Part shown: piece after piece, positions 1 to 64,000 of the stretch
How the letters are laid out: every line of letters starts with the position of its first letter
Numbering within the stretch: the stretch's first letter is position 1
Origin: Deltaproteobacteria bacterium
GTDB taxonomy: Bacteria; Myxococcota_A; UBA9042; PHBI01
Length of the DNA stretch: 64,000 nucleotides
Direction of reading: 5' to 3'
Assembly: GCA_006226565.1 (NCBI GenBank)
Contig: SBGO01000334.1
Span: forward strand, 359 to 64,358
The notes under the pieces: generated by a model
What the model was told of the DNA's origin: nothing
What the model saw: the letters and a program-made list of their open reading frames with translations, nothing else
The model's database searches: none
Made by a program: the position numbers and the translations under genes

Positions 1-1483
1 CCGCGTGCTCGGCGGTCGCATCCCGCCAGGCCGCCGCGTGTCGCTCCACCGCCGTCAGGTCCGTCGCGCCCACCTCCGGCCAGCCCGTCGGCGCCTCGGA
101 CGGCGCATCCGCCTCGATCTCCGCGACGCGAACCTGGAGAGCGACGGCAGCCTCCGCGTCCTCGACCCGCGCCGTCGCCTCCGCGAGGATGGACTCCGCG
201 GCCGCCATGTGCGCCGCGTCGGGCTCCGCCGGCAGCGCCGCGAGCTCGGCGTCCAGCTCGGCCAGCTCCCCATCGACGCGCCGGACCTCGTCTTCCGCGC
301 CGGTCAGCTCGGCCGGGACCTGTACTGCGAGCGACGCCGTCTCACCGACGTGGCGCCGCGCCTCGGCCTCGACGGAGGCGTCGAGCAGCACGGACTTCAG
401 GCGCTCCTCGTCCCAGCCGGCGCCCAGCTCCCCGAGCGTCGCCTCGAGCCGGAGCCGCCCTTCGACCTCCCTCTGACGCAAGTCCCTCAGCTCGTCGCTG
501 CGCGCCTCGACGTGCTCGAGCTTCGCCACCAGGTCGTCGAGCGTCGCGCCGCTCGCCAACAGCGCTTCGTCGACGGCGACCTCATCGCGGGCGGCGACGG
601 CGGCTTCGTAAGCCTCATCCGCCCGCCGGGCAGCCTCGAGCGCCGTCCGCGCGGCCTCTCGCGCACGGCTCAGACGCGCGCGCGTCTCCTTGGGAATCCG
701 CGGCCCCGCGGCGCTGATGCCGCTCGCCTCTTCGTCGAGGGCCCGCCAGCCGTTCCAGACGGGCCACATCTTCTGGAGCTGCGCGACCTCCCGCTGCTGC
801 GCAACGACCGCGCCTCGTTGCGCTCGCAGCTCCACGAGCCGCGTCGCGGCAGCGTCGGCGTCCGCGACGACGGCCCCATAGCGCTCAGCGTCCTTCCGCG
901 CCTCGCGGAGATGCGCCTGGATGCGCTTGATCTCTGCCATGGCCTGCGGGATCTCGACACTCCGCGCGGTCTTCTTCAGGTACGCCTCGGCCTGACCGTC
1001 GAGCTTCTTCACGATGGCGGCCGGATGCTGGCCCGCCCCCAGGGTCGCGCCGACCGCGAGCAGGTTCTGCACGTGCTCCTCGCGCAGCGCGCCGATCTGC
1101 TGCAGATCGAACAGGTCGAAGGTGAAGATCGCGTCGAACAGGGCCGAGTCCATCCCGCGGAGGAGCGGGGCCAGGGCGGCGCTGTCCTTCTGAGCGACGT
1201 TCCGTGGCCTCCTGAGCTCGACGTTGCGACCTTCGCGCACGAGCGTCGCGGACCCGTCCGCCAAGCGCACGCCGAGCGAGCCGGCGAGCTGCCCCCCCGG
1301 CCCCGACCAGCGCTGGTTCTCTCCTCGCCGCGCGTCGAAGAGCATCCAGCGGACGAACTGCCGGAGCGTCGACTTCCCCGCCTCGTTGGGACCGTGGACG
1401 ACGACCAGCCCGGGCTCGAAGCCGCCGAGCTCGAAACCCGAGAACTGCCCGAAGCCCTCGATCGCGACTCTCTCGATCCACAT
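1..1483 (-). CDS. sbcC: SbcC/YhaN-family SMC-like AAA ATPase, N-terminal ~494 codons; gene continues beyond the window start
   Basis: My translation of the minus strand from the ATG at 1483-1481 gives MWIERVAIEGFGQFSGFELGGFEPGLVVVHGPNEAGKSTLRQFVRWMLF..., with Walker A GPNEAGKST. The ATG overlaps the sbcD stop (TGATG). The frame is open down to position 1, so it has no in-window stop and is missing from the ORF track. Confidence 0.6.
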   Translation of the reverse strand, partial: MWIERVAIEGFGQFSGFELGGFEPGLVVVHGPNEAGKSTLRQFVRWMLFDARRGENQRWSGPGGQLAGSLGVRLADGSATLVREGRNVELRRPRNVAQKDSAALAPLLRGMDSALFDAIFTFDLFDLQQIGALREEHVQNLLAVGATLGAGQHPAAIVKKLDGQAEAYLKKTARSVEIPQAMAEIKRIQAHLREARKDAERYGAVVADADAAATRLVELRAQRGAVVAQQREVAQLQKMWPVWNGWRALDEEASGISAAGPRIPKETRARLSRAREAARTALEAARRADEAYEAAVAARDEVAVDEALLASGATLDDLVAKLEHVEARSDELRDLRQREVEGRLRLEATLGELGAGWDEERLKSVLLDASVEAEARRHVGETASLAVQVPAELTGAEDEVRRVDGELAELDAELAALPAEPDAAHMAAAESILAEATARVEDAEAAVALQVRVAEIEADAPSEAPTGWPEVGATDLTAVERHAAAWRDATAEHA

Positions 1484-2742
1484 CACCGCTCTCCCGTCGA
1501 CAGGCGACCCACGACGTCGTGCATCGCTTCACGCAGCAGCTCGTCGAGGAGCGCTGCCGGGATCTCGCCGGGACGCCCGAGGTCCTCTCGAATCCAGTCG
1601 GGAACCTGGGTCATCTCGCCGCCGTTGCGCCAGGCGTCCCAGGTCTCCAGCACAGCGCTCCGCAAGTCGCCCGCCTCACGGATCTTCGCCAGATCCAGCG
1701 CGGGCGCAGTAGCGTCCTCGATGTCGAGCCAGTAGACGTTCGGTCCGGACAGGTCGCGGACAGCCGCGAGCACGGGCTCGAGGCTCTTCTCGCGGTGAAG
1801 GTCGGCGTAGACCTCGCCCCGACCGGTGAGACGACCGCGCAGCACGAGGGCCACCCCCTCGTGCTCCTGTGCGATCGCCTCCGCCCGTCCTCCAAGCAGG
1901 TCGGCGACGCCCGCGACGTCCGCGGCCTTGGCGATGTCGACCTCCACCTCGAAGAACCGCGCGCTGTCGGTCTCGAAGGGTGCCACTGCGACAACCTTCC
2001 CGTCCGCGACCTCGACCACGACGGCGCCCTTCCGGCCGCGCTCGACCGCGGCGAGGCCCCGCCCCTGGGTGTTCCCGGGGTAGACGACCCACGGATCGCG
2101 GGCCAGCACCTTGTGCCGGTGGACGTGGCCCAGCGCCCAGTAGCCCATGTTCCGGCTGCGCAGGTCCTCGAGCGTGCATGGGCTGTAGGTCTCGTGCCCG
2201 AACTGTCCGGACTCCCCCTCCACGGCGCAGTGCAGGACGCCGACGTGGAGGCCGCCGCCCGCGCCGTTCACGACCGGGAAGCGCAGTGCGAGGTTCTCGC
2301 GCTCCTCGCGCGCGCCGTAGCTGACGCCATGCACCGTCGCGAGCCGCTCGCCGTGCCGCTCGACCGGGATGCTCTCCGGAGTCCGCGCCTCGAAGACCGT
2401 GACCCCCTCCGGCCAATCGCGGATCGTCGCCCAGCTCCAGCTCCCGAGCTCGGGGTCGTGATTGCCGTGGGCGACGAAGCTGCGGATACCCTTGGCGGAC
2501 AGGCGCGCGAGGGCGTCACGGAAGCGAATCTGGGCGCGGATCCCGCGGCTCGGCCCATCGTAGAGGTCCCCGGCGAACACGACGAAGGCGGCGTCGACGT
2601 CGATGGCCTTCGCGACGATGCGGTCGAGGGCCTGCAGGGACGCGTCGCGGAGACGGTCACCGAGGGCGTTATCGAGCGCCCCGACGCCGACGAACGGCGA
2701 GTCGAGATGAAGATCAGCCGCATGGACGAACTTGAAACGCAC
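1483..2742 (-). CDS. sbcD: SbcD/Mre11-type calcineurin-like phosphoesterase (DSB repair nuclease)
   Basis: ORF 1483..2760. N-terminal motif VRFKFVHAADLHLD matches the SbcD phosphoesterase motif I, and HGNHD appears downstream. The likely start is GTG at 2742 (Val7 of the track ORF), preceded by GGAGG with a 6-nt spacer. It sits directly upstream of, and overlaps, the sbcC-like ATPase. Confidence 0.8.
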   Translation of the reverse strand: MRFKFVHAADLHLDSPFVGVGALDNALGDRLRDASLQALDRIVAKAIDVDAAFVVFAGDLYDGPSRGIRAQIRFRDALARLSAKGIRSFVAHGNHDPELGSWSWATIRDWPEGVTVFEARTPESIPVERHGERLATVHGVSYGAREERENLALRFPVVNGAGGGLHVGVLHCAVEGESGQFGHETYSPCTLEDLRSRNMGYWALGHVHRHKVLARDPWVVYPGNTQGRGLAAVERGRKGAVVVEVADGKVVAVAPFETDSARFFEVEVDIAKAADVAGVADLLGGRAEAIAQEHEGVALVLRGRLTGRGEVYADLHREKSLEPVLAAVRDLSGPNVYWLDIEDATAPALDLAKIREAGDLRSAVLETWDAWRNGGEMTQVPDWIREDLGRPGEIPAALLDELLREAMHDVVGRLSTGER

Positions 2743-3080
2743 CCCGCACCTCCGCTGCACCGCACACCGGACACCCTAGCGCGACCGGCTCCGGCTGACG
2801 AGCCGTGCCGACCGCAAAGACGCTCCATCAAAGGCCCCGAACAGGACCGACCGATGGAGCATAGGCCCTTGAACACCGTGACCGCGGTACTGAACATCCG
2901 CATCGTGGCTTCCGCCACTTCGTTCAGCCAACGGCGGCGCCCAGCCCCCACTTTGCGATTTCGTCACAAATCAAATAACGGACGTACCGAGTGCCACCCC
3001 GGCACATATCGCGTCATCCCGTCTTCTTGCGCGGCGCACAGGAGGCGTGGTCTGATTCGCTGCACCCCACGGGAGGTCCG

Positions 3081-3992
3081 ATGCCTGCCTTCTCCCCCAC
3101 CTTCACGCTCACGCCGCTGATGTTGCGGCAGCTCAAGGTCATCGACCAGACCGCCGGCTTCCTGGCGGCGGTGGAGACGCAGGCCGAGTGGGTGGAGCAG
3201 CTCCGCCACGAGGCCCGGGTCCGCGACGCGCTGGCGAGCTTGCGCATCGAGGGGAGCACGCTGAGCTACGAGGAGGCGTTCGAGCTGGCCGAAGGCAAGG
3301 CCGCGGGCGCGCTGCGTCCCTCGGAGCAGGAGTTCGTCAACTACCTCCGGGCCTTCGACGCCATCGACGATCTCCGCGGCGAGCGCGACTACCACGTCCG
3401 CCGGGCCGACGTTCAGAACCTCCATCGGCTGCTCGTCGACGGCGTCCGCGGCGGCCAGCGGTTCGCCGGTCAGCTGCGCCGCGAAGAGGTGAGCGTCGGC
3501 GACCGCCACGCGGACGAGGTCGTCGTGCACCACCAGCCCCCGCATTGGGGGGCGGTCGAGGAGCAGCTCGACGACCTCATGGCGTGGACGGAGGCGGTGA
3601 AGGAGTATCCCAAGCGCGCCAAGGTCCTCGCCGGCGCGCCCGATGACTGGGTCCACCCGTGCATCGTCGCCGGCATCGCCCAGCATCGGCTGGTGTGGAT
3701 CCACCCGTTCGTGGACGGCAACGGCCGCACGGCGCGCCTGCTGTCGACGCTCCTCCTCTACCAGCGCGGCTACGACTTCAAGTACCTCTTCGACCTGTCG
3801 AGCTACTACGACAAGAACCGCGATGCGTACTACGAGAACCTGCGCGACGTCGACCGCACCGGCGACTACACCCGCTGGCTGATGTACTTCCTCGGCGGGC
3901 TCTCGATGCAGATGTTCGTGGTCCGGCAGAAGGCCCTGCAAGCCGCGAAGGGGCTCGCGCACGGCGACACCGCCGACCGCGACGAGCCGTAG
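3081..3992 (+). CDS. fic: Fic/Doc family protein (adenylyl/AMP-transferase fold)
   Basis: ORF 2991..3992 contains the Fic motif HPFVDGNGRTAR. Start ATG at 3081 (MPAFSPTF...) is preceded by GGAGG with a 4-nt spacer and is in frame with the track ORF. Confidence 0.85.
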   Translation: MPAFSPTFTLTPLMLRQLKVIDQTAGFLAAVETQAEWVEQLRHEARVRDALASLRIEGSTLSYEEAFELAEGKAAGALRPSEQEFVNYLRAFDAIDDLRGERDYHVRRADVQNLHRLLVDGVRGGQRFAGQLRREEVSVGDRHADEVVVHHQPPHWGAVEEQLDDLMAWTEAVKEYPKRAKVLAGAPDDWVHPCIVAGIAQHRLVWIHPFVDGNGRTARLLSTLLLYQRGYDFKYLFDLSSYYDKNRDAYYENLRDVDRTGDYTRWLMYFLGGLSMQMFVVRQKALQAAKGLAHGDTADRDEP

Positions 3993-4014
3993 ACCGGGTC
4001 CCCCGCGAGGCGCG

Positions 4015-4032
4015 GCCGGCGTCGACGCCGGC
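4015..4032. terminator. 18-bp perfect palindrome (GCCGGCGTCGACGCCGGC) between convergent fic and phosphatase genes; possible bidirectional terminator hairpin
   Basis: The sequence is self-complementary when read directly. It lies 23 nt past the fic stop and 14 nt before the stop of the minus-strand gene 4046..4549. There is no U-tract. Confidence 0.35.
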
Positions 4033-4045
4033 AGTGCCTCGCCGT

Positions 4046-4549
4046 TCAGGCCGAAGGCACGCTTGGGAAGTACGCCCATGCGGTCCACCGGTCGACGTCG
4101 CGACGGCACAGGATGACGGCGCCGTGGTCGCGCTCGAACGCCCGCGCCGTCAGCCCGACCACGTTCATCAGCGCACCGAGCGTGTTGCCGTGGCCGACGA
4201 CGAGGAGCAGCTCGTCGGGACCCATTCCCTCGGATTCTTGCGACATCCGGGCGCCGAGGTCCGCCAATCTCCCGAGCGTGCCGGTCGCCATCCTCGCGTC
4301 ATCGACACGGCAGCGCGAGAGCACGAGCTCGGCCGTCTGCCCGGTCCGCTTCGTCGAGGTCCGGAGCACGCGCGTCAGGCGTAGACCGAGCCGGGCAAGC
4401 TCACCGGCGAGAAAATCACCTGCCGCCTTCGCCTCTTCGACACCCAGGGGCGTGAGCGGCTGCTGATCTTGCGTCGCCCGGGCGGCGCCCGGGACCTTCG
4501 CGTAGGTGCCATGCCGGACGAAAGCGACCCAGCGTGTGTCGTCGTTCAT
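4046..4549 (-). CDS. histidine phosphatase (phosphoglycerate mutase/SixA superfamily)
   Basis: ORF 4046..4549 begins MNDDTRWVAFVRHGTY, which carries the RHG catalytic motif. A second His motif (VVGHGNTL) follows. GGAGG lies 4 nt upstream of the ATG. Confidence 0.7.
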   Translation of the reverse strand: MNDDTRWVAFVRHGTYAKVPGAARATQDQQPLTPLGVEEAKAAGDFLAGELARLGLRLTRVLRTSTKRTGQTAELVLSRCRVDDARMATGTLGRLADLGARMSQESEGMGPDELLLVVGHGNTLGALMNVVGLTARAFERDHGAVILCRRDVDRWTAWAYFPSVPSA

Positions 4550-4606
4550 AGCGCCTCCGCGAGCGGACCTGGTCGAGACTCTATGGGTATCCGGACCATT
4601 CGAAGC

Positions 4607-5125
4607 CTACTCGTCCTTGTAGAAGAGCACATGACCCACGGCGAGCTCGCACGAGCACGGGAACCCCATCTCCGACGCCATCGTCGCGACAGCGGACCAC
4701 CGCACCTCTGCCTTGTCGTTGTCCGGATCCAACCGCGGCGCTTCGGCGACGGCGTAGACGTCGCTGAGGTCCAGCGGCCCATCATCGGTGAACGACGGCA
4801 GCGACGCCTTGCGACGGGTCACGACCTGGACGTGGTCCCCGATCAACGCCGTGGCCGCCATCCGGAGCGCCGTGATCAACCGCTTCGGCCGCCGGCTCGG
4901 CGGCACCCAGGCGCCGAGCACCTCCCGCCCGCGCTGTGTGATGACGTACTCGCCCTCGTCCTCGTCCTCGTCCGGGTCGGGGACTCGGTCGGGGTTGGCC
5001 GGCGCGATCAAGCCCTCGTCCCGCAGCGCTTCGAGGGTCCTGGCGCTGGTGAAGTAGCCGTACAGGCCGTGTTCGTTTGAGAACGCGAGGAGGAGCGCAT
5101 GCCGCTGGGTGGGGGTCAGTTTCAT
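4607..5125 (-). CDS. hypothetical protein (acidic, possibly winged-helix like)
   Basis: ORF 4607..5143. The internal ATG at 5125 (MKLTPTQRHALLL...) is preceded by AGGA with a 6-nt spacer. No diagnostic motif was recognised. Confidence 0.45.
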   Translation of the reverse strand: MKLTPTQRHALLLAFSNEHGLYGYFTSARTLEALRDEGLIAPANPDRVPDPDEDEDEGEYVITQRGREVLGAWVPPSRRPKRLITALRMAATALIGDHVQVVTRRKASLPSFTDDGPLDLSDVYAVAEAPRLDPDNDKAEVRWSAVATMASEMGFPCSCELAVGHVLFYKDE

Positions 5126-5464
5126 GTGCTGTCCTACCGTCAAGAAGCGCTCGCCGAGTCTCGCATCGCCAATGGACCTTCGTACAGCCCTCGTGGACGA
5201 GGGCCGCGAGCTCGGCGCACAAGGCTTCGCGTTCAGCGCTGAGGCGCAGATCGTTGCCTCGCCGGATTCGACTCAGGTCGCCCCCACTCCAGCCCATCCA
5301 CCGCCGCTCGAACCCATCCTGTCAGGCGCCGCCGGCCCGGAGAGCGCGCCTCACGTCGTCCCTTCGACGCCCAACCACCAAGCTCGGACCTGCTTCAGAT
5401 GCCTCACTGTCCCGCGCCGCCGGGCCCCGGGGCGTGGGACTGACGGCGGAGAATCGCCGAGCCT

Positions 5465-8400
5465 CTACTCGTCCTCGTCGCCCGCCTCGACCTCACCGCC
5501 AGCCGCGCCGCCACGACCCGTCGGCACGTAGGCCACCGCGCCCAGCCCCTTGGCCAGGTGGACCCGGTCCACGAGGTCGCGGTGCGCGCCGATCCGGAAG
5601 CGCGAGAGCGGGCCCACCGGATCGAGCCCCACGTCCTCGGCGAAGAACCGGTCGAGGCGCTGCGGCGGCGGCCAGCCCTTGCGGCGCATGTAGGTGAGGA
5701 GCGCTAGGTCGCGGGTGATGAAGCTCCGGGGTTTGCGCTCGACCCAACCCCAGGGCGTCTCCTCGTGGGCGTCGCTGCGCCGGTCGCGCGGCGGGTCGTC
5801 GCAGTCGGTCACGAAGAAGTCGCCGGGCAGCGGCGGCTGGCTCCGGTCGAGGAGCGGGAAGGACGCGAGGACCCTGGCGTACTCCGGCACCGACAGGCCA
5901 TAGGCGTCCGCGACGATCGCGTCGAGCTCCGCGCGCAGCTCGGCGCGCCTCCACGGGTCACGCTCGGCGGAGGCGTAGGACCAGGGCTCGTCGCGGAACA
6001 CGGCGTTCCAGACGTCGGCGAGCTCCGGGGTCGTGCAGGACAGGCGAGCCACTTGCCGGAACAACGCCCCCTCCCAGGCTCCTCCGCGGTCCCACTGCGG
6101 CACGGGCACGCGCGCGACGTAGGCCCAGTTGAGGGTCGTGGTGACCCGCTGGCGCACCAGGTAGTCCCACACGAAGGAGTCCAACACGGCCGCCAGCGCG
6201 AGAGAGGCGCCCGGCGAGCTGGTGCGCAGTGTGGGGACCTTGTTGCCCGCGAGGGCGGCGTTTGGCAGGAGCGAGGCGAGCATGGTGCGCTCGTTCGTGG
6301 CCCCGGTGATCTCGCAGAAGCCGAGCCGGGCAACCTCGGCGCCCCCGGCTTCGTCGGCCGCCACGAAGACGCGAGACCGGAGTCTCTTCTCGGCTAGATC
6401 CAGCTCGCTCCAGACCGCTCGCCGGCCCTCGCCCGACTCGTACGCCTTCTGCGCGTGATCGAGCTGGTGGACCATCCGCCCTTCGTAGAGCGCCGTGTAG
6501 AGCGCTCCCGGCAGGATGCGGAACCGCTCCTCGGCGGTGCGCCCGCGGACCGGGCCGTGGCGCGCGTCGTCGGGGTGCACGAACACCGTCACCGGCTCGC
6601 CGCGGAGGTCGACCGTTCGCGCGAGATACCCGCGCTCCCGGTACCACGCCGCGTCCGCCGCCACCCAATGTTCCCCTCCCGGGGGCAGCGGGTCAGGATA
6701 CCGCGCCGTCGGCGACCCGCCCTCGCGGACCTGCGCCCACGTGCCGTCCGCCCGGCGCTCCGGCCGCACGCCCAGGAACCCGCGCTCGCGCATCCACTCG
6801 CGCGTCTTGAAGAGCCAGGCATCGTTCGTCATGTGGAGCTCGCACCGGTACCGCGCGGCCCACCCGCTCTCCGGGCTACCCAGGGCCGGGTACTCCGCGT
6901 GGAGGCGGTCGATGAGGGCCGCGTCCCCTGCGCTGGACAGGTCCAGCAGCGCGAGGGTCCCGGGGCTCAGCCGCGCCGCGATCTCGCCCGACATGCGCAC
7001 GACCCGCTCGGGCATCAGGCCCTCGAGGGCCCGGGTGTCCCGCAGCATGAACGCGGCCGGGAACCAGTGGTCCCGGGTGGGCGCCTCGCAGCGAACGACG
7101 AAGGTCGTGAACTTGAAACGGCTATCGATGGCGAAGGCCCACTTCCGATAGTTCTCGAAGACGAACAGCTCCTCGACCGCCTGCGCGCCGAGGAGGAAGC
7201 GCCGGAGCCCGGTGCAGCCCTCCGCCTGCCAGAGGGTGCTCGGCGTCACGAGCCCGACGCGGCCGCCGGCCGCGCACGCTTGGAGGGCGCGCTCGACGAA
7301 GTAGCGGAAGGTGTCGGGATCGCCCCCGGTCTTCTTGCCGTCGATCTGCGCGACCTGGTGGCGGTAGACGCCGGTGTCGCGCAGGAACCCCGCGAGCCGC
7401 GTGACGCCCGCCTCGTAGTGGGCCCAGCCGTCCGCGAGCCCCGGGTGCTCGCCGTGGAGCCGCGCGATCAGAGACTCGAGCGACGGGCCCTGGCGGTTCG
7501 CCACGTCCCAGTCCGGGCCGAGGTCCGGGCGGCCGTAGGGCCCATAGAAGTGCCGCCGCTCGGGGCGGATCCGATCCCAGGGCGGGTTGCCGATGACCGC
7601 GTGGAAGCCGAACCCGGTGCGCGGGCGGCCCGCGGCGTCGAACGCAACCTCCGGAAACTCGAGTTGCCAGTGGAACCAGGACTCGGGGCGCGGCCCGTAG
7701 CCCGCGTCGCGGCCGCCGCGCACCCGGACCACGAGCGGGTGCGTCGAGAGCCGGTCCAGCGCGGCCGCGCGCTCGGCGTCGGCGGTCAGGCCGCAGATGC
7801 GCTTCACCTCGGCGTAGAGGCCCGCCGGCGCCTCGTAGGCCGCGACGTCGTCCGGGGTCGCGTCGCCGAGGAACCACTGGAGGCACCAGAGGTCGGCCAG
7901 GAGGCGGTGCGCGGCGAGGCGTTCACCGACGGCGCGCGCGTAGTCCTGGCCTTTCTGCTTGATGTCGCGCGCGCTCTCACTGGGGCGGGCGAGGATCGCG
8001 CGGATGCTCGCGAGGATCCCGGAGAAGAGGGACGTGTCGATAGGGAACGGCAAGCTGATCTGCAGCGCGGCGGCAGCCTGGCGCTTCGAGCGACGGGTCC
8101 GAGGCGCGGCGGCCGGTACGTCCGAGGTGTCTGCATCGACCGGCGGGGCTTGGGGGACGGGCGACCACTGGAGGCCCGCCCGGGTGCTCTTCGCACGGAG
8201 GCCGGGCGAGGCGAGGCGGTCGAGGGTCGTGCCCACGAGGCTGTTGCCGACCTTGAGGTGGTGGTCGAGGAAGGAGAGCGGCTTGCCGGGCTCCGCGGTG
8301 TAGAGCCAGAGCGCCACGCGCGCGAGCTCGACGGCCATGGGGTTGTAGTCGACGCCGTAGATGCAGCTCTCGACGACGCGGCGCTTCCAGTAGGCGCGCT

Positions 8401-10150
8401 CCGCAGGCCCGTTGTCCCTGGGCGCGTCGGGGTCCTCGGGGTCGCAGCGGACGGTCAGATAGTCGGCCATCACGTCCACGACCTTCACGAGGAAGTGGCC
8501 GCTCCCCATGGCCGGGTCCAGCACGCGCAGCGCGAGGACCTGGGTCGGATCATCGCCGCAGGGGAAGAGCAGGGGCTCTACGGCGCGGCGCACCAGGCGC
8601 TCGACCAGCACGTCGGGCGTGAAGTAGGAGCCGCTGGCCTTGCGCTCACCCTTCTGGTTCGTGAGGCTCAGGCTCGGCGGCTCCGTGGCGCGGGCGACGA
8701 GCCGCTGCTCGAGGAGCCCCTCGTAGATGTCGCCGAGGTCGCGCACGTCGAGGTCGGCGTAGGGCACGGCCGAGTCGAGGCGCCCCTCCAGGTAGATAAG
8801 GTGCCCGAGGACGTGATCGAGCGCCCCGTCGAGGAGCTTCCAGCGCGCGAGGTCGGGGTGCTTGTCCCGATCGAAGAGCCCGCCGTTGTAGGCCGGGATA
8901 TCGAAGGCTGGGTCGCCGCGGTCGATGGCGTCGAAGAGGCGCAGCAGGTCGTCGTAGACATCCGAGAAGCGCTCCTTGTCGTCGGCGGGCAGCTCCCCCA
9001 GCCGCTTGAAGATGGCGAGCGTGGAGCGTTTCCGCGCGTACGGGGTATCGGCCCCCAGGGTGTCCCACATGGGAAGCAGGCCCTGGGCCTCGGCCTTGAG
9101 CACGAAGAGGAGGCGGTAGAGCAGCGTGAGCGAGACGTCGCGCAGGTGATCGAGCTCGGCCTGCGGCGGGAGCGCGGGCGCCACAGTGAGGCCACTGGTC
9201 TCATTGGTCCGGCATGACCAGAAGCCGCGCGCGATGGCCTCGACCGCCTCGTGCGCCTGGTCGCGCAGGACGTCGCGCACCTTCCGCGTATCGGCGGCGC
9301 TGCCCGCAGCGATCGCGTCCAGGTACCCGCCCCCCACCGCCGGCGGGCCGAAGAGGTGCCAGAAGAGGTTGAAGACCTCGAAGTCAGCGGCGTTGGCCGC
9401 GCGACCACGGAGGTCCTCGAGGAAGCGCACGAGGTCGAAGCGGAGGTGCTCGTGGAGGCGCCCCCGCTGCATGAGGCGCCAGCAGCGACCGTTCGTGAGG
9501 ACGCCCCACGGGCGGTCGTAGCCCCGGAGGTAGCGCTCGACCTGCTGGACGTCCTCGATGGCGGTTGGTTCCGTGCGTTGGCGCTTGGGGGGCGGAAGGT
9601 CGGGCACGAGCTCGTCGGCGCCGACGCCCTTGTCGAAGCGCTTGGCGTCGATGATCAGCGCGGCCGAGCGGCAGAAGTCCAAGCCGTCCGCGACCCGCTC
9701 CGCGGCGTCGGCGCCGAAGCGTTGCACGACTCCGGCGAGCACGGTCGGGTCCGTGAAGAGGACGAGGTCCGGACGCTGGGCCGCGGTCTTGACCTCCTGC
9801 GCGGCAATGCCGCGGAGCGCGAGGTGCCGGTTTTGGATGACCGAGTACCCGAGGACTTGCTCGCAAACCGGGCGAATGAAGGCGTTCTCGATGTCGGACT
9901 CCGATCTGCCCCGGACGAGGTCCTGATGAGGGAGGAGCCCGGTCCAGGCGCGTCGCGGCCCGGCGCCGTCGATGCGCGCGTCGCGGAGGTACGAGCCGCG
10001 GATGCCCTCCCAGAGCGCGACGAGCTTCGCTAGGCGCTCCGGCGCGTCGGCCGGGAGGACCCGCAGGCGCGGGAAGGAGGTCTCTCGGACCACGCGGTCG
10101 AGGTAGCTCTGGGCGAAGAGACCGTCGTGGTGGAGATATCGGTGAGGCAT
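5465..10150 (-). CDS. single-chain Type IIG/IIL (MmeI-like) restriction-modification enzyme: N-terminal PD-(D/E)xK-like nuclease region fused to a gamma-class N6-adenine methyltransferase with a long C-terminal target-recognition extension
   Basis: ORF 5465..10312. MTase motif I is LDPAMGSGHFLV and motif IV is AVIGNPPW. N-terminal PDLVLFTD...IIDAK resembles the D...(D/E)xK pattern of MmeI-like enzymes. The likely start is ATG at 10150 (MPHRYLHHDG, codon 55 of the track ORF). The product is 1561 aa. No separate S or M subunit, helicase, or BREX/DISARM partner is nearby. Confidence 0.7.
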   Translation of the reverse strand: MPHRYLHHDGLFAQSYLDRVVRETSFPRLRVLPADAPERLAKLVALWEGIRGSYLRDARIDGAGPRRAWTGLLPHQDLVRGRSESDIENAFIRPVCEQVLGYSVIQNRHLALRGIAAQEVKTAAQRPDLVLFTDPTVLAGVVQRFGADAAERVADGLDFCRSAALIIDAKRFDKGVGADELVPDLPPPKRQRTEPTAIEDVQQVERYLRGYDRPWGVLTNGRCWRLMQRGRLHEHLRFDLVRFLEDLRGRAANAADFEVFNLFWHLFGPPAVGGGYLDAIAAGSAADTRKVRDVLRDQAHEAVEAIARGFWSCRTNETSGLTVAPALPPQAELDHLRDVSLTLLYRLLFVLKAEAQGLLPMWDTLGADTPYARKRSTLAIFKRLGELPADDKERFSDVYDDLLRLFDAIDRGDPAFDIPAYNGGLFDRDKHPDLARWKLLDGALDHVLGHLIYLEGRLDSAVPYADLDVRDLGDIYEGLLEQRLVARATEPPSLSLTNQKGERKASGSYFTPDVLVERLVRRAVEPLLFPCGDDPTQVLALRVLDPAMGSGHFLVKVVDVMADYLTVRCDPEDPDAPRDNGPAERAYWKRRVVESCIYGVDYNPMAVELARVALWLYTAEPGKPLSFLDHHLKVGNSLVGTTLDRLASPGLRAKSTRAGLQWSPVPQAPPVDADTSDVPAAAPRTRRSKRQAAAALQISLPFPIDTSLFSGILASIRAILARPSESARDIKQKGQDYARAVGERLAAHRLLADLWCLQWFLGDATPDDVAAYEAPAGLYAEVKRICGLTADAERAAALDRLSTHPLVVRVRGGRDAGYGPRPESWFHWQLEFPEVAFDAAGRPRTGFGFHAVIGNPPWDRIRPERRHFYGPYGRPDLGPDWDVANRQGPSLESLIARLHGEHPGLADGWAHYEAGVTRLAGFLRDTGVYRHQVAQIDGKKTGGDPDTFRYFVERALQACAAGGRVGLVTPSTLWQAEGCTGLRRFLLGAQAVEELFVFENYRKWAFAIDSRFKFTTFVVRCEAPTRDHWFPAAFMLRDTRALEGLMPERVVRMSGEIAARLSPGTLALLDLSSAGDAALIDRLHAEYPALGSPESGWAARYRCELHMTNDAWLFKTREWMRERGFLGVRPERRADGTWAQVREGGSPTARYPDPLPPGGEHWVAADAAWYRERGYLARTVDLRGEPVTVFVHPDDARHGPVRGRTAEERFRILPGALYTALYEGRMVHQLDHAQKAYESGEGRRAVWSELDLAEKRLRSRVFVAADEAGGAEVARLGFCEITGATNERTMLASLLPNAALAGNKVPTLRTSSPGASLALAAVLDSFVWDYLVRQRVTTTLNWAYVARVPVPQWDRGGAWEGALFRQVARLSCTTPELADVWNAVFRDEPWSYASAERDPWRRAELRAELDAIVADAYGLSVPEYARVLASFPLLDRSQPPLPGDFFVTDCDDPPRDRRSDAHEETPWGWVERKPRSFITRDLALLTYMRRKGWPPPQRLDRFFAEDVGLDPVGPLSRFRIGAHRDLVDRVHLAKGLGAVAYVPTGRGGAAGGEVEAGDEDE

Positions 10151-10688
10151 TCGGTGGGTCCGGGTCCAAGGGGCAGCCTGGGCGCAGAAGATAGTGCCGG
10201 CGCTGCCGAGCGTAGTGGTGGTGGAGGCGTTCGTGCAACCGCGCGTGCGTCTCGACCGGGAGTCGGCGGACGCCTCCAACCGAGCCACGCCCTTGTTCTG
10301 GTTCACCGTCAAGCTGAGTTTTCAGGTGGATGACGAACGGCGCAGAACGCCACGTTCCGTCGCAGATCGAGTGGAGTCACGTGGAATCGTGGGGTCCGGC
10401 GCCTTCGACCAGCGCCGGCCCGCAGCACAAATCTATCCTGGGAGGGTCGGCGCGAGACCGCGGGGTAACTACTGACTGGTTGGTCCAGCTGTGGGGGGTA
10501 GAGCCCGTCGCCCTACGGCCGCGCGGACAATGCAGAGCGCACGGCATGAAGTGCGTCGTGTGCGTTCACGGAGAGGGCGCGCCGCGGTCCGGCAGGATGC
10601 GGCAGGACCGCGACGCAGACCGTCTACGGCGAGGAACCGTCCGACTCCGGAACCGCATCGGGCTCGGCCGAAACGGCGGTGAGGTGAG

Positions 10689-10760
10689 CCGGACCGCCAT
10701 CGGGCCGATCCGGACCGCCATCGGGCCGGTCCGGATCGCCATCGGGCCGATCCGGATCGC
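10689..10760. repeat. tandem direct repeat, 21-nt unit x 3.4 (CCGGACCGCCATCGGGCCGAT / ...GGT / CCGGATCGCCATCGGGCCGAT / CCGGATCGC)
   Basis: Read directly from the sequence. It lies 5 nt beyond the stop of gene 10765..11529 and about 540 nt upstream of the RM gene start codon. Confidence 0.9.
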
Positions 10761-10764
10761 AGGA

Positions 10765-11529
10765 TCAGGGCGTGGCGGCTTCGGCCGGCGCTTCACCCGA
10801 CGCGGCGGCGCGGCGCTTGCGGGTGAGGCGCTGGGTGCGCTCGTAGGCGCTGGTGAAGCGGCGGGCATCGGGGGTGTTGCGGAAGGCGTAGCGGCCGGCG
10901 TCGCGGATGTCCGTCATGGCGTCGTCCAGCGCCGTCCAGGCGCGGTCGCGGAGCGCCAGCGCGTTCGCCATCGCCGCGTCCGTCCGATACTCCGACAGCC
11001 CCGACCGGATGTCCTCGGCGAGCTTCCGGAGCTCCGCCACCGTCGCCGCCGCGTCGAAGGTCCGGTCCGAAGCGAACCCGGCGCGCTGCTGCTCCACCAG
11101 CTCGCCCAGGTCGACGAGGTCCTGCACCAGGTCCGCCACCCCCGTCCCCTCGACGATGCGGTCGAGCGCCCCCATCACCATGCGCGAGTCGCGCAGGTTC
11201 CAGCGCACCGCCGCCACCACGTTCGCCCGCAGCGCCGCCCCCGACTCCTCGAGCGCCTGCTGCTCCTCCGGCTTCCGCGGCGAACGCACCGCCGCCCACC
11301 GCGCCTGCGCCTCGCGCGCCGCCTCCAGCCGCTGCCGCGCCTGCGCCAGCCGCTCCGCCGGCAGCCCCACCGCCGTCAGCTTGGCCGCCGTTTCCGCCGG
11401 CTCGAGCCACACCAGCACGTCGAGCGCCTCCTGAAAGTAGATGTGGGCCGGGATGGTCGGCCGCCGGACCTCGGCCTGCGGGATGGACTCGAGCTCGGGA
11501 CGCAACGTATCGAGAACAGTCGAAGCCAC
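10765..11529 (-). CDS. hypothetical protein
   Basis: ORF 10765..11547. GTG at 11529 (MASTVLDTLRPELE...) is preceded by GGAGG with a 5-nt spacer. The product is alpha-helical, with no recognised motif. Confidence 0.5.
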   Translation of the reverse strand: MASTVLDTLRPELESIPQAEVRRPTIPAHIYFQEALDVLVWLEPAETAAKLTAVGLPAERLAQARQRLEAAREAQARWAAVRSPRKPEEQQALEESGAALRANVVAAVRWNLRDSRMVMGALDRIVEGTGVADLVQDLVDLGELVEQQRAGFASDRTFDAAATVAELRKLAEDIRSGLSEYRTDAAMANALALRDRAWTALDDAMTDIRDAGRYAFRNTPDARRFTSAYERTQRLTRKRRAAASGEAPAEAATP

Positions 11530-12041
11530 GGAAACCTCCGATAGCAAAGGGTTGAACGTCGACCGTGCGAAACCCGCCCGCCACGCGCAACCCGGCCCGC
11601 GACATCAAGCCGCACCCGACGCCGCGCCTGTGCGATGCCAGACGTCGGCACCGACGCGGCATCTCAACGCTGCAAGCCTCCCGGTGTGCCACGCGTTTCA
11701 GACATGGTTTCGGGATGCGTCAATTCTGGGTGCACCGCAGAATCCCGGCCGCAAATCGGCCGGCGGCGCTCGAATCGCCCCCGGGCCCGCCCGCAAGGAT
11801 CGACCTGGCCCGAGCGGGTCGATGACGGAGGTCGTGGCACGCCAAAGAATCGACAGAGCGTGTGCATTTGGGGTTGACGAGATTTTCGTGGGTGAGGTCA
11901 CGAGACCGGAGGTTGGCACTGAACGGGCGCGCAGAGGGCGCTGACCGGTGCTGTGGCGCGTTGATCCGGGAAAATCGTTTCGTTGCCTGGCTCGGAGGGC
12001 GAAAATGGGCTGACGGGGACGCCAGCGGGGTGCGAAAACCC

Positions 12042-14069
12042 ATGTGGTATAAGGGGCTTGTGAACAAGCGCACCCCGAGCAGGCTCGAACGCCACCCGAC
12101 CACGCTGCGCCCCCGCGCGTGGCTCGAGCGGGCGGACCGCGACCTCGTCGCCCTGTCCCGAGGCGCCGGCGCGGTCCGCCTGGCCCTGGGCGACGGACTC
12201 GCCGCGATGCGCGACGGTGCCCGCTACAAGCCGCTCGGCTTCTCCTCCCTCGGCGCCTACGCCTACGAGCGCCTCGGCCGCGGCAAGCGCTGGGCCGACG
12301 ACACCGCCCGCCTCGCGACCAAGCTGGCCGCGCTGCCCGCCGTCCGCGCCGGCCTCGCCAGCGGCGCGCTGTCGTGGAGCGTGGCCGACCTCCTCGCCCG
12401 CCACGCCACCCCCGACACCGAGGCCGACCTCGTCGCACAAGCACGCACGTCGACCTATCGCGCGATGCTGGAGGCGCTCGCCCGATGCGCCGCCGCCGGG
12501 GACGAGACCGCGAGCACGCCGGACGGCGCCGCGCCCCCAGCGGCCGACGAAGACGAGGACGATGAGCGCCGCCACCTCGCCATCACCGTCGACCAGCTCG
12601 ACGCCTGGGCCCTCGAACGCACCCGCGGCCTCGTCCGCGCCATGACCGGCTCGGGCTGCGACGACGCCCTGGTCGAGGCCCTGCTCGCCGAGGCCGTCAC
12701 CACCCTCCTGAACCGCCACCCCGACCTGCGCCTCCCGCGCGACCTCGACGATCCCGCCCACGCCTGGGCCCGCGAATGGCGCGCGCAGCTCGCCACCTGG
12801 CGGACCGAAGCCGAGCGCGACTGCGAGCCCCGCATCCCCGGGCACGGCGGCGAGGCCGACTACGCCCCCGACTTCCTCGAGCAGGTCGCCGCCGCCATCT
12901 GCGACGCGGTTCCGACGCCCCGCCCGACCGCCGTCCCCACCCAGCCCGAGGCCCTCGACGCCCGGCTCCGCGAGCTCGCGCACGACCTCGCCCGACGCGA
13001 CCTCGCGCTCGGCGAGCTGGCCCGAGACTTCTGGGACGCCGACGGCTGGCGGCGCCTCGGCTACGCGAGCGCCGGGCAGTACGTCCGCGAGCGCCTGGGC
13101 GTGTCGTTCTCGACCCTGAAGTCCCGCATGACCCTGGCCCGCCGCGTTCAGCGGTTGCCGGCCGTCGCGGCAACCCTCGACGCCGGCGCCGTCGGCCTCG
13201 AGTCCGCATCACTCGTCGCGCGGGTGGCCGCCCCGAAGACCGTCGACGCCTGGCTCGCCCGCGCCGCCGAGCGCACGACCAAGCACCTCCGCGAAGAGGT
13301 CGAGGCCGCCGAGTGCATCGCCCGCGTCGCCGGCACCCGCGCGCCCACGCCTCCCACCCCCGAGACGATGTCCGACTACCTCGACCTCGAGCGCGCCATG
13401 CTCGACGGCCGCGTCGCCGCGATCATCACCAACGGCGGCCAGATGTCTGGGGACGACCCGAGCCAGATGTCCGGGGACGACGCGAGCCAGATGTCCGGGG
13501 ACCCGAGCCAGATGTCCGGAGACCCGAGCCAGATGTCCGGGGACGAGGCGTCCGCGAAGCTGCGGCCCGGGGCCGGGCGGGTGAGCGTCCGCTTTCACCT
13601 CCGCGCGGACCTCGCGCGGCTCTGGCGCGTGGTCGAGGCGATGTTCCGCCGCTCGGCCGAGCCCGGGCCCTTCGTCGCGTTCCTCGTGCGGACGTTCTGG
13701 CACACCTGGCTGAAGCCCGACCCGACCGCAGACCGCGTCGCCTACCAGCACATCTACGAGCGCGAGCGCCACCGCTGCGCATCACCCGTCTGCGACAACC
13801 GCGACCTCACGCCCCACCACCTGCTCTTCCGCAGCCACGGCGGCGGCGACGAGGACGAGAACGTCCTCGGGCTCTGCGTGGCCTGCCACCTCGAGCTCGT
13901 CCACTCCTACCTGATCACCGCCACGCCCCCCGCCGACGACGTCCGCTGGGAACTCGGCCGCGACGCGCTCATCACCGTCCACGGCCGCCGCCGCGTGCGC
14001 CGCGTGACCGCGAGGGCGGCCGAGGCCGTGGTCACCGACACGCCTGGCGCTGAGCCGAGGGTCCCTTGA
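12042..14069 (+). CDS. DUF222-type HNH endonuclease family protein with an internal heptapeptide tandem repeat
   Basis: ORF 11862..14069. The C-terminal CASPVCDNRDLTPHHLLFRSHGGGDEDENVLGLCVACHLELVH is an HNH/zinc-finger nuclease signature. The long N-terminal region resembles DUF222 proteins. ATG at 12042 is codon 61 of the track ORF. Confidence 0.7.
   Translation: MWYKGLVNKRTPSRLERHPTTLRPRAWLERADRDLVALSRGAGAVRLALGDGLAAMRDGARYKPLGFSSLGAYAYERLGRGKRWADDTARLATKLAALPAVRAGLASGALSWSVADLLARHATPDTEADLVAQARTSTYRAMLEALARCAAAGDETASTPDGAAPPAADEDEDDERRHLAITVDQLDAWALERTRGLVRAMTGSGCDDALVEALLAEAVTTLLNRHPDLRLPRDLDDPAHAWAREWRAQLATWRTEAERDCEPRIPGHGGEADYAPDFLEQVAAAICDAVPTPRPTAVPTQPEALDARLRELAHDLARRDLALGELARDFWDADGWRRLGYASAGQYVRERLGVSFSTLKSRMTLARRVQRLPAVAATLDAGAVGLESASLVARVAAPKTVDAWLARAAERTTKHLREEVEAAECIARVAGTRAPTPPTPETMSDYLDLERAMLDGRVAAIITNGGQMSGDDPSQMSGDDASQMSGDPSQMSGDPSQMSGDEASAKLRPGAGRVSVRFHLRADLARLWRVVEAMFRRSAEPGPFVAFLVRTFWHTWLKPDPTADRVAYQHIYERERHRCASPVCDNRDLTPHHLLFRSHGGGDEDENVLGLCVACHLELVHSYLITATPPADDVRWELGRDALITVHGRRRVRRVTARAAEAVVTDTPGAEPRVP
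13440..13550 (+). repeat. in-frame tandem repeat inside the HNH gene: 5 units of 24/24/21/21/21 nt (CAGATGTCCGGGGAC[GAC]CCGAGC) encoding QMSGDDPS-QMSGDDAS-QMSGDPS-QMSGDPS-QMSGDEA
   Basis: Read directly. Units alternate between 24 and 21 nt but all are multiples of 3, so the reading frame is preserved. Confidence 0.9.
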
Positions 14070-14151
14070 CGCCCATCGGGGGCACTGCGAACCTCGGGAT
14101 GAGGCGAATGCCGTCTCGAAGTCGTGTGGCCAAGCCTGGTGAGGCGGCACT

Positions 14152-14673
14152 GTGGAGGTTGGCGGGATGGGCGTTCAGGGAGAGACGGACTCGTTGGCTG
14201 GGGCGTTGGCCCGTTCGTTTGGTCATGAAGCCGTCGCGGTTGCCGAGGGGCAGGTGCAGGAGGCGCACACGAAGGGCCGGAAGTGGGTCTTCGAAAACGT
14301 GGGTGGGGCGGTCCGCGTCGAGTACGCTGGGGATGATCTGGCTTTCGTTGACGACGAAGAACTTGTGCTGAGGGTCGTGCTCGGATGTCGAGTCGTGGGG
14401 AACCAGCCGGTGCTCGATGAACCGGGCGAGACGCAGGATTGGGTTGAAGGCTCGATGTGGCCGACCTGGGAAGCCCGCGGCTACGCGATCGACGAATCAT
14501 GCTCGCCAGGGAATGGCTGGGATGCGGACGATGAGTGCTACCTGCTCAACGTCAAGAAGGTCGTCGGCGACTTCGGCGCGTTGGTGGCAGAACTCCGTTG
14601 GGCTGCGGCGCAGGAGGTATTCCAGTTCATCGAAGGACCTGCTCTTCCCAACATAAAGATGCTCGAGCGGTGA
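14152..14673 (+). CDS. hypothetical protein; lower-GC orphan ORF
   Basis: ORF 14152..14673 is about 58-62% GC by hand count on two 60-nt stretches, against about 70% in the flanks. Codon use is atypical (GTT, GAA, TTT). No motif was recognised. It lies between the HNH gene and recD. Confidence 0.4.
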   Translation: MEVGGMGVQGETDSLAGALARSFGHEAVAVAEGQVQEAHTKGRKWVFENVGGAVRVEYAGDDLAFVDDEELVLRVVLGCRVVGNQPVLDEPGETQDWVEGSMWPTWEARGYAIDESCSPGNGWDADDECYLLNVKKVVGDFGALVAELRWAAAQEVFQFIEGPALPNIKMLER

Positions 14674-14777
14674 CGGCAACGGCAAGGCCTCCGCGTCCGT
14701 GACCGGACACGCTGACGATACCAACGCCCTGGCCGGGCGCTGCGTCGCGGCTCTTGATTTGTAGCAAGCCGTCCGCG

Positions 14778-16864
14778 TCAACCCTCCCACAAGAGGGTGC
14801 CGAGGCCCGACGTGCGGGCGATGGGGCGCGCCAGGGAGGCCTCGAGCTCGGCGTCGGTGCCGACCCAGGTCAGGCGCTGGCTGGCGCGGGTCACGCCAGT
14901 GTAGACCAGCTCGCGGGTCTGGATGGGCGAGGGGCGGTCGGGGCGACCAGACAGGACCACCGCCACATGCTTGAACTGCGAGCCCTGCGACTTGTGAATC
15001 GTCATCGCCAGCGCGCCCATGTGCGGCGGCAGCCGCGACAGCGCGACCGCCCGCACGGCCTTCACGGCGCCCTCCATGACCGGGAAGACCGCCGTCAGCT
15101 TGCCGTCCGCGCCGGGGAGCACGAGCCCCACGTCGCCGTTGCGCAGATCGACGTCGTAGGCGTTCTGCGTCACCAGGATCGGCTCGCCGAGCCAGTGCCC
15201 CGACCGCGTCGGTAGCGGCTCCTTGTCCCCTTGGGGCCGCGGCTTCTGCTCGGCCGTCGCGCCCGACCGCGCGGACCGCTTGCGCTCGCGGTACGCCATC
15301 GTGAGCGCCTCCCGCACGCGCTTTCCGATCTCGCGCACGAGCCCCGAGACCCCGAGGGGACCGGCACGATGCGCGGCGAGGATGCGATAGCCGTCCAGCG
15401 CCTCCAGCAAGGCGCGCTGGTCGTGCTGAAGCGACGCGAAGCCACCGTCGCGCAGGCGCTGAGCGATCCGCCCCGCGTAGCCCCCCGGCGCGAGGTACGG
15501 CTTCACGAGCTCGTCCAGCAGCTCCTTCGACGGGCGGCCCTGCTTGGGCTCGGGCTCGAGCTTCTTGACCCGGTCCGGGACCGTCTCGCCCGGGACCTTC
15601 GGCCCATCGGGCATCATCCAGGCGACCGCGCGCTCGGGTGCCCGGTCCTGGATCGCCCGGGCCACCGCAGCCACCGTCGGCGCGTCCTTGAAGCGACGCG
15701 AGTGGCGGAACGCCGAGACCGCGCCCTCCAACGGGCCGCGCTTGTCCTCGAAGTGCCCGCTGACGATGTCCGACAACACCGTCCCCGCGTCCACGCTCGC
15801 CAGCTGGTCGCGGTCCCCGAGCAGCACCAGCCGCGCCCCGGGGCCGATCGCCTCCGTGAGCTTCCGCATCAGCACGAGGTCCAACATCGACGCCTCGTCC
15901 ACCACCACGACGTCGAGCGGCAACGGCTGGTCGGCGCCGTAGCGCGTCGTCCCATCGGGCCGGATGCGGAGCAGCCGATGCACCGTCGACGCGGGCAGCG
16001 ACTCCAGCTGCGCCCGCACCTCGCCGGCCGTGTCCACCCCCGCCAAATCCTCGGCCATGGCCTCGGTCATCCGCACCGCGGCCTTGCCGGTCGGCGCCGC
16101 CAACGCGACCTGCAGCGGCCGGTCCGGCGCCTCGGACTTCGCCGCCTCGATCAGCAACGCCAGGAGGCGCTTGATGCTGAACGTCTTGCCCGTCCCCGGG
16201 CCCCCCGTGACCACCGACAGCGACCGCGTCGCCGCCCGGCGCAGGGCGGCGCGGCTCAGTTCGACCGCCTCGCCCTCTTCGGTGTTCTCGCCCGCCTCGT
16301 GCGGCAAGAGCCGAGGGATCGCGCTCGCCATGAGCGCCTCGGGGACCGACGGCTCGGGCGCCGTCGTCGCCAGCCGCTTCAGCCCCTCGGCCAGCCGCTG
16401 CTGCTCCCACGCCATCCGCCGCGACATCACCAGCGTCTCGCCGCCGCGCAGCGCCTGCCTCGCGAACGGCCGTTTGGCGTCGTCGAGCTCGCCGACCATC
16501 GGAGATGCGCAGACGGCCGCCTCCCACGCGGTGACCGAGGCCGGCCAGGGCGGAGGCGTCGGCGGCGCCGCTTCGGGGGCGGAGTCGTCCGGCGAGGCGT
16601 CGTCGTCGTCCACGGCCGCGCGCGACGGCTCCAGCGGCGTCAGGAGGTCCCGGGCGAGCCGCAGGTCGAGCCCGACGTGCCCGCGCGCCTGCGCCTCGAC
16701 CGCCAGGGCCAGCCCGAGCAGCACCTCGGGGTCCTGCTCGCCGAAGCGCCGCGCGGCGGTGTCCACGATCGCCAAGGACCCCGCGCTAACGATCCGCTGC
16801 GCCACGAAGGGCGCCGCGAGCTCCGCCAGCCTGGGGGTCCTGAAGTAGAGCCTGGGCGTGTCGT

Positions 16865-16868
<4 letters not shown>
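14778..16868 (-). CDS. recD: exodeoxyribonuclease V alpha subunit, RecD (SF1 helicase)
   Basis: This is the C-terminal 696 codons of track ORF 14778..20255. It contains VVTGGPGTGKTF (Walker A), VVVDEASMLDL, and the C-terminal motif TIHKSQGSQF...YTGVTRA. The ATG at 16868 (MNDTPRLYF) overlaps the recB stop (ATGA). Confidence 0.9.
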
Positions 16869-20904
<4,036 letters not shown>

Positions 20905-20908
<4 letters not shown>

Positions 20909-23900
20909 TTCGTCTCCTCCGCCACGGGGAGCCAGTTGGCGAGCGTCTCGGCCTTGACCTTCGCTGACTCGAGCGGGCTCCAGACCCGGGTCGCCAGGTC
21001 GACCAGGCCGTCGGCGTCGGGCGCAAGTACGTCGTCGAGGTCGTACGTCGGGTCGTAGTTGGCGAACACCATCGCGATCCACCGGTCTTGGCTATCTCCG
21101 TAGACTCCGCGCGCTGGGTCTCCGAGCCACTTCTTCTGGACCGCATCAGCGAGCTTGTTTCGCAGCTCGTCGGCGCTCACCGCCGTGCCTTGCTTCTCCG
21201 CTGCCGCTGCAAACGACGCCAGCTTCTCACCGATGACGGCGGACGTCCCCGAGAAGAGCGGCAGCGGCTTCCGCCGGCCGAGCTGCCAGATGGCGATCAG
21301 GTTCTCCAGAAGCCTCAGCTCCTCGCCCGGCGTCGGCGGTCGAAGGAGCACCTCGTCCGCCTTGCCGCCAGAGGGCTTGCCCACGATGCGCGCGGCGACC
21401 ACCGGCCAGCCCGCAGCACGTGCGGCGAGGAGGGTGACCCACGCCGTGAGTTTCCGCTTCGCGCTCTCCACCCGAGACGCCGTGACCCACTCGAGGACCA
21501 GCTCGTCGCCGAGCTGGCGGATCCGCTCCGGGCGACCACGCAGCGTGAGCCCGGCGATCTGGAGCGAGATGGGCTCGCGCTCGACGGTCTCCCCGCGCCA
21601 GGCGTTGTAAGCGCCGCGAATCTGCCCGGCCTCGTCCGCGAGCTTCGTCGCGAGATGCTGACCGCCGGCTTCCAGCGGGAGGAAGCCGCGCCCGGCGAAC
21701 CGCCGTCCCACGATCTCCGCGGTCGCAGCTTCGTCCCGGCTGGTGAGGAGTCGCACCGCCTCGTCGCGGACCTGCCACTGGTGGAGCGAGGAGAGCTCGA
21801 TCGGCTCGCGGTCATCCAGCTGCGGTGCCCGGTCGGGCAGGAAGATGTCGAGCCGACGATACAAGAAGAGCTTGGCGGGATTCTCGAGGTCCCGCGCGAG
21901 GTCCTCGAGGGTGAGTTCGACCGGTGGGTTCTCCTCGGGCGGCAGCAGCTCTTTCCGGCTCGCGCTGAGCTCGCTCGGAGCGGGCGTCGCTTTGCCGCGC
22001 GCCAGAGCGCGAAGCGTCGTCGCGGCCGTCGCCAGGCTGGGGTCGAAGGTCGTCGTGCCCCCGTTGAAGGCCGCGGGGCTCCACGGCTGGAGCGGGTGTT
22101 TGACCGCGAGGTCGTCGACTTCGGTCCCCGTCAGCCGGCCGACCACGCCGAGCAGCTCCTCGATCGGCACACAGGCCGGCATCTCGGCGCCCTTCTTCTG
22201 GTCGAAGCCGCTCCACAGCACGACGAAGCGCTCGCTCGCGGCCATCAGCGACTCGAAGAGCGCCAGCCGGTCGGCGTCGCGCGGGTCGATCTCGCCGTCG
22301 CGTGGCGCGGCGAACGGGTCCCACGCGCGCGGGCGGGCGGCCCGGGGGAAGGCCGCGTCGTCCATCCCGAGCAGCGCTATCACCTTGTACGGCAGCGTCC
22401 GCCCCGGACGGAGCTCGCTGAGGGTCACCGCGCCCGTGATGACGCGGTCTCCCGACTGCGCCATGGCGAACCGTCCCCGCAAGAGGCGGGTCAGGGCGTC
22501 GAGGCTGACGGGGAGCCGGTCCCCGGCCGCGCCGAGCGCCTCGTCGAGCGCCGCCTCGAGCTGAGGCCGGAGCCACGCCTGGGTCGGCGGCAGCGCGGCG
22601 ACGTCGTCGAGGAGCGCCAGCAGCTCGGCATGCCACATCGGGCCGGTCCGGAGCTGCGCCGGGTCGGTGAAGCGCGCGCGGGCGTTCGTGACGGCGCGAA
22701 CGAGCGCGATGAGCGCCGCGATGCGTCGGCTGCGCTCGCGGCCGTCGACCGCGAGGGGGACGACCGGGGTGCGCGCCCCGTCGAGCCCCTCCTCGACGCC
22801 GTCTTCGGGCATCAGGACGCCGAACGCCAGCCGCTCGAGGCCGAACTCGATCGTGTTCTGCTCGAGCTCGGGCTGGCCGGCGCGCGCGCGATCCGCTGCG
22901 TCGAGCCCCCAGCGGAGGCCGGACTCGATGACCAGGGAGCGCAGGTCGGCCACGTCGTCGAGGTCGAGGCCGAAGCGCTCGCGCACCGGGGACGACTCGA
23001 GGAGTCGCACCAGGCGGGACGCGGTCACGCGCTCGCTGGCGAGCTCGAGCAGCGCGAGCAGGACCTCGGCGAGCGGGTTGGTGCTGGCGATCCCGAGGTC
23101 GGCGATGTGGACCGGGATGGCCGGGGCGCGGGTGGCCCAGTCGCCGTCCGTCTTCGCGGCCGCGCTGCGGTGGGCGAACGTCGCCGCGACGAGCGGGCCG
23201 TAGGTCGCGAGGTCGGGCGTCAGGATGAGCACGTCGCGGGGCTCGAGGTCCCGCTGCGTCGGGTCGGCAAACCAGCTGAGCAGCAGGTCGCGGAGCACCT
23301 CGACCTGCCGCAGTGGCCCGTAGGTCCGGTGGAAGGTGAGGCTCTCGTCCCTCGGCCATCCGGTGTCGCCAAGCGGCGCGTCGGCCCGAACCCAGCGCTG
23401 GAGGCGGGTGAGGAAGGTGCCGTCGGCCGCATCGGACCAGGGCTCGGCCGGGGGCGACGTGGGCAGCAGCCGTCGCACCGCTCGGTCGGCGCGAGCGAAG
23501 CTCCGGGCGATCGGGTTCACGAAGTCGCGGCCGTCGGCCGCTTGTGCGAACGCGGTGCGGTACACCGTGATCGGGACCCACTCGGACAGCGCGTCGAGGA
23601 CCTGCGCCTCGGTCGGGGACAGCGGCGGCAGGCCGAAGATGCGGAGCGGCGGTCCATCGACGGGGCGGCCTTCGCCGGCGAGGACCCGGGCCCGCAGCGA
23701 CGCCGGCGAGTCCGGCGCATCGAGGCCCAGACCGGCGCACAGGCGACGTAGCCAGGCAGGCGCTGAGTCGCGCTCCGTTGCGGGGTCCGAGGCGAAGGCC
23801 AGCGCGTCGTCGTGACGCTCACGCGCGAGGCGGTCGAGGACCGCCGCGATCTCGCCCGCGAGGGAGAGCTCGCGGTGGGTGGTCGCCAGCGGAACGACGC

Positions 23901-24291
23901 CCCCTTTATAGAGGTACGGCTTGACGTCGCCGAAGCCGTCCTCGTCTCGCGAGGCGCGGACGAGTTCGACGAGCCGCGCCCGTAGCCGGCCCACGGCCCA
24001 AGCGTCGTCGTCGCTGGCGCTCGCCCAGCAGTGGCGGCCACTTCCCGCCTGTGGCTTTGCGAGCACCGCGCGCAGCACCGCGTCGAAGGTGGCCCGCCAG
24101 GTGGGGAACTCGACGTTGGCGACGATGTCCAGGCGGGTGGCCAGCTCGTGGCGGAGCCAGCGCTCGACGGCGCGGTTGGCGACCACGATGGGGAGCGGCG
24201 CGAAGGGGTCGGGCCAGTCGGCGGCCAGGTCGTCCGCGAGGGCGGCGACGAGGTCGCGGTGGCTCGGGCTCGTGCGGATGTTGATCGTCAT
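20905..24291 (-). CDS. recC: exodeoxyribonuclease V gamma subunit, RecC
   Basis: ORF 20905..24396. The N-terminus MTINIRTSPSHRDLVAAL..PFAPLPIVVANRAVERWLRHELA follows the RecC N-terminal pattern. The product is about 1128 aa. Gene order recC-recB-recD is a canonical operon. ATG at 24291 is codon 36 of the track ORF. Confidence 0.85.
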
Positions 24292-24468
24292 CAGTGCTCG
24301 GGGGCTCGCGGCGAGGGAGGCACGCGGACGCATCGAAGCACACGCCGGCGCGACTGTCATGCCGCCCCGAGGTGTCCCGCGCGGGCGTCCCTCCATGGCC
24401 CCGACAGATACGCATGTTCAGTGCGTCGCACGCGACCTTCGGGTTCCTATTTGACACGTCTGCCTGGA

Positions 24469-24504
24469 CCGTCCGGCCGAAGCGGCGTCGGACGGCACTT
24501 TTTT
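24469..24504 (+). terminator. GC-rich stem-loop followed by a T6 run (intrinsic-terminator-like or attenuator-like), inside the recC / AAA-operon divergent intergenic region
   Basis: CCGTCCG(24469-75) ...loop GCCGAAGCGGCGT... CGGACGG(24489-95), then CAC, then TTTTTT (24499-24504). A perfect TTGACA lies at 24451-24456 just upstream. The hairpin ends about 90 nt before the AAA-operon ATG. Confidence 0.35.
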
Positions 24505-24558
24505 CACCCTTACTTTCTGCAACTTGCGCCGCCAGGGGCTCAGATCTGAGTCGCCGCG

Positions 24559-24573
24559 CGTAGTAGGGGGGCA
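24559..24573 (+). promoter_or_regulatory. conserved 15-nt motif CGTAGTAGGGGGGCA, copy 1, 22 nt upstream of the tandem-AAA gene start
   Basis: The identical 15-mer recurs at 29847-29861. Both copies are followed by a short spacer, a T-run, a Shine-Dalgarno sequence (GGAGGAGAG / GAGGTGGA) and a start codon. Confidence 0.4.
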
Positions 24574-24595
24574 AAACGAAGATTTTGGAGGAGAG

Positions 24596-26815
24596 ATGAC
24601 CAAGCGAAACGAAAAGAACGACAAGCTGGCGCCCGCGCCCTACGCCGACGACCTCGCGTACCTCGAGGACGAGCTGCAGTGGATCGAGGCCCGGCTCGTC
24701 GGGCTCGGACATCAGGCGCGGTCAGTGGCTGGCCCGAACGAGCGGCGGTCGCCCTTCGACGAGGATGAGGCCACGCCGACCCAGCACCGCCGGCGCGCGA
24801 CGGCCGCCTTCACGCGGGCGCAGGGCCTGCGCGCGGCCATCGACGCCAACCTCGCTGCGACGCGCGACGCGGACGTCGAGCTCGGCCTCGACAAGCTCTG
24901 TGCCACCCACGGGCTCGACGACTTCGAGCGCAACGTGCTCCTCCTCGCGACCGCCCCCGTCTTCTCGCGGCGGTTCGAGGAGCTCTTCGAGAAGACCGCG
25001 CTGAACCCGGCCCGCTGCGGTCTCGGGGTCGAGGTCGTCTTCGACTTCACCGAGCTCTCCTTTCGGGATCGCATCCTGCGTCGACACGCCTTCGCGCCCG
25101 GGAGCCCGCTCGTGAAGAACGAGCTCATCAGCGTCGGGATGGTGTCGCGCCTCGAGTCCGCCAAGGACCTGCTCGACGCCAGCCTCGAGCTCTCCTCGGG
25201 CGCGCTCGGGACCATCCTCGGGAACGTCGACCTCGACGCCCAGTTCGCCGAGTTCTCGTCCCTCGAGGAGCCCCGCGCGACGTTCGACCAGGTCATCCTC
25301 GCCCCTGAGGACAAGGAGCGCATCCTCGCCGTCGTCGACCGCCGCGAGGACTTCCTCGCCGCCCGCGCGCGCTACGGGTTCGACGACATCATCCAGTACG
25401 GGCGCGGCTCCTTCATGCTCTTCCACGGCGAGCCCGGCACCGGCAAGACGCTGACCGCCCACGCCGTCGCCGCCCGGCTCGGCCGCCGCGTGCTCAACGT
25501 CGACATCCCGATGCTGGCCGACAAGCACGAGTCCCAGCGCATCCTGCCCGCCCTCTTCCGGGCCGCCCGCGTGCGCAACGCCGTGCTCTTCTTCGACGAG
25601 TGCGAGGCCATCTTCGCCTCCCGCCGGTTCGGAAACGACATCATGACCGTGCTGCTCGCCGAGCTCGAGCGCTTCGACGGCTTGGCGATCCTCGCGACCA
25701 ACATGCCCGAAGCGCTCGACGAGGCCCTGGCGCGGCGGATCCTCGTCCGCGTCCACTTCCCCCGGCCGGACATCGAAGCGCGCGAGGCCCTGTGGCGCGC
25801 TCACCTGCCGGCCACCGCGCCGCTCGCCGCGGACGTCGACCTGCGCGCGCTGGCGACCCGCTTCGAGATGACCGGCGGCTTCATCAAGAACGCGGTCCTG
25901 GCGAGCCTGGCCGCCGCCGTCCAGGCCGACGGCGCGGCGCCCGTCATCACCATGCGGCACCTCGAGCGGGCGGCGGCCCAGCAGTCGCGCAGCTCGACCG
26001 GCGAGCGCCCGTCCATCGTGCACCCGCGGGCGCGCCTCGCCGACGTCGTGCTCCCCCCCGACGTCGGGACGCTGCTCGGCGAGATCGTCGACGCGACGCG
26101 CAACCGCGCGACCGTGCTGGACCGCTGGAAGATCGCGCCCCACATGACCTACGGCCGCGGTATCGCCGCGCTCTTCCACGGGCCGCCGGGGACAGGCAAG
26201 ACGCTCAGCGCCGAGGCGATCGCCGGCGAGCTGAACCGACCGCTGCTGGTGGCGTCGGTGCCGTCGCTGCAGTCGATGTGGGTCGGCGAGACGGAGAAGC
26301 GCCTGGTGGCGCTATTCGAGGACGTCCGCGCCGAGCGCGCCGTGCTCTTCCTCGACGAGGCGGACTCGCTCCTGATGGCGCGCGGCGAGGGGCGCGCGTC
26401 GCGCCACGACGACTCGCAGGTCAACGTGCTGCTCGGCCTCATCGAGCGCCACGACGACCTGATCCTGCTCGCCACCAACCGCCCCGGCCTGCTCGACCCG
26501 GCGCTGTCGCGGCGTATCGCCTACCACGTCGCCTTCCCGCAGCCCGACGCCAGGGCGCGGGCCGCCATCTGGCGGGGGCTCGTCCCGGACAGCGTCCCTA
26601 CCGAGGGGGGCATCGACTTCGAGCGCCTCGGGAGCCGCTTCGCCCTGTCCGGCGGGGAGATCAAGAACGCGGTCCTCAAGGCCGCCTTCCGGGCAGCCGC
26701 CCGCCAGGTGCTGCGCCAGGCCGACCTCGAGGGCGCGGCCAGCGAGGAGCAGGCGACGAACAACGGCGACAGCGCACGCCCCATCGGCTTCGCGCGCTCC
26801 GAGGCCGCGGCGTGA
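24596..26815 (+). CDS. tandem-AAA+ ATPase (two classical AAA domains, CDC48/FtsH-like ATPase core) with an about 250-aa N-terminal region
   Basis: ORF 24524..26815. The ATG at 24596 (MTKRNEK) is preceded by GGAGGAGAG. AAA domain 1 has FHGEPGTGKTLTA and LFFDECEAIF. AAA domain 2 has FHGPPGTGKTLSA and LFLDEADSLL. Each domain is followed by an arginine-finger/sensor region. Confidence 0.8.
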   Translation: MTKRNEKNDKLAPAPYADDLAYLEDELQWIEARLVGLGHQARSVAGPNERRSPFDEDEATPTQHRRRATAAFTRAQGLRAAIDANLAATRDADVELGLDKLCATHGLDDFERNVLLLATAPVFSRRFEELFEKTALNPARCGLGVEVVFDFTELSFRDRILRRHAFAPGSPLVKNELISVGMVSRLESAKDLLDASLELSSGALGTILGNVDLDAQFAEFSSLEEPRATFDQVILAPEDKERILAVVDRREDFLAARARYGFDDIIQYGRGSFMLFHGEPGTGKTLTAHAVAARLGRRVLNVDIPMLADKHESQRILPALFRAARVRNAVLFFDECEAIFASRRFGNDIMTVLLAELERFDGLAILATNMPEALDEALARRILVRVHFPRPDIEAREALWRAHLPATAPLAADVDLRALATRFEMTGGFIKNAVLASLAAAVQADGAAPVITMRHLERAAAQQSRSSTGERPSIVHPRARLADVVLPPDVGTLLGEIVDATRNRATVLDRWKIAPHMTYGRGIAALFHGPPGTGKTLSAEAIAGELNRPLLVASVPSLQSMWVGETEKRLVALFEDVRAERAVLFLDEADSLLMARGEGRASRHDDSQVNVLLGLIERHDDLILLATNRPGLLDPALSRRIAYHVAFPQPDARARAAIWRGLVPDSVPTEGGIDFERLGSRFALSGGEIKNAVLKAAFRAAARQVLRQADLEGAASEEQATNNGDSARPIGFARSEAAA

Positions 26816-27438
26816 CCGTTGGCCTCTCCCAGCCGCCCCCCGCTCCCGTGCGGGGGCAGCCGGCGTCGCCCCCCATCGACGCTCCCGCGGCGCCGGTCGC
26901 GGGGCTGAGCTTCTGGGTGGTGTGGGGCGGCCACTATCTGCTGGCAGACGTCCACGCGGTTCGGCGGGTCAGCGGACGCAGCTTCGTGGTGGCCCGCGGC
27001 GGGAACCTCCAGCGCCATCTGAACGTGGAGTGGGCGCGCTGGCTCGCGGGGCTCTTCCAGATTGGCCCCGTGTTCCTCCACGGCCGCCCCATGCGGCCGC
27101 CACGACTTCCCCTCGAGCCCGGAGACCTCGCGATGCCCGACGCGCCCCTGTCCATCGACCTTCGAGCGCGCGACCAGCGGTTCCTGCGCGCTGCCCGCGA
27201 CGTCCTGAAGCGCTACGAGATAGCCGGCGGCGAGGCGCTCGGCAGCACTGTCGCCTTCGACGTGCGCGGCGGAAGCGCCGACTACGCGGTCCGGGTCTCC
27301 GCCGATTGGTCCGAGCCGCCGCGCTGCACCTGCCCGGACGCGGCGCGCGCGGCGAACGCTGGATTCTGCAAGCACATCATCGCCGTCCTGCTCGTCGAGG
27401 AGGACCTCGGCTACCAGCTGCTCGACGTGCTGCTCTGA
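26812..27438 (+). CDS. SWIM zinc-finger domain protein
   Basis: This is the C-terminal 208 codons of track ORF 25600..27438. CTCPDAARAANAGFCKHIIAVLL matches the CxC...CxH SWIM signature. The proposed GTG start at 26812 overlaps the upstream stop (GTGA); the true start is uncertain. Confidence 0.55.
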   Translation: MTVGLSQPPPAPVRGQPASPPIDAPAAPVAGLSFWVVWGGHYLLADVHAVRRVSGRSFVVARGGNLQRHLNVEWARWLAGLFQIGPVFLHGRPMRPPRLPLEPGDLAMPDAPLSIDLRARDQRFLRAARDVLKRYEIAGGEALGSTVAFDVRGGSADYAVRVSADWSEPPRCTCPDAARAANAGFCKHIIAVLLVEEDLGYQLLDVLL

Positions 27439-27453
27439 ACGAGGAGGCCCCCG

Positions 27454-28539
27454 ATGTCCCGCAACCCGACCGCCCTCGCGCTCCCCACGACCGACGGCTA
27501 CAGCTACGGCGAGGTGCGTGCGCTGGTCGAGCTGACCCTGCGAGCCGGCATCTCGGTCCTGTTGCGCGGCCACCCGGGCGTCGGCAAGTCCGCGCTGGCG
27601 CACGAGCTGGCTTCCGCGATGGGGCTGCCCCTCGAGGACATTCGGCTGGCGCAGCGCGACCCGGCCGAGCTCGCCGGCGTCTACTTCCCGGACCGCGAGC
27701 GGCAAGTGCTGGCGCTCTTCGCGCCGGACTGGGTGCAGCGGGCGTGCGAGGTGCCCACGTTGGTGTTCCTCGACGAGATCAACGCGGCCGTGACCCGTCT
27801 CCACCAAGCCGCCGCCTATCAGATCGTGCTCGAGCACCGGGTCGGGCCCTTCCGGTTCCATCCGGGCACGGTCGTGCTCGCTGCGGGGAACCTCGAGGAG
27901 GACCACGCCCTCGCCGCGACGCTGTCGGCGGCACTGACCAATCGCTTCGCCCACTACACGCTGCGAGTCGACGCGGCGAGCTGGCTCACATGGGGGGCTG
28001 ACGCGGGCGTCGACGAGGCGATCCTGGCGTACATCGGACGCTACGGGGAGGAGGCGCTCTATTCGAACGATGGGGAGTACGCGTTCCCGTCGCCGCGGAG
28101 CTGGGAGATGGCGAGCCGGGTGTACCGGGCCGCGACCGAGGCGGAGCGGCGCCGGGCCGTGGCGGCGTGCGTGGGAGCGGCGGCGGCGGAGAAGCTGTTC
28201 GCGTACCTGCGGATCTATCAGCGGGTGAACGCCGCGCGCATCGTCCGCAAGGGGCAGGCGATGGACTTCGCGAGGGGCAAGTCGGCCGAGCCGTCGTTCA
28301 TCTACGCGGCGCTGTTCTCGGTGGCCGCGTGGCTCAACCACGAGGGGACGCCGACGGACGACGAGCTCCCGAACGTGGTCGCGTTCCTGCGATCGCCGGG
28401 GCTCGACCCCGAGTACGTCTTCCTGTTTCTGCGGCAGGTGAAGGGGAACGCGGCGTTGATGGCGCGGCTCAAGGGGTTGCCCGAGTTCCGAGCCCTGGCT
28501 GGCGAGCTGGTCCGACTGTCGGCGGAGCTCTACCGATGA
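27454..28539 (+). CDS. MoxR-like AAA+ ATPase (AAA_5 family)
   Basis: ORF 27454..28539 contains LLRGHPGVGKSALAHELA (Walker A) and LVFLDEINAA (Walker B, DEIN type). GAGGAGG lies 6 nt upstream of the ATG. Confidence 0.8.
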   Translation: MSRNPTALALPTTDGYSYGEVRALVELTLRAGISVLLRGHPGVGKSALAHELASAMGLPLEDIRLAQRDPAELAGVYFPDRERQVLALFAPDWVQRACEVPTLVFLDEINAAVTRLHQAAAYQIVLEHRVGPFRFHPGTVVLAAGNLEEDHALAATLSAALTNRFAHYTLRVDAASWLTWGADAGVDEAILAYIGRYGEEALYSNDGEYAFPSPRSWEMASRVYRAATEAERRRAVAACVGAAAAEKLFAYLRIYQRVNAARIVRKGQAMDFARGKSAEPSFIYAALFSVAAWLNHEGTPTDDELPNVVAFLRSPGLDPEYVFLFLRQVKGNAALMARLKGLPEFRALAGELVRLSAELYR

Positions 28540-29876
28540 CCGCCGAGGAGACCGCACGGATCGTTCGCGCGGAGGAGCGACGGGTGATGGCGTTGCGAAT
28601 GCAGCTGCTCGAGCTGCACCCGTTCTGGGGCCACCTGCTGCTGCAGGTACGTGTCGTGGCGGCGCTCGAGCTCGTGGCATTTGCCGCAACCGATTGTGTG
28701 CGGCACATCTGGTACAATCCGCTGCGCACCCGGCACTTGACCCTGCGGCAGCTCGGGTTCGTCCTGGCGCACGAGGTGGGGCACCAGGTGTTCGCCAGCC
28801 GGGAGCGCCAGCGGGGGCGCCAGGCGCACCTCTGGAACTGCGCGACGGACTACGCCATCAACCGGGTGGTGGCGCGCATCGGCCACCCTGCGCGACACGA
28901 GGCGCTCTACGAGTCACCGGACGGGCACTATCCCGGGCTCGGCGACGTCCGGATCCTGCTGGACGCGAGGTGGGACGGGAGAATCGCCGAGGCGATCTAC
29001 GAGGAGCTCGCCGCGGAGGCGTTGCCCGAGCCGGTGAGCGTGACGTTGACGCTGACCATGCCCGGGGAGGAGGGAGAGGGAGCCGGCGCGATGGTCCGCG
29101 TGCCGAACCTGAGCGACCATGGGGGCGGGATCGACGTGCACCTCCCGGACACGTTGACGGCGGCAGATCGAGGGGTGCTCGCCGAGCGACTGGCGGGCGC
29201 CGTCGACGCCTGGCAGCGAGCCGGTCGCGCCGGAGACGCGCCGGGCGCTCTCGTCCGCGAGCTCGAGCTCGGTCGGCGAGGACAGGTCCCGTGGCCGCGG
29301 CTCCTGCGGAGGTTCGTGAGCCAGGCGACGGCGCGGGACGACTACACGCTGCGCCGACCGAACCGGCGCTACCTGATGGAGGACCTGGTCGTGCCCGGCC
29401 TCTGCGGCGAGCGGGTCGGGACGGTCATCGTGGCGGTCGACACGTCCGGGAGCATGACGCCGAAGCAGCTCGATGTGGTGGCAGCCGAACTCGAGGCACT
29501 CACCAGCGTCGTCGACGACCTGACGCTGCTCGTCGGGGACACCGAGGTGCGCGAGGTCGTGACTGGCGAGGCCGTCGCGCCCTGGTTGCGCGCGGCCCGC
29601 ATGGTTGGTGGCGGTGGCACGGACCATCGCCCGTTCTTCGCCTGGGTCGCCGAGCGACGCCTGCATCCGGACGTGTTCATCGGGCTGACCGACCTCGCCT
29701 CGCGTTTCCCCGAGCGTCCGCCGCCCTACCCGGTCCTGTGGGTCACGCCCGAGGGCCACGGCCCGGCGCCGTGGGGGCAGATCGTGGTCGTGAGCTCGCG
29801 CAGCCGAACAAATGGCCCCCAAGGGGCTCAGAACCATCTGCTCACCCGTAGTAGGGGGGCAGACAAGACCCTTTGA
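28536..29876 (+). CDS. vWA-domain protein with an N-terminal HExxH (DUF2201-like putative metallopeptidase) domain; cognate partner of the MoxR ATPase
   Basis: This is the C-terminal 446 codons of ORF 28167..29876. The ATG at 28536 overlaps the MoxR stop (ATGA). It contains VLAHEVGHQVF (HExxH) and a vWA MIDAS (VAVDTSGSM ... GGGTD). Confidence 0.8.
   Translation: MTAEETARIVRAEERRVMALRMQLLELHPFWGHLLLQVRVVAALELVAFAATDCVRHIWYNPLRTRHLTLRQLGFVLAHEVGHQVFASRERQRGRQAHLWNCATDYAINRVVARIGHPARHEALYESPDGHYPGLGDVRILLDARWDGRIAEAIYEELAAEALPEPVSVTLTLTMPGEEGEGAGAMVRVPNLSDHGGGIDVHLPDTLTAADRGVLAERLAGAVDAWQRAGRAGDAPGALVRELELGRRGQVPWPRLLRRFVSQATARDDYTLRRPNRRYLMEDLVVPGLCGERVGTVIVAVDTSGSMTPKQLDVVAAELEALTSVVDDLTLLVGDTEVREVVTGEAVAPWLRAARMVGGGGTDHRPFFAWVAERRLHPDVFIGLTDLASRFPERPPPYPVLWVTPEGHGPAPWGQIVVVSSRSRTNGPQGAQNHLLTRSRGADKTL
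29847..29861 (+). promoter_or_regulatory. conserved 15-nt motif CGTAGTAGGGGGGCA, copy 2, inside the last codons of the vWA gene and 28 nt upstream of the next start
   Basis: Identical to the motif at 24559-24573, in the same arrangement relative to a downstream SD and start codon. Confidence 0.4.
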
Positions 29877-29889
29877 TGAGGTGGATACC

Positions 29890-30255
29890 GTGACAACTGA
29901 CACGAAGAAGTCGAACTACTTCCTGCCCGACCGCAGCAACCGGCCGAGCAGCAGCCCGGCCGATGGCACGCGAGAGCTCGGCACCGGGCATCACGGCGTT
30001 CTCGCCGATGGCCGCCCCTACGTCGGCGAGGCGGCGGCGGTGGATGGGTTCACCATGGCCTACTATTACTTCGATGCCACTGGACTCGAGGACGCTTCGG
30101 TCGAGGAGCTCACCGACCTCCTGTGCCGGTCCGGGATCGACGTCGGCTCTCACGACCCGGAGACGGGGGTCTACCTGGGGGCTTCCCGGGGGGAGGACGC
30201 GGTGGGCCGCCCGATCATCGAGTTCCAGGTGACCTACGACCTGACGGACTGGTAG
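29890..30255 (+). CDS. small hypothetical protein (121 aa)
   Basis: ORF 29812..30255. GTG at 29890 (VTTDTKKSNYF) is preceded by GAGGTGGA with a 4-nt spacer. It is the last gene of the AAA operon. Confidence 0.45.
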   Translation: MTTDTKKSNYFLPDRSNRPSSSPADGTRELGTGHHGVLADGRPYVGEAAAVDGFTMAYYYFDATGLEDASVEELTDLLCRSGIDVGSHDPETGVYLGASRGEDAVGRPIIEFQVTYDLTDW

Positions 30256-30380
30256 AGCGGAGCACGCCAACCCTCAACACGGAACAGAGCGTCTCGACAC
30301 CAGGTCGCAAACCGTGCCTGCTCGGGCTGCGCGCACAGCAGACGGCGCGCGCTGGTTTCGCACGCCCCGCAGGAGGTCCG

Positions 30381-30610
30381 ATGCCCGCCTTCGCCCCGAC
30401 GTTCACGCTCACGCCGCTACTGCTGCGGCAGCTCAAGGTCATCGACCAGATCGACGGCTTCCTGGCGGCGGTGGAGACGCAGGCCGAGTAGGTCGAGCAG
30501 CTGGGCCACGAGGCTCGCGTGCACGACGCGCTCACGAGCTTGCGCATCGAGGGGAGCACGCTGAGCTACGAGGCGGCCCTCGAGCTGGCCGAGGGGAAGC
30601 TCACGGGGGC
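30381..30610 (+). pseudogene. decayed 5' fragment of a second fic copy (Fic N-terminal about 75 codons; premature stop and frameshift)
   Basis: Positions 30371-30610 are about 85% identical at nucleotide level to 3071-3310, from the SD GGAGGTCCGATGCC through MPAF(A/S)PTFTLTPL(L/M)LRQLKVIDQ...AAVETQAE. The copy hits TAG at 30489-30491, where the intact gene has TGG. The homology then continues in another frame (LRIEGSTLSYE) before ending. Confidence 0.6.
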
Positions 30611-30749
30611 GTTTTGGCCGGTCAGGGGAGTTCGCCCTCGTCTCCGGAGCGGTGCACCTCTGCCCGCCGGACGCCGTTCGACGCCGCTCCCCCGGAAACG
30701 AAACGTCCATCGGACCGCAAGCTCGTGCGGTTGCAGCGCTCCCCGCGCA

Positions 30750-32762
30750 TCACCCTGGCGCTGGTCCTCGCAGGTGCGGTTCCTCGCATTGGTCGAGGTG
30801 GGGGGTGCAGCCGAGGAGGCAGTGCTCGGAGGCGGGGTCGCGGGGATCGTCGCCTTCGCGGAAGCAGCCGGCGGCGCAGTCGAGGAAGCAGCGCTCGCCG
30901 GCGGGTAGCTCGGCCGCTTCGCCCAGCGCCCCCACGAGGGCGCCGGAGTAGCCGTGGCTCGCGTCGGCCTGGCCCTCGTAGCGCCAGAGCCCGACGAGCG
31001 CGTCGCCGTGGCGGGCCACACGCACGACCATGTCGACCGTGTATCTGTTCGGCGAGAAGAGCTGGCTCCGGCCGGTGAAAGTCCGCTCCTTGCTCGCCCG
31101 GACGATGGTGATAGCCCCCTTCATACGGCCGGGACGCGGGGCGAGATCCCCGGGCTCGGTGTAGCCGGACTTCATCAGCCGCCCTTCGAGACTTCCCGAA
31201 TCGCTCCCGACATGAAGGCTCAGAGTGTAGTGCCCGCGTGTCCCGACAGCGTTGGGGCGCTCATTCTCCGCGTGCACCACCTCGGTGTCGACACGCCAGC
31301 GCCCTACGAGCGTCGCCGCTGGTGACTCGACGGAGGATGCCGACTTCGCGCCGTCTGTCGGGCTCTTCGCTGCCTCGACTCGCACCGGGGCGCCGGCACT
31401 CCCTGTCTCACGTCCCTTGGCCGAACGGACGACGGCCGCCGCCTCGCGCGGGGCCAACAGCGCCCCCCGCTTGGGGGCGCTCGATTGCACCGCGGCGGGG
31501 GCGGACCTAGTCGGAGGCGCCGTCGAGCCGACACCAGCGTTGCGGGCTGAAGCAGGCTTCGGTGCGACGGTGCTCGTCGGTCTGTTAGGCGCAGTCGAAG
31601 GCGGTGCGACAGCGGCCGGTGCGACCTTGCCGGGAGGTTCCGCTCCCATGGTTCGAGCACCGTTCGCCAACACCGGCTGCTCGCGTGAAGCGCCGCCATG
31701 AGAGTTGAACGCGACGATGGCCGCGGCGGCGCCTCCCGCGAGGACGAGCGCCAAGAGCAAGGGCCACAACGTGTGACGATGCCGACGCGGGGCCCTCGAC
31801 AGGCTCCCGCCCGCATCTCGGGAGCGCGAGGACGTCGCGCGACGTCGAACGCCGACCGACTGCTCGTCCGGACCGGCAATCAGGGCCGGGGCGTCGTAGC
31901 GGGTGATGTCCGTCGGGCGGCGCTCGCTCTCCAACCACGCGAAATCGACCGCGTCGTGGCGCTCTTTGAGATCGACGTAGACGTTGTGCGGCTTCAGCCC
32001 ATCGAAGGTGAGGCGGGCGTCGCCTTCATTTCCGATTCCGTTGAACAGGCAAATCTGCGCTCTGTTGTCGTCCAATCTCCACTGCAAGAACGCGTCGAGA
32101 TCCAACGCGTACCGCGACTCGGGCGACACGACGTAGAACCGGTCCTTCTGGAGCACGCCACGCCAGCGGCGCTCGGCGTACATCGGGTGGTCGGTGGCCG
32201 CTCCGCGATACGACCTGACCTCGCCGCGAAAGTTGTCCCCAGGGCGCGCGTCGTAGTTCATGACGCAAACCAGCTCGAGGTTTCTGAGCCAAGTCAGGGA
32301 CTCCAAGAGCGAGATCGTCGCCGCGTGGAGCCCCGTCACCAGGGCGCCGCGTTCGACGTCGCGCAGCGCTCCCCCGGCGTGCGAGCTGCGGTTGCGCAGC
32401 TTCCTGTAACGCTGGAGTGAGCCTCGCGCGTGCTCGGGCCAGGCGATGAGCTCATCGCCCAGCCCCGGCGCGATTCGCCCATTCCGGAGGGCCTTCGAGA
32501 GGTCCCGAACGACGTAGAGCCAATCCCCCAGCGTCCAGCCGTAGCGCTGCGAGCTCGAGAGCCGCGACGGAAGCTCGTGCCCCTCCGCGAGCAGCGTTGC
32601 GGCCTGCATCGACGCCACGAATCGCAGCGCTACCTCGATCACCGCGACCAGCGGATCATTGTCCAGCTCCTTCACGTTCGTCGCGTTCTTCCACGCGTTC
32701 GCGATCGGGAAGGGGAGCTCTTCGTAGAACCACGCGGGTCCGTTTTCCGGTGGCGCGCTCAT
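30750..32762 (-). CDS. hypothetical single-pass membrane protein (about 330-aa cytoplasmic N-domain, one TM helix, Pro/Ala-rich linker, C-terminal extracytoplasmic domain)
   Basis: ORF 30750..32762 starts with ATG. The TM segment is LWPLLLALVLAGGAAAAIVAF. No catalytic motif was recognised. Confidence 0.5.
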   Translation of the reverse strand: MSAPPENGPAWFYEELPFPIANAWKNATNVKELDNDPLVAVIEVALRFVASMQAATLLAEGHELPSRLSSSQRYGWTLGDWLYVVRDLSKALRNGRIAPGLGDELIAWPEHARGSLQRYRKLRNRSSHAGGALRDVERGALVTGLHAATISLLESLTWLRNLELVCVMNYDARPGDNFRGEVRSYRGAATDHPMYAERRWRGVLQKDRFYVVSPESRYALDLDAFLQWRLDDNRAQICLFNGIGNEGDARLTFDGLKPHNVYVDLKERHDAVDFAWLESERRPTDITRYDAPALIAGPDEQSVGVRRRATSSRSRDAGGSLSRAPRRHRHTLWPLLLALVLAGGAAAAIVAFNSHGGASREQPVLANGARTMGAEPPGKVAPAAVAPPSTAPNRPTSTVAPKPASARNAGVGSTAPPTRSAPAAVQSSAPKRGALLAPREAAAVVRSAKGRETGSAGAPVRVEAAKSPTDGAKSASSVESPAATLVGRWRVDTEVVHAENERPNAVGTRGHYTLSLHVGSDSGSLEGRLMKSGYTEPGDLAPRPGRMKGAITIVRASKERTFTGRSQLFSPNRYTVDMVVRVARHGDALVGLWRYEGQADASHGYSGALVGALGEAAELPAGERCFLDCAAGCFREGDDPRDPASEHCLLGCTPHLDQCEEPHLRGPAPG

Positions 32763-32811
32763 GCGCCGAGGCTAGCACGCAGCCGGTACGCCAGCCAACG
32801 GCGCGCAGGCA

Positions 32812-34668
32812 TCACTGCCCGGTCACAGCGACGGCGAAAGTGTGCAGCCCCTCGGCGAGCTGGGCGAGCGGTGCGTCGGTCCCTGGCGCCCATACGTCAG
32901 CGAGGAAACGTTGTATCGCGGTCCTGCTCAGGACGAGCTCCAGCGAGGTGAGGCGCGCATGGAGGTGCACGACATGGCGCTCGGGAGGGGCCATCGCCAT
33001 CGTCACGTAGGTCGCGAGCGCGCAGCCGACACGCAAGGCGGAGTGGACGTCGTCGGAGAGAGCCTCACTGCCGTTGGCAGCCGCGTCACGGCGGGCGCCC
33101 TCTGCGGGCTCGGGGGACGAGGACGCACCGAGAGCGAAGACGAAGTCGCTCGTGCATCCGAATGCTGCGGCGTATGGAGCTCCGCTGTGCAGTGCGAACG
33201 CGGGATCGGCGTCGAGGGGGACCCGCTTGGGCGCGGGCTCGAACGCCATCAAGGCCTCCCGAAAGGTCTTGGGGTGCGACCCGCCATGAGCGAGTAGCTC
33301 CTCCGCCACCTCGTAGATCGTCTGCCGCCAGGGGAACAGGATCGGCACGAGGAGAGGGACGAGGCTCGCGTCGCCGGGTGGTGCTGGACCCACGTCTCGA
33401 AGTGCGAGGGGCACCGCGGCCAACAGCTCCCCGTTCCGCGTCACCTCCAACCGAATCGGTACATCATCCGCACCACCGCCGAGGCGCTCACCCCACGCCC
33501 GCAGGTCCTCCTGCAACCCATGGTAGAGGAGCGAGAGGCGGCGAACGAGCCCACGCGCCAGGCCGGCCGGTCCCCCCTGAACGAGGCACCTGACAGCCAT
33601 CGGCAGCACGAGGAGATCCGGAAAACGCATCACGGCCTCCTCGACGACGCTCGGCGGGAGCCGTCGCACGATGCCGTGTCGGAGCAGCGGCTCCGCGCTC
33701 AGCTGCAGCGCGAGCGCCGCTACGTCAGGGTCGGCGGCGTGCTCGAGAAGCTGCACGGTCGTGGTGCCCGCATCGACCGTGGACAGCGCGAACGCCGCCC
33801 CCGCGATCGCGCGGCACACACCGCCCTGCTCGAAACGCGACGCGAACCACGTCCGGAAGGTGCGGGAACCGCGGTGAGAGGGTTCCAGCGCGGCCAACGC
33901 GCCGGTCACGACCTGGCCGCCGATCGTTCCCTTGGCCACGCGCTTCGCGACCGCATCGAAGCAACGATGCACGAGAGGCAAGTGAGCATCCCGCGGCCAT
34001 GGCCTCCGCTCCAGGAGGTCCAGGGCGAGGAACATCACGAGAGTCCAATCGGTCGACGTCCCATCCTCCGAGACGCGAGCCAGGACCGAGCTGACGACCC
34101 GTTCTGGGCTCGCGTGCCCCTCGAACACGCTGACGACGATCGGACGCCACTCGTAGGCTCTCCAAAGTTGGCGCAGAATCTCAGCCTCATCAGTGCCCGC
34201 GCGACGCGCCGCGCGGAGCGTTCCAACACCGGCAAGCGCCGCGTGGAGGGTCGGGGTCGAGAACGCGAGGTTCCCATCCTTGGTGGGCTGGAGGAGCGCC
34301 GGAGCCTCACTCGCGACGCCCAGAATCGACGCAGCGTCGAGGTGGTCCGCGCCGGGTGTGGCGCCCAACACCGCACCGAGTGCCTCGCCCACCAGATCCG
34401 GTGCGATAGCCGGGTATGCAACTTCGCCGGAGAGCCTGACATCCTTCCCACGGCGTCCCTTCCGCAGCTTGCGCATCCTGGCGGCCAGGTCTTGCAGGAT
34501 GCCCAAGGCCATCGCGGGCTCCGGCCACTCCGGGTGACGCTCGTGGCGACGCGCCAGCGCGACATCCAGCCATAGCCGCGTTCGCCTTGCACCAACGTCG
34601 CCGGCCCTGCTCGTGCCAATCGCACCGAGGAGCGCAGCCAATCCCTCGTCGATTGGGCTCGATGTCAT
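32812..34668 (-). CDS. hypothetical protein (618 aa)
   Basis: ORF 32812..34716. ATG at 34668 (MTSSPIDEGL, codon 17) is preceded by GGAGA with a 7-nt spacer. It is divergent from the sigma54 activator gene. No motif was recognised. Confidence 0.5.
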   Translation of the reverse strand: MTSSPIDEGLAALLGAIGTSRAGDVGARRTRLWLDVALARRHERHPEWPEPAMALGILQDLAARMRKLRKGRRGKDVRLSGEVAYPAIAPDLVGEALGAVLGATPGADHLDAASILGVASEAPALLQPTKDGNLAFSTPTLHAALAGVGTLRAARRAGTDEAEILRQLWRAYEWRPIVVSVFEGHASPERVVSSVLARVSEDGTSTDWTLVMFLALDLLERRPWPRDAHLPLVHRCFDAVAKRVAKGTIGGQVVTGALAALEPSHRGSRTFRTWFASRFEQGGVCRAIAGAAFALSTVDAGTTTVQLLEHAADPDVAALALQLSAEPLLRHGIVRRLPPSVVEEAVMRFPDLLVLPMAVRCLVQGGPAGLARGLVRRLSLLYHGLQEDLRAWGERLGGGADDVPIRLEVTRNGELLAAVPLALRDVGPAPPGDASLVPLLVPILFPWRQTIYEVAEELLAHGGSHPKTFREALMAFEPAPKRVPLDADPAFALHSGAPYAAAFGCTSDFVFALGASSSPEPAEGARRDAAANGSEALSDDVHSALRVGCALATYVTMAMAPPERHVVHLHARLTSLELVLSRTAIQRFLADVWAPGTDAPLAQLAEGLHTFAVAVTGQ

Positions 34669-34782
34669 CGCGGAATCTCCATGCTCGTCATTCCCCCACC
34701 GACGCTGTGCGCCCACGAAAACGCAGTCACGGTGGACCAGCGAGGTCGCATTGACAAGGCGGGTAGGCGACGCGAGATGCTT

Positions 34783-34794
34783 GGTGCAGGCACC
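34783..34794. promoter_or_regulatory. inverted repeat GGTGC-AG-GCACC upstream of the activator gene; TTGACA lies at 34751-34756
   Basis: Read directly. It sits in the 138-bp divergent region between the minus-strand gene 32812..34668 and the regulator gene, 13 nt upstream of the regulator's ATG. Confidence 0.3.
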
Positions 34795-34806
34795 GGCGAG
34801 GGTTCG

Positions 34807-36465
34807 ATGGACACCACGATCGCGAGCACCCAGCGTTCACCCGTACTCCTGACGTGGCTGGCGACACGCAACGACCCCTACGAGCGAGACAAGTCCGGGG
34901 GCGCGTTCAAGGAGCCGCGCGTCTGGGGACCGACCTTGACGCTCATGGCCGACCCGGAATCTCCATACAAAGGGCGCATCGACGACGTCGTCGTCTTCCG
35001 CCAGGCCGGACCCAAGGCGGCGGACCACACGCGCGTCTACGAGGAGCTCGTCGCGGCCCTCGAGGAGCACGAGATGGCGCCGCGCCTCCACCCGGTCCTC
35101 TGGGACCACGACGACCCGACCGACCACGCCGCGATCTACGACTTCCTCCGGACGGAGGTCCCTCGCATCCGCCGTCAGTTTCGAGACCGCGAGCTGGTCA
35201 TTCACCTCTCGCCCGGCACGGCGTCCATGCACACAGTCTGGGTGCTGATGTGCGAGACCGGCTTCATTTCCCAGCCGTTCACCGCCGTGCAGTCCCTACG
35301 CCCCGGTGAACGTCGCGGCCGCGCGCCGGTCAACGCGCTCCGGCTCGGCGTCGACACCTTTTTCAAGCGCTGGCAGGAGACCAAGCCCGCCGCCGCGAGA
35401 CTCGATGACCACCAATCCCTCTGGGATCCGTCGCAGTTCCGCTCGACCAAGATGCGCGCCCTCTACGACGAAGCCCGGCGCGCCGCCCGCCTCAAGATCC
35501 CCGTCCTCATCCTCGGCGAGCGCGGGACCGGCAAGACCACCCTCGCCTCCTGGATCCGCCTCAAGAGCCCGTTCCGCAAGTCCGCGCTCGACTCGGCCTG
35601 GCCCGCCGTCCCCTGCGGGCAGTACACGAACGAGACGATGCGAGCCGAGCTCTTCGGCTACAGAAAAGGCGCCTTCACGGGCGCCACGACGCACAAGGCG
35701 GGGCTCCTCGCCGAGGCGAGCGGCGACACCCTCTTCCTCGACGAGATCGGCGACGTCTCGAAGGACCTCCAGCGCCTCCTCATCAAGGTCCTCGAGGATG
35801 GCACCTTCCAGCCTGTCGGCAGCACCAAGGTAGAGCGGACCGACGTCCGACTTCTCACCGCCACCAACCTCCCCGACAACGAGCTCCGCGGGCGCCTCGA
35901 CGCCGACTTCCTCGACCGCATCAGCGCCTTCACCCTCACCGTCCCGCCGCTGCGAGAGATCCCCGACGAGCTCGAGTGGCTCTGGCCGAACGTCCTCGAC
36001 GAGGCCGCGCGCCGCGCCGCCGCGCCGACCCGGTATGCCCAGCTCCCGAAGCGCCACCACGCCCGCTTTGTCTCGGCGCTCCAACGGCACCCGCTCCCGG
36101 GCAACATTCGCGACCTCTTTCGCGTCGCTTGGCGCTTCCTCGCCGCCCGCGCCGACGACGACGCCCCGCTCAACGTCGAAGACGCCGTCGACTACGCGCT
36201 CGCCGCGATCGACCGTGATGCGGCGCCGGATGGCTCGTCGCGCACCATCGCCCGCGCCTTCGCCGACATGGAGCCCCTCCCTCCATCCCTCGTCGCCGAA
36301 ACGCCCCTCGACCCCAACCGCGTCATCGACGACTTCAAAGCCTGGTTCGCCGCCGAGGCCCGCGCGCTCGGGCAGCGAACCGGCCAACCGCTGGGTGACC
36401 TCGTGACCGTGACGGACCGGACGCTGAGGAACTGGCGGAAGGATGATTCCGAGGCGCCGGAATAG
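34807..36465 (+). CDS. RtcR-like sigma54-dependent transcriptional activator (bacterial enhancer-binding protein): CARF-like N-terminal sensor domain plus AAA+ sigma54-interaction domain
   Basis: ORF 34681..36465; ATG at 34807 (MDTTIASTQRSPVLLTWLATR). The AAA+ core has VLILGERGTGKT (Walker A), AELFGYRKGAFTGA (the GAFTGA sigma54-contact motif) and LFLDEIGD (Walker B). The N-terminal block ELVIHLSPGTASMHTVWVLMCETGFISQPFTAVQ closely matches the RtcR CARF segment (from memory YLVHITTGTHVAQICLFLLTESRHFPARLVQ). No clear C-terminal HTH was seen. Confidence 0.75.
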   Translation: MDTTIASTQRSPVLLTWLATRNDPYERDKSGGAFKEPRVWGPTLTLMADPESPYKGRIDDVVVFRQAGPKAADHTRVYEELVAALEEHEMAPRLHPVLWDHDDPTDHAAIYDFLRTEVPRIRRQFRDRELVIHLSPGTASMHTVWVLMCETGFISQPFTAVQSLRPGERRGRAPVNALRLGVDTFFKRWQETKPAAARLDDHQSLWDPSQFRSTKMRALYDEARRAARLKIPVLILGERGTGKTTLASWIRLKSPFRKSALDSAWPAVPCGQYTNETMRAELFGYRKGAFTGATTHKAGLLAEASGDTLFLDEIGDVSKDLQRLLIKVLEDGTFQPVGSTKVERTDVRLLTATNLPDNELRGRLDADFLDRISAFTLTVPPLREIPDELEWLWPNVLDEAARRAAAPTRYAQLPKRHHARFVSALQRHPLPGNIRDLFRVAWRFLAARADDDAPLNVEDAVDYALAAIDRDAAPDGSSRTIARAFADMEPLPPSLVAETPLDPNRVIDDFKAWFAAEARALGQRTGQPLGDLVTVTDRTLRNWRKDDSEAPE

Positions 36466-36528
36466 CTTTTCCGAGACGCCGCCTCGCAGCGAACCAACCT
36501 CGCAGGCCCGGCCAGCATTCCCGTTAGG

Positions 36529-36544
36529 TTGTAACACCTTACAA
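36529..36544 (+). promoter_or_regulatory. AT-rich inverted repeat TTGTAA-CACC-TTACAA immediately upstream of the sigma54 promoter (candidate activator or IHF-type site)
   Basis: Read directly. It stands out as an AT-rich palindrome in a 70%-GC background, 15 nt upstream of the -24 element. Confidence 0.35.
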
Positions 36545-36558
36545 AGAGCGACCAGACT

Positions 36559-36574
36559 TGGCCCACGGCTTGCG
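36559..36574 (+). promoter_or_regulatory. sigma54 (RpoN) -24/-12 promoter: TGGCCC-ACGGC-TTGCG
   Basis: It matches TGGCAC-N5-TTGCW with correct GG-to-GC spacing (11 nt). The predicted TSS is about 36586, 27 nt before the first ATG of the downstream operon (36613) and directly downstream of the sigma54 activator gene. Confidence 0.6.
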
Positions 36575-36612
36575 TAGGTCCTCGGTGTCCCCGCCACCAC
36601 CGAGGCCACCGC

Positions 36613-36909
36613 ATGCAAGCGACGCTCAGCCTGACGCATCACGCCGCGTACCGCGCCCGCACGCGCAGCATCCCCGCCGAGGCGCTCGACGCGGCCATGA
36701 CGTTCGGGCGCCACCGCGCGGTCCGCAACGCCGACATCTACACCCTCGGCTGGCGTGAGGTCCGGGCGCTCGCCGCCCGCGGCATCGACGTCGCCCGCTG
36801 GGAGGGCGTCGAGGTCGTCTGCTCGCACGACGGCGACGTCCTCACGACCTACCGCAACACCAACGCTCGCGCGCTCCGCCGGCCCTACGGCGTCCGCCGC
36901 GCGGCGTGA
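36613..36909 (+). CDS. small DUF4258-like protein, first gene of the sigma54 operon
   Basis: ORF 36613..36909 (98 aa). LTHHAAYRARTRSIPAEALDAAMTFG resembles the DUF4258 H-A-x-x-R-x-x-x-R-x-I core. This assignment is tentative. Confidence 0.4.
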   Translation: MQATLSLTHHAAYRARTRSIPAEALDAAMTFGRHRAVRNADIYTLGWREVRALAARGIDVARWEGVEVVCSHDGDVLTTYRNTNARALRRPYGVRRAA

Positions 36910-37655
36910 TCCAGCCGCTCGCGCGGTCGGTGTTGCGAACCGACCGCGCGAGCCTCTCCAACGCGAACGTGCAAATCAGCCCAACCACAACGGAGTACCG
37001 CCTCATGGCCGGATTCAAAGACTTCACGACCCAGACCGCGCGCCCCCTCCCCGTCATCATCCTCGCCGACGTGTCCGGCAGCATGGAGGGCGGCGGCAAG
37101 ATCCAGGCGCTCAACCACGCCCTCCGCGAGATGCTCGAGGCCTTCTCGGACGAGTCGGACCTCCGCGCGGAGATCCACGTCGCCGTCCTCACCTTCGGCG
37201 GCACGGCCAAGGTCCACATCCCGCTCGCCACCTCCGCGAAGGTCCGCTGGAACGACCTCGGCGCCGGCGGGGGGACCCCGATGGGGCAGGCGTTCGAGCT
37301 GACCCGCGCGATGGTCGAGGACCGCGCCACCATCCCGGGCCGCGCGTACCGGCCGACCCTGGTCCTGCTGTCGGACGGCCAGCCGACCGACGCCTGGCAG
37401 CAGCCCCTCGCCGCGCTCCTCGGCAGCGAGCGCGCCAGCAAGGCATTCCGCATGGCCCTCGCCATCGGGGAGGACGCCGATCGTACGGTCCTCGCGGCCT
37501 TCCTCGCCAACCCCGAGGCGCGCGTCTTCGAGGCGCACGAGGCGCGCCAGATTCGAGACTTCTTCCAGCTCGTCACGATGAGCGTCTCGAGCCGGTCGCG
37601 GAGCGCCAACCCGAACGCCACCCCCGCCCTCCCCTTCGCCGGCTACGATGTCTGA
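36906..37655 (+). CDS. von Willebrand factor A (vWA) domain protein
   Basis: ORF 36906..37655. The GTG start overlaps the upstream stop (GTGA); an alternative ATG lies at 37005. MIDAS motifs are VIILADVSGSMEG, GGGTPMGQA and LLSDGQPTD. Confidence 0.7.
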   Translation: MIQPLARSVLRTDRASLSNANVQISPTTTEYRLMAGFKDFTTQTARPLPVIILADVSGSMEGGGKIQALNHALREMLEAFSDESDLRAEIHVAVLTFGGTAKVHIPLATSAKVRWNDLGAGGGTPMGQAFELTRAMVEDRATIPGRAYRPTLVLLSDGQPTDAWQQPLAALLGSERASKAFRMALAIGEDADRTVLAAFLANPEARVFEAHEARQIRDFFQLVTMSVSSRSRSANPNATPALPFAGYDV

Positions 37656-38346
37656 GACGCGCGTCACCGGCTGCTCCGTGCGCGGCCCCGCCCACGTTCG
37701 CGACGGCTCGCCCGGGCAGGACGCCTGGTCGGCCGTCGCGGAGCCCGTCGCCTTCGCCGTCGCGTGCGACGGGATGGGGAGCCGCCCCCTCGCCCACGAG
37801 GGAGCCCGCGCCGCGACTCGGGCAGCGCTGCGGGCGTGGCGTCTGTGGCGTCGGTCGAACGCAGGCAGCCCCGAAGATCTCGTGCGCCTCATCGAGGTCC
37901 TGTGGCGTCTCGACCTCGGCGGGATCGCCCCCGCCGAGGCCTGCACGACGTGCCTCGTCTACGCCGAGGACCTCCACGGCCGGGCCGTGGTCGCACAGCT
38001 CGGCGACGGGCTCATCGTGCGACGCTCGCCGGACGGCGCTGTCACGACACATCCATCGCGGAAGCTCGACTTCGGGACCACCCACGCGCTCGGCGCCCCG
38101 CACACCCTCGCGGACTGGTCCTTGGCCGTCGCCCCGCCGCTCGCGCCGGGAGAGTCGCTGCTCCTCGCGACCGACGGCGTCTCCGAGGACCTCCTCCGCG
38201 ATCGGCTCGACGGCCTCATGCGCTGGCTCCACGCCGAGCTCGACAGCCGGCGGGCCCCCCATCACTGGCTCCGCCGGGAGCTCCACCGCTGGCCGGTCGC
38301 TCACCACGGCGACGACAAGACCCTCGTCATGCTGAGGAGATCATGA
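37648..38346 (+). CDS. PP2C-family Ser/Thr protein phosphatase
   Basis: ORF 37648..38346 overlaps the vWA gene by 8 nt. PP2C motifs are VACDGMGS, LLLATDGVSE and DDKTLVML. Confidence 0.75.
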   Translation: MSETRVTGCSVRGPAHVRDGSPGQDAWSAVAEPVAFAVACDGMGSRPLAHEGARAATRAALRAWRLWRRSNAGSPEDLVRLIEVLWRLDLGGIAPAEACTTCLVYAEDLHGRAVVAQLGDGLIVRRSPDGAVTTHPSRKLDFGTTHALGAPHTLADWSLAVAPPLAPGESLLLATDGVSEDLLRDRLDGLMRWLHAELDSRRAPHHWLRRELHRWPVAHHGDDKTLVMLRRS

Positions 38347-39683
38347 AACGCGAACACCGAGTCGTCATCGACGAGAACGGCACCCGCTACAGCCTGACGA
38401 ACCGCATCGGCAGAGGCGGTCAGGGTGAGGTCTGGCGGACCGACAGCGCCCACCGAATCGTCAAGCTCCAGACGAGCTCCCAGAACCCAGAGGTCACGCG
38501 GCGGCAGTTCGTCTTCGTGCGACGGCTCGATCTGCGCGGGCTCCACGTCGCCAAGCCCATCGCCGTCCTCGCCCCGCCGGCGGTCGGCTACGTCGCGGAG
38601 TTCCTGAGCGACATGACGCCCATTCGAACGCTGATGGAAGCCCCCGCCGAGGACCTCGTCGCGTGGCACGTCAGAACCGGAGGCCTGCGCCGCCGGCTCC
38701 GCCTCCTCGCTCACGCCGGCGAGACGCTCGTGGCGCTCCACGGTCGCGGCATCGTCTATGCGGATGTGTCCGACAACAACGTCTTCGTCTCGGAGCCCGT
38801 CGACGCGAGCGAGGCGTGGCTCATCGACCTCGACAACCTCAGCTACGCCAGCGATCCCCAACGCGCGGTCTACACGCCCGGCTACGGCGCCCCCGAGGTC
38901 GTCGCCCGGCGGGCCGGCTGCACCTCCCTCTCCGACGCGTGGGCCTTCGCCGTCCTCGTGTGGCGCGTCCTTACCCTCGGCCACCCTTTCGTCGGCGACT
39001 GGGTCGACGAAGGCGAGCCGGAGCTCGAAGACCAGGCGATGGCCGGCGAGCTGCCGTGGGTCGAGTGCGAGGACGACGACCGCAACCACTGCTCGACCGG
39101 TCTCCCCCCCGAGGTCACCGTGGGAAACCTGCTCCTCGGGCTCGCGCGCCGGACCTTCGAAGCCGGCCGCAGCGACCTGCGGGCGCGCCCCGGGCTGTCG
39201 GAGTGGGTCCACGCGCTCCACGCGACCGCCGACCAGACCCTGACCTGCCACGAGTGTACGGCGACCTACCTCGCGTCGGCGCCGGAGTGCCCGTGGTGCG
39301 AGGCGCAGCGGACCGAAGAGCTCCCGCTCAGGCTCGTCCGCTGGGACCCGGACCACGGCGTCGTCCGCTCTGCGGTCGCGCTCCGGCCGGTGCCGGTCAC
39401 CACCTTCCGCACCACCTTGACGCGCCGCACGACGGAGGGCGCGAGCGGCCTCATGGGCCGGGAGCCGCACGTCGAGCTCGCGCTCGTCGGGCGCGGCGTG
39501 ACCGTCCACGCCGCCGCAGGCCGCTCCGTGTGGGTCGGCCGACTCGATCGCTCCTCGGGGAAGCTCGTCGAGCGCCACGACGCCTCGTCTCGTCCCCGCA
39601 TCGTGCCGCGCAGCGGCTGGGTCATCTTCTTCGACGACCCGGCGAGGCCGCAGCGCGTCGGCCTGCTCGGAGGTGCCGCGTGA
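38343..39683 (+). CDS. Hanks-type Ser/Thr protein kinase with a C-terminal zinc-ribbon region
   Basis: This is the C-terminal 446 codons of ORF 37764..39683. The ATG at 38343 overlaps the PP2C stop (ATGA). Kinase motifs are GRGGQGEVW (Gly loop), IVKL (Lys), YADVSDNNV (catalytic loop), DLD (DFG-like) and YGAPE (APE). CHEC...CPWC forms a zinc ribbon. Confidence 0.8.
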   Translation: MKREHRVVIDENGTRYSLTNRIGRGGQGEVWRTDSAHRIVKLQTSSQNPEVTRRQFVFVRRLDLRGLHVAKPIAVLAPPAVGYVAEFLSDMTPIRTLMEAPAEDLVAWHVRTGGLRRRLRLLAHAGETLVALHGRGIVYADVSDNNVFVSEPVDASEAWLIDLDNLSYASDPQRAVYTPGYGAPEVVARRAGCTSLSDAWAFAVLVWRVLTLGHPFVGDWVDEGEPELEDQAMAGELPWVECEDDDRNHCSTGLPPEVTVGNLLLGLARRTFEAGRSDLRARPGLSEWVHALHATADQTLTCHECTATYLASAPECPWCEAQRTEELPLRLVRWDPDHGVVRSAVALRPVPVTTFRTTLTRRTTEGASGLMGREPHVELALVGRGVTVHAAAGRSVWVGRLDRSSGKLVERHDASSRPRIVPRSGWVIFFDDPARPQRVGLLGGAA

Positions 39684-42600
39684 AGATCCACGAAGTCACC
39701 AGCGGCGTCGCCGCGACCCTGCGCGTCACCAACCCGGAGGGCGCCTTCAGCCCGCCGCCCGCGACCGGCGATGAGCTGGTCCTGGTCTCGTCCTCCGATC
39801 AGATCCTCGCCCGCGCCGGCGACCTGGTCTGGCCCGTTCGAGGCACCACGCCGCTGGATCACGACGCGCTCGTTCGCGTGGTCGACGGCGCCGGTCCGTT
39901 CGTCGCATTCGTCGCCCGCTGTGTGGACGACACCATGGTCGTCGAGACGCGACGCTTCCGATCCGAGGTTCGGCTCGGTGAGCCGCTCGACATCGGCCTC
40001 GACGACAAGGCCCTCGACGACCTGCGCCGTACCACCCGTCGCGGCGGCAGCGTCGTCGACATCGTGCGGTGGCTATCGGAGCAGTTGCTGCTCCCACCGA
40101 TCCCCGGAGGGCCCTCCGAGCTCGCCCGCTTCGTGGTCGCAGGCGACCTGCGCGACCGGCCGGACGTCTTCCGCATCTACGGCCGCAGGCTGGCCGTCGA
40201 CGTGCGCCGTGCGGATGGGAAGCTCCGGGTCGAGCGCGCGGCCCGCGGCGCGACGCCCGGGAGGGAGCCGCTGACGCTGATGCTCGCCCCGGTGAGGTTC
40301 GTGGACGCGACCCTGACGGCGGAGCTCACGACGGAGGCCCGAGCCGCGCTCGAGCAGGCGGTGGCCGACGCTGGCAGCTACCTCGCGATGTGGGAGCACT
40401 TCCACGCGCTCGACGTCGCGACCACGGAGCAGCAGGCCCGAGCCTTCGGCGCGGTGGAGTACACCTCGCGGAAGCAGGGCCCCGAGCGCGGCTGGACCTT
40501 TCGCCTCGTGAAGGACGAGTCCCTCGCCGAGCGACTCGCCGTGCTCGCCGACGGCCACGGCGTGACACTCGAGGTCGGCGAGCGCGCACCGTCCTTCGAC
40601 GGCACCGGGAGGCCGAGGCGGAAGGAAGAGGGTCAGAAAGTCCCCTTCTCCAGCCACGTCACCCACCTCGACGCCGGCAAGGGGCGACTCGATCTCGCGC
40701 CGGCCGACGATGAGGCTGCAGCACCACCAGAGAAGGGCTTCCTGTTCATCGCGCGCGCTGGCGATCGGACGCGTCAGGCCCGGCGCGAGCGCGCCGAGGA
40801 GGCGCTCCGAAACGGGACCTGCCCGATGCCCCAGCTCGGCCTCCTGATGGAAGGGCGGCCCGCCCCGGCCGCTCGCCTGCCGCGGCGACCCGCGATGAGC
40901 CCCGCCGTCCGGGCGCTGTTCGGCCCCGACGGGCCCACCCAGCGACAGCGCGAGGCCATCGAGCGCGCACTGAACACGCCCGACGTCTGCCTCATCCAGG
41001 GGCCCCCGGGCACCGGCAAGACCAAGGTCATCACCGCTATCGAGGCCCGCGTCGCGGAGCTGGCCGACGAGGGCCTCGAGGTCTCGCACCGCGTCCTCGT
41101 CACCGCGGCCCAGCACGACGCCGTCGAGAACGTCGCCCAACGGACCGACGTCTTCGGCCTGCCGGCCGTCAAGATCGGCCGGCGACGAGGCGACGACGGC
41201 GACGGCGAGGACGCCGTCGATCGGTTCCGCGAGGACCGCATCGACGCGCTGCGTGCCAAGCTCCGCGTCCCCCCCGAGGCCGAGCGGCTCGCGAAGGCGC
41301 GCGCGATGGCGGTAGCCTGCATGCGCACCCGCGCGCTCCCCGACGCCCAGGCGCGACGCGTCCGCGAGATCGCGTCCACGCTCGACGGCCTGCTCCCCCC
41401 GGCGCTCGTGGACCGCGCGCTGGACCGCGCGGCCAGCCTGGAGTCGCGCTCGGACGCCGGAGACCCGGAGCAGCGCGAGCTCGAGCTGCGCGCCGCCCGC
41501 GGGATCCGCGTCACCCCCGGCCCATTCTCCGATGACGGCCCGCTCCAGGCCGCCAAGGCGCTGCGGCGCCTCGACGACCGACTGACGCCCGACGAGCGCG
41601 CCTACCTCGAGCGCTGCGCTCAGGTCGAGCAGGATGTGGCGCCCGATTGGATCGATGCCGGTGCGCCGCTCCGTGACGCGCTCATCGACCGCCTCTCCTC
41701 GGCCGCGACGCCGACCGAGGCGCGCCTCGACGACGACACCCAGCGGCTCCTCCTCACGCTCCTCGACGCCGTGGACCACCGCTACGCAAGCGCCGAACTC
41801 GGAGACGGCGCCGCGATCGCCGGCTTCATGCGAGACCTCGAGGGCGACCCCGAGGGCGTCCGCGAGATGCTCCAGCACTACACCGTCGTCCTCGCGGCGA
41901 CGCTCCAGCAGGCTGCCGGGCGCCGCATGATGGCGGCGCGCGGTCTCACCAGCGGTAGCGCCGAGTTCGAGACCGTGATCGTCGACGAAGCCGCGCGAGC
42001 CCACCCCCTCGACCTGTTCATCCCGCTCAGCATGGCGAAGCGGCGCGTCGTCCTCGTCGGCGACCACCGCCAGCTCCCCCACCTGCTCGAGCCCGATGTC
42101 GAGCGTCAGCTCGCCGACGGCGTGGAGTCCGGCAGCGTCGGCCAGGAGGTCCTCGAGGCGGTGCAGGCCAGCCTCTTCCAGCGGCTCTGGGAGTCGCTGC
42201 GACACCTCGAGAAGCAGGACGGGATCAAGCGAACCGTGACGCTCGACGTTCAGTACCGGATGCATCCGGTCCTCGGCGACTTCATCAGCCGAACCTTCTA
42301 CGAGCACCACGGCGACGGGCGCGTCGAGAGTCCGCGCCCCGCGGGCGACCTGGCCCACCAGCTCCCGGAGTATCTGCGGGACGGCGAGGGTGTCCCAGCG
42401 GCGTGGCTCGACGTACCGGCCCACACAGGCGCGGAGGTGCCTGGGCGCAGCAAGCGGCGGCCCGCCGAGGCGAAGACGATGGCGCGCGAGGTGCGCCGCC
42501 TGGTCGACGCGGATCCGACGCTTACTTTCGGCGTCATCGCCTTCTACGCCGGACAGGTCGACGAGATTGGTGAGGCGATGCTCAAGGAGGGGCTCACCGA

Positions 42601-42961
42601 GCGGACCCACGACGGGCGCGGCTGGGAAGTCGCCGCGGGCTACCGAACGACGGTCGACGCGGACGGACGGCGCGTCGAGCGGCTGCGCGTCGGGACCGTG
42701 GACGCCTTCCAGGGCCGAGAGTTCGACGTCGTGCTGTTGTCCGTGACCCGCTCCAACACGCTCCCCGGCGCCACGCCCGAGCAGCAGCGCCGGAAGTACG
42801 GGCACCTGATGCTCGACAACCGCCTCTGTGTCGCGATGAGCCGACAAAAGCGGTTGCTAATCGCCGTCGGCGACCTCTCTTTCGTGCGTGAGGCCGAGCC
42901 GCTGCGCGCGCTGCGGGAGCTTGCCCGACTCTGTGGAGGAAGCCATGGCGTCATTCGATAA
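39680..42961 (+). CDS. SF1 Upf1/DNA2-like helicase with an about 500-aa N-terminal domain of unknown function
   Basis: This is the C-terminal 1093 codons of ORF 38663..42961. The GTG at 39680 overlaps the kinase stop (GTGA) and is preceded by GGAGG. Helicase motifs are CLIQGPPGTGKTKV (I), TVIVDEAARA (II), VLVGDHRQLP (III), YRMHP (IV), VDAFQGREFDVVLLS (V) and VAMSRQKRLL (VI). Confidence 0.8.
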   Translation: MKIHEVTSGVAATLRVTNPEGAFSPPPATGDELVLVSSSDQILARAGDLVWPVRGTTPLDHDALVRVVDGAGPFVAFVARCVDDTMVVETRRFRSEVRLGEPLDIGLDDKALDDLRRTTRRGGSVVDIVRWLSEQLLLPPIPGGPSELARFVVAGDLRDRPDVFRIYGRRLAVDVRRADGKLRVERAARGATPGREPLTLMLAPVRFVDATLTAELTTEARAALEQAVADAGSYLAMWEHFHALDVATTEQQARAFGAVEYTSRKQGPERGWTFRLVKDESLAERLAVLADGHGVTLEVGERAPSFDGTGRPRRKEEGQKVPFSSHVTHLDAGKGRLDLAPADDEAAAPPEKGFLFIARAGDRTRQARRERAEEALRNGTCPMPQLGLLMEGRPAPAARLPRRPAMSPAVRALFGPDGPTQRQREAIERALNTPDVCLIQGPPGTGKTKVITAIEARVAELADEGLEVSHRVLVTAAQHDAVENVAQRTDVFGLPAVKIGRRRGDDGDGEDAVDRFREDRIDALRAKLRVPPEAERLAKARAMAVACMRTRALPDAQARRVREIASTLDGLLPPALVDRALDRAASLESRSDAGDPEQRELELRAARGIRVTPGPFSDDGPLQAAKALRRLDDRLTPDERAYLERCAQVEQDVAPDWIDAGAPLRDALIDRLSSAATPTEARLDDDTQRLLLTLLDAVDHRYASAELGDGAAIAGFMRDLEGDPEGVREMLQHYTVVLAATLQQAAGRRMMAARGLTSGSAEFETVIVDEAARAHPLDLFIPLSMAKRRVVLVGDHRQLPHLLEPDVERQLADGVESGSVGQEVLEAVQASLFQRLWESLRHLEKQDGIKRTVTLDVQYRMHPVLGDFISRTFYEHHGDGRVESPRPAGDLAHQLPEYLRDGEGVPAAWLDVPAHTGAEVPGRSKRRPAEAKTMAREVRRLVDADPTLTFGVIAFYAGQVDEIGEAMLKEGLTERTHDGRGWEVAAGYRTTVDADGRRVERLRVGTVDAFQGREFDVVLLSVTRSNTLPGATPEQQRRKYGHLMLDNRLCVAMSRQKRLLIAVGDLSFVREAEPLRALRELARLCGGSHGVIR

Positions 42962-44405
42962 AGACACTCCGGTGCTTCGCTTCACGAAGCTGCGGAAGCC
43001 GGACGTGCGGTGGGTCCTCTGGCCCGTCCTGGCGTGGCGCGTGGTCGCGCCCGTGCCCCAAGGGCGCCGGTTGAACCTGCTCCAGAAGGCCGCGCTCGGG
43101 TTGGTGCGTGCCGGTGTGACGACGGCGCAAGATGTGTCGGAGCGGCTCCTGATCCTGCCCGACCTCGCGGCCCTCGTGCTCACCGAGCTGCAGGGGATGC
43201 GCCTCGTCGACGAGCTCGGCGCGCTGACACCGAGGGGCGCCGAGCTCGTCGACGAGCTCGACGTCGACCCGCCCGAGGCCCTCGAGGTCGGACACGTCCT
43301 CGCCGATCCGTTCACAGGCAGCCTCTGGCCGCGGCTCTTGACCGGGGACCTCCCGCTGGCGGAGGTCGAGCAGAACGACCAGGGGTGGCCGGTGCTCCTG
43401 AGCGGAAGTCCGGGCGCCCCCTGGCGCGACCATGCCTTCTGCGTGCTGCCGCGACGCGACGACGCCGTGGTCATCGCGCGTCCCGGGGCGAAGGACATCC
43501 TGAGGGCGGCGCGGCGCGGCCGGCGCGTGGCGCAAGCGATGGGCGACGCCGCCCCGGCGCTCCGGCTCGTCTCGTTCATCGACGAGCGGCCGGAGCCCTA
43601 TCTCGCCGCGCTCCCGGTGGTCTCGCACGCCTCGGGCGACTGGATCGTCCTCGATCCCTTCGGCGGCGGCGCGTCCTTCGAGCTGCGCCGGCAGGTCGAG
43701 CGACGCCTCGACGTGCAGCCCGGACTCCGTGCCTGGCTCGCACCGCTCGTGGGGGGCGACGTCGTCGAGGCGACCACCGCGGAGCTCCAGCGACGCGCGG
43801 CGTGGGAGGTCGAGGAGCAGCTGACGCTGGGCGTACGCCGCTTCGCGGGCGTCCACGACCACCTGGTGGCGATGCAGCGAGCGTGGCTCGAGGCGCAGGC
43901 GTGGGAGTCCCCTGACGACAAGGTCGACGACGTGCTCGTCAAGGCGCAGCGCGCGGTGGAAGCGACGATTCGCGAGGTCCTGCGCGGGCACTCCGATCCT
44001 GACGAGCGCCTCTACCTGCAGCTCGCCCCTTCCCACGTGAAGGGATATCAGCGCCAGAACCGCGGCCTCCTGGACGACATCGCTGCTGGGCTCGGCTTCG
44101 CCTCGCCGCTACCGACACAGCTCTCCGGTGTGAAGCCCGGCAAGGTCCAGAGCGCCGAGCAGAGCCTGCGCGGGAGCCTCCGACCGCTGCTGCTCGCCAC
44201 GCTGCTCGCCGCGGACCGGAACGACCGGCACCCACTGCGGCGTTCCGCCAGCGCCTGTCCTGACCTGCTCGAGCGCCTCGACGCCCTGGCCTCCGCCCGC
44301 GACCGCGCCGCCCATGACGGCGACGGCGCGTGGCCCGAGCGCCTCCCCGTACACCTCGAGACGACCTACGACATCGTTCGACACCTCCTGCTCCACAACG
44401 CCTGA
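42945..44405 (+). CDS. hypothetical protein (486 aa)
   Basis: ORF 42888..44405. ATG at 42945 (MASFDKDTPV) is preceded by GGAGGAAG and overlaps the helicase 3' end by 17 nt. No motif was recognised. Confidence 0.5.
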   Translation: MASFDKDTPVLRFTKLRKPDVRWVLWPVLAWRVVAPVPQGRRLNLLQKAALGLVRAGVTTAQDVSERLLILPDLAALVLTELQGMRLVDELGALTPRGAELVDELDVDPPEALEVGHVLADPFTGSLWPRLLTGDLPLAEVEQNDQGWPVLLSGSPGAPWRDHAFCVLPRRDDAVVIARPGAKDILRAARRGRRVAQAMGDAAPALRLVSFIDERPEPYLAALPVVSHASGDWIVLDPFGGGASFELRRQVERRLDVQPGLRAWLAPLVGGDVVEATTAELQRRAAWEVEEQLTLGVRRFAGVHDHLVAMQRAWLEAQAWESPDDKVDDVLVKAQRAVEATIREVLRGHSDPDERLYLQLAPSHVKGYQRQNRGLLDDIAAGLGFASPLPTQLSGVKPGKVQSAEQSLRGSLRPLLLATLLAADRNDRHPLRRSASACPDLLERLDALASARDRAAHDGDGAWPERLPVHLETTYDIVRHLLLHNA

Positions 44406-44433
44406 AGCTCCATCTCTCCAAGGAAAGACCGAC

Positions 44434-46962
44434 ATGACCAAGCCGCGCAAGCACCCGAAGTCCCGTCCGCAGCCCAGCCCGAAGAGCGCCGAGAAGAGCG
44501 CGTCGACCGAAGAGGTCGCCGAGGTCGAGACGATCGAGGCAGAGGCAGCCGCCCTGACCGGGTCGCTCGGCGCCCCCCCTGCGCCCGCGGAGCCGCAGAG
44601 CACCGACGTCGCGCTCGGCACGCTGGTGGCCCGCGCTGCGAAGGCCCTCGAGGAGCTCAAGGGGCACCTCGCCACGGCGAAGACGACCCGCGACGCAGCC
44701 GAGCGCCGGGCCAGGCAGGTCGCGGAGGAGGCGGACGCGTTGCAGGCCGAGCGGACCGCGCTCGAGGAGGCTCGACGCGCCGCCGAGTCTCGGGACGCCA
44801 GCCTCGCCGAGCGCGAGGCGTCCGTCGTGGCGCGGGAGCTCGACGCCGAGCGCGGATTCCTCGCGCACAAGGCGGAGATCCTCGGGGGCCTCGAGGCGGA
44901 CGTGAGCGCGCTCCGCGCCCAGCGCACGGCGCTCGCCGACGAGCTGCGGGGGCGCCGAGAGAGCGCGGAGGAGGAGGCGCGCAAGAAGGTGGAGGCGCAC
45001 GAGCGCAAGTGGGCCGACGCGCAGAAGAAGCGGAGCGAGCACGCGGCGAAGGCGCGCCTGGAGCTCGACGAGGCGCTCGCTCGCGACCGTGAGACCGGCC
45101 TCGCCGAGACCCGCAAGAAGCTCCAGGAGGAGCGAGAGCGGGTGCGTGCAACCCTGGACGCGGAGCGGTCAGCCCTCGATGCGGAGATCATGGCACGGCA
45201 CGGCGCGCTGCAGGCCCACTCGGACGCCCTCGACACGCGCGAGCGGGAGCTTCGGATCACCGAGCGTGACCTCCTCGTCGATCAGGACCTCATGAAAGAG
45301 GAGCGCGAGGCCCTCGACAAGAAGGTCGCCCGCCTCGTGGCGGAGTCGACCGAGCAGCTCCGGCACGAGCTCGCGAGCGCGACCACGCTGCTGAAGGAGG
45401 CGCGGGCTCAGCGTGATGGCTACTGGGCCGACCTCGAGGCCCGACGCGAGCTGGACCGCCGCTTCGGCGGACGAACGCCCGAGGAGATCCTGGCCCACCT
45501 CCAGCACGTCGAGCGGGAGCGTGACGAGCTGACGCGCCAGCTCCGCGAGCGCCCCGACGAGCGCGCGGCGACGCGGCTCGCCAACCTCGAGCGCGAGCGC
45601 TCCGACTGGCACGACCAGCGCGCGAGCCTCGAGGTGGATCTCGCCAACGCGCGCTCCGAGCTGAGCACCCGGCGCATCGCGGCCATCGAGCTCGAGGGCC
45701 TGCGGCGGGAGAAGGAGGCCCTGCGCACGACGAACGCGCTGCTCGACCAGGCGCTCTCCGAGCTCGACGCCAAGGTCACGGAGCTCACCCACCAGGACGA
45801 CAAGCGCAACCCGATGACCGCCCTCACGGCCCTGGACGCCGACGAGGTTCTCCAGCTGCCGCGTCGCACGGTCGCGCCGCTGCACGGCGCAACGCCGGAC
45901 CTGCGCGCGTTCGCGGAGGATCTGCGTCACCGCATCGCCCATGGTGTCGAGGGGCGGACCCTCTACTACACGGCGGAGGACATCCGAGCGTTCCTCGGCG
46001 GCCTCGCGATGACGCAGCTCATGCTCCTCCAGGGCATCTCCGGGACGGGGAAGACGAGCCTGCCGCTCGCCTTCGCGAGCGCGGTCGGGGGCGACGTGGA
46101 GGTCGTCGAGGTGCAGGCGGGCTGGCGCGACCGACAGGACCTGGTCGGCTACTACAACGCCTTCCACAAGCACTACTACGCGACGAGCTTCCTGCAGGCG
46201 CTCTACCGGGCGGGCACGCCGGCGAACAAGGACCGCGTCTTCCTGATGGTCCTCGACGAGATCAACCTGTCCCGGCCCGAGCAGTTCTTCGCCGACTTCC
46301 TGTCCGCGCTGGAGCAGCCGACGGAGAAGCGCCGCCTCACGCTGGTCAACGACCCGATCACGGCCGCGCCGAAGCTCCTCGTGGACGGTCGCCACTTGCC
46401 GATCCCGCCGAACGTGTGGTTCGTCGGGACGGCCAACCACGACGAGACGACCGTGGCGTTCGCGGACAAGACCTACGATCGGGCCCACGTCATGGAGATG
46501 CCGCGGAACACCGACGCAGCGCGCTTCGAGGTCGAGCACAAGAACGGCCGCGGCACCATCTCGCACCAGGGGCTCATCGACGCCTTCGCCGCCGCCGCGG
46601 CCAAGCGGAGCAACGAGGTCGAGCACGCGACGCAGTGGCTGCGCCAGGCGCCGTTCGCCGAGACCCTCGGGCGTCGCTTCCGGGTCGGCTGGGGCAACCG
46701 CCTCGAGCAGCAGCTGGGGCGCTACCTCCCCGTCATCGTCGAAGCCGGGGGCAGCGTGGGTGAGGCGATGGATCACCTCCTCGTGACGAAGGTCTTCCGC
46801 AAGCTCGCGGACCGGCATGACGTGCGGGCGGAGGCGCTCGGCACCCTCAAGGACGAGCTCCTCACGACCTGGCTGGACCTCGACAAAGCTCACGGCCCCG
46901 AGCGCTGCGCGGCGCTCCTCGACCGCGAGATCGAGGCGAAGCTGGGGGAGGATCTGGCTTGA
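44434..46962 (+). CDS. McrB-like AAA+ GTPase/ATPase with an about 480-aa N-terminal coiled-coil region
   Basis: ORF 44314..46962. ATG at 44434 (MTKPRKHPK) is preceded by AAGGAAAG. The AAA region has LLQGISGTGKTS (Walker A), LMVLDEINLSRPEQFFADFLSALE (a McrB-type DEIN...F..L..LE Walker B plus sensor) and FVGTANHDE. The upstream half is highly charged (heptad-like ER/EA/AL repeats). Confidence 0.65.
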   Translation: MTKPRKHPKSRPQPSPKSAEKSASTEEVAEVETIEAEAAALTGSLGAPPAPAEPQSTDVALGTLVARAAKALEELKGHLATAKTTRDAAERRARQVAEEADALQAERTALEEARRAAESRDASLAEREASVVARELDAERGFLAHKAEILGGLEADVSALRAQRTALADELRGRRESAEEEARKKVEAHERKWADAQKKRSEHAAKARLELDEALARDRETGLAETRKKLQEERERVRATLDAERSALDAEIMARHGALQAHSDALDTRERELRITERDLLVDQDLMKEEREALDKKVARLVAESTEQLRHELASATTLLKEARAQRDGYWADLEARRELDRRFGGRTPEEILAHLQHVERERDELTRQLRERPDERAATRLANLERERSDWHDQRASLEVDLANARSELSTRRIAAIELEGLRREKEALRTTNALLDQALSELDAKVTELTHQDDKRNPMTALTALDADEVLQLPRRTVAPLHGATPDLRAFAEDLRHRIAHGVEGRTLYYTAEDIRAFLGGLAMTQLMLLQGISGTGKTSLPLAFASAVGGDVEVVEVQAGWRDRQDLVGYYNAFHKHYYATSFLQALYRAGTPANKDRVFLMVLDEINLSRPEQFFADFLSALEQPTEKRRLTLVNDPITAAPKLLVDGRHLPIPPNVWFVGTANHDETTVAFADKTYDRAHVMEMPRNTDAARFEVEHKNGRGTISHQGLIDAFAAAAAKRSNEVEHATQWLRQAPFAETLGRRFRVGWGNRLEQQLGRYLPVIVEAGGSVGEAMDHLLVTKVFRKLADRHDVRAEALGTLKDELLTTWLDLDKAHGPERCAALLDREIEAKLGEDLA

Positions 46963-48968
46963 AGCTGCGCCCTCGACTCGCGCTCCCTTCCGCGCCGAAT
47001 GAGCCCCCTCCGAGGGCGCTGCTCTGCGACGCCTGGACGATCCACGGGCAGCGAACCAGCGGCGAGGCCGGCGCCTACCCGGGGCCGGTCGTCGGGAACT
47101 GGCCGGACGACCTGGAGACCGACGCCGCGCAGCGGCTCTCCGAAGCCGTCGGGAGCGAAGCCGGCTGGGAGACGCTCGCGGCGACCCCGGCGATCGCGCG
47201 GAAGCTCAGCGAGCGAGCGCGGCTGCAGCCGCTCGACCGCGAGCTCCTTCGCCACCTCCATCATCTGCAGGAGGTCTGTCATCGCCCACGCCTCCACCTG
47301 CGCGTGGAGGACGAGCGTCTTCCCGTGGCGCGCGCGCGGCGATGGCCCACCCGGGCCGTGGCGGACCTCGTGTCCCACCCCGGAGACTGGGAACACCGCA
47401 CGCTGCGAAGCGTGCAGCCGCGACGCATCTTGGCGCGACAGATCGAGGACGAGTGGAACCTGTACGAGAACCGCGTGGCGGTCCGCCTCGTCGACCGGCT
47501 CCTCACCTATCTCGCGCGTCGGATCGAGGAGCTTCGGCGCATCGAGACGACGATGGCGCAGCGACGCGACCAGGGCGATCACACCAAGTCGTCACGGTGG
47601 CGCGTCCACCGCATCATGACGGCCTGGGCCGAGAGCCTCGACGCCGACACCGAGCACGCGCTGAGCGACACCCAGCGCGCGCTTGCGCACGCGCAGCAGA
47701 AACTCCAGGCCCTGACCGACACCCCCCTCTACCGGCACATCCCGCTGCGGGCGACGGTCCCGCTGGCGCTCCAGCAGACGAACATCCTTTCCAACGACGC
47801 CCACTATCGCAAGGTCGCCGCGTTGTGGCGCGCGTGGTCCCGGCACGGCTACAAGAAGCCGGAGACGCGGCTTCAGCGCGAGCGTCGGCGCCAAGAGGAG
47901 GCGCACGCGTGGGACCGCTTCGTGCTGCACCTGGTCGCGCGCGCAGCGACAGCGCTGGGCTGGACTGCGAGCGGCGACGCGCCCGCGTGGCGGCTGGAGA
48001 AACCCGGAGCGACAGACGTGACGGTGGAGGTCTCCGAATCCGGAGCCGTGACGCTGCACGCGGGGGGGGCGGGCCGACTCGCCTTGGTGCCGCTCTGCGC
48101 CGTGCTCGAGTTTGCCGATGCGCAGGCCGTCGACGCTGCGCTCCAGCCCTGGAGTGACAGTGAGGTCGAGGTCGTCGGGATTCACGTCGGCGGCGTGGCC
48201 GGCAAGGTCGACGCGGACCGGGCGACGGGCTGGCGGTTCGGCGACCACGCTGTCCTCCTCCCGGCATCGCCGTGGGCGATCGACTCGGAGGAGCGTATGG
48301 CGCGGCTCCTCAATGGCTGGTTGGCCCGTCACGCGAGCCCGACGTACCCGGTCCACGTGGAGGCGCGAGCGCTCCCGCAGCCGCCTCCCTGGGAGTGGTT
48401 GATCAAGAACGATCAACACATTGTCGCGCTGCGCGCTCCGACACGACGCGAGCACCAAGACGCCACGACGTGGTGCCAGCGAGAGCAAACGAAGCTCGAG
48501 CGCGCCGCGGAGCAGGCACGAGCGGCCAAGCAGGCGTTCTCTCGCGCACCGCTCACCGCGATCGGCGTGTTGAGCGACCTGATCCACACCGCCGCCCGGC
48601 TCGAGGACCTCGCGTCGTGCCCGGTGTGTGGTGGACGCGGTCACGTCCACCCGCGCCCCGGCCGCGCACCTGACGGGAGCGACGCGACGTGGTGGGCGAG
48701 CTGTCCCGGCTGCGGCGCCGAGTGGGGCCTGCGTGCCTGCACCACCTGCGGTGACCGCTTTCCGGTCCTCTTCCCCCATCTCAGCCAAGAGACTCGGGCG
48801 AGCCTGGAAGGCCTCGCCGCTGCCGACTGGCCGGACCGCGCGCTCGGCGCGGATGCCTGGGCACAGCCGTGCCGCGGCGACTTCCCTCGACACGCCCGCT
48901 GCCCGACCTGCGGCAGCTGTTCGAGCGGCGAATGCCGACACTGCTCAGCGCCACCGGGAGGGCACTAA
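46959..48968 (+). CDS. Cys-rich partner protein of the McrB-like ATPase (possibly McrC/DUF2357-like N-terminus; several C-terminal CxxC zinc ribbons)
   Basis: ORF 46959..48968; the TTG start overlaps the upstream stop. The C-terminal CPVCGG...CPGCGAEW...CTTCGD...CPTCGSCSSGECRHC gives at least four CxxC pairs. I could not find a convincing PD-(D/E)xK motif. Confidence 0.45.
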   Translation: MKLRPRLALPSAPNEPPPRALLCDAWTIHGQRTSGEAGAYPGPVVGNWPDDLETDAAQRLSEAVGSEAGWETLAATPAIARKLSERARLQPLDRELLRHLHHLQEVCHRPRLHLRVEDERLPVARARRWPTRAVADLVSHPGDWEHRTLRSVQPRRILARQIEDEWNLYENRVAVRLVDRLLTYLARRIEELRRIETTMAQRRDQGDHTKSSRWRVHRIMTAWAESLDADTEHALSDTQRALAHAQQKLQALTDTPLYRHIPLRATVPLALQQTNILSNDAHYRKVAALWRAWSRHGYKKPETRLQRERRRQEEAHAWDRFVLHLVARAATALGWTASGDAPAWRLEKPGATDVTVEVSESGAVTLHAGGAGRLALVPLCAVLEFADAQAVDAALQPWSDSEVEVVGIHVGGVAGKVDADRATGWRFGDHAVLLPASPWAIDSEERMARLLNGWLARHASPTYPVHVEARALPQPPPWEWLIKNDQHIVALRAPTRREHQDATTWCQREQTKLERAAEQARAAKQAFSRAPLTAIGVLSDLIHTAARLEDLASCPVCGGRGHVHPRPGRAPDGSDATWWASCPGCGAEWGLRACTTCGDRFPVLFPHLSQETRASLEGLAAADWPDRALGADAWAQPCRGDFPRHARCPTCGSCSSGECRHCSAPPGGH

Positions 48969-49077
48969 GCCGAGAGAACCCGCGCCCGGAGCCCTCCGCA
49001 CCGCTCGTCCGTGTAGGCTGGACGGAGGCAGGCGCGTGGGCCATTGTCGCCGTTGTCCACGCGGACGGGAGCACGCG

Positions 49078-52000
49078 GTGTCGCTGAAGCCAGGTTTGTA
49101 CGACCTTCCCGTGACCCGCGCGGTCGCTCGCGCCCTCGAATCGCTCGCGGTCGAGCTCAGGCAGGTCGAAGACGTCGAAGCTGACGAGCTGCCGCTCATG
49201 CTCGCCCGACACCTTCAGCGTCGCCTGGTCCATGCGTTCGGCGCAATTCCCCGGGACGAGCGAAGCACCGAGGCCGTCGAACTCGCAAATCGCCTCCTCG
49301 CAGACGTTCAGGAGCGGTGGCCGCGCGCCGGGCACGACGCAGAGGACGAGGTCGTAGCGCCTGCGCGCAAGCTCCTCGCCGTCGCGGCACCGGCGATTGT
49401 GCCCCACGTCCCGGAGCGCCCCGCCATCCCCCTCGCGACGAGCGACCTGCTCGTCAACGGCCACATGGACAAGGCGGTCGGCCCCGAGCTGCGCCGCGAG
49501 CTCGCCTCCGCCGACCGCGTGGACCTCCTCTGCTCGTTCATCAAGTGGTCGGGCCTTCGTCTCCTCGAAGACGCGCTGAAGGAGCTGCTCGCGCGCCGCC
49601 CGCGCAGCCTCCGCGTCCTGACGACCGCGTACATGAGCGCGACCGAGCGCCGCGCCCTCGACGCTCTGGTAGCGCTTGGTGCCGATGTCCGCGTCTCATA
49701 CGACACGGCGCGGACGCGCCTGCACGCCAAGGCGTGGCTCCTGCATCGCGAGAGCGGCTTCTCGACCGCCTTCGTCGGCTCGTCGAACCTATCGGCCGCC
49801 GCGCTGCTCGATGGCCTCGAGTGGAACGTCCGCCTCTCCCAGGTCGATAACGGCCCCATCCTCGAGAAGTTCGAGGCGACCTTCGACCAGTACTGGGGCG
49901 ACACCGAGTTTCAGCCCTACGACCCGACTACCTTCGACGCCGCGCTCGTGACGGAGCCCGCGGGGCCCACCCCGTCGCTGCTCATGCTCGACATCGAGCC
50001 ACGTCCCCACCAACAGGAGATCCTCGACGCCCTCGCCGCCGAGCGGACGCACGGCCACCACCGAAACCTCGTCGTGGCGGCGACCGGCACCGGCAAGACC
50101 ATCGTCGCCGCGCTCGACTATCGACGCCTCCGACGCGAGCTCCCTCGCGCGCGGCTCCTCTTCGTCGCCCACCGCGAGGAGATCCTCACCCAGAGCTTGC
50201 TCCTCTTCCGCGTCGCCCTCCGCGACGGCGCGTTCGGCGAGCTCCTCGTCGGCCGCGACCACGCCGCACGATGGGACCACGTCTTTGCATCGATCCAGTC
50301 GCTCCACGCGGACCGGCTCGCCGACCTGCCCAGGGACCAATTCGACGTCGTCATCGTCGACGAGTTCCACCACGCCGCCGCGGACACCTACACGCGCCTC
50401 CTCGAGCACTTCACGCCGCGCGTGCTGCTGGGTCTGACGGCGACCCCCGAGCGCGCTGACGGCCGCTCGGTGCTCGGCTGGTTCGACGGCCGCGTCGCCT
50501 CGGAGCTCCGGCTGTGGAAGGCGCTCGATCAGGGCCTCTTGAGCCCCTTCCACTACTTTGGCGTCGGCGGCGCGCCGGACATCAGCTCCGAGCGCCTGTG
50601 GGTCCGCGGCCGCTACGACCTTTCCAAGCTCGCCAACGTCTACACGGCCAACCACGTCTTCGCGCTCCGCGTCCTCCAGGAGGTCGAGCACAAGGTCACG
50701 GACATCGGGAAGATGCGCGCGCTCGGCTTCTGCGTGGACATCGCCCACGCCGAGTTCATGGCCGAGCAGTTCGGCAAGCGCGGCGTTCCTTCGCTGGCGG
50801 TCAGCGCCAAGACGTCTAAGTCGGGCCGCCGAGGCGCGCTCGAGGCGCTGCGAGACGGCACGATTCGCGTGCTGTTCACCGTCGACCTCTTCAACGAGGG
50901 CGTCGACCTCCCCGACGTCGACACCGTCATCTTCCTCCGCCCCACCGACAGCGCGACCGTGTTTCTCCAGCAGCTCGGTCGAGGGCTGCGACGATCGCGT
51001 GACAAGGCGTGCTTGACGGTGCTCGACTTCATCGGTAACGCGCATCGCCGCTTCCGCTTCGACACGCGCTTTCGCGCCATCGTCGGCGGCACCCGCCGCG
51101 GGGTGCGGGAGCAGGTTGAGCAGGGATTCCCGTCACTTCCAAGTGGCTGCAACATCCAGCTCGACCGCGAGGCGACGCGCGCGGTCCTCGACAATATCAA
51201 GCACGCGCTCGGCCTCGGTCGCCGCGGGCTCGTCGACGACCTGCGTCAACTGACCCAAGAACGGGGAAACGTCGATCTGGACACATTCCTACGCGAGTCG
51301 GGCGTAGACCTCGAGGACCTCTACACGTCGAAGAGCGGCGGATGGTGCTTCACCCGACTCAGACGGGAAGCGGGCGTCATCCCTGCCCCCGGCGACGGCG
51401 ACGCTGACGCCGAGCGCAACGAGCAGGTCGAGCGTGCCTACGGCCGCCTGCTGCACCTCGACGATAGCTGGCGACTCGAAGGGCTGCGGCGACTCCTCGC
51501 TCATGCCATCCCACCGTCAGCCGATCCGAGCGATGCGCTCCAGCGAGCCCTCTTCGTGTACCTCGGCGACATGCGCCGCCCGTTGACCGAGATGCAGAGC
51601 GCTTTCGACCACCTCTGGCGAAACGCCGACCTTCTCGATGAGCTCCGGCAATTGTTGGCGCTGCTCTACGACCGCACTCGGCGACTGACGACGCCGCTCT
51701 TCGGCGGCGGGCTCGACGCGCCGCTACAAGTCCATGCGACCTACAGCCTCGACGAGGTGATGGCGCTGGTGGACGAGCGCAACAGCAAGGGCGGCATTCA
51801 GCGCATTCAGACGGGCGTCTACTACCTCGAGGCGGCACGAACCGACTTGTTCTTCGTCACGCGCGAGAAGAGCGAGAAGCACTACACCCCGACGACGCTC
51901 TACAAGGACTATCCGCTGAGCACGCGACGGTTTCATTGGGAGAGCCAGTCCACCTGCCACGCGGGAACAAAGACGGGGCGACGCTACACGACGCTGGCCC

Positions 52001-52197
52001 GCGGGGGGGACAACCAAGCGCTCATGTTCCTTCGCCAGCGGCGGCACGACGATCGCGGTGAGACGATGCCGTACACTCTACTTGGCCGCTGCTACTACGA
52101 ATCCCACACGGAGGAACGCCCCATGGAGATCGTCTGGGCGCTCGAGCACCCGATTCCAGCGGCATTCTACCAGGAGATCAAGGTCGCGGCGGGGTAG
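49078..52197 (+). CDS. PLD-family (HxK) nuclease / SF2 DEAH-type helicase / C-terminal DUF3427-like domain fusion
   Basis: This covers about 1039 codons of ORF 48628..52197 from GTG 49078; the start is uncertain. The PLD motif is RLHAKAWLLHRESGFSTAFVGSSNLS (HxK...GSxN). Helicase motifs are VVAATGTGKT, VVIVDEFHH, GLTATPER and TVDLFNEGVDLPDVDTVIFLRPTDS...QQLGRGLRR. Its 3' end overlaps the convergent gene by 20 nt. Confidence 0.7.
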   Translation: MSLKPGLYDLPVTRAVARALESLAVELRQVEDVEADELPLMLARHLQRRLVHAFGAIPRDERSTEAVELANRLLADVQERWPRAGHDAEDEVVAPARKLLAVAAPAIVPHVPERPAIPLATSDLLVNGHMDKAVGPELRRELASADRVDLLCSFIKWSGLRLLEDALKELLARRPRSLRVLTTAYMSATERRALDALVALGADVRVSYDTARTRLHAKAWLLHRESGFSTAFVGSSNLSAAALLDGLEWNVRLSQVDNGPILEKFEATFDQYWGDTEFQPYDPTTFDAALVTEPAGPTPSLLMLDIEPRPHQQEILDALAAERTHGHHRNLVVAATGTGKTIVAALDYRRLRRELPRARLLFVAHREEILTQSLLLFRVALRDGAFGELLVGRDHAARWDHVFASIQSLHADRLADLPRDQFDVVIVDEFHHAAADTYTRLLEHFTPRVLLGLTATPERADGRSVLGWFDGRVASELRLWKALDQGLLSPFHYFGVGGAPDISSERLWVRGRYDLSKLANVYTANHVFALRVLQEVEHKVTDIGKMRALGFCVDIAHAEFMAEQFGKRGVPSLAVSAKTSKSGRRGALEALRDGTIRVLFTVDLFNEGVDLPDVDTVIFLRPTDSATVFLQQLGRGLRRSRDKACLTVLDFIGNAHRRFRFDTRFRAIVGGTRRGVREQVEQGFPSLPSGCNIQLDREATRAVLDNIKHALGLGRRGLVDDLRQLTQERGNVDLDTFLRESGVDLEDLYTSKSGGWCFTRLRREAGVIPAPGDGDADAERNEQVERAYGRLLHLDDSWRLEGLRRLLAHAIPPSADPSDALQRALFVYLGDMRRPLTEMQSAFDHLWRNADLLDELRQLLALLYDRTRRLTTPLFGGGLDAPLQVHATYSLDEVMALVDERNSKGGIQRIQTGVYYLEAARTDLFFVTREKSEKHYTPTTLYKDYPLSTRRFHWESQSTCHAGTKTGRRYTTLARGGDNQALMFLRQRRHDDRGETMPYTLLGRCYYESHTEERPMEIVWALEHPIPAAFYQEIKVAAG

Positions 52198-55100
52198 CGG
52201 CCGTGTCGATTTGTTCCACCAGAACGAGGGCCCAGCCGGTATCGATCCAACGGGTTGAGGCCTTAGGCGTACCGTGGAGGTAGCGGAGGTGGTTGACGAG
52301 GGCTTCGTCGAGCGGGGCGTTGCGGCGCTTGGCCTCGTTGCGAGCGTAGAGGACCCATGCGAGGTCGGTCAGGGAGACGGTACGCTCGGCAAAGCCGTCG
52401 GGGCCGCCGTCGATGCGGAGACCACCCTGGGCGGCGCGCCCAACGATGTGGAGATGCTTGTCGTCGGTGACGAGCTCGGTGCCCGGTGGGTGTTCCTCGA
52501 GAAGCTGGGTGACGAGGCGAACGGCCGCCTCGAGCCACTCGGGTGGTAGCCGTCGAGAGGCGCTCCGCCCCCTGCCCAACGCGCGCCAGGTCGTGAAGTC
52601 GACATCGGGGATCGCCCATTGCGCGTCGTTCGGCAGAAAGCCTCCGACGCCCAGGAAGCGCCAGGGCGCGTCGCTGGCACCTCGTGCGAGGACGAACGCG
52701 GTCTCGCCTGGGCGAGGCCGGACTCGACGACTCGGGTGGACAACACGGTCTGGGTCGGCGAGAGCCCCCTGCCCTTCGACCAACACGAACAGGTGACCGT
52801 CGACCCTCTGGGCGGGCGCGCTCGGAGGCGCCGAGAGAGCGAAGGTCGCTGCGAGGTCATCCTCGGGCACCACTGACCCGACTTCCGGCGCGAGAGACTC
52901 CGGCCGCACGACGTCGACGAGCAGCGCGACCGGCTCATCACCCGGCCGAGCCGGCATCGGAGCGTGCTCGGGGTTGTCGCTGGCGAAGACAAATCCCGCG
53001 GCCGTCTGCTCCAGTCGCTTGATGTGATAGGTCTGGGTCTCGTCGTCATGCGAACGGGCCACCAAGACGACGCGATTCAGCAGGCGCGCACGCGACTCCC
53101 CCCGCGCCCAGCGCATCACCAGCCAATCCCCGTCACGGATGTCCCGTGACCACGGGATGGCGCGGCCCGACATCGAGTCGCCAGACGCTCGCACCGCAAA
53201 GCACGACTCGCGGTCGAAGTCGCCAGGAAGCGCGACCTCGTCCGCCTCGATTCCGCCTGCGTCGTAGCCCGCTGGCGACCACCCCGCCGCCGCCTGTAGG
53301 CTCGGAAACGCGATGAGTCGCCCACGACTCGGGAGCGGAATGACCGGCGCGTCGTCCGCCTCCACCGGGGTCACGTGCCAACCGTCCGGGCTCGGCGCAA
53401 ACCGCACACGGAAGCTCGTCCCTGAACGCCCGGCATCTGGCCCGAACCAGCCGCGCAACAAGTCCGGCAGTCGGTTCGCCGACGTTCCGACCGGGTGCGC
53501 CACGTTGACCGCAATCTTCGCGAACCGAAACACCCAGTGTCGCCCGTCCGGCGCGCGAACATCCGTCGGTCCCGACGGCAACCCCGGTGCGCGCTCGCGG
53601 TCCGGGAGCTTCAGGATTGGCCCCTGCGCGTTGTGGATGAGCTTGGCTTCGAAGGCAGTCCCCAACGACGCCGAGCCCTCGGCCGCGCGGCGCTGCCGAT
53701 AGCCCCACAGCCGATAGTCGACGAGCTCGCGCGTCATGGCCGTCAGCGCTTCCCGCGCCGACGATGGCACCGAAAACCTCGGCTCGAAGCGCGTCTCCGA
53801 CAGCCGGAACTGTGGCGTCTTGCCAGTCGTCCAATGCTCCAGCGGCCACTTCGTCCAGTAGGCTCGCCAAGCCTCGGCCGACGCGGTCCGCGGGTCGCCC
53901 AGTTCCTTCGCGCTGAGGTCTGCTTCCAGCTCAGGCGCGCGCAACATGATGGCGCGCGACCTCTCGCAGAGCGCCGAGACGTCCACGCCGCTCGCCAACG
54001 CGTCGAGGTCGACGAGCGCCTCGAGAGCGACCATCCTGAAGGACTTCGTCATCGACTCACGCCGCTCGACGGCACGCAGGAAGGCACCGGCCGCCGCCAG
54101 TGCCTCGCGCTCTCCGGGGGTCAGGTGCCCCTCCGACGCCACGAAGTCGAACCACCCCTCGAAGGACGTCAGACTTCGGGGATTGAACCCCTGGCGCGCC
54201 AGCTCGCCGATGCGCGGCCGTTCGCCGCGCAGCGCTACGCGGTCCCGATAGGCCCGGACCACCGCGTGGCGCGCCCCCGATGGAAGCAGGCGCCGGAGAA
54301 GGTCCTTGGCCTCGAGCGCGACATCGACGCTGCAGCCCGGCGGCAGCGATGCCGCCGTCCCGTCGAGCCATGCGCGCACCGACACCGGCCCGCCCGGGGC
54401 ACGTCCGAGATTCACGAGCGAGCGGACACGATCCAGGAAAACCCGGTGGTTGCCGACGAAGTCGATGACCGTCAGGCGCTCCTTCCCCGGTGCCTTGCGG
54501 AGTCCGCGCCCGAGCTGCTGCATGAAGATGACCGGCGACTCGGTCGGTCGAAGCATGACGACACGGTCGAGCGCTGGCAGATCGACCCCCTCGTTGAAGA
54601 GGTCGACGGTGACCACCGCCGTCACGGCGCCGTTCGCGAGCCCGCGCAGGGCATCGATCCGGTCCGCGCTGTTCGGGCCGGAATGGACGGACACCGCGGA
54701 GACGCCGCGCTCGGAGAGCCAGCGCGCTACGAAGTCGGCGTGGTCGATCGAGCAGCAGAACACCAACGACCGCTCACCCGGATGCGCCTGCCAGCCCTCC
54801 CAGAGTCGTTCCATCCGAGCGTGCGTCGCCACCGCGGCGGACAGCTCCGCCGGTTGGAAGCGCCCGCCCCGCCACGGGATCGGCTGATAGTCGACATTGT
54901 CGACCAGGCCGAAGTAGGCGAACGGCACCAGGTGTTCGAGGGCGATGCCGACCCCGATGTCCGCCTCGAGCGCCAGGTGGTCATCGAAGAGCCCGAGGAT
55001 GTCGCCACCATCTCCCCGCTCGGGTGTGGCCGTCAGCCCCAGCCGAAAGCGCGTGTCGAAGTGCTCGAGCACTCGACGATAGCTCTGGGCGTCCGCGTGG

Positions 55101-56545
55101 TGGACCTCGTCGACGACGAGGTAATCGAAGGCGCCACGTGGTATCCGACCGAGCTGCTCGGGCCGCGCCAGCTTCTGGATGGACGCGAAGACGACATCAC
55201 CTTCCAGGTTGTCGAAGGGACCCGCGAACCAGCCAAAGCGCGCGTCAGGAAGCACGCGCCGAAACGCGCTGGCCGCCTGACGCAGCAGCTCGTCTCGGTG
55301 CGCGATGAACAGGACACGCGGGGCGTGACCCAGCTCTCGCGCCATCGCATCGATATCGAACGCCGCCAGGAGCGTCTTGCCGAGACCGGTCGCCAGCACC
55401 ACAACAGCCCGGTCCCGATGCTCGGCGCGCGCCCTAGCAAGCGCCTCGAGAGCGTCGCCCTGAACATCCCGCGGCTTCGGCGGCGTGGTCTGCTCGGGGT
55501 TGACCTCCCCGTCCGGGCGGGGTCGCCCGGTCGCCCGAGCGCGTTCCGCGTAGGTCGCGAGCCACTCGTCGGTGAGCGGGGTAGCGACGCGCCACGAGCG
55601 CTCGAACGCCTCGAGCACCTCGGCGAACCCGACGGGGTCGGCCGTCCGATCCAGACGAAGGTTCCACTCGATGCCATCGGTCAGCGCCGCCCGAGAGATG
55701 TTCGAGCTACCGACGAACGCGACGTCCCGACGTCCGCCGAGGAAGACCCAGGACTTTGGGTGGAACGTCGCGGCATCGCGATAGTGCGCCGCCTCGACCA
55801 CACGGACGTCGAGCGCACCTCGCTCATCCGCAGCCTCCTCATCGAGGACCTCGGTGCGCACGAGGTCGAGGAGGCGCCGCAGCGCGTGGGCCTGGGTGAG
55901 ATTGAGGTAGTCGCCCGTGAGAATGCGGACAGTCGCGCCACGCGAAACCGCCAGGTGCAGGTCGGGCTCGAGCTCCCGGACCCCTGAGAGCATGGTGAAC
56001 GCAGCGAGGATCTGCACCTGACTCGCGGTGCGCAGGTACGGGCCGATGTGTGTGTAGAACGGATCGAGGCGGCCTCCCGTCGAGAGCCGCCGACCGCCGT
56101 CGCCTCGAGAGGCTGGCTGCGTCACCGCGAGGCGACGGGGGATGTGGCCCGCTCGCTTGTAGTTGCCCGCCTCGGGGATGACGAAACGGACACCGCCGCG
56201 TGGGTCGTCGACATCATCGCAGTAGCGCGGGATGACGTGGACGTGCAGGTGCATAACGGTCTGCCCGGCAGGCTCGCCCACATTGATGCCGATGTTGTAG
56301 CCGTCGGGTCGAAGCTCCTCGTCGAGCTCGCGCTTCACCTCCTCGACGAGGTCGAAGACCGCACGTTGCTCGTCCGGCGTGGTCTCGAACCAGCTCGCGA
56401 CCAGCCGCTTCGGAATGACGAGGGTATGACCGGGGCTGACGGAATATCCATCGCGGATGGCGAACGCGAGCGCGTTCGACGCCACCCACTCGGACTCGGA
56501 GCGCTCGAGGAAGACTGACGTCGGCGGGGCGGAGTCCTGGTTCAT
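52178..56545 (-). CDS. multidomain fusion: HIT (histidine-triad) nucleotide hydrolase, then PLD HxK nuclease, then SF2 helicase, then an unknown region, then an S24 LexA-like autopeptidase domain, then a C-terminal domain
   Basis: ORF 52178..56581; ATG at 56545 (MNQDSAPPTSVFLERSES). HIT motif VMHLHVHVIPR at about 56230-56251. PLD motif FHPKSWVFLGG...GSSNIS. Helicase motifs are VVVLATGLGKT, YLVVDEVHH, GLTATPER and TVDLFNEGVDLP...QQLGRGLRK. S24 motifs are SGDSMSG (Ser, 53171-53182) and YHIKRLE (Lys, about 53018-53020), which compare with LexA GDSM and VKRL. Confidence 0.75.
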   Translation of the reverse strand: MNQDSAPPTSVFLERSESEWVASNALAFAIRDGYSVSPGHTLVIPKRLVASWFETTPDEQRAVFDLVEEVKRELDEELRPDGYNIGINVGEPAGQTVMHLHVHVIPRYCDDVDDPRGGVRFVIPEAGNYKRAGHIPRRLAVTQPASRGDGGRRLSTGGRLDPFYTHIGPYLRTASQVQILAAFTMLSGVRELEPDLHLAVSRGATVRILTGDYLNLTQAHALRRLLDLVRTEVLDEEAADERGALDVRVVEAAHYRDAATFHPKSWVFLGGRRDVAFVGSSNISRAALTDGIEWNLRLDRTADPVGFAEVLEAFERSWRVATPLTDEWLATYAERARATGRPRPDGEVNPEQTTPPKPRDVQGDALEALARARAEHRDRAVVVLATGLGKTLLAAFDIDAMARELGHAPRVLFIAHRDELLRQAASAFRRVLPDARFGWFAGPFDNLEGDVVFASIQKLARPEQLGRIPRGAFDYLVVDEVHHADAQSYRRVLEHFDTRFRLGLTATPERGDGGDILGLFDDHLALEADIGVGIALEHLVPFAYFGLVDNVDYQPIPWRGGRFQPAELSAAVATHARMERLWEGWQAHPGERSLVFCCSIDHADFVARWLSERGVSAVSVHSGPNSADRIDALRGLANGAVTAVVTVDLFNEGVDLPALDRVVMLRPTESPVIFMQQLGRGLRKAPGKERLTVIDFVGNHRVFLDRVRSLVNLGRAPGGPVSVRAWLDGTAASLPPGCSVDVALEAKDLLRRLLPSGARHAVVRAYRDRVALRGERPRIGELARQGFNPRSLTSFEGWFDFVASEGHLTPGEREALAAAGAFLRAVERRESMTKSFRMVALEALVDLDALASGVDVSALCERSRAIMLRAPELEADLSAKELGDPRTASAEAWRAYWTKWPLEHWTTGKTPQFRLSETRFEPRFSVPSSAREALTAMTRELVDYRLWGYRQRRAAEGSASLGTAFEAKLIHNAQGPILKLPDRERAPGLPSGPTDVRAPDGRHWVFRFAKIAVNVAHPVGTSANRLPDLLRGWFGPDAGRSGTSFRVRFAPSPDGWHVTPVEADDAPVIPLPSRGRLIAFPSLQAAAGWSPAGYDAGGIEADEVALPGDFDRESCFAVRASGDSMSGRAIPWSRDIRDGDWLVMRWARGESRARLLNRVVLVARSHDDETQTYHIKRLEQTAAGFVFASDNPEHAPMPARPGDEPVALLVDVVRPESLAPEVGSVVPEDDLAATFALSAPPSAPAQRVDGHLFVLVEGQGALADPDRVVHPSRRVRPRPGETAFVLARGASDAPWRFLGVGGFLPNDAQWAIPDVDFTTWRALGRGRSASRRLPPEWLEAAVRLVTQLLEEHPPGTELVTDDKHLHIVGRAAQGGLRIDGGPDGFAERTVSLTDLAWVLYARNEAKRRNAPLDEALVNHLRYLHGTPKASTRWIDTGWALVLVEQIDTAATPPRP

Positions 56546-56644
56546 CCGACGCAGAATCGGGCCCCATCCCGCTGGCGTCAATCCGTCCCTGGAACAGCGA
56601 GGGCTGCTGGGCGACCGGGCCGGTGGGCCCGGTCGCCCACGACG

Positions 56645-57463
56645 TCAGTAGACCAGGCGCATGAGCTTGTCCCAGGTGGCCTCGCGGCGGGGGATGTCGC
56701 CGAGGACGTCGTAGACGCCGTGGAGCTCGGCCCAGAGGAGGGAGCGGCCGAGGAGGTCGGGACAGTGCTGGAGGCCGCGGAGGAGGACGTCGCTCGCCTG
56801 GCGGGCAGCGTCGGGGCTCTCGGCGCCGCCCAGGAGGGGCTCGCAGTGGAGGCGGCTCGTCGCGAGCCACGCGAAGACGTCGCCGGGAGAGGACTCGCGC
56901 CAGCGGTCGATGAAACGCGCGGCCTCGGGACGGCGCCCGAGACGGAGGAGCGCCATCGCGTGCAGGCGCTGGTGCTCCGAGCGCTCCGCCGGGAACCACG
57001 ACGAGAGCGGCCCGAGCAGGCTCTCCGTCACCTCGAGCAGGCACTCCGACCACGCCGGCACGACCCCGTGCCCCTGCGTCGGCGGCAAGCCGACCACCAT
57101 CGCCAGCTGACCGATGAACGCCGTGACGAACCGCTCGACGCGCTCGGACGCCGCCGCGACGTCGTCGAAGGACGGCCCGGACGGGCGCCCCACCAACGCC
57201 ACGAGCCCGCGCCACGCGTCGGTCCACGCTTCGTTCGGACCGGCACCCACCACCCGGCCCGCCTCACTCACGCGCCACCCGCGCTCGATGTCGCGCTCCA
57301 GCGCCGCCAGCGCCGCCCGCTCCGCCTCCGCCCACCGCCGCTCGCCGACGGGACGACGCCCCGCCCGAGGCCCGCGGCGCAGGCCTGCCGCCGGCAGGCG
57401 CGCCGACACCACGACCATCTCCTTGCCCCGACTCCGCCGCCTCGCGCCCTTCCTACCCTTCAT
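56645..57463 (-). CDS. hypothetical protein (272 aa, basic N-terminus), first gene of the minus-strand sigma54 operon
   Basis: The last 272 codons of ORF 56645..57934. ATG at 57463 (MKGRKGARRR) is preceded by GGAGAGGTGGA. No motif was recognised. Confidence 0.5.
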   Translation of the reverse strand: MKGRKGARRRSRGKEMVVVSARLPAAGLRRGPRAGRRPVGERRWAEAERAALAALERDIERGWRVSEAGRVVGAGPNEAWTDAWRGLVALVGRPSGPSFDDVAAASERVERFVTAFIGQLAMVVGLPPTQGHGVVPAWSECLLEVTESLLGPLSSWFPAERSEHQRLHAMALLRLGRRPEAARFIDRWRESSPGDVFAWLATSRLHCEPLLGGAESPDAARQASDVLLRGLQHCPDLLGRSLLWAELHGVYDVLGDIPRREATWDKLMRLVY

Positions 57464-57515
57464 CGTCCACCTCTCCGGCTCGTGCGCGCCACCGCGGCGC
57501 CGCCGGCCCGCATCG

Positions 57516-57530
57516 CAAGCCCCATGCCAG
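57516..57530 (-). promoter_or_regulatory. sigma54-type -24/-12 promoter on the minus strand: TGGCAT-GGGGC-TTGC
   Basis: The plus strand reads GCAAGCCCCATGCCA, which is the reverse complement of TGGCATGGGGCTTGC. That is one mismatch from TGGCAC-N5-TTGC, with correct spacing. It lies 53-67 nt upstream of the ATG at 57463. Confidence 0.5.
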
Positions 57531-57686
57531 CCCGAATGGGACACCTCCGCCACGGCCGGACGCGCCTCACACGCGACCACGCAGCACGACGCCGGGGTCG
57601 CTGAGCCCCAACGGTGGGGACCGTGAACCCGCCCGGCGCCGCCAGAAGGTGATGCCCTCCGCGCGTGGCTCGCGTATGGTCCCCGC

Positions 57687-58430
57687 GTGGTCGCCGACAA
57701 ACCCAAGAAGCGCCGCCGGAGGCGCCGCGCCAGCACCGCCGCGCCCGTGACGCTCGCCTGCACCGTCCCGGGATGGCGCGAGGCCCCGCCGCGCGCACGC
57801 CTCTTCGCGGGCCCGGCGCGCGCCCTGGTCGCCGCCCTCCCCGCCTTCAAGAGCGGCCCCGCCGGGCGGCGCTTCGCCCTCGCCATCAAGGTCGTCATCG
57901 GCGCCGCCGCCGCCGGCCTCGCCGGCCTCGGCAAGGACCACCTCGCCTTCGCCTTCCTCGCCGCCGCGGTCGCCCTGACGCTCCTCGTCCTGCCGCTCCC
58001 GGACTACAAGAAAGCGCGCCTCCGCCGCAGCGCCGCCGCCCTCGGCCAGCCGCGCCGCATCCCGGCCCCCTCCCCCGGCGAGCTGCGCTTCGACGGCGAG
58101 AAGATCACTCTCACCGCCGACGATCGCGTCTGGAAGAGCCTCCGCCCGCGCCACCTCCCCCACGACGTCGTCGTCGCCGTCGCCGACGGCCGCGCCCTCC
58201 TCGGCCTCCTCACCCCCAAGGGCAAGCGCTCGGATCCGCTCTGGTTCGCCGCCCCCCACGCCGACGTCCCCGAGACCTACGACCCGCTCGAGACCGACCG
58301 CCGCTTCGACCCCGACACCGTCACCGACCCGGTCACCCTCACCGGCCCCGACTGGGCCACCCTCCACGAGCTCCTCTGGGACCCGACCACCGGCGGCATG
58401 CCGCGCCCGCCCGGCCCCGCCCGCACCTGA
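57687..58430 (+). CDS. hypothetical membrane protein (two predicted TM helices)
   Basis: ORF 57687..58430 with a GTG start. The hydrophobic segments are AIKVVIGAAAAGLAGLG and LAFAFLAAAVALTLLVLPL. Confidence 0.45.
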   Translation: MVADKPKKRRRRRRASTAAPVTLACTVPGWREAPPRARLFAGPARALVAALPAFKSGPAGRRFALAIKVVIGAAAAGLAGLGKDHLAFAFLAAAVALTLLVLPLPDYKKARLRRSAAALGQPRRIPAPSPGELRFDGEKITLTADDRVWKSLRPRHLPHDVVVAVADGRALLGLLTPKGKRSDPLWFAAPHADVPETYDPLETDRRFDPDTVTDPVTLTGPDWATLHELLWDPTTGGMPRPPGPART

Positions 58431-60533
<2,103 letters not shown>

Positions 60534-60546
60534 CGCCGCCGCGCCG

Positions 60547-61149
60547 TCAGAACCGGTAGCCGACGCCGTAGAGGAGCGCGAAGCGGTCCAGGCGGAACGC
60601 GTAGGACATGCCGAAGAACACGCCGATGCCCGCGGCGGCGTCCTGCATCAGGTTGATGCGGTACCCGAGCCGCGGGAAGGCGCGGAAGGCGTTGTCCATC
60701 TCGACGCCGACCGTCGCGAAGACCTGGAGCTCGACCCGCGACTTGGTCGCGAAGTCGATCCAGTAGGGGACGACGACCGCGCCGAGCTCGACCGTGGACT
60801 CGAGCACGCGCTGCTCGACAACGTCGCCCACTTGCCGGACCTCGCTCGCCGTCGGCAACCGATACGTGAAGATGAGCCGGAGGCGTGGGTCGAGGAAGAG
60901 CTCCGCCGAGGCCAGGAGCGCGCTGGTCGGCACCAGCTGGGTCGCGTCGGTCCGATCGAAGAGCTCTTCGGCCGGGAAGGACATCGAGGTCCCGATGGTG
61001 ATCTCGAACGTCGAGGGGACCGGCGACGCCTCGTCGCCGCACCCCTGCGCAGCCTCGGACGCGGGCGCGGCCTCCTCGGCCGAGGCGGACGAGGTCGCGA
61101 GCACGACCGCGAGCGCGACCGCGAGGGAGAGAACGGAGCTGTGTGTCAT
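60547..61149 (-). CDS. putative outer-membrane beta-barrel protein with signal peptide
   Basis: ORF 60547..61185. ATG at 61149 gives the signal peptide MTHSSVLSLAVALAVVLATSSASA. The body has an alternating hydrophobic beta-strand pattern and a C-terminal ...GVGYRF ending in Phe. Confidence 0.5.
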   Translation of the reverse strand: MTHSSVLSLAVALAVVLATSSASAEEAAPASEAAQGCGDEASPVPSTFEITIGTSMSFPAEELFDRTDATQLVPTSALLASAELFLDPRLRLIFTYRLPTASEVRQVGDVVEQRVLESTVELGAVVVPYWIDFATKSRVELQVFATVGVEMDNAFRAFPRLGYRINLMQDAAAGIGVFFGMSYAFRLDRFALLYGVGYRF

Positions 61150-61228
61150 GCTCCGGGTCGTCGCACGGAACTCCGCGCGCGGCAAGGCGCCCCGCAGCGA
61201 CGCGCCGACACCGCCGTCACGGCCCCCG

Positions 61229-61579
61229 TCAGCGCAGGATCGCGGCCTCCGGGAGGGTCGGCGCCGCGGGCACGCCGCCGCAGACCTCGACCGGCATGCA
61301 GCGCGCGTTCCCCGGCACGCTGTCGACCATCATGCAGGTGAACCCGTCGCCACAGCTGCCGCTCGCCGCGCACACCTCGCCGGCGCACACGTCGGGCGTC
61401 ACCGTCACGCCGCTCGGGCAGGTGACCTCCCAGTTGACGCACATCGTCGCGCACGAGTCCTTGCGGGTGAAGCCGTCGCCCGTGACCGTGCAGGCGTCGC
61501 CGGGCTGCCCGACCGGATCGCACGCCGGCAGGGTCGGGATGGCCGCGACGGCGAAGAAGACGAGGACGAGGTGACGCAT
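61229..61579 (-). CDS. small Cys-rich lipoprotein (about 116 aa; lipobox LPAC; about 11 Cys)
   Basis: ORF 61229..61636. ATG at 61579 gives MRHLVLVFFAVAAIPTLPAC, a signal II / lipobox-like sequence. Confidence 0.5.
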   Translation of the reverse strand: MRHLVLVFFAVAAIPTLPACDPVGQPGDACTVTGDGFTRKDSCATMCVNWEVTCPSGVTVTPDVCAGEVCAASGSCGDGFTCMMVDSVPGNARCMPVEVCGGVPAAPTLPEAAILR

Positions 61580-61684
61580 GGGGGGCTCCGCACGAGGGGT
61601 GGCGGTCGGATGCCACGTCCGCCCCGCCGATGTCAACGCTGGGGCCGCACTCCCCGCCGCGCACGCGACGGGGAGCGCACGCCC

Positions 61685-64000
61685 TCACGGCAGACGCTGC
61701 ACGCGCTCGACCGTCAGCGGCTCGTTGGCGACGCTCCCGGCCTCGCCGAAGCCGACCACGACCTTGTCGTCGTCGGTGATCGTGACCGACGCCGCGACGT
61801 CCGCCCACGGTCCCACCGGCGACCAGCTCGACTGCTGGATGGCCAGCGTGCCGTTCACCCGCGTCACCTTGAACCAGCGCTTGTCGGCGCCCGTCACCGG
61901 GGTCGGGTAGGTCCCGCGGAAGGTGCCCACGTAGCCGTCGGGGAAGCCCGTCGTCGTCAGCGTGCCCCAGTACGGTCCGCTGGCGTTGCTCGAGTAGCCG
62001 GTCAGGTCCCCGTGGGCGACCGTCGGCCCGTACAGCACGCCGAAGCCACGGTAGTCGTGGTTCCAGCGCGCCACGGCGATGAAGTCCTCGCCGCCGGCGA
62101 AGGTGCGGGCGAGGACCGCGCTGCTGTACGCGGGCGCCGTCGCGTCCTCGGGCGCCCACGAGCGCCCGCCGTTGGACAGGACGCCCTGCCCCGTGAAGAA
62201 GCCGGTCGTCACGTCGGACTGCACCGCCCCGAGGACCGGCGTCCCGCTCAGCTCGCGGCTGAACGACACGATGCTCAGCGGCGTCGCCTCGCCCGCCGAG
62301 TCGTTCCGGGCGGCGTGCCCCCAGCCGACGACGACCTGGTCGGTCGGCGCGATGTCCGCGTCCGCGACCATGTTCCACCACGGCCCGCGCGGGCTGTTGT
62401 ACGAGTAGCGCAGCGACAGCCGATCGAAGGCCCGCGCGTGGCGGAACCACCAGTTCGTCGTCGCCGTCGAGTTCGAGTCGTAGGGCGCCGGGTAGAGCCC
62501 GTAGAACGCCGCGTCGTAGCCCTTCGGGAAGCCGGTGTTGTCCACCGTGCCGAAGTATGGCCCGTACGCGTTGGCCGAGTAGCCGTCGTAGGCCGTGTGA
62601 TGGACCGTCGGCCCGTAGATGTAGCCGACGCCGCGGTACTTGTGGCCCCAGAGCGTGATGACGTCGAAGTCCTCGCCGGCCGCGAAGGTGCGCTGCAGCG
62701 TCGTGCTCTGATAGATGTTCTTCGGCTGGGCGTCGTCCCAGACGCGGCCCTCGGCGAGCAGGAGCCCGGTGTTCTCCGCGAACCCCGTGGTCCAGTCCAC
62801 GTACTGCCCCGGGAGGTCGTCGCAGACGTTGCCGCGCCCGTCGGTGTCGAAGTCGGCCTGGTTGGCGTTGGCCGTGACCGGGCAGTTGTCGGCCCAGTTG
62901 TAGACGCCGTCCCCGTCGAGGTCGAGGCGGTCCTGCGCCCAGATGAGGCGCCCGGAGCCCGCGCGCCCCGAGCAGCGGCAGCGGCAGGCGTTCTGCCGAC
63001 CGCCGCCCCCGACGTCGAAGGGACCGGCGCCGGCGCGGCTCCGACCGTCGTTGCGCGCGGTGGTACCGACGAGCTCGCCGAGGCGCCAGTAGCCGCTGGG
63101 CGTGCGCGCCGTGACCAGGGTCGCGTAGGGCTGCCCGGCCAGCTTGCCCTGGCGCGCGACGTCGTACAGGAGCCGGATGGTCTCGTCGGACAGCGTGTGA
63201 TGGAAGGTCGCGACCTCGTCGATCTCGCCCTCGAAGAAGCCCGCCGCGGGCGCGGGCGTCGCGGCCTTCGCGCCGATCGCGACCGCGCCCACCGGGACGT
63301 AGCCGGGGTCGGCGTCGGTCGGCTGCTCGCTGCTCGTCGTCTGGCTCCACGTGTAGAAGGCGCCGTCGACGTACAGGTAGAAGACGTTGGCGACCTTCGT
63401 CGCGACGACCTGGTGCCACTGTCCGTCGTTGAGCGGGACCGCCGCGTTCGAGCTGAGGGTCTTGCGCGTGCCCGCCGCGTTCTGGACGTTGAGCGTGACG
63501 CGGCCGGCGCCGCCGAGGGTCGCGTTCAGGATCAGTGCGATCTCGCCGGTCGAGCCGTCGCCCGGGTTCTCGGAGTAGAGGTAGCTGTCGGTGACCGCGG
63601 TCTCGGTGCGGAACCACAGCGAGACGCTCCAGACCCCGTAGTTGTTGTTCAGGTTCGAGCGCGCGGCGAGCTGCACCCCTTGCCCCACGCCGTCGAGCTG
63701 CACGGCGCCGTCTGCGTCCCCGGCGAGCGCGCCGCTCACGACCAGCGGATCGCCGAGGTAGTCGCCGTCGAGGACCGCCGCCGGGGTCGGGGGCACGTCG
63801 AGGACCAGCGTCCCGCCCGCTCCGGCGCCGCCGCCGCCCTCCTCGGTGCCGGTGCTGCCCGGCGTGCAGCCGCCGTTGGTGGCGTAGTTGCCGCGCACGC
63901 TGATGAGGCCCTGGTTCGAGAGCGTCGCCGCGCGCAGGTAGATGACGCCGCCGCCCGCGCCGCCAGCGCCGCCGCTCGAGGCGTCGCCGCCGACCCCCGA
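61685..64000 (-). CDS. large secreted protein with a LamG/concanavalin-like domain, a thrombospondin type-3 Ca-binding repeat, and two tandem about 150-aa repeat modules; N-terminus lies beyond the window end
   Basis: ORF 61685..63898, with the frame still open at 64000. SLWFRTE...VANVFYLYVDGAF is LamG-like. DLDGDGVYNWADNCPVTANANQADFDTDGRGNVCDD is a TSP3 repeat. RTFAAGEDFDVITLWGHKYRGVGYIYGPTVHHTAYDGYS and RTFAGGEDFIAVARWNHDYRGFGVLYGPTVAHGDLTGYS mark the internal duplication. Confidence 0.65.
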   Translation of the reverse strand, partial: SGVGGDASSGGAGGAGGGVIYLRAATLSNQGLISVRGNYATNGGCTPGSTGTEEGGGGAGAGGTLVLDVPPTPAAVLDGDYLGDPLVVSGALAGDADGAVQLDGVGQGVQLAARSNLNNNYGVWSVSLWFRTETAVTDSYLYSENPGDGSTGEIALILNATLGGAGRVTLNVQNAAGTRKTLSSNAAVPLNDGQWHQVVATKVANVFYLYVDGAFYTWSQTTSSEQPTDADPGYVPVGAVAIGAKAATPAPAAGFFEGEIDEVATFHHTLSDETIRLLYDVARQGKLAGQPYATLVTARTPSGYWRLGELVGTTARNDGRSRAGAGPFDVGGGGRQNACRCRCSGRAGSGRLIWAQDRLDLDGDGVYNWADNCPVTANANQADFDTDGRGNVCDDLPGQYVDWTTGFAENTGLLLAEGRVWDDAQPKNIYQSTTLQRTFAAGEDFDVITLWGHKYRGVGYIYGPTVHHTAYDGYSANAYGPYFGTVDNTGFPKGYDAAFYGLYPAPYDSNSTATTNWWFRHARAFDRLSLRYSYNSPRGPWWNMVADADIAPTDQVVVGWGHAARNDSAGEATPLSIVSFSRELSGTPVLGAVQSDVTTGFFTGQGVLSNGGRSWAPEDATAPAYSSAVLARTFAGGEDFIAVARWNHDYRGFGVLYGPTVAHGDLTGYSSNASGPYWGTLTTTGFPDGYVGTFRGTYPTPVTGADKRWFKVTRVNGTLAIQQSSWSPVGPWADVAASVTITDDDKVVVGFGEAGSVANEPLTVERVQRLP

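Follow-up and report, generated by a model that had tools for sequence, protein, structure and literature searches.

What does the run of codirectional genes beside recBCD in this myxobacterial-type genome encode, and do all of its members belong together? The sequence-only reading of the window (the whole 64,000-nt stretch of DNA that was analysed) had described five genes as one AAA+ operon and considered them a possible conflict system. We addressed the question with what can be observed in the sequence: the order of the genes, their domains, how well motifs are conserved, and statistics on the neighbourhoods.

Gene content and domain architecture

The GC3 frame plot and an independent public gene call for this contig agreed on five forward-strand genes: g1 (24596-26815, 739 aa), g2 (26812-27438, 208 aa), g3 (27454-28539, 361 aa), g4 (28536-29876, 446 aa) and g5 (29890-30255, 121 aa), the last of which starts with GTG at 29890 and not with ATG at 29812 according to the independent call. 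Direct reading of the junctions showed a GTGA overlap of the g1 stop and the g2 start (26812-26815), a 15-nt spacer including GAGGAGG between g2 and g3 with no overlap, an ATGA overlap coupling g3 to g4 (28536-28539) and a spacer of 13 nt between g4 and g5. Together with the Pfam search, these results bear out the genes, domains and junctions claimed from the sequence alone, including both overlaps, the non-overlapping spacer and the translational coupling of the MoxR-like ATPase with the vWA gene. The HMM domain calls suggested as a check likewise upheld the assignments of g1 to g4.

In g1, Pfam finds a WHD domain (PF22977, residues 6-221, E 2e-34) and two AAA domains (E 5e-54), which agrees with the claimed double-AAA, CDC48-like protein with an N-terminal extension. 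The best PDB matches in a sequence search were the D2 domains of Cdc48/p97. Across 25 homologues there is no variation in Walker A and Walker B of both domains, in the arginine fingers or in the D2 pore loop (W562-V563-G564), and judged by these features g1 is classified as a Cdc48-like tandem AAA ATPase of the classic clade. Like Cdc48/p97 it has two classic AAA domains in tandem whose sites are intact, but it is not a member of that family: TIGR01243 scored 158.6 bits against a cut-off of 802.65, and the WHD takes the place of the double-psi-barrel N domain that the family requires. An assignment to IetAS (IteA) was also rejected, with 180.6 bits for NF042959 against a cut-off of 510 and no subtilase in the locus; g1 matches IetA and TRIP13 models only via its AAA domains and stays below the NCBIfam cut-off.

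The g2 protein carries a SWIM domain (24.1 bits, cut-off 19.6). In an alignment of 67 homologous ORFs its C-terminal part forms a universally conserved SWIM module of about 110 aa with the pattern CxC-x13-CxH, and the N-terminal domain of about 80 aa is present in long, high-GC (Myxococcota-type) forms and absent from the short forms of 105-128 aa found in other phyla. The structure model of g2 was unusable (pLDDT 43), which leaves any specific role of the SWIM protein hypothetical.

Both AAA and AAA_5 are above the Pfam cut-off in g3 (AAA_5 with 28.1 bits, cut-off 22). AAA_3 (PF07726, 22.8 bits) and bpMoxR (18 bits) fall below their cut-offs of 27, and g3 was rejected as a MoxR protein sensu stricto by its AAA_3 score. 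The best PDB match in a profile search was Midasin/Rea1 (E 1.6e-17), and no MoxR, RavA, NorQ or CbbQ chain was recovered from PDB at E<1e-3. In the PHROG collection g3 matches phrog_1297 'ATPase' (E 2e-63). Walker A (G39-S46), Walker B (D107-E108), N146 and R164, a set that includes the arginine finger, are invariant in the homologue alignment. By its sequence, g3 is assigned as a MoxR-like/midasin-like ATPase of the AAA_5 type.

The claimed vWA protein with a DUF2201-like N-terminal HExxH domain was recovered in g4, where Pfam detects DUF2201_N (PF13203, 84.3 bits, cut-off 23.2) and the vWA-like DUF2201 (PF09967, 80.7 bits, cut-off 26.4), both above the gathering score and in the N-to-C order of the DUF2201 family. 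The zinc site H79-E80-H83 and the MIDAS residues D302, S304, S306, T362 and D386 show no variation among 25 homologues, and the HExxH zincin peptidase looks active. The AF2 model has a pLDDT of 78, with values below 50 for residues 422-446, a C-terminal tail of ~25 residues that is not conserved. Foldseek matches of the C-terminal domain in the model are vWA folds (Ro60, vWF-A and NorD), which confirms the predicted vWA fold, and the N-terminal domain had no convincing solved relative in Foldseek, the best being selecase with E 0.58.

The conserved core is a triad

Contrary to the proposed single operon, the five genes are not conserved as a unit. The part that is conserved is a triad of fixed order: SWIM, AAA_5 ATPase and zincin-HExxH/vWA-MIDAS protein (DUF2201). 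The SWIM gene lies directly upstream of the ATPase gene, with the triad order kept, in 54 of the 55 evaluable loci; the median gap is 9 nt from SWIM to ATPase and -1 nt from ATPase to DUF2201 (the latter over 63 loci). Triads occur in Myxococcota, Bradymonadia, Lentisphaerota, Planctomycetota and other taxa, at a G+C content from 0.40 to 0.74, with no change in the catalytic and MIDAS motifs across homologues. Orthologous operons did not prove to be ubiquitous core genes of known chaperone function, the outcome that would have spoken against the sequence-only reading; the distribution is instead accessory, patchy and cross-phylum.

Neighbourhood analysis of the tandem-AAA protein, also suggested earlier, found a recurrent linkage. 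g1 adjoins the triad in 21/63 loci and in four different arrangements, and where the two are codirectional the gaps are mostly ~10-200 nt, with two larger ones. Twelve loci have g1 downstream of the triad, codirectional and with short gaps, and at least three (L062, L085, L015) share the gene order of the window. However, only 13 of 80 metagenomic g1 loci show a triad. The proposed link of tandem-AAA, SWIM, ATPase and vWA genes thus holds as a recurrent one, but most g1 homologues lack the triad and the positions vary; g1 is a facultative, separable partner.

The last gene, g5, is a bystander to the cassette. Its small family is real, with 51 representative homologues of which 19 reach E<1e-10, and g5 itself has no match in Pfam, PADLOC, NCBIfam or PHROG. 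Its claimed place in the operon is contradicted by the absence of homologues from all 63 triad loci and by a separate copy, in front of g5, of the motif found before g1. This bipartite motif, AGGGGCTCAGA-N14-CGTAGTAGGGGGGCA, lies on the forward strand at 24534..24573, ending 23 nt before the g1 start, and again at 29822..29861, within the 3' end of g4 and ending 29 nt before the g5 start. The pattern has two matches in the window and none in 100 shuffles, is also found upstream of the g1 orthologue in L004/L005/L071 and has no Rfam match; it looks promoter- or operator-like. Further downstream, a tblastn search with the Fic proteins from L017, L033 and L048 revealed a Fic gene remnant (30348..30596, forward strand) that comprises about 80 codons of the N-terminal part and is broken by a stop at 30489-30491, the intact relatives being identified by Pfam Fic. 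The two minus-strand genes directly after the cluster (30750-32762 and 32812-34716) have no Pfam, PADLOC, NCBIfam or PHROG match.

Genomic neighbourhood

Genes for recD (14778-16868), recB (16865-20896) and recC (20905-24291), assigned by Pfam, occupy the minus strand directly upstream of g1, so that recC and g1 are divergent. The recBCD neighbour named in the sequence-only reading is therefore real, but the restriction enzyme is not adjacent: the nearest restriction-type gene, an Eco57I-like methylase/endonuclease (5465-10150), is ~14 kb off, beyond recBCD. The window is a defence island, in keeping with the sequence-only reading, and contains this Eco57I-like RM, an RtcR-like CARF regulator, a vWA/PP2C/kinase trio with an MkoA-like helicase, a PDC-M26A-like ATPase and PLD-ResIII helicases.

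RecBCD or AddAB-type genes were located within 10 kb of the triad in 9/63 loci, plus the window. Two loci (L064, L083) carry a codirectional SWIM-ATPase-DUF2201-g1-recC-recB-recD array, with a g1-recC gap of 19 nt in L064, and in L028 the triad runs directly into recCBD in the same direction. RecBCD and AddAB are analogous but non-orthologous end-resection machines, and both were found beside triads. The linked loci cover a G+C of 0.47 to 0.73; the link is absent from the Lentisphaerota, Planctomycetota and Riflebacteria loci. In other loci g1 adjoins recC with no triad: L004-L007 and L071 show the divergent recC/g1 pair, orthologues of 66% and 53% identity are among those beside recC, L092 has the same adjacency, and in L101 and L133 recBCD is within ~2.5 kb.

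A divergent wHTH-WYL-WCX regulator is encoded near the triad in 21-22 of 63 loci; the copy of the cassette in the window has none. CapW, a repressor of the WYL-WCX type, is a sensor of the ssDNA that RecBCD makes (PMC11662680). Besides this regulator and the helicase-nucleases, Fic recurs beside triads, and ADP-ribosylglycohydrolase, GmrSD, AbiEi, DUF1016 and integrases are recurrent or sporadic neighbours; many flanking genes at other triad loci are housekeeping. The links with g1, WYL, RecBCD/AddAB and Fic are almost confined to high-G+C, Myxococcota-like triad loci, so inherited synteny could explain part of the association.

Comparison with known systems

No literature and no defence-system model was found that covers the triad, and none of g2 to g4 matches a PADLOC or NCBIfam defence model. 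Against PADLOC-DB v2, g2 gave a weak partial PDC-S62 match only (E 6.5e-5), g3 generic TRIP13/IetA AAA matches only and g4 nothing, so identity with a known anti-phage system in that collection was rejected.

With adjacency and ATGA coupling, g3 and g4 form a MoxR-like AAA+/vWA dyad in the broad sense. Like NorQ-NorD, CbbQ-CbbO, RavA-ViaA and Rea1/Midasin, they combine a small AAA+ gene with a vWA-MIDAS gene coupled to it; the AAA_5 ring of Rea1 is the best solved relative of g3, and NorD is among the fold matches of the g4 vWA domain. In its AAA_3 and bpMoxR scores g3 differs from MoxR proper, and the pair differs from the known ones in the N-terminal HExxH peptidase of the vWA protein, the obligatory third gene for SWIM and the lack of a linked client enzyme gene.

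Parallels to the dyad occur on mobile elements. Dyads of AAA_5 and DUF2201 were noted in jumbo phages by Iyer et al. 2021, who suggested that the phage version acts as a chaperone or in processing (PMC7824862). Such dyads are carried by N4-like Schitoviridae, Thermus phage phiFa, Bacillus phage G and conjugative Burkholderiales plasmids. Their two genes show homology to g3 and g4 (phmmer E 1e-22 to 1e-38), keep the same order or lie next to each other, and sit in replication/early regions, beside helicase and DNA polymerase genes in phages, or near T4SS genes; unlike the triad, they lack a SWIM partner. g4 matches 268 phage records, with 24-29% identity among the matches listed, and IMG/VR contains practically nothing of the subfamily linked to SWIM (one weak match). 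The dyad is therefore not intrinsically a host-defence device.

The likeness to E. coli yehLMPQ proposed earlier holds for domain types, as that cluster, uncharacterised like the triad, encodes a MoxR-like ATPase (YehL), a VWA protein (YehP) and a SWIM protein (YehQ). It does not extend to sequence: no phmmer match between g2, g3 or g4 and YehQ, YehL or YehP was obtained at E<0.01, a YehM-like gene is missing here and the gene order differs, which rejects orthology. In addition, YehQ has 614 aa against 208 aa in g2, YehP has no annotated peptidase domain, and the E. coli cluster has the extra genes yehM and yehI (DUF4132) and no double-AAA partner. The vWA-MoxR-VMAP systems share the three-part logic of NTPase, vWA and third partner and are enriched in multicellular or social bacteria, a further likeness, and in some cases their vWA protein has a peptidase domain fused to it (Kaur, Burroughs, Iyer, Aravind 2020). 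However, the third gene here is SWIM and not VMAP, bpMoxR is below cut-off, SWIM has 0 occurrences in Kaur et al. 2020, and metallopeptidase effectors are described there as rare; the cassette was not accepted as such a system. The pairing of an unfoldase with a protease, as in Cdc48/p97 with Wss1/SPRTN and in IetAS, also occurs here, and the g1 AAA region matches IetA models, but IetS is missing and the peptidase is DUF2201_N rather than SprT/WLM. These two resemblances amount to functional analogy only.

Proposed function and alternatives

The locus is composite, and we tentatively read its triad core, at slightly below an even chance, as an inducible AAA+-driven proteolytic remodelling module with a role in conflict or stress. 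Complex formation, substrate, induction and phenotype of the cassette are what we infer here. The AAA_5 ATPase would form a ring that binds the g4 vWA domain as in NorQ-NorD, CbbQ-CbbO and Rea1/Midasin, and the MIDAS site would grip a target protein at an acidic residue. Hydrolysis of ATP would then pull or remodel the target so that the tethered metallopeptidase could cut it; the SWIM subunit may recognise the target or nucleic acid, and the Cdc48-like ATPase, where present, may thread and unfold the target or its fragments through the D2 pore. In relatives, the divergent wHTH-WYL-WCX repressor would control expression; single-stranded DNA releases repressors of this class, so DNA damage or infection would switch the module on. 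The likeliest role would be that of a conflict or stress module (anti-phage or anti-mobile-element) acting on DNA-associated proteins, functionally near RecBCD/AddAB. The earlier suggestion of a conflict system is plausible in this sense: for the cassette, a part in conflict is probable and a tie with the processing of DNA ends possible, and the latter link (RecBCD/AddAB, WYL) has neighbourhood support at least equal to that of the conflict reading. The cassette contains no classical toxic effector besides the peptidase.

The same neighbours could speak for a DNA-repair accessory, in which protease and ATPase, with the Cdc48-like unfoldase, would clear end-blocking or covalently trapped proteins before RecBCD/AddAB loads, a would-be bacterial counterpart of the eukaryotic p97/Cdc48-Wss1/SPRTN axis. 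The codirectional arrays, the involvement of both resection machines over a wide G+C range, the adjacency of g1 alone to recC, the ssDNA response of WYL regulators and the replication genes around the phage homologues all point this way. We nevertheless consider it unlikely, as the RecBCD/AddAB link is limited to one broad lineage, DNA binding by the components is hypothetical and the peptidase domain shows no specific SprT/Wss1 fold similarity; RecBCD is also a hub of phage-host conflict, so adjacency cannot separate repair from immunity. A narrower version, in which the Cdc48-like ATPase and the cassette form a RecBCD/AddAB-coupled, WYL/ssDNA-induced machine clearing blockers of DNA-end processing, as an analogue of p97-SPRTN/Wss1 or a RecBCD 'guard', seems to us rather doubtful; its candidate targets would be covalent DNA-protein adducts, end-binding proteins and phage-encoded RecBCD inhibitors.

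It is also conceivable, with a small but real chance, that two independent units merely abut in the window, g1 belonging with recBCD or standing alone, the triad being separate and the GTGA overlap a local accident. The few triads at metagenomic g1 loci and the triad-free orthologues beside recC fit this, in Bradymonas g1 stands without either partner, g1 is missing from the locus of the nearest flanked relative of g4 (L008, 61% identity), and no g1 was found in 42 of the 63 triad loci within the sequence available, where many contigs are short and such absences under-determined. On the other hand, repeated re-association in four arrangements and differing orientations, with short codirectional gaps and the window order recurring, is hard to explain without selection for linkage. 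An improbable explanation is a classical MoxR-type chaperone, with the pair assembling or activating a housekeeping (metallo)enzyme like NorQD, CbbQO or CoxDE and HExxH as a processing peptidase. The AAA+/vWA-MIDAS pairing and its coupling are hallmarks of such chaperones, NorD is a fold match and the role proposed for the phage version agrees, but neighbour clustering over 63+80 loci revealed no conserved candidate client enzyme beside the triad, the distribution is patchy across phyla, and the recurrent partners are WYL regulator, unfoldase, Fic and helicase-nucleases, not a metabolic enzyme.

Implications

MoxR-like ATPase/vWA pairs are among the commonest uncharacterised AAA+ systems in prokaryotes, and the clients of only a few are known. 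A version in which an active-looking metalloprotease is built in and the SWIM protein is obligatory would widen their repertoire from remodel-and-mature to remodel-and-cut, and one lineage adds a recurrent Cdc48-like unfoldase and a regulator of an ssDNA-sensing type. The repeated linkage with RecBCD/AddAB leads to the testable hypothesis that the cassette clears protein obstacles from DNA ends or senses interference with end processing, functions for which we know of no dedicated protease pathway defined in bacteria. The ATPase-protease pairs of N4-like phages and conjugative plasmids suggest that both sides of the conflict use the same tool.

Gene structure of the locus

The window has a G+C content of about 71 %, and the codon-position G+C profile shows five successive plus-strand coding stretches at 24596-30255. 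Both a sigma-54-type activator gene and the taxonomic affiliation of the nearest homologues indicate an origin in Myxococcota or a related group. The contig also has an independent public gene call, which agreed with this profile on the five genes proposed in the sequence-only reading, here called g1 to g5, with products of 739, 208, 361, 446 and 121 aa. The proposed junctions were recovered as well: g1 and g2 share a GTGA stop-start overlap at 26812-26815, g2 and g3 are separated by a 15-nt spacer that holds a GAGGAGG ribosome-binding site, and g3 and g4 overlap by ATGA (28536-28539). The start of g5 is GTG at 29890, 13 nt past the g4 stop, and not 29812. Pfam searches returned the expected domain content, namely a pair of AAA domains in g1 behind a WHD domain (PF22977, "variant winged-helix", residues 6-221), a SWIM finger in g2, AAA and AAA_5 in g3, and DUF2201_N (putative metallopeptidase) with DUF2201 (vWA-like) in g4. 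The idea of a five-gene operon acting as a unit did not hold, as the conserved part is formed by g2 to g4, g1 is facultative and g5 has a homologue in 0 of 63 triad loci.

The conserved unit is a SWIM-ATPase-DUF2201 triad

We aligned 25 g4 homologues and then scanned one genome per GTDB species, which resulted in 63 loci whose ORFs were annotated by comparison with the window proteins. The loci come from Myxococcota, Bradymonadia, Lentisphaerota/Victivallales, Planctomycetota, Riflebacteria-type MAGs and others. The gene order SWIM-ATPase-DUF2201 is essentially invariant among them. The SWIM gene lies directly 5′ of the ATPase gene in 54 of the 55 loci with sufficient upstream sequence, and the median gaps are 9 nt (SWIM-ATPase) and -1 nt (ATPase-DUF2201). 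Based on this near-invariant order and the tight gaps, the conserved unit is the triad. Our literature search found no paper on this cassette, and PADLOC has no model for it.

In the alignment of 25 homologues, the HExxH residues of g4 (H79, E80 and H83) and a full MIDAS (D302, S304, S306, T362 and D386) are invariant. Searches of g4 against PDB by sequence and by profile gave nothing useful. The AlphaFold model (pLDDT 78) has a C-terminal domain of vWA fold matching Ro60, vWF-A and NorD; for the N-terminal helical domain, the fold search with the same model gave no convincing solved relative, the best being the minigluzincin selecase (E 0.58). In g3, Walker A, Walker B, sensor-1 and one arginine are invariant. 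The profile search places g3 nearest to the AAA_5 modules of Midasin/Rea1 (E 1.6e-17), and the protein falls under the Pfam thresholds for MoxR proper, so "MoxR-like" is a loose label, still serviceable.

The SWIM proteins share a universal C-terminal module of about 110 aa ending in CxC-x13-CxH, and those from Myxococcota-type loci have an additional N-terminal domain of about 80 aa. The AF2 model of g2, for which a word-indexed search retrieved only 3 homologues, reached a pLDDT of 43, too low for a fold search. Three loci carry a second, long-form SWIM paralogue after the DUF2201 gene (L010 7289-8059, L011 3749-4375 and L012 9452-10372), their upstream SWIM gene being the short form. The long paralogue in L011 is directly 5′ of the double-AAA gene, an adjacency like that in the window, where g2 follows g1. 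It may be through its N-terminal domain that the long form is linked to g1.

The double-AAA gene is a facultative partner

The g1 family is large, with more than 1,200 matches at E<1e-20 and the WHD plus AAA combination in all matches listed. Both ATPase sites, the arginine fingers and the canonical aromatic pore loop of D2 (W-V-G) are invariant. The AAA domains are nearest to D2 of Cdc48/p97, and the protein scores far under the CDC48 and IteA family cut-offs.

The gene adjoins the triad in 21 of the 63 loci, 20 of which are high in G+C. In 12 loci it lies directly 3′ of the triad on the same strand, the gap being about 10-200 nt in most; it is convergent with the triad in five and divergent in two. 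The window order, with g1 directly 5′, recurs in L062 and L015 and also in the metagenomic locus L085. Seen from the other side, a triad is present at 13 of 80 metagenomic g1 loci, and g1 orthologues of 66 % and 53 % identity lie beside recC without a triad. Bradymonas sediminis has g1 with neither the triad nor recBCD alongside. Hence g1 is a separable, facultative partner of the triad and not part of its core.

Seven metagenomic loci (L074, L075, L093, L101, L102, L107 and L129) have a WYL-type regulator directly beside g1, divergent in five and co-directional in two, with no triad in view. The regulator thus has an association with g1 in its own right, in addition to that with the triad. 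An eCIS (Afp15-like) context for g1 was rejected, since the g1 loci examined contained no sheath or tube genes.

The small fifth gene and a bipartite repeat

The fifth gene represents a real small family (51 representative homologues, 19 of them under E 1e-10), which gave no domain match. We rejected it as a cassette component because none of the 63 triad loci has a homologue. The domains of its fused relatives were uninformative.

An exact bipartite repeat of 40 nt, AGGGGCTCAGA-N14-CGTAGTAGGGGGGCA, occurs twice on the plus strand. The first copy (24534-24573) ends 23 nt before the g1 start, and the second (29822-29861) is located inside the 3′ end of g4 and ends 29 nt before the g5 start. No match to the pattern appeared in 100 shuffles, against two in the window, and the g1 orthologue in L004/L005/L071, from another metagenome, has the repeat before it as well. 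No Rfam family matched it, which led us to discard a known RNA, and by eye it did not fit the sigma-54 promoter consensus. It may act as a promoter or operator common to g1 and g5. The second copy codes for the C-terminal tail of g4 (residues 422-446), which is non-conserved and disordered. The position of the copies before g1 and g5, together with the nature of this tail, suggests a start signal of its own for g5 and regulation in common with g1. The term "five-gene operon" is therefore overstated, and the definition needs cutting back to the triad plus a facultative fourth gene.

Recurrent neighbours of the triad

Neighbours were identified by all-against-all clustering of flanking ORFs from 143 loci, complemented by domain scans. 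A wHTH-WYL-WCX regulator is present in 21-22 triad loci, mostly divergent from the SWIM gene; the window copy has none. RecBCD or an AddAB-type pair (a UvrD helicase with a PD-(D/E)XK nuclease and a PD-(D/E)XK partner) was found in nine triad loci, the window not counted. In L064 (0.47 G+C) the genes SWIM-ATPase-DUF2201-g1-recC-recB-recD are co-directional with a g1-recC gap of 19 nt, L083 has the same order, and in L028 the triad continues straight into recCBD. Fic genes occur in 6-8 triad loci and ADP-ribosylglycohydrolase in four. The remaining neighbours are mixed and include GmrSD, DUF1016, AbiEi and integrases, also housekeeping genes. The clustering of the 143 loci gave only WYL, Fic, RecBCD/AddAB and sporadic genes, with no further conserved neighbour, and a conserved client enzyme beside the cassette was rejected on this basis.

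Genomic setting in the window

As had been noted, recC, recB and recD (Pfam) are directly upstream of g1 on the minus strand. The recC-g1 spacer contains a G+C-rich hairpin on the plus strand (24469-24504, CCGTCCG...CGGACGG followed by TTTTTT), which looks like a terminator or attenuator; there is no plus-strand gene upstream of it. A LexA box in this spacer was rejected, because the match is partial and not conserved in the alignment.

The restriction enzyme described as adjacent was not confirmed: the nearest restriction-type gene encodes an Eco57I-like methylase/endonuclease of 1561 aa (5465-10150, minus strand). Directly downstream there are instead two large minus-strand genes (30750-32762 and 32812-34716; 670 and 634 aa), coding by codon-position G+C, with GC3 under that of the surroundings and no match in Pfam, PADLOC, PHROGs or NCBIfam. 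Both may be new cargo of the island. A plus-strand Fic N-terminal fragment at 30348-30596, which is truncated and has an interrupting stop at 30489-30491, suggests that the two genes were inserted at this place. An intact Fic paralogue lies at 3081-3992.

Conflict genes are abundant in the 64-kb window. At its left end (2-2742, minus strand) a calcineurin-like metallophosphatase gene and a 494-aa ORF, whose sole match is a weak one to an SMC head, form a pair that we read as SbcCD-like. A 669-aa protein (12060-14069, plus strand) gave no other matches than a weak one to DpdF and one to the IscB model over a short HNH-like segment. The plus-strand region 34807-44405 is a candidate for a second conflict system. 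It starts with an RtcR-like CARF/sigma-54 AAA regulator (34807-36465) and a 98-aa ORF, continues with vWA (36906-37655), PP2C (37648-38346) and kinase (38343-39683) genes with overlapping ends, which look like a TerY-P-type triad, and ends with an MkoA-like SF1 helicase (39680-42961) and a 477-aa gene without assignment. More defence-island content follows: a PDC-M26A-like AAA_5 protein with a 669-aa partner without assignment (44434-48968, plus), a PLD-ResIII-DUF3427 helicase (49198-52197, plus) and a giant HIT-PLD-ResIII-helicase-S24 peptidase protein (52178-56545, minus).

Relatives in phages, plasmids and E. coli

An ATPase and DUF2201 pair homologous to g3/g4, with no SWIM gene, is found in N4-like phages, where it adjoins helicase and DNA polymerase genes, in Thermus phage phiFa, and in conjugative Burkholderiales plasmids close to T4SS genes. 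Bacillus phage G likewise has a match to g4. In IMG/VR there is practically nothing of the SWIM-linked subfamily. The phage DUF2201 homologues are labelled "HNH endonuclease" in RefSeq and PHROGs (for example NC_055784.1 and NC_023581.1; phrog_1314) and "metallopeptidase" or "hypothetical" in their GenBank versions; the former label looks like a propagated mis-annotation. The suggested resemblance to yehLMPQ of E. coli stood in part: MoxR-like, VWA and SWIM proteins are in one cluster there too, but they have no detectable sequence similarity to g3, g4 and g2, and gene order and content differ.

Proposed function

For the working of the AAA ring and the vWA domain, NorQD, CbbQO and Midasin serve as the model. 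By analogy, the AAA_5 ring would dock the vWA domain of g4, the MIDAS site would catch a target protein, and ATP-driven pulling would hand it to the fused HExxH peptidase. Specificity or nucleic-acid binding would probably fall to the SWIM subunit, and the Cdc48-like ATPase, where present, would unfold the target. We infer all these functional steps; anatomy, conservation and neighbourhood are observed. WYL-WCX repressors such as CapW are released by ssDNA that RecBCD generates (PMC11662680), which by analogy makes it probable that in relatives with the WYL regulator the module is induced by DNA damage or infection.

We tentatively favour an inducible proteolytic module for conflict or stress. 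The linkage to RecBCD/AddAB and WYL is suggestive and the most interesting lead. A dedicated accessory of DNA-end repair we consider unlikely. It also seems improbable to us that two unrelated units merely abut. The repeated re-association of g1 with the triad in differing orientations argues that their link is functional. As to the other recurrent partners, they were not seen in the low-G+C Lentisphaerota/Planctomycetota-type loci, L064 excepted, so their association with the triad may be inherited synteny inside one broad lineage. A chaperone or processing role has been proposed for the ATPase and DUF2201-type pair noted in jumbo phages (Iyer et al., PMC7824862); that the triad is a classical maturation chaperone is, in our estimate, very unlikely. 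The triad locus is real and conserved. It represents an uncharacterised variation on the AAA+/vWA remodelling theme, with several unusual features.

Follow-up and report, generated by a model that had tools for sequence, protein, structure and literature searches.

The region described here lies within a window of 64,000 nucleotides, the whole stretch of DNA that was analysed, and is very probably a defence island of three separable parts: an RtcR-associated Type II CoCoNuT system (genes g1 to g9), a SauUSI-family enzyme (g10), and an independent neighbour, the fusion gene g11, accompanied by the orphan gene g12. The original prediction had recognised a defence locus and had matched it to no named system. 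The first part of that statement holds and the second does not: genes g1 to g9 are, gene for gene, the RtcR-associated Type II CoCoNuT, a named anti-phage system (Bell, Sahakyan, Makarova, Wolf and Koonin, eLife 2024, PMC11090510). Genes g1 to g10 are of already known kinds, and only g11, encoding a HIT-nuclease-helicase-LexA-like fusion, appears undescribed. All twelve predicted genes are present on the strands given for them, our calls agreeing with an independent gene call on the Logan assembly of the same DNA, and the domains proposed for the helicases, vWA, PP2C, kinase, McrB-like GTPase and PLD fusions are borne out by Pfam and PADLOC profile matches. The genes had also been described as a string of overlapping genes; this is true of g3 to g7 and of g8 and g9, but not elsewhere, the intergenic gaps measuring 95 nt (g2/g3), 28 nt (g7/g8) and 109 nt (g9/g10).

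The division into parts is drawn from domain content, motifs, promoter conservation and synteny. Gene neighbourhoods were compared in 57 species-level loci with a full upstream flank, and the presence of g10 to g12 was scored in the 52 related loci whose sequence extends far enough downstream. The first operon proved to be a conserved, co-localised unit: CnuE (g7) is found in 57/57 loci, the kinase g5 and CnuC (g9) each in 56, the vWA gene g3 in 54 and the phosphatase g4 in 48, and the seven-gene core is collinear in all 54 loci that hold at least six of its genes. Of the 57 loci, 33 have a g1 homolog upstream and 34 a BrnT-like g2, in each case on the same strand. Homologs of g10, g11 and g12, by contrast, are not co-localised with this unit, all three being absent from 52/52 related loci. 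The distribution of the module is patchy and spans several phyla, and it sits among restriction genes.

Gene g1 (34807..36465, + strand) encodes an RtcR-like sigma-54 enhancer-binding protein with CARF, AAA+ and HTH domains, identified by PADLOC, Pfam, motif and synteny. The protein matches the PADLOC model RtcR_PspF1--CARF_AAA_HTH across its full length (2.5e-142) and Pfam Sigma54_activat (2.3e-40), and its translation contains the GAFTGA motif. The longest open reading frame of g1 starts at 34681. Inspection of the genes next to g1 found neither rtcA nor rtcB, as had been predicted, and the idea of a re-wired CARF/sigma-54 regulator is likewise upheld, the RtcR-type activator sitting on a non-rtc operon with a conserved promoter. 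This -24/-12 element, TGGCCCACGGCTTGC (36559..36573, + strand), lies 40 nt upstream of the g2 start codon. The two sigma-54 sites of the original prediction were well placed, the second being one base off, but 'textbook' was too strong a word: each has one mismatch to TGGCAC-N5-TTGC, and the -24 hexamer of the first reads TGGCCC in the window versus TGGCAC in related loci. A window-wide scan for TGGCAC-N5-TTGC gave 3 sites against 2.45 expected, which is not significant; the argument for a promoter relies on position and conservation. The -24 element TGGCAC occurs at the equivalent place in 31/31 testable loci; 22 of these carry TGGCAC-N5-TCGC, with at most two mismatches to the full consensus (0.06 expected per region), and the other nine have TGGCAC-N5-TTG(G/A) at the promoter position. 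The element was also seen in the same place in loci L008, L003 and L004.

Downstream of this promoter, g2 (36613..36909, + strand) encodes a small BrnT-like protein of the DUF4258/RelE family, assigned through alignment and the Pfam matches of its homologs. A DUF4258-like product had been proposed: the copy in the window has no Pfam match, DUF4258 included, but homologs match this domain over its whole length (1.5e-5, 7e-4 and 0.017). The next three genes, all on the + strand, form a TerY-P triad composed of a TerY-like vWA protein (g3, 37005..37655; VWA_2 9e-14, VWA 2e-11, PADLOC TerY 6.5e-4), a PP2C phosphatase (g4, 37648..38346; PP2C_2 1.3e-26) and a Ser/Thr kinase (g5, 38343..39683; Pkinase 9e-11) whose C-terminal zinc ribbon, a CxxC-N11-CxxC motif, is conserved in the alignment. 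The trio had been matched to the 'ternary' conflict modules, which conflates two systems; this identity is ruled out, 'ternary' systems being vWA-MoxR-VMAP systems (Kaur et al. 2020).

The CoCoNuT core proper consists of four genes on the + strand. CnuH (g6, 39680..42961) is a UPF1-like SF1 helicase (Pfam AAA_11/AAA_12) with an insertion of about 250 aa following Walker A; its AF2 model predicts an N-terminal HIRAN/SmpB-type OB-fold, a RelE-like domain and an Upf1/SETX-like OB/stalk module, likenesses also reported by Bell et al. (2024, PMC11090510). CnuE (g7, 42945..44405) combines a wHTH, weakly matched at residues 51-105, with a single C-terminal HEPN motif, RDRAAH, the only RxxxxH in the protein that is conserved across five loci. 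CnuB (g8, 44434..46962) fuses a long helical N-terminal region to a McrB-like GTPase (AAA_5) whose NxD+E motif, GTANHDE, is kept across loci and aligns with the NTAD motif of McrB 6ut3. The composition of residues 60-450 (64-76% A/E/L/K/R/Q, at most 8% P/G) by itself suggests that the helical region is of coiled-coil type. BLASTP aligned g8 with the Type I-A CnuB TBC54486.1 from the list of Bell et al. at 2e-25 and 5e-9, versus E = 0.01 with a canonical McrB. The McrC homolog CnuC (g9, 46959..48968) has a divergent DUF2357, which is the top sub-threshold match over the same residues in 5/5 homologs (2.5e-4 to 1e-2), followed by C-terminal zinc ribbons with the motifs CPVC, CPGC, CTTC, CPTC and CRHC; no profile match to Hsp70 was found in it. 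Assignment of g1 to g9 to Type II was made by gene order, motifs and published description, the direct BLASTP match being to Type I-A CnuB.

Gene g10 (49078..52197, + strand) is, on its profile matches, a SauUSI-family Type IV restriction enzyme, a known enzyme type with a PLD nuclease, an SF2 motor and a DUF3427 reader. It matches PADLOC mREase_IV PDLC03659 at full length (1.9e-257), PDB 7clg (SauUSI) at 2e-76, and Pfam PLDc_2, ResIII, Helicase_C and DUF3427 (7e-16). At the 3' end of the operon it fills a slot of variable content, which holds a classical McrBC in the nearest relative.

Convergent with it, g11 (52178..56545, - strand) encodes a fusion of 1455 aa (Pfam HIT, PLDc_2, ResIII, Helicase_C and Peptidase_S24) in which a HIT domain, PLD, SF2 helicase, helical coupler, B3/SRA-like barrel, LexA-type S24, second barrel and winged helix follow one another. 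A LexA-type cleavage site and Ser-Lys dyad are invariant in the family, which suggests a self-cleaving restriction enzyme. The family is widespread, and a literature search found no published description of it. Its members sit in unrelated defence islands, the closest relative carries a g11 homolog on another contig, and g11 probably stands beside CoCoNuT through island assembly and not through function.

The two PLD-helicases might nonetheless form a functional pair, acquired together apart from CoCoNuT, that heterodimerises or covers complementary DNA targets. They are paralogs, 38% identical across the PLD and helicase core, each has a single PLD motif (HxK/GSxN) and SauUSI dimerises via its PLD domain; the two genes overlap by 20 bp at their 3' ends, and both have a lower GC content (0.68 for g10, 0.68-0.69 for the two) than the core genes (0.72). 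We consider such a pair unlikely: a DUF3427 paralog accompanies g11 homologs in 0/5 contexts, a related MAG devoid of any g10 keeps g11 homologs in synteny with an Oxidored_FMN gene, and homodimerisation suffices for SauUSI.

Upstream of g11, g12 (56645..57463, - strand) encodes an orphan helical protein (weak TPR_14 match, 8e-4). Its GC3 of 0.93 supports coding. A single cluster of homologs (P0346, 51% identity) was found in 1.84 billion representatives, and the pairing of g12 with g11 is not conserved. Directly 3' of its stop codon, between the two genes, lies a 14-bp perfect GC hairpin (56608..56639, - strand), possibly a terminator or attenuator, within a 66-nt stretch that folds at -40.4 kcal/mol (z = -4.3; 0/200 shuffles fold as well). 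The second operon of the original prediction has its two genes and its sigma-54-like site in place, but a simple two-gene operon is uncertain because this hairpin splits g12 from g11. The site, TGGCATGGGGCTTGC (57515..57529, - strand), is 51 nt upstream of the g12 start codon, and the perfect consensus TGGCACGGGCTTTGC occupies the equivalent place before the g12 homolog in loci L009 and L010. A candidate site for activator binding lies further upstream: a conserved block with the imperfect palindrome CCCCACCGTTGGGG (57590..57622, - strand), which recurs ahead of the promoter in L009.

That all twelve genes make up one undescribed two-operon conflict system, with the activator co-regulating both convergent operons and the PLD-helicases as effectors, would agree with their physical adjacency, with sigma-54-like sites at both operon starts, the second conserved upstream of the sole g12 homolog, and with the paralogy and 3' overlap of g10 and g11. 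This scheme is very improbable and largely refuted by synteny, g10 to g12 being missing from every related locus scored and the nearest relative having McrBC in the g10 slot and its g11 homolog elsewhere; in addition, comparison of the two promoter regions found no common upstream motif, the hairpin separates g12 from g11, and g1 to g9 already bear a name.

For the island's CoCoNuT system and its cargo, we infer a mechanism, together with the ligand of the activator, the RNA that is attacked and a transcript running on into g10, from Bell et al. (2024, PMC11090510) and known RtcR biology. The activator would switch on the promoter upstream of g2 and thereby expression of the BrnT-like small RNase-fold protein, the TerY-P phospho-switch (vWA, PP2C and zinc-ribbon kinase) and the core, in which CnuH would act as a helicase with RNA-binding-type OB folds, CnuE as a putative HEPN RNase, CnuB as an NxD GTPase and CnuC as a putative nuclease-dead McrC-like adaptor with zinc ribbons. 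The CnuH-CnuE helicase-HEPN pair and the GTPase complex may degrade viral or ribosome-associated RNA, persistent infection leading to dormancy or abortive infection, and the CARF sensor could in turn respond to the products of HEPN cleavage. Assuming read-through from CnuC across the 109-nt gap, g10 would add an ATP-driven nuclease that cuts DNA bearing modifications, probably of cytosine. That the first operon might instead serve stress or RNA quality control, as a regulon answering RNA damage in the manner of Rtc, is suggested by its RtcR-like activator and by the kinship of CnuH with UPF1-type RNA-surveillance helicases and is scarcely credible given the lack of adjacent rtcA/rtcB, the location among restriction genes with a patchy multi-phylum spread typical of mobile defence cargo, the Type IV restriction enzymes appended in two related loci and the phage protection reported for Type II CoCoNuT (preprint, bioRxiv 10.64898/2026.04.06.716636).

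Compared with the published Type II CoCoNuT (PMC11090510), g1 to g9 have the same order and domains from activator to CnuC, and share the NxD GTPase, long helical CnuB, single-HEPN CnuE, CnuC with zinc ribbons and without an Hsp70 module, UPF1-like CnuH with N-terminal OB and RelE-like modules, and overlapping reading frames. The host is a myxobacterial MAG, whereas that paper mentions Myxococcal systems for Type III-A only. [quoted passage not shown] With the RtcR-RtcBA RNA repair regulon, g1 has in common the CARF, sigma-54 AAA+ and HTH domains, GAFTGA and a -24/-12 promoter immediately 3' of the gene itself, but it is not followed by rtcA/rtcB, reaches 191.8 bits with the NCBIfam RtcR equivalog, whose cut-off is 650, and is best matched by the PADLOC RtcR_PspF1 subgroup. 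Mokosh type I (MkoA/MkoB) resembles the locus in the CnuH helicase core (PADLOC MkoA, 8e-87) and weakly in the g5 kinase and CnuE N-terminus, which match MkoA and MkoB; the locus differs in its HEPN-motif effector in place of PLD, its kinase encoded by a separate gene and its McrBC-type CnuB/CnuC pair. SauUSI of S. aureus (PDB 7CLG) shares with g10 the whole architecture of PLD, SF2 motor, coupler and DUF3427 reader, to which g10 adds about 110 N-terminal residues, and with g11 the PLD and motor core (4e-73 to 7clg); g11 differs in having no detectable DUF3427 and in its extra HIT domain, B3/SRA-like barrels and LexA-type S24. Unlike those of LexA, lambda cI and UmuD, this S24 domain is set within a large nuclease-helicase and has no small DNA-binding repressor domain as its fusion partner.

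The twelve genes predicted between 34.8 and 57.5 kb are present; a second, independent annotation of this DNA returned the same products, and profile searches recovered every domain named in the original prediction. In a window of ~71% G+C, the first nine genes (g1-g9; 34807-48968, forward strand) encode successively an RtcR-like activator, a protein of ~100 aa, a vWA protein, a PP2C phosphatase, a kinase, a UPF1-like helicase, a protein of ~490 aa, a McrB-like GTPase with a long helical N-terminus and a Cys-rich protein of ~670 aa. Their reading frames overlap from g3 through g7 and between g8 and g9, and gaps of 95, 28 and 109 nt are found elsewhere. The RtcR-associated Type II CoCoNuT accompanied by a TerY-P triad and a BrnT-like gene is a published arrangement (Bell et al. 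2024, eLife, PMC11090510), and g1-g9 is such a system as judged from gene order and protein motifs. Gating by sigma-54 and a CARF regulator and a role in defence are supported, whereas the reading of the locus as an undescribed system is not. The 23-kb 'unknown system' splits into three: the RtcR-gated Type II CoCoNuT, which is published, the known enzyme type SauUSI, and a neighbour that is unrelated.

Homologs of the GTPase CnuB (g8) lie within the same set of nine genes in MAG PHBI01, the nearest relative, as well as in Archangium violaceum and Roseomonas genomospecies 6, and a fourth genome carries a partly degenerate version. A wider scan restricted to one genome per species found 243 relatives; the 80 loci kept belong to Myxococcota, Cyanobacteria, Planctomycetota, alpha-, beta- and gamma-proteobacteria, Verrucomicrobiota and Chloroflexota. 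In the 57 loci whose upstream flank is complete, and with only genes on the CnuB strand counted, CnuH and CnuE are encoded in all 57, the kinase and CnuC in 56 each, the vWA protein in 54 and the PP2C phosphatase in 48. Gene order, that of the triad included, is collinear in 54 of the 54 loci that lack no more than one of the seven core genes. The RtcR-like activator and the BrnT-like gene lie upstream on the same strand in 33/57 and 34/57 loci, respectively, an organization corresponding to the superoperon that starts at its 5' end with an RtcR homolog (CARF, AAA+, HTH) and has a BrnT-like gene in the same direction directly before the CoCoNuT (Bell et al. 2024, PMC11090510). In the Archangium violaceum locus (L002, CP043493, 1-2531), the TerY-P/CoCoNuT operon is preceded by the activator and the BrnT-like gene in inverted orientation, and the divergent intergenic region contains a palindromic TGGCGCGCCAC(A/G)TGC that is -24/-12-like on both strands.

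[quoted passage not shown] 2024, PMC11090510). The g8 protein carries GTANHDE, the NxD signature followed by E, in 5/5 aligned loci, and the N of the motif aligns with that of NTAD in the solved McrB structure 6ut3. Comparison with CoCoNuT proteins listed in that paper used Type I-A representatives of CnuB and CnuC: the CnuB TBC54486.1, which holds NMDE, is locally 41% identical to g8 (BLASTP E = 2e-25, versus 0.01 for canonical McrB). Residues ~60-450 of g8 consist of 64-76% A/E/L/K/R/Q with at most 8% P/G, a composition compatible with a long helical coiled coil. For g9, DUF2357 is the best Pfam match and falls on the same residues in 5/5 homologs, always below the cut-off; the evidence rests on these repeated sub-threshold matches since pairwise BLASTP of g9 to the Type I-A CnuC found no match (E = 0.29). 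The conserved HEPN motif is located in g7, the gene before CnuB.

[quoted passage not shown] 2024, PMC11090510). UPF1-family motor domains, an insertion of ~250 residues after Walker A and an OB/stalk module are found in g6. The N-terminal part of its AF2 model resembles HIRAN/SmpB-type OB, RelE-like and Upf1/SETX-like modules, as Bell et al. themselves describe; SmpB itself is not among the matches listed for g6, and its SPB and RTL domains are candidates. The two types differ in the partner proteins: Type II CnuC retains the CPxC motifs of zinc ribbons but has none of the Hsp70-like NBD/SBD or HEAT modules of Type III-A, and Type II CnuE has a single HEPN domain (RxxxxH) where that of Type III-A has two, the second with RxH (Bell et al. 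2024, PMC11090510). The 669-aa g9 protein contains four to five C-terminal CxxC pairs (CPVC, CPGC, CTTC, CPTC, CRHC) that are largely kept, and no Hsp70 or HEAT Pfam match was found among 5 homologs at E <= 1, which indicates Type II rather than III-A. In g7, RDRAAH near the C-terminus is the only RxxxxH kept in all 5 aligned homologs, in which no RxH is conserved, and a weak wHTH match lies near the N-terminus; this single predicted HEPN motif is the Type II state. Type III-A can thus be rejected, both the Hsp70 or HEAT module and the second HEPN motif being missing.

Upstream of the CoCoNuT genes, vWA, PP2C and Ser/Thr kinase domains follow one another in g3, g4 and g5 (Pfam), the order of a TerY-P triad, and g5 ends in a CxxC-N11-CxxC ribbon after the kinase domain. 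The g2 protein of the window has no DUF4258 match; such matches come from three of its homologs, and one of these exceeds the curated cut-off. The activator g1 matches the PADLOC RtcR-type CARF_AAA_HTH profile over its full length (2.5e-142) and possesses a GAFTGA motif. Its identity as a bona fide RtcR regulating RNA repair is rejected: its score against the NCBIfam RtcR equivalog is 191.8 bits, far below the cut-off of 650, rtcBA is not adjacent, and profile searches detected neither RtcA nor RtcB among the downstream genes g2-g10.

Both sigma-54-like sites of the original prediction exist, each with one mismatch to TGGCAC-N5-TTGC. The first, TGGCCCACGGCTTGC (36559-36573, forward strand), is located 40 nt before g2. 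Three such sites were found in the window versus 2.45 expected, so that the count by itself is not significant, and it is position and conservation that support them. In 22 of 31 activator-to-BrnT intergenic regions, TGGCAC-N5-TCGC occurs, at most two mismatches away from the consensus (0.06 expected per region), and the remaining nine carry TGGCAC-N5-TTG(G/A) at the same place, so that the element is kept in position in 31/31 loci from several phyla. Sigma-54 control of the operon led by g2 is therefore well supported by sequence comparison. The variant -12 element TGGCAC-N5-TTG(G/A), devoid of the canonical GC, characterizes the sub-clade closest to the window (L012-L021, L027, L031 and L090); the window and the locus of the nearest relative (L008) have TGGCCC-N5-TTGC instead, and drift affects either hexamer, never both. 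In its treatment of regulation, the CoCoNuT paper proposes RtcR-type control by analogy with RtcR and maps no promoter (Bell et al. 2024, PMC11090510); the comparative evidence added here argues for a sigma-54 promoter as the means by which the RtcR-like activator drives these CoCoNuTs.

A mechanism can be proposed from RtcR biology and from Bell et al. (2024) for the architecture, motifs, synteny and conserved sigma-54 element observed here. The AAA+ core of g1 would remodel the sigma-54 holoenzyme at the promoter, and the operon would then yield a phospho-switch, a BrnT-like protein of RNase fold and, acting on RNA with the GTPase-adaptor complex, the pair of helicase and HEPN protein. HEPN cleavage products may reinforce the signal, g10 would contribute the cleavage of modified DNA, and either the infection would be cleared or the cell would become dormant. 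Protection of P. aeruginosa against RNA phages and a single DNA phage has been reported for a Type II CoCoNuT of seven genes (preprint, bioRxiv 10.64898/2026.04.06.716636).

The original prediction had united g1-g12 in one two-operon system and had made co-localisation in other genomes a criterion for it. The last three genes do not co-localise with the others in the related loci and are therefore placed outside the conserved system. The first of them, g10 (49078-52197, forward strand), combines PLDc_2, ResIII, Helicase_C and DUF3427 in one polypeptide (Pfam), the SauUSI-type architecture, and matches PADLOC mREase_IV over residues 113-1031 (1.9e-257) and SauUSI itself (PDB 7clg; 2e-76). By these similarities, g10 is a SauUSI-family Type IV restriction enzyme for which cleavage of modified DNA is predicted, SauUSI being an enzyme that cleaves 5mC/5hmC DNA in an ATP-dependent manner. 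It is absent from 52/52 related loci with at least 8 kb of downstream sequence. The slot after CnuC is occupied by a classical McrBC in the nearest relative and by HipBA, or by UvrD and a YprA-type helicase, elsewhere; with contents so different between loci and g10 missing from all 52, this slot holds variable cargo. The McrBC pair of the nearest relative (L008 14687-18687; AAA_5, McrB_lid, McrBC) lies 3' of CnuC on the same strand, so that two consecutive GTPases of the McrB family are encoded there.

The convergent paralogs g10 and g11 (52178-56545, reverse strand) overlap by 20 bp at their 3' ends (52178-52197), leaving no room for terminators, and their GC of 0.68-0.69 is below the 0.72 of the CoCoNuT genes. 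They have the PLD and motor core in common (38% identity over ~630 residues, BLASTP), and similarity stops at residue ~749. The g11 protein begins with a HIT domain carrying HxHxHxx, and its C-terminal half of 700 residues has no Pfam match to DUF3427, matching B3, SRA, SBD-like and LexA-like domains instead. More than 120 full-length family members (50-79% identity) are found in Myxococcota, Planctomycetes, Nitrospirae and Thermoanaerobaculia. Homologs of g11 reside in unrelated defence islands: one from Anaeromyxobacter follows DUF1156 and DUF499 genes near an integrase, another is beside PemK, SLFN-type helicase and NERD genes, and a further one is beside an Hhe-like gene. In the nearest relative, the g11 homolog is on a different contig from the CoCoNuT and adjoins an Oxidored_FMN gene that also flanks g11 in the window.

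A GxSM serine (Ser1124), a KR lysine (Lys1176) and an A-A-G tripeptide 36 residues before the serine are invariant in 34 members of the g11 family. In E. coli LexA, 34 residues separate Gly85 from Ser119. With a Ser-Lys dyad and an Ala-Gly site ~35 residues upstream of the serine, g11 holds a complete predicted LexA-type self-cleavage module inside a restriction-type nuclease-motor. Cleavage at Ala1087-Gly1088 could part the HIT-PLD-helicase-reader half from the C-terminal half, and RecA filaments might be the trigger. We advance only tentatively, and with some doubt, that g11 represents an undescribed and widespread class of single-polypeptide restriction enzyme, its activity licensed by LexA-type self-cleavage at the invariant Ala1087-Gly1088 in response to RecA-ssDNA filaments or another infection cue, which would free the nuclease-motor half (1-1087) from a C-terminal regulatory/reader half, and in this lineage also preceded by a conserved sigma-54 promoter that has a palindrome of its own upstream. 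No description of the HIT/PLD/helicase/S24 architecture was found in the literature, which does not prove its absence. Self-cleavage of HIT-SauUSI-like-LexA fusions, if it occurs, would directly couple restriction to the sensing of DNA damage.

The second sigma-54-like site, TGGCATGGGGCTTGC (57529-57515, reverse strand), lies 51 nt before g12 (56645-57463, reverse strand), which encodes an orphan helical protein with a single homolog cluster among 1.84 billion representatives. This site is probably real since the only g12 homolog, on the related metagenome contig L009 (7760-7881), has the perfect consensus TGGCACGGGCTTTGC at the equivalent position. A conserved block common to the window and L009, with the imperfect palindrome CCCCACCGTTGGGG (57590-57622, reverse strand), lies ~60-105 nt upstream of the second promoter and is a candidate activator-binding site. 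Beyond the promoter itself, the two promoter regions have no upstream activator site in common, and co-regulation of the second promoter by g1 is therefore unsupported. Right after the g12 stop codon is a perfect 14-bp GC hairpin (56608-56639, reverse strand; -40.4 kcal/mol for a 66-nt stretch, z = -4.3). The element GATTGACG, ~35-45 nt before the g11 start codon, is kept in the window and L009 and hints at a separate g11 promoter. On L009, a second sigma-54-like site, TGGCCCCGGACTTGC (9964-9978), precedes a Polyketide_cyc2 gene directly followed by the g11 homolog (79% identity; 10020-14972). Sigma-54 may thus control the g11 family in this lineage. Between 46 and 58.5 kb, scans for sigma-70 and terminator consensus sequences yielded nothing above shuffled sequences.

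Other genes of the window include a 1618-aa ORF with N6_Mtase and Eco57I methylase domains (5465-10321, reverse strand; Type IIG/L or BREX PglX-like), another restriction-type gene. A RecB-like (UvrD-helicase, 1408 aa) and RecC-like (1170 aa) pair (16865-24417, reverse strand) precedes genes for an ATPase with two AAA domains and a winged helix (24455-26815, forward strand) and for a MoxR-like AAA_5 ATPase (27439-28539, forward strand). Two large genes divergent from the activator (30750-32762 and 32812-34716, reverse strand; 670 and 634 aa) have a lower GC3 of 0.79-0.82 and no Pfam or PADLOC match; the first encodes a long Ala/Pro/Ser-rich central region. A scan for tRNA and tmRNA genes found none in the window, which therefore gives no integration-site clue.

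Mokosh type I consists of the helicase MkoA and the PLD nuclease MkoB, and the helicase core of g6 is similar to MkoA (8e-87). The similarity of g7 to MkoB covers only the MkoB N-terminus (1.8e-3), and g7 terminates in a HEPN motif without PLD; with a predicted effector of HEPN rather than PLD type and a McrBC-type pair present, Mokosh is rejected. The 'ternary' systems to which the vWA, phosphatase and kinase genes were originally likened associate vWA with a MoxR AAA+ ATPase and a third component, VMAP, iSTAND or FtsH (Kaur et al. 2020), and are dismissed as well, the trio being TerY-P in an operon with neither MoxR nor VMAP. The variable cargo after CnuC agrees with the ancillary DNA restriction genes reported alongside CoCoNuTs by Bell et al. 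(2024, PMC11090510), with the difference that g10 is found here at the 3' end. Type IV DNA restriction enzymes accumulate in this slot, a SauUSI-type one in the window and McrBC in its nearest relative, which fits the proposed combined defence at the DNA and RNA levels.

Follow-up and report, generated by a model that had tools for sequence, protein, structure and literature searches.

The plus-strand operon of the window (the whole analysed stretch of 64 kb) is likely to be a CoCoNuT superoperon controlled by an RtcR homolog through a sigma-54 promoter, P1, and a second sigma-54 promoter on the minus strand, P2, would serve a single gene under a different activator. CoCoNuT systems are widespread, are predicted to act as RNA-targeting defence and, in the literature searched, are described computationally only. 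Their control by RtcR-like CARF proteins was argued by analogy, without a mapped promoter or binding site, in a text that uses the word "promoter" once (PMC11090510). Our literature search found no mapped promoter or UAS for CoCoNuT-associated RtcR homologs and no sigma-54 control of defence systems; relative to PMC11090510, the -24/-12 consensus, the CGGAA-N6-TKCCG dyads and the spacing of these dyads are new. A conserved -24/-12 element combined with a tandem dyad at fixed spacing makes RtcR-like control of CoCoNuT directly testable.

P1 (TGGCCCACGGCTTGC, plus strand, 36559-36573, or 36574 with the G that follows) lies 94 nt past the stop codon of the bEBP gene and 54 nt before the ATG at 36613, with a predicted TSS at ~36585. 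It reads TGGCCC-N5-TTGC, with the GG and GC doublets one helical turn apart, as in sigma-54 promoters; the -24 box is TGGCCC and not TGGCAC, departing at -22 (C for A). An earlier note on this DNA had proposed sigma-54 promoters here and on the minus strand, both within 70 nt of the first start codon of their operons, and the motif TGGCCC-N5-TTGCG is present at 36559-36574 of the plus strand just as it described; the distances from the start codons are 54 nt (P1) and 66 nt (P2). Footprinting bears out the promoter assignment of P1, as an equivalent -24/-12 element occupies this position in 26/26 related cassette loci from many phyla, 81–140 nt past the bEBP stop, and GG, T(-15) and G(-13) are invariant in all of them. 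In the closest relative (locus L090, 80% identity), TTGGCCCGCAGCTTGCG (TTGGCCC-N5-CTTGCG) stands at the P1 position in a block that is 88% identical, compared with 44–59% for the adjoining spacer. The relatives with 65–70% identity that come closest have TTGG or TTGA instead of TTGC as their -12 box, which weakens the canonical -12 GC. The elements in the relatives were located by a weighted score; a strict TGG[CT]-N8-[TG]GC search past the bEBP stop gave almost no matches and was dropped because relatives often have TCGC, TTGG or TTGA for a -12 box. A TGGCAC at 34618 on the minus strand was also considered as a promoter and rejected, since it falls within the coding region of the divergent gene and has a poor -12 box.

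Taken by themselves, the motif counts are at chance level. The pattern TGGC-N7-TTGC has 2 matches in the window against 1.30 expected (41 of 100 shuffles reach 2), and the weighted score of P1 (11.0) is tied with that of 9 other, mostly intragenic, sites. Sites scoring at least 11 number 11 in the window compared with 17.8 ± 4.2 in shuffles, and such a score is expected in ~2% of random 260-nt strand segments; P2, at 12.0, is the top site of the window. High-GC genomes yield many GG...GC matches, and both elements could on these grounds be coincidental, with the operons served by sigma-70-type promoters or by read-through. We regard this as highly improbable, as what raises the two promoters above chance is where they lie and how they are conserved across related loci: the position is kept in every P1-type locus across phyla with the key bases invariant, and in 3/3 loci for P2, the blocks are conserved amid diverged flanks, and a search of both promoter regions gave no sigma-70-type match. 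Neither was a sigma-70-type promoter or a terminator found between the bEBP gene and the operon, and inside the operon no such promoters or terminators exceeded chance.

Between P1 and the first gene lies a conserved leader (plus strand, 36580-36605) with an inverted repeat, CCTCGGTG (36580-36587) and CACCGAGG (36598-36605), whose 3' arm covers the Shine-Dalgarno sequence GAGG. The leader is 85% identical to that of the closest relative; no consensus RNA structure was found across the more distant relatives because the window and the closest relative have a deletion relative to the other loci. The RNA folded from the predicted P1 TSS was no more stable than shuffled sequences (z = 0.41).

The gene upstream of P1 encodes a 552-aa RtcR-like bEBP with CARF-AAA+-HTH architecture (plus strand, 34807-36465), counted from Met43 of a 594-aa ORF that starts at 34681; its homologs are ~550 aa long and span ~91% of this ORF. 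It matches Pfam Sigma54_activat (E=2.6e-40) and, over residues 53-588, the PADLOC model RtcR_PspF1 CARF_AAA_HTH (E=3.3e-142), and its GAFTGA motif is intact. The adjacent gene thus encodes a true bEBP, as had been claimed, and it is also the sole one in the window, where six-frame searches gave one sigma-54 AAA+ domain and one GAFTGA. BLASTP aligned the CARF and AAA+ parts with E. coli RtcR at 29% identity (HLSPGT of the CARF part against HITTGT). The score against the RtcR equivalog model NF038308 was 191.5 bits, below the cut-off of 650 that marks orthologs of RtcR proper; neither rtcA nor rtcB was found near the gene, and its target is co-directional and not divergent. Judged by these comparisons, the protein is a member of a paralogous RtcR-like subfamily and not RtcR itself. 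No RpoN box was found in the window, which is part of one contig of a MAG. A metagenome scan with a single protein retrieved 9 loci, and the closest relative was found by an exact-protein look-up. Among cultured bacteria, Archangium violaceum Cb vi76 has the cassette (locus L010).

The strongest candidate for the binding site of this activator is a pair of CGGAA-N6-T(T/G)CCG dyads, 22 bp apart, that overlaps the final codons and the stop codon of the bEBP gene itself. The distal dyad (CGGAAGGATGATTCCG, 36436-36451) is centred at ~-141 relative to the predicted TSS, within the codons for RKDDSE, and the proximal one (CGGAATAGCTTTTCCG, 36458-36473, centre ~-119) straddles the stop codon TAG (36463-36465). 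Exact CGGAA-N6-TKCCG occurs in the window in two copies only, namely this pair. The density of dyads is 10.3 per kb in a 121-nt zone around the bEBP stop and 0.034 per kb elsewhere (~300-fold), and at least one dyad is present in 23/29 loci, a recognisable CGGAA dyad not being found in the other 6/29. The census comprises 39 sites in 24 loci (21 coding, 12 across the stop codon, and 6 non-coding) and two reading frames; the sites are flanked by C in 32/39 and by G in 38/39 cases, positions which both lie outside the constraints of the search pattern. Across loci the dyads repeat every 21–22 bp and stand 78–144 bp from the -24 box, and a spacing of 94–97 and 116–119 bp to the -24 GG is common to 11 close relatives and to two loci (L014 and L015) with a different gene order (promoter, small gene, bEBP). 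In these two, the dyads precede the promoter by 94 and 116 bp, and the 3' end of the bEBP gene has none. The dyads are likely the enhancer, a conserved candidate activator site that the bEBP would bind through its HTH, 60–90 bp further upstream than the AT-rich palindrome on which attention had been focused.

Other roles for the dyads are quite unlikely as a replacement for the enhancer, be it as a roadblock, a terminator or attenuator of the bEBP gene, a site for another protein, or a by-product of peptide conservation. The first dyad, where it lies in the coding tail, is always in one reading frame and encodes R-K/N-x-x-S/A, so that part of its conservation could be at the protein level, since the coding tails are homologous; and insulation of the bEBP gene from the operon would be useful because no classical terminator separates them. 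However, copies of this 16-mer that span the stop codon use a second frame and further copies are wholly non-coding, the encoded residues vary (R/G; K/N; S/A) while GGAA and TKCC are fixed, and in L014 and L015 the dyads track the promoter and not the bEBP 3' end. A 5-bp stem without a T-run does not make a terminator, and enhancers of bEBPs typically have both this repeat length and this distance from the -24 box. A roadblock is compatible with an enhancer role, and we see a modest chance that the dyads double as both: parked activator dimers would stop read-through and then act as enhancer once CARF is triggered. If true, a defence system with the potential for suicide would be under a switch that is gated by infection and leaks almost nothing. 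The placement of the candidate enhancer within the last codons and stop of its activator is an arrangement retained across phyla; in one locus (L033), TCGTTCG repeats 21 bp apart stand in place of the CGGAA dyads.

The operon downstream of P1 opens with a 98-aa protein (36613-36909), annotated as DUF4258 or BrnT-like (RelE-fold). Sixteen of 17 members of its family match PF14076 (DUF4258; best E=1.2e-7), the gene follows the bEBP in more than 20 loci, and the equivalent small gene was called BrnT-like by others (PMC11090510); a profile search against solved structures returned no significant match in support of this likeness. A TerY-P triad follows (37005-39683), made of a VWA protein (37005-37655, Pfam VWA_2), a PP2C phosphatase (37648-38346, PP2C_2) and a Ser/Thr kinase (38343-39683, Pkinase E=9e-11), with starts refined against the closest relative. 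The triad and the BrnT-like gene thus stand beside the RtcR homolog as accessory genes, in an order kept in more than 20 loci. Next is a CnuH-type UPF1-like SF1 helicase of 1093 aa (39680-42961; Pfam AAA_11/AAA_12, NCBIfam IGHMBP2-family helicase, PADLOC MkoA E=1.8e-86), 75% identical to its homolog in the closest relative; a longer helicase ORF, 38663-42961, was rejected, as comparison with that relative shows that it masks the kinase gene in another frame. In the window and in this relative, the helicase adjoins a 486-aa gene (42945-44405, 72% identical) that we consider a candidate CnuE, i.e., a wHTH and HEPN-type effector, with a weak wHTH match (E=0.0093) and two RxxxxH strings (RFAGVH, RDRAAH) in its translation. 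The candidate CnuB, a McrB-like AAA_5 NTPase of 882 aa (44434-46962; AAA_5 E=2.3e-5, PADLOC PDC-M26A E=6.8e-41), and the candidate CnuC, McrC-like with a weak DUF2357 match below the cut-off (46959-48968; E=0.0022), have homologs in L016 and L020. The last plus-strand gene, after a gap of ~110 nt, encodes a type IV restriction-like PLD-ResIII helicase-DUF3427 protein (49078-52197; Pfam, PADLOC mREase_IV E=3e-257, start refined against locus L091).

In its predicted gene content and order the operon fits the RtcR-associated type II/III-A CoCoNuT superoperons, loci that have been described before (Bell et al., eLife 2024, PMC11090510), with the RtcR homolog at the 5' end followed by BrnT-like, TerY-P and CnuH genes, the candidate CnuE, CnuB, and CnuC genes and then a co-directional restriction-type gene. 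The activator has the CARF-AAA+(GAFTGA)-HTH architecture of RtcR from E. coli and Salmonella, and the region as a whole resembles the canonical rtcBA control region, which is laid out as UAS, IHF site and -24/-12 element (PMC9650030): in both, an activator site is followed by an AT-rich or IHF region and a -24/-12 element ~50 nt before the first gene. The differences are that the C-terminal DNA-binding part has no detectable similarity to that of E. coli RtcR, that the target is downstream and co-directional whereas rtcBA is divergent from the RtcR gene, that the enhancer overlaps the stop codon of its own activator, unlike in rtcBA, and that the cargo consists of defence genes instead of RtcB ligase and RtcA cyclase. 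The dyads also invite comparison with NtrC-type enhancers, with which they share a pair of sites ~120/140 bp upstream, spaced by an integral number of helical turns, although the activator family and the site sequence are different and the sites here lie within or at the end of the activator ORF and not between genes. The NtrC sites of glnAp2 are tandem dyads roughly 100–140 bp upstream of that promoter. Sigma-54 promoters are essentially silent without an activator, which fits an operon whose first gene is toxin-like and whose predicted products include HEPN-type nucleases.

We therefore propose a course of events in which the activator encoded just upstream would bind both dyads (36436-36473) and oligomerise once its CARF domain is triggered, presumably by a ligand. 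It would then loop over the AT-rich, bendable spacer, which holds the lineage-specific palindrome, and spend ATP on opening the closed complex of the sigma-54 holoenzyme. From its predicted start at ~36585, the transcript would cover the genes for the BrnT-like protein, the TerY-P triad, CnuH, CnuE, CnuB, and CnuC, and perhaps reach the type IV restriction-like gene too.

The palindrome in this spacer, which separates the -24 box from the candidate UAS, is TTGTAA-CACC-TTACAA (36529-36544, centre ~-48), a perfect AT-rich 6-4-6 repeat in DNA of 71% GC. It is present as had been reported and is unique: at a tolerance of up to 2 mismatches the 64 kb hold this one match and no other, with 0 expected; its reading as a conserved site for the activator or IHF was not borne out. 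In the closest relative, whose sequence there is GC-rich, only 50% of its positions are identical, and in locus L088 only GTTGTWACAC is shared near this position. Against the IHF consensus WATCAANNNNTTR, which specifies 9 positions, it agrees at 6 on each strand and does not qualify as an IHF site; the best IHF match of the window's spacer has 3 mismatches and lies outside the palindrome. The spacers of the relatives are AT-enriched (45% vs 35%) and contain IHF-like sites with at most 1 mismatch in 8 of 26 loci, compared with 1.22 expected. By these comparisons the palindrome is a lineage-specific feature, not a conserved element, and the least conserved part of the region, despite being its most eye-catching one. 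Three further readings were rejected by inspection: a degenerate third dyad, with which it agrees at 4 of 10 core positions, an FNR/CRP-type box (wrong spacing) and a sigma-70 -35 element (no -10 element after it). Another suggestion is that an additional lineage-specific regulator, e.g., a repressor, uses the palindrome as its operator and gives P1 a second control layer in this organism only; a perfect repeat of this kind is not expected by chance, and a protein bound directly upstream of the -24 box could block looping or the holoenzyme. We consider this rather unlikely, as the palindrome has no second copy in the window, is not conserved in the closest relative, and no candidate regulator was found. 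The hexamer ACACCT, reported in both upstream regions, does occur in both, at 36534-36539 by P1 (1 nt from the position first given) and at 57541-57546 near P2; this second copy is on the plus strand and so in opposite orientation relative to P2. With 18 occurrences of ACACCT/AGGTGT in the window and no conservation found in relatives, the sharing is attributed to chance.

P2 (TGGCATGGGGCTTGC, TGGCAT-N5-TTGC) was confirmed on the minus strand at 57529-57515, 1 nt from the coordinates of the earlier note, 66 nt before the ATG at 57463 and with a predicted TSS at ~57503. Footprinting supports it as a sigma-54 promoter, as the 26-nt block CTGGCATGG(G/C)GCTTGCGA(T/A)GCGG is kept in both known homolog loci (L091 and L092, a pair close to each other). 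In these two the downstream gene is preceded by a 153-aa gene, which is missing from the window, so that P2 is intergenic here. Further upstream, a GC-rich block with GGGG-N8-CCCC (minus strand, 57591-57619, centre ~-100) shows invariant columns in the three-way alignment with divergent DNA on both sides. No CGGAA dyad was found near P2 within 1 mismatch and this block is dissimilar to the dyad; it is a candidate UAS for a different bEBP.

This bears on the earlier proposal that both promoters form one regulon of the local bEBP and that the palindrome works P1 as the site of this activator or of IHF. Both promoters have good -24/-12 matches near start codons, the window encodes a single bEBP, and the palindrome is statistically unique at a place where relatives have AT-rich or IHF-like DNA. 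Nevertheless, we judge the proposal unlikely, because the palindrome is poorly kept in the closest relative and falls short of the IHF consensus, a typical UAS would have its centre farther from the promoter, the conserved dyads are located elsewhere, P2 has its own, different upstream block, and the gene it precedes is also found in loci without such a bEBP nearby.

That gene encodes a 272-aa TPR-like protein (minus strand, 56645-57463; weak TPR_14 match, the same ORF being called by NCBI) with only two homologs. Six nt past its stop codon begins a perfect 14-bp GC hairpin (56608-56639; dG -34.7 kcal/mol, z = -4.47, with 0/200 shuffles equally stable), at which the P2 transcript probably terminates or has its 3' end. 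The following gene, for a 1455-aa HIT-PLD-helicase-S24 protein (minus strand, 52178-56545; Pfam, NCBI start), is preceded by a sigma-70-like pair, TTGACG (56581-56576) and GATTCT (56558-56553) separated by N17, that is common to L094 and L095. With the hairpin after the first gene and with different upstream neighbours of the helicase gene in L094, L095, and L096, P2 is probably not the promoter of the whole convergent operon, as had been assumed, and probably drives the TPR-like gene alone, served by another activator through its GC-rich upstream block. The helicase gene travels alone and probably has its own sigma-70-like signal.

The gene array was established by GC3-based gene calling and domain scans. 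On the plus strand, the gene of the bacterial enhancer-binding protein (bEBP, 34807-36465) is followed by genes for a 98-aa DUF4258/BrnT-like protein (36613-36909; DUF4258 is matched by 16 of 17 members of its family), a VWA protein (37005-37655), a PP2C (37648-38346), a Ser/Thr kinase (38343-39683), a UPF1-like SF1 helicase (39680-42961), a 486-aa wHTH/HEPN-like protein (42945-44405), a McrB-like AAA_5 protein (44434-46962), a McrC-like DUF2357 protein (46959-48968) and a PLD-helicase-DUF3427 type IV restriction-like protein (49078-52197). Two minus-strand genes, encoding a 272-aa TPR-like protein (57463-56645) and a HIT-PLD-helicase-S24 protein (56545-52178), converge on this array. The BrnT-like and VWA genes are separated by 95 non-coding nt (36910-37004); at the four junctions that follow, the genes overlap by 4-8 nt. 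The bEBP, the only one found in the window, as the earlier note had stated, carries the GAFTGA motif and matches the PADLOC model 'RtcR_PspF1 CARF_AAA_HTH' over its full length (E = 3.3e-142). Its identity to E. coli RtcR across the CARF and AAA+ parts is 29% and its score is under the RtcR equivalog cut-off, which makes it, by sequence, an RtcR-like paralog and not RtcR. The annotated 594-aa ORF (start at 34681) is probably 42 codons too long, as homologs begin with MDTTIAS (34681-34807). The activator gene may have a promoter of its own, with a perfect TTGACA (34751-34756) located 51 nt before the likely start as its -35 box.

The array, BrnT-like gene included, matches the RtcR-associated type II/III-A CoCoNuT superoperons, predicted anti-phage defence systems (Bell et al. 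2024, PMC11090510). P1, the proposed sigma-54 element downstream of the bEBP gene, would be what switches on a defence locus of a type already known. In that study RtcR-like activation was predicted to act via an unspecified upstream activating sequence (UAS) and no promoter was mapped; our literature search found no mapped promoter for such loci in later papers.

All strings named in the earlier note were found in the sequence, the coordinates of the second element being off by 1 nt. P1 (TGGCCCACGGCTTGC, 36559-36573, plus strand) lies 54 nt upstream of the ATG at 36613, and P2 (TGGCATGGGGCTTGC, 57529-57515, minus strand) 66 nt upstream of the ATG at 57463. In this window of 71% GC, TGGC-N7-TTGC has two matches vs. 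1.30 expected from composition, with at least two in 41 of 100 shuffles, and sites with a weighted sigma-54 score of at least 11 number 11 vs. 17.8 ± 4.2 in shuffles; P2 has the top score, and P1 is level with nine other, mostly intragenic sites. With counts and scores this near chance, the promoters must be judged by context and conservation, not by sequence statistics alone. The ACACCT said to be common to both upstream regions is noise, because ACACCT/AGGTGT occurs 18 times in the window and is not conserved among relatives.

Relatives of the bEBP were gathered from genomes and metagenomes, and the order bEBP, small gene, VWA, PP2C, (kinase), helicase is shared by more than 20 loci, which belong to Myxococcota, Planctomycetota, Beta- and Gammaproteobacteria, Latescibacteria, Desulfobacterota and others. 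In 26/26 cassette loci the bEBP strand carries a -24/-12 element 81-140 nt past the stop codon of the bEBP gene; by the window score counts, about 2% of random 260-nt strand segments should hold a motif scoring at least 11. GG at -25 and -24, T at -15 and G at -13 are invariant; T at -26 (24/26), C at -23 (25/26), A at -22 (23/26) and C at -21 (22/26) are nearly so, and -12 is C in 18 and G in 6 loci. The closest relative, L090 (80% protein identity), carries TTGGCCCGCAGCTTGCG, sharing the unusual CCC, and is 88% identical to the window in the element and 85% in the leader. The stretch that separates the operon from the bEBP gene contains no sigma-70-type promoter or plus-strand terminator. 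Seven loci (L001, L003, L004, L040, L081, L086, L087) combine a perfect -24 box TGGCAC with a non-consensus -12 box (TTGG or TTGA), whereas the window and L090 combine an imperfect TGGCCC with the consensus TTGC, a pattern that could reflect compensation between promoter halves. The leader also holds an inverted repeat (CCTCGGTG / CACCGAGG, 36580-36605) whose 3' arm covers the Shine-Dalgarno GAGG and whose 5' arm would be cut by the predicted start (~36585); no common leader structure was found among more distant relatives, in which the short GC hairpin preceding the Shine-Dalgarno sequence differs from one to the next.

When the surroundings of the bEBP stop codons were aligned, a motif emerged, CGGAA-N6-T(T/G)CCG, mostly in two copies 21-22 bp apart. 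The window's only exact copies are a distal dyad (36436-36451) and a proximal one spanning the TAG stop codon of the bEBP gene (36458-36473), with centres ~141 and ~119 nt before the predicted start (36585); they are 79% identical in L090, with all core bases unchanged. At least one dyad occurs in 23/29 loci, at a density of 10.3/kb in the 121-nt zone around the stop codon vs. 0.034/kb elsewhere in the same loci. Conservation here appears to concern DNA and not peptide, because only 21 of 39 sites are coding, 12 straddling the stop codon and 6 being fully non-coding; they use two different reading frames; GGAA and TKCC are fixed although the amino acids encoded change (R or G; K or N; S or A); and the flanking C (32/39) and G (38/39), neither set by the search pattern, are conserved. 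The decisive case is L014/L015, two loci ordered promoter, small gene, bEBP: here the dyads precede the promoter GG by 94 and 116 bp, which matches the window's spacing (95 and 117), and there is none at the end of the bEBP gene. The P1 enhancer is thus likely the dyad pair, not the palindrome, and we infer that the bEBP binds it through its own HTH. This tandem dyad overlapping the activator's stop codon is what is new here; the gain is incremental, in that promoter and operator are defined for a system described recently and, in the literature searched, by computation only, and its main value is that the proposed CARF-gated control of CoCoNuT becomes directly testable. L033 lacks a CGGAA dyad and has two TCGTTCG repeats 21 bp apart just past the bEBP stop (7600-7660), which look like a diverged enhancer of the same periodicity.

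The palindrome TTGTAA-CACC-TTACAA (36529-36544) is real and, for this genome, unusual, occurring once in the window even at 2 mismatches vs. 0 expected, but lineage-specific: L090 has unrelated GC-rich sequence at its position (50% identity, with 59% in the spacer before it and 44% between it and the -24 box). It matches the IHF consensus at just 6/9 positions, and its centre at -48 is too near the promoter for a typical enhancer. It is, however, located within the segment from dyads to -24 box, which across the family is AT-richer than the loci (45% vs. 35%) and contains IHF-like sites with at most 1 mismatch in 8/26 loci vs. 1.22 expected. This three-part arrangement of UAS, IHF site and -24/-12 element is also that of canonical rtcBA. 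A segment that is locally bendable or bound by an architectural protein is the most economical reading; an operator specific to this lineage is conceivable but less likely. In the regulation of P1 the palindrome is peripheral.

The TPR-like protein behind P2 has only two homologs (loci L091 and L092). Upstream of both, CTGGCATGG(G/C)GCTTGCGA(T/A)GCGG is conserved at equal distance to the start codon. A second block, GC-rich and containing GGGG-N8-CCCC, is conserved ~75-90 bp further upstream, and the DNA between these two blocks has diverged. P2, too, thus appears to be a genuine sigma-54 promoter, equipped with an enhancer of its own. Both proposed promoters hold up, P1 at 26/26 loci and P2 at both homolog loci, but their regulation looks different from what the earlier note suggested. 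Common control by the local bEBP is made unlikely by the absence of a CGGAA dyad near P2 (within 1 mismatch) and of an RtcR-like bEBP near the TPR-like gene at the two homolog loci. P2 is probably no operon promoter either: in relatives, the TPR-like gene is followed by a different gene, and in the window, 6 nt past its stop codon, starts a perfect 14-bp GC hairpin without U-tract (56608-56639, minus; dG -34.7 kcal/mol, z = -4.47), probably a terminator or 3'-end stabiliser. The upstream neighbour of the HIT-helicase gene differs in each close relative, and TTGACG-N17-GATTCT (56553-56581, minus) ends 7 nt before its ATG; matching pairs in the relatives L094 and L095 (TTGACG-N17-GATGCT and TTGCGT-N17-GATGCT) suggest that this gene has a sigma-70-type promoter and an mRNA almost without a leader. 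For these reasons P2, separate from P1 control, most likely serves a single gene under another activator, which is unremarkable since Myxococcota encode many bEBPs (PMC12316311).

The type IV restriction-like and HIT-PLD-helicase-S24 genes have 20 nt of their 3' ends in common (52178-52197; 3767-3786 in L091) and encode paralogs 36% identical over ~700 aa, which looks like a conserved convergent pair. Genes in 29800-56600 have a GC3 of 0.78-0.89 vs. 0.92-0.98 in the flanks, as would fit a defence island gained by horizontal transfer; the TPR-like gene (0.92) resembles the flanks. More distant RtcR-like bEBPs (31-39% identity; L043-L074, e.g., Pseudomonas L063 and L066) have a CnuH-related SF1 helicase gene ~3-5 kb upstream on the same strand, an arrangement different from that of the window cassette.

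Follow-up and report, generated by a model that had tools for sequence, protein, structure and literature searches.

Genes for a vWA protein, a PP2C-family phosphatase and a Ser/Thr kinase lie consecutively on the + strand of contig SBGO01000334.1 of a deltaproteobacterium, and run directly into a helicase gene. Does this trio act on its own, or does it belong to a larger system whose output it might control? The initial annotation of the 64,000-nt stretch analysed here (the window) had favoured a phospho-switch for the downstream helicase and nuclease, and had suggested a comparison with published surveys. That comparison identified the trio as the TerY-P component of a Type II CoCoNuT (Bell et al. 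2024, PMC11090510), and we consider it probable (roughly 0.8) that the three genes are a TerY-P triad embedded in a complete anti-phage cassette of this type. Since the trio is the already-described TerY-P regulatory module, the locus adds a further example to a known kind of system and does not define a new one. The initial annotation recognized neither that the trio belongs to a named system of nine genes, with a CARF/sigma54 regulator of its own, nor that the effector is an RNase.

Gene order and conservation of the cassette

The cassette comprises an RtcR-like CARF/sigma54 activator (g1), a DUF4258 gene (g2), the vWA, PP2C and kinase genes (g3-g5), and CnuH, CnuE, CnuB and CnuC (g6-g9). 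The trio occupies its place in this one fixed order in approximately 40 loci with unrelated flanks, which come from at least five phyla and include Myxococcota, Alpha-, Beta- and Gammaproteobacteria, Planctomycetota and Firmicutes. A GC content of 72% might hint at an actinobacterial origin, but the closest relatives are from Myxococcota and the locus employs a sigma54 activator. Relatives were also carried by 22 plasmids, of which 12 were conjugative. On every contig that reached far enough, the kinase subfamily was accompanied by the helicase. As judged from gene order, the trio does not stand on its own. NCBIfam held no specific model for any cassette protein, and a scan for sigma70 promoters and terminators inside the cassette returned nothing exceeding chance. 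On one plasmid, routine annotation mislabels the kinase as 'LPS kinase' and CnuB as 'ParA'.

Several neighbouring reading frames overlap. The vWA and PP2C genes share ATGTCTGA (37648-37655), the PP2C and kinase genes share ATGA (38343-38346; these genes overlap in 33 of 44 loci), and the kinase and helicase genes share GTGA (39680-39683; a 4-nt overlap in 31/32 loci). Further downstream, a 17-nt CnuH/CnuE overlap recurred in 25 of 34 loci, and a 4-nt CnuB/CnuC overlap in 17 of 18. Three of the four overlaps claimed initially are thus real; the other, a GTGA at 36906-36909 ahead of the vWA gene, came from a mis-called start. The proposed functional link of the trio to the downstream helicase and nuclease finds strong support in comparative genomics: in the gene order of approximately 40 loci, in the nearly universal kinase/helicase overlap and in the analogous kinase-helicase fusion of type I Mokosh MkoA.

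The vWA protein, the phosphatase and the kinase

Pfam calls hold for all three members of the trio. The TerY-like vWA protein (216 aa; 37005..37655, + strand) matched VWA_2 (1e-13) and VWA (3e-11), and the PADLOC TerY model matched a partial stretch at 1e-3. Its start was set by orthologs: all of these are 216-219 aa long and begin at a conserved Met equivalent to ATG 37005, a GGAG lies 10 nt upstream of this codon, and the g2-vWA gap, 95 nt here, was always 30-189 nt in 29 loci. GTG 36906 as the vWA start was excluded by ortholog length, by the conserved ATG with its ribosome-binding site and by the gap to g2, which was never missing. With ATG 37005 as the vWA start, the trio spans 37005-39683. 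Numbered from this ATG, the MIDAS residues D22-x-S24-x-S26 are invariant in 39 orthologs, and T92 and D124 are also present.

The PP2C-family Ser/Thr phosphatase (232 aa; 37648..38346, + strand) was matched by Pfam PP2C_2 at 1e-26 and by no PADLOC family. Residues D25, D41-G42, G119-D120-G121, D176-G177 and D222-D223-K224-T225, which include the metal-binding Asp motifs, are invariant in 40 orthologs.

The third protein (446 aa; 38343..39683, + strand) combines a kinase domain (residues 1-297), a Cys4 zinc ribbon (~299-320) and a predicted FHA-like all-beta domain (~325-446). Its kinase domain matched Pfam Pkinase at 9e-11 and gave an AF2 model with a pLDDT of 93.4, all Foldseek matches of which were eukaryote-like kinases (E ~1e-12). 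G23xG25xxG28, K41, D141, N146, D162, D164, A183 and E185 are invariant in 63 orthologs, at least 90% of which also have P184. The catalytic loop is non-canonical (Y139-A-D141-V-S143-x-x-N146, i.e. YADVSxxN), with YAD in place of HRD and an invariant Ser in place of the HRDxK Lys. The catalytic motifs of the three proteins, which had been read as intact throughout, are indeed intact and conserved in 39-63 orthologs, except that the kinase loop departs from the canonical form; going by this conservation the kinase may be active, its atypical loop being a point against. The zinc ribbon reported at the kinase C-terminus is present as well, its cysteines C302/C305/C316/C319 being invariant in 63 orthologs.

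Behind the zinc ribbon, fold-level evidence points to an FHA-like beta domain, a predicted beta-sandwich (model pLDDT, 93.8), whose top fold matches were FHA/SMAD-MH2 (probability up to 0.98, E 0.04-0.5). The call is one of predicted fold, because sequence profiles gave no FHA signal: 28 members of the domain did not match Pfam FHA at E up to 5, and a profile search of PDB sequences returned no FHA match. The phospho-Thr-binding FHA signature (G-R ... S-x-x-H ... N) is absent from the domain. It is confined to this kinase family and is unmentioned in the two versions of the CoCoNuT paper that we searched.

The effector genes

CnuH (g6; 1093 aa; 39680..42961, + strand) is a UPF1/IGHMBP2-like SF1 helicase, with matches to Pfam AAA_11/AAA_12, the NCBIfam IGHMBP2 family and PADLOC MkoA (8e-87) and with conserved Walker A (GPPGTGKT) and DEAAR motifs. 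Its N-terminal extension of ~400 aa had no Pfam match; Type II CnuH proteins carry an N-terminal SmpB-like OB domain and a RelE-like RTL domain (Bell et al. 2024, PMC11090510).

CnuE (g7; 486 aa; 42945..44405, + strand) was recognized as a wHTH plus single-HEPN RNase from its RxxxxH motif (R452-DRAA-H457), which occurs once and is invariant in 33 orthologs, and from weak wHTH and MkoB N-terminal matches (MkoB, 1e-3); no PLD match was found. Two HEPN domains in CnuE would indicate Type III-A (Bell et al. 2024, PMC11090510), and the CnuE of a Type III-A-like clade is ~728 aa long; by its sequence, the protein is assigned to the single-HEPN Type II form and not to Type III-A. The nuclease effector postulated downstream of the trio, whose gene is directly coupled to that of the helicase, thus belongs to the HEPN RNases and not to the DNases.

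CnuB (g8; 44434..46962, + strand) has a probably helical N-terminus followed by a McrB-like AAA+ GTPase domain (Pfam AAA_5; PADLOC PDC-M26A, 7e-41). Both Walker motifs, A (GxSGTGKT) and B (LDEIN), are conserved. The NxD motif, which takes the place of NxxD, appears as N-H-D-E in 'GTANHDE', and its N and D are shared by at least 90% of 33 orthologs. With 76% A/E/R/L/K/Q/D and 3.8% G+P, residues 60-480 look like a long helical (coiled-coil-type) region; a crude test for 3.5-residue heptad periodicity was not significant. CnuC (g9; 669 aa; 46959..48968, + strand) is McrC-like, as indicated by its motifs and a weak DUF2357 match (E=2e-3, under the Pfam cutoff). Its C-terminal zinc motifs CPVC/CPGC/CTTC/CPTC are conserved, CPVC, CPGC and CPTC being of the CPxC type, of which Type II CnuC proteins have 2-3 (Bell et al. 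2024, PMC11090510). No Hsp70 match was found in the protein.

The regulator, the promoter and the 5'-UTR

Upstream of the trio, g1 (34807..36465, + strand; start uncertain between 34681, 34777 and 34807) encodes a CARF-AAA+(sigma54-interaction)-HTH activator, which matched PADLOC RtcR_PspF1--CARF_AAA_HTH at 3e-142 and Pfam Sigma54_activat at 3e-40. Because its top NCBIfam match, RtcR, scored 192 bits, far under the cutoff of 650, we call it RtcR-like and not an RtcR ortholog. A g1-type gene adjoins the cassette in most loci. TGCCG/TTCCG-containing repeats right after the g1 stop codon are a putative activator-binding site; their apparent conservation is partly that of the coding sequence of the g1 C-terminus.

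Motif conservation across loci revealed a sigma54-type promoter, TGGCCCacggcTTGCg (36559..36574, + strand), with the -24 GG at 36560-61 and the -12 GC at 36572-73. In 21/40 loci, the 650 nt ahead of the vWA gene contain a match to TGGCAC-N5-TTGCA with no fewer than 9 of its 11 positions agreeing, set against a chance background of 0.048 per 650 nt, and 11 further loci had TGGCAC-N5-TTGG/TTGA at the equivalent place. On this comparison, a sigma54 promoter is conserved upstream of g2, and the genes from g2 to CnuC form one unit downstream of it, adjoining the RtcR-like CARF activator. ViennaRNA folding predicts a 5'-UTR stem-loop, CCTCGGTG / CACCGAGG with a 10-nt loop (36580..36605, + strand), whose 3' arm contains the g2 Shine-Dalgarno GAGG; in most loci a GC-rich hairpin of differing sequence is predicted at the equivalent position upstream of g2.

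The first gene of this unit, g2 (98 aa; 36613..36909, + strand), encodes a DUF4258-family (RelE/BrnT-like) protein. The link to DUF4258 derives from scanning orthologs one by one: 21/22 syntenic g2 orthologs matched the Pfam family (best, 1e-6), the window copy being sub-threshold, and a g2 profile found no RelE/BrnT match among PDB sequences. Its counterpart is the 'BrnT-like RelE family' gene upstream of RtcR-associated CoCoNuTs (Bell et al. 2024, PMC11090510).

Comparison with known systems

Feature by feature, gene set and gene order are identical to those of the Type II CoCoNuT (PMC11090510), from the RtcR-like CARF regulator to CnuC, and we saw no architectural difference at this locus. 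Specifically, the cassette has an NxD CnuB, a UPF1-like CnuH beside CnuBC, a single-HEPN CnuE, a DUF2357/CPxC CnuC without Hsp70, the TerY-P genes upstream of cnuH, and RtcR-like and BrnT/RelE-like genes 5' of these; the CnuH/CnuE and CnuB/CnuC reading frames overlap in both. Present here but absent from the text of PMC11090510 are the sigma54 promoter, the 5'-UTR hairpin and the FHA-like beta domain. From its sequence, the locus is a clean and complete case of a Type II CoCoNuT in a myxobacterium.

Our literature search returned a single experimental demonstration of Type II CoCoNuT defence, the preprint on Obs (Obangsin), a seven-gene system of P. aeruginosa PMM16 that its authors describe as strongly homologous to Type II CoCoNuT and that defends against RNA phages and one DNA phage (10.64898/2026.04.06.716636). 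It comes from a different phylum, and its likeness to our locus is one of description, not of direct sequence comparison. Obs defence is lost when a transposon inserts into obsC, the third gene of the system, or into obsG (10.64898/2026.04.06.716636); going by gene order, obsC would be the kinase gene, and its insertion may be polar on downstream genes.

Type I Mokosh (Millman et al. 2022, preprint 10.1101/2022.05.11.491447) has an Upf1-like helicase homologous to CnuH (8e-87 with the MkoA model), and the N-terminal region of its downstream effector resembles CnuE (weak MkoB match, 1e-3). MkoA fuses a Ser/Thr kinase to the helicase, whereas here the kinase has its own gene with a 4-nt overlap; a single PADLOC model, MkoA, matches both the g5 kinase and g6 CnuH. 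In contrast to the HEPN protein here, the Mokosh effector MkoB is a PLD nuclease, and type I Mokosh is without the vWA, the PP2C and the McrBC-like pair.

Alternative roles for the trio

The kinase might itself be the effector and not a regulator, phosphorylating many host or phage proteins upon infection and so causing abortive infection in the manner of stand-alone kinase defences, with the PP2C as antidote, the vWA protein as sensor, and helicase and RNase acting in parallel. Its best PADLOC matches (PD-T4-6, 1e-10; mad6, 3e-11), none of them a TerY-P model, are stand-alone or effector-type defence kinases, and Gao et al. 2020, as cited by Bell et al., report that TerY-P-like triads provide defence by themselves. 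However, a kinase subfamily that always accompanies the helicase on long enough contigs, overlaps it in 31/32 loci and carries a C-terminal domain exclusive to its family makes such a role quite improbable.

It is very unlikely that the trio is an independent TerY-P of the kind described by Gao et al. 2020 merely lying next to a helicase/McrBC-like system of separate nature. In favour of this reading, the window also encodes a type IV restriction enzyme, a type IIG RM protein and a PLD-helicase, which make it a defence island, and TerY-P is possibly a stand-alone cassette (Bell et al. 2024, PMC11090510). The stand-alone system of Gao et al. 2020, as cited by Bell et al., shares the vWA, PP2C and Ser/Thr kinase domain types with the trio, but that triad stands alone, which this one never does, and its kinase ends in an OB fold where ours has a zinc ribbon and an FHA-like domain. 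Moreover, PADLOC models of stand-alone TerY-P match here barely (TerY, 1e-3) or not at all (phosphatase and kinase), and from phylum to phylum the trio strictly retains its synteny and overlaps with CnuH.

That the trio serves housekeeping Ser/Thr signalling, with a physiological substrate unrelated to defence, is scarcely credible: E. coli does have such a kinase-PP2C-vWA cluster, YegI/PphC (YegK)/YegL, whose kinase autophosphorylates in vitro (Rajagopalan and Dworkin, 10.1101/819920, 10.1101/303594), but YegI is a membrane protein of other architecture and its cluster is without a helicase or nuclease partner, whereas the module here is patchy across phyla, differs in its flanks from genome to genome, is carried on conjugative plasmids and invariably comes with HEPN and McrBC-type genes.

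A proposed model for the TerY-P triad in the cassette

Returning to the triad as part of a Type II CoCoNuT, we infer that it may control the effectors via phosphorylation; a phospho-switch of the triad is an already published hypothesis (Bell et al. 2024, PMC11090510). The CARF domain of g1 would sense an infection or RNA-damage signal, possibly 2',3'-cyclic-phosphate RNA ends by analogy with RtcR, and turn the operon on. The kinase as writer and the PP2C as eraser would then define a threshold of reversible phosphorylation, either for the effector pair of helicase and HEPN RNase or for the kinase itself, with the vWA MIDAS, the zinc ribbon and the FHA-like domain offering surfaces for docking or sensing. 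When licensed in this way, CnuH-CnuE would degrade phage and/or host RNA in concert with the CnuBC GTPase complex. The triad may also be accessory.

The threonine-phosphorylation pathway of type VI secretion, with PpkA, PppA and Fha1, employs the same toolkit of Ser/Thr kinase, PP2C, vWA and FHA, in which writer, eraser and reader gate machine assembly. That pathway controls secretion, and its kinase bears the vWA domain while the FHA domain belongs to another protein; the likeness to the triad is one of analogy only.

A more specific version, which we regard as unlikely, takes the zinc ribbon and FHA-like domain as a phospho-threonine or RNA-dependent docking module, so that Ser/Thr kinase, PP2C, FHA-like domain and vWA MIDAS would be writer, eraser, reader and adaptor of a self-contained switch licensing the UPF1-like helicase-HEPN RNase, coupled to a feedback circuit. 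If true, the RNase would produce RNA ends that act back through g1, as the RtcR-like CARF activator, and through the sigma54 promoter, and the resulting abortive-infection circuit would be bistable.

As a class of anti-phage systems, CoCoNuTs were described only recently, are widespread and are predicted to target RNA. For these systems, the comparison of approximately 40 loci supplies invariant catalytic residues and a tightly kept kinase-helicase coupling, the additional kinase domain could mediate docking, and the sigma54 promoter makes the hypothesis of RtcR-like regulation directly testable.

The TerY-P triad and its gene junctions

The window has a G+C content of ~72%, and third-position GC was therefore used to choose the real reading frames. 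On the plus strand, ten co-directional genes extend from ~34.7 kb to 52.2 kb, including those for a vWA protein (37005-37655), a PP2C phosphatase (37648-38346) and a Ser/Thr kinase (38343-39683). Domain calls bore out the initial annotation of this triad, i.e. VWA_2 (1e-13) and VWA (3e-11) for the first product, PP2C_2 (1e-26) for the second and Pkinase (9e-11) for the third. An AlphaFold2 model of the kinase, with 63 homologs as input, reached a pLDDT of 93.4 and a pTM of 0.92, and its first ~300 residues matched eukaryote-like kinases at E about 1e-12.

The motifs that had been described as intact are also conserved in relatives. All 39 vWA orthologs compared keep the MIDAS D22-x-S24-x-S26 (T92 and D124 are present too), and all 40 PP2C orthologs keep D25, D41-G42, G119-D120-G121, D176-G177 and D222-D223-K224-T225. 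The 63 kinase homologs show no variation at G23xG25xxG28, K41, D141, N146, D162, D164, A183, E185 and the zinc ribbon cysteines C302, C305, C316 and C319; P184 is shared by at least 90% of them. Because the catalytic loop is non-canonical (Y-A-D-V-S-x-x-N versus HRDxKxxN), we infer only from conservation that the kinase is active.

The three genes and the following helicase gene had been proposed to be joined by a chain of overlaps. Three of these were read directly on the plus strand: vWA/PP2C (37648-37655, ATGTCTGA), PP2C/kinase (38343-38346, ATGA) and kinase/helicase (39680-39683, GTGA). The GTGA at 36906-36909, which had been taken to couple the vWA gene to the gene upstream, was rejected as a mis-called start: orthologous vWA proteins are 216-219 aa long and begin at a conserved Met corresponding to ATG 37005, which has GGAG ahead of it. 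The upstream gene is always separated from the vWA gene by a gap (30-189 nt in 29 loci; 95 nt in the window). Of the related loci, 33 of 44 share the 4-nt overlap between PP2C and kinase genes, and 31 of 32 that between kinase and helicase genes. Spacing at the vWA/PP2C junction ranges from -13 to +40 nt. The initial observation was thus largely right, except for one overlap and the start that went with it.

A conserved nine-gene cassette

Close homologs of the kinase number > 480, with a length of about 442 aa. We compared 47 loci around such homologs, searching them with every window gene by tblastn, and found one recurring gene order wherever the contig was long enough: an RtcR-like σ54 activator (g1), a ~98-aa gene (g2), vWA, PP2C, kinase, an SF1 helicase of about 1100 aa, and proteins of about 490, 860 and 670 aa. 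Host taxa are Myxococcota, Alphaproteobacteria (Roseomonas, Azospirillum, Rhodopila), Betaproteobacteria (Accumulibacter, Sphaerotilus), Gammaproteobacteria (Thiocapsa), Planctomycetota and Firmicutes (Oscillibacter). In Firmicutes, the segment from vWA to the helicase is retained together with the ~860-aa gene. The flanks vary by genome, with Mrr, McrB, Fic and toxin-antitoxin genes among them, and relatives are carried by 22 plasmids, 12 of them conjugative. The locus is a mobile defence cassette, of which the trio forms one part.

The g1 product is a CARF-AAA+-HTH protein (PADLOC RtcR_PspF1, 3e-142) that scores far under the NCBI RtcR cutoff and is classed as RtcR-like. The g2 family is DUF4258 (RelE/BrnT-like), matched by 21 of 22 orthologs, with g2 of the window itself sub-threshold. 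The helicase is UPF1/IGHMBP2-like and matches the Mokosh MkoA model (8e-87). The ~490-aa protein (CnuE) has a single, invariant HEPN motif, R452-x4-H457. The ~860-aa protein (CnuB) combines a probably helical region of 420 residues, many of them charged, with a McrB-like AAA+ domain, whose motif G-T-A-N-H-D-E is NxD, not NxxD. The last protein (CnuC) weakly matches DUF2357 (McrC N-terminal) and has conserved CPxC zinc motifs.

The locus is a Type II CoCoNuT

Comparison with the published vWA-ternary literature, which the initial annotation had proposed, identified this architecture as the Type II CoCoNuT of Bell et al. (eLife 2024, PMC11090510), whose account covers a TerY-P triad (the kinase given as 'STK fused to a zinc ribbon') and, upstream, an RtcR-like CARF regulator and a BrnT-like RelE gene. 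The window locus belongs to Type II, not Type III-A, since its CnuE has a single HEPN, its CnuC carries CPxC motifs and no Hsp70 fusion is present. A divergent clade among the compared loci, with a CnuE of 728 aa (e.g. Rhodopila L039), looks like Type III-A. So does the CoCoNuT at 1296-20901 of the IncY plasmid pPOL9A from Enterobacter cloacae (L048, NZ_CP086409.1). The latter is extended at its 5′ end by genes for a vWA protein, a hypothetical protein, an AAA ATPase and a DUF1887 CARF protein, and is broken by an IS21 element ahead of the DUF2357 gene; RefSeq labels its kinase 'LPS kinase' and its CnuB homolog 'chromosome partitioning protein ParA'.

The triad was hypothesized by Bell et al. 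to be a phosphorylation-dependent switch, and was not counted as a core CoCoNuT component because some subtypes lack it (PMC11090510). The earlier reading of the trio as a phospho-switch agrees with this published hypothesis. From P. aeruginosa, a Type II CoCoNuT of seven genes has been cloned and named Obs (obsA to obsG/cnuC), and its defence was abolished by transposon insertions in obsC and obsG (2026 preprint, 10.64898/2026.04.06.716636). The position of obsC among the genes would make it the one for the kinase; the effect of the insertion may be polar. In type I Mokosh, MkoA is a kinase-helicase fusion in which the same helicase family is paired with a kinase, and the single PADLOC MkoA model matches both the window kinase (model 106-222) and helicase (model 532-1081). 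Mokosh is not mentioned in the CoCoNuT paper.

A σ54-type promoter upstream of g2

A σ54-type -24/-12 promoter lies at 36559-36574 (TGGCCCacggcTTGCg), between g1 and g2. Just upstream of g2, 21 of 40 loci match the consensus at ≥ 9 of 11 positions (expected 0.048 per 650 nt), and a further 11 have TGGCAC-N5-TTGG/A at the same place, with TTGG or TTGA as -12 box variant. The promoter is similarly placed in related loci L001, L009, L023, L024, L033, L035, L037-L045 and others. Activation by the RtcR-like protein was proposed in the CoCoNuT paper (PMC11090510), which reports no σ54 promoter. Genes from g2 to cnuC overlap or are tightly packed, and a scan of the cassette revealed no internal σ70-type promoters or terminators above chance.

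The operon transcript is predicted to begin with a GC-rich stem-loop of 6-9 bp (36580-36605), some 10-20 nt downstream of the -12 element; in the window, the Shine-Dalgarno sequence of g2 falls within its 3′ arm. Equivalents in L007, L010, L011, L013, L017, L018, L025, L029 and L038 vary in sequence and retain pairing. Such a structure could make the mRNA more stable or control how the RelE-like gene is translated.

An extra kinase domain, possibly FHA-like

C-terminal of the zinc ribbon, the kinase carries a conserved all-beta domain of ~120 residues (pLDDT 93.8 when modelled alone). The PDB folds closest to it are nearly all FHA (Ki67, APLF, KIF1A, PNK, GarA, Rv1747, DgcB) or SMAD-MH2 domains, at probabilities up to 0.98 and E-values of only 0.04-0.5. 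Pfam and PDB-sequence profile searches gave no FHA signature, so that binding of phospho-threonine is speculative. The domain is detectable in this kinase family only and is unmentioned in both versions of the CoCoNuT paper; the 2012 TerY-P paper lay outside this comparison.

Within it, residues 359-373 (about 39417-39461) form a loop, L-x-R-R-x-T-x-G-x-x-G-x-x-x-R, that is near-invariant in the Type II clade only (R362 and G369 never vary; T364 and R373 are kept in at least 90%). Since R-R-x-T is like a basophilic kinase target site, T364 could, as pure speculation, be autophosphorylated.

Other genes of the island

A 1467-aa protein (52178-56581, minus strand) is an unusual fusion of HIT, PLD nuclease, ResIII/SNF2 helicase and C-terminal LexA-type S24 peptidase. 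Its gene is convergent with that of a paralogous PLD-ResIII-DUF3427 type IV restriction enzyme (about 49084-52197; PADLOC mREase_IV, 3e-257). Divergent from g1 are genes with good coding signal for proteins of 670 aa (30750-32762, minus) and 634 aa (32812-34716, minus), neither with a Pfam match; for the former, L001 has a protein of 47% identity in the equivalent place. The window also encodes a 1618-aa type IIG-like restriction-modification protein (5465-10321, minus; Eco57I/N6_Mtase), a RecB-like/RecC-like pair (16865-24417, minus) and a double-AAA ATPase with a variant winged-helix domain (24455-26815, plus).

A model for the cassette

We propose that the CARF activator would switch the operon on upon an RNA-derived or nucleotide signal. 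Kinase and PP2C would then set a reversible phosphorylation state, with the vWA MIDAS and the C-terminal module of the kinase as putative docking surfaces, and this state may license the helicase-HEPN RNase, jointly with the CnuBC GTPase pair, for RNA degradation. What the sequence itself shows is the promoter upstream of g2, the packed genes, the conserved catalytic residues of the triad and the near-universal kinase-helicase coupling. The locus is a further example of a known, recently named system, and a good substrate for testing TerY-P regulation of a CoCoNuT.
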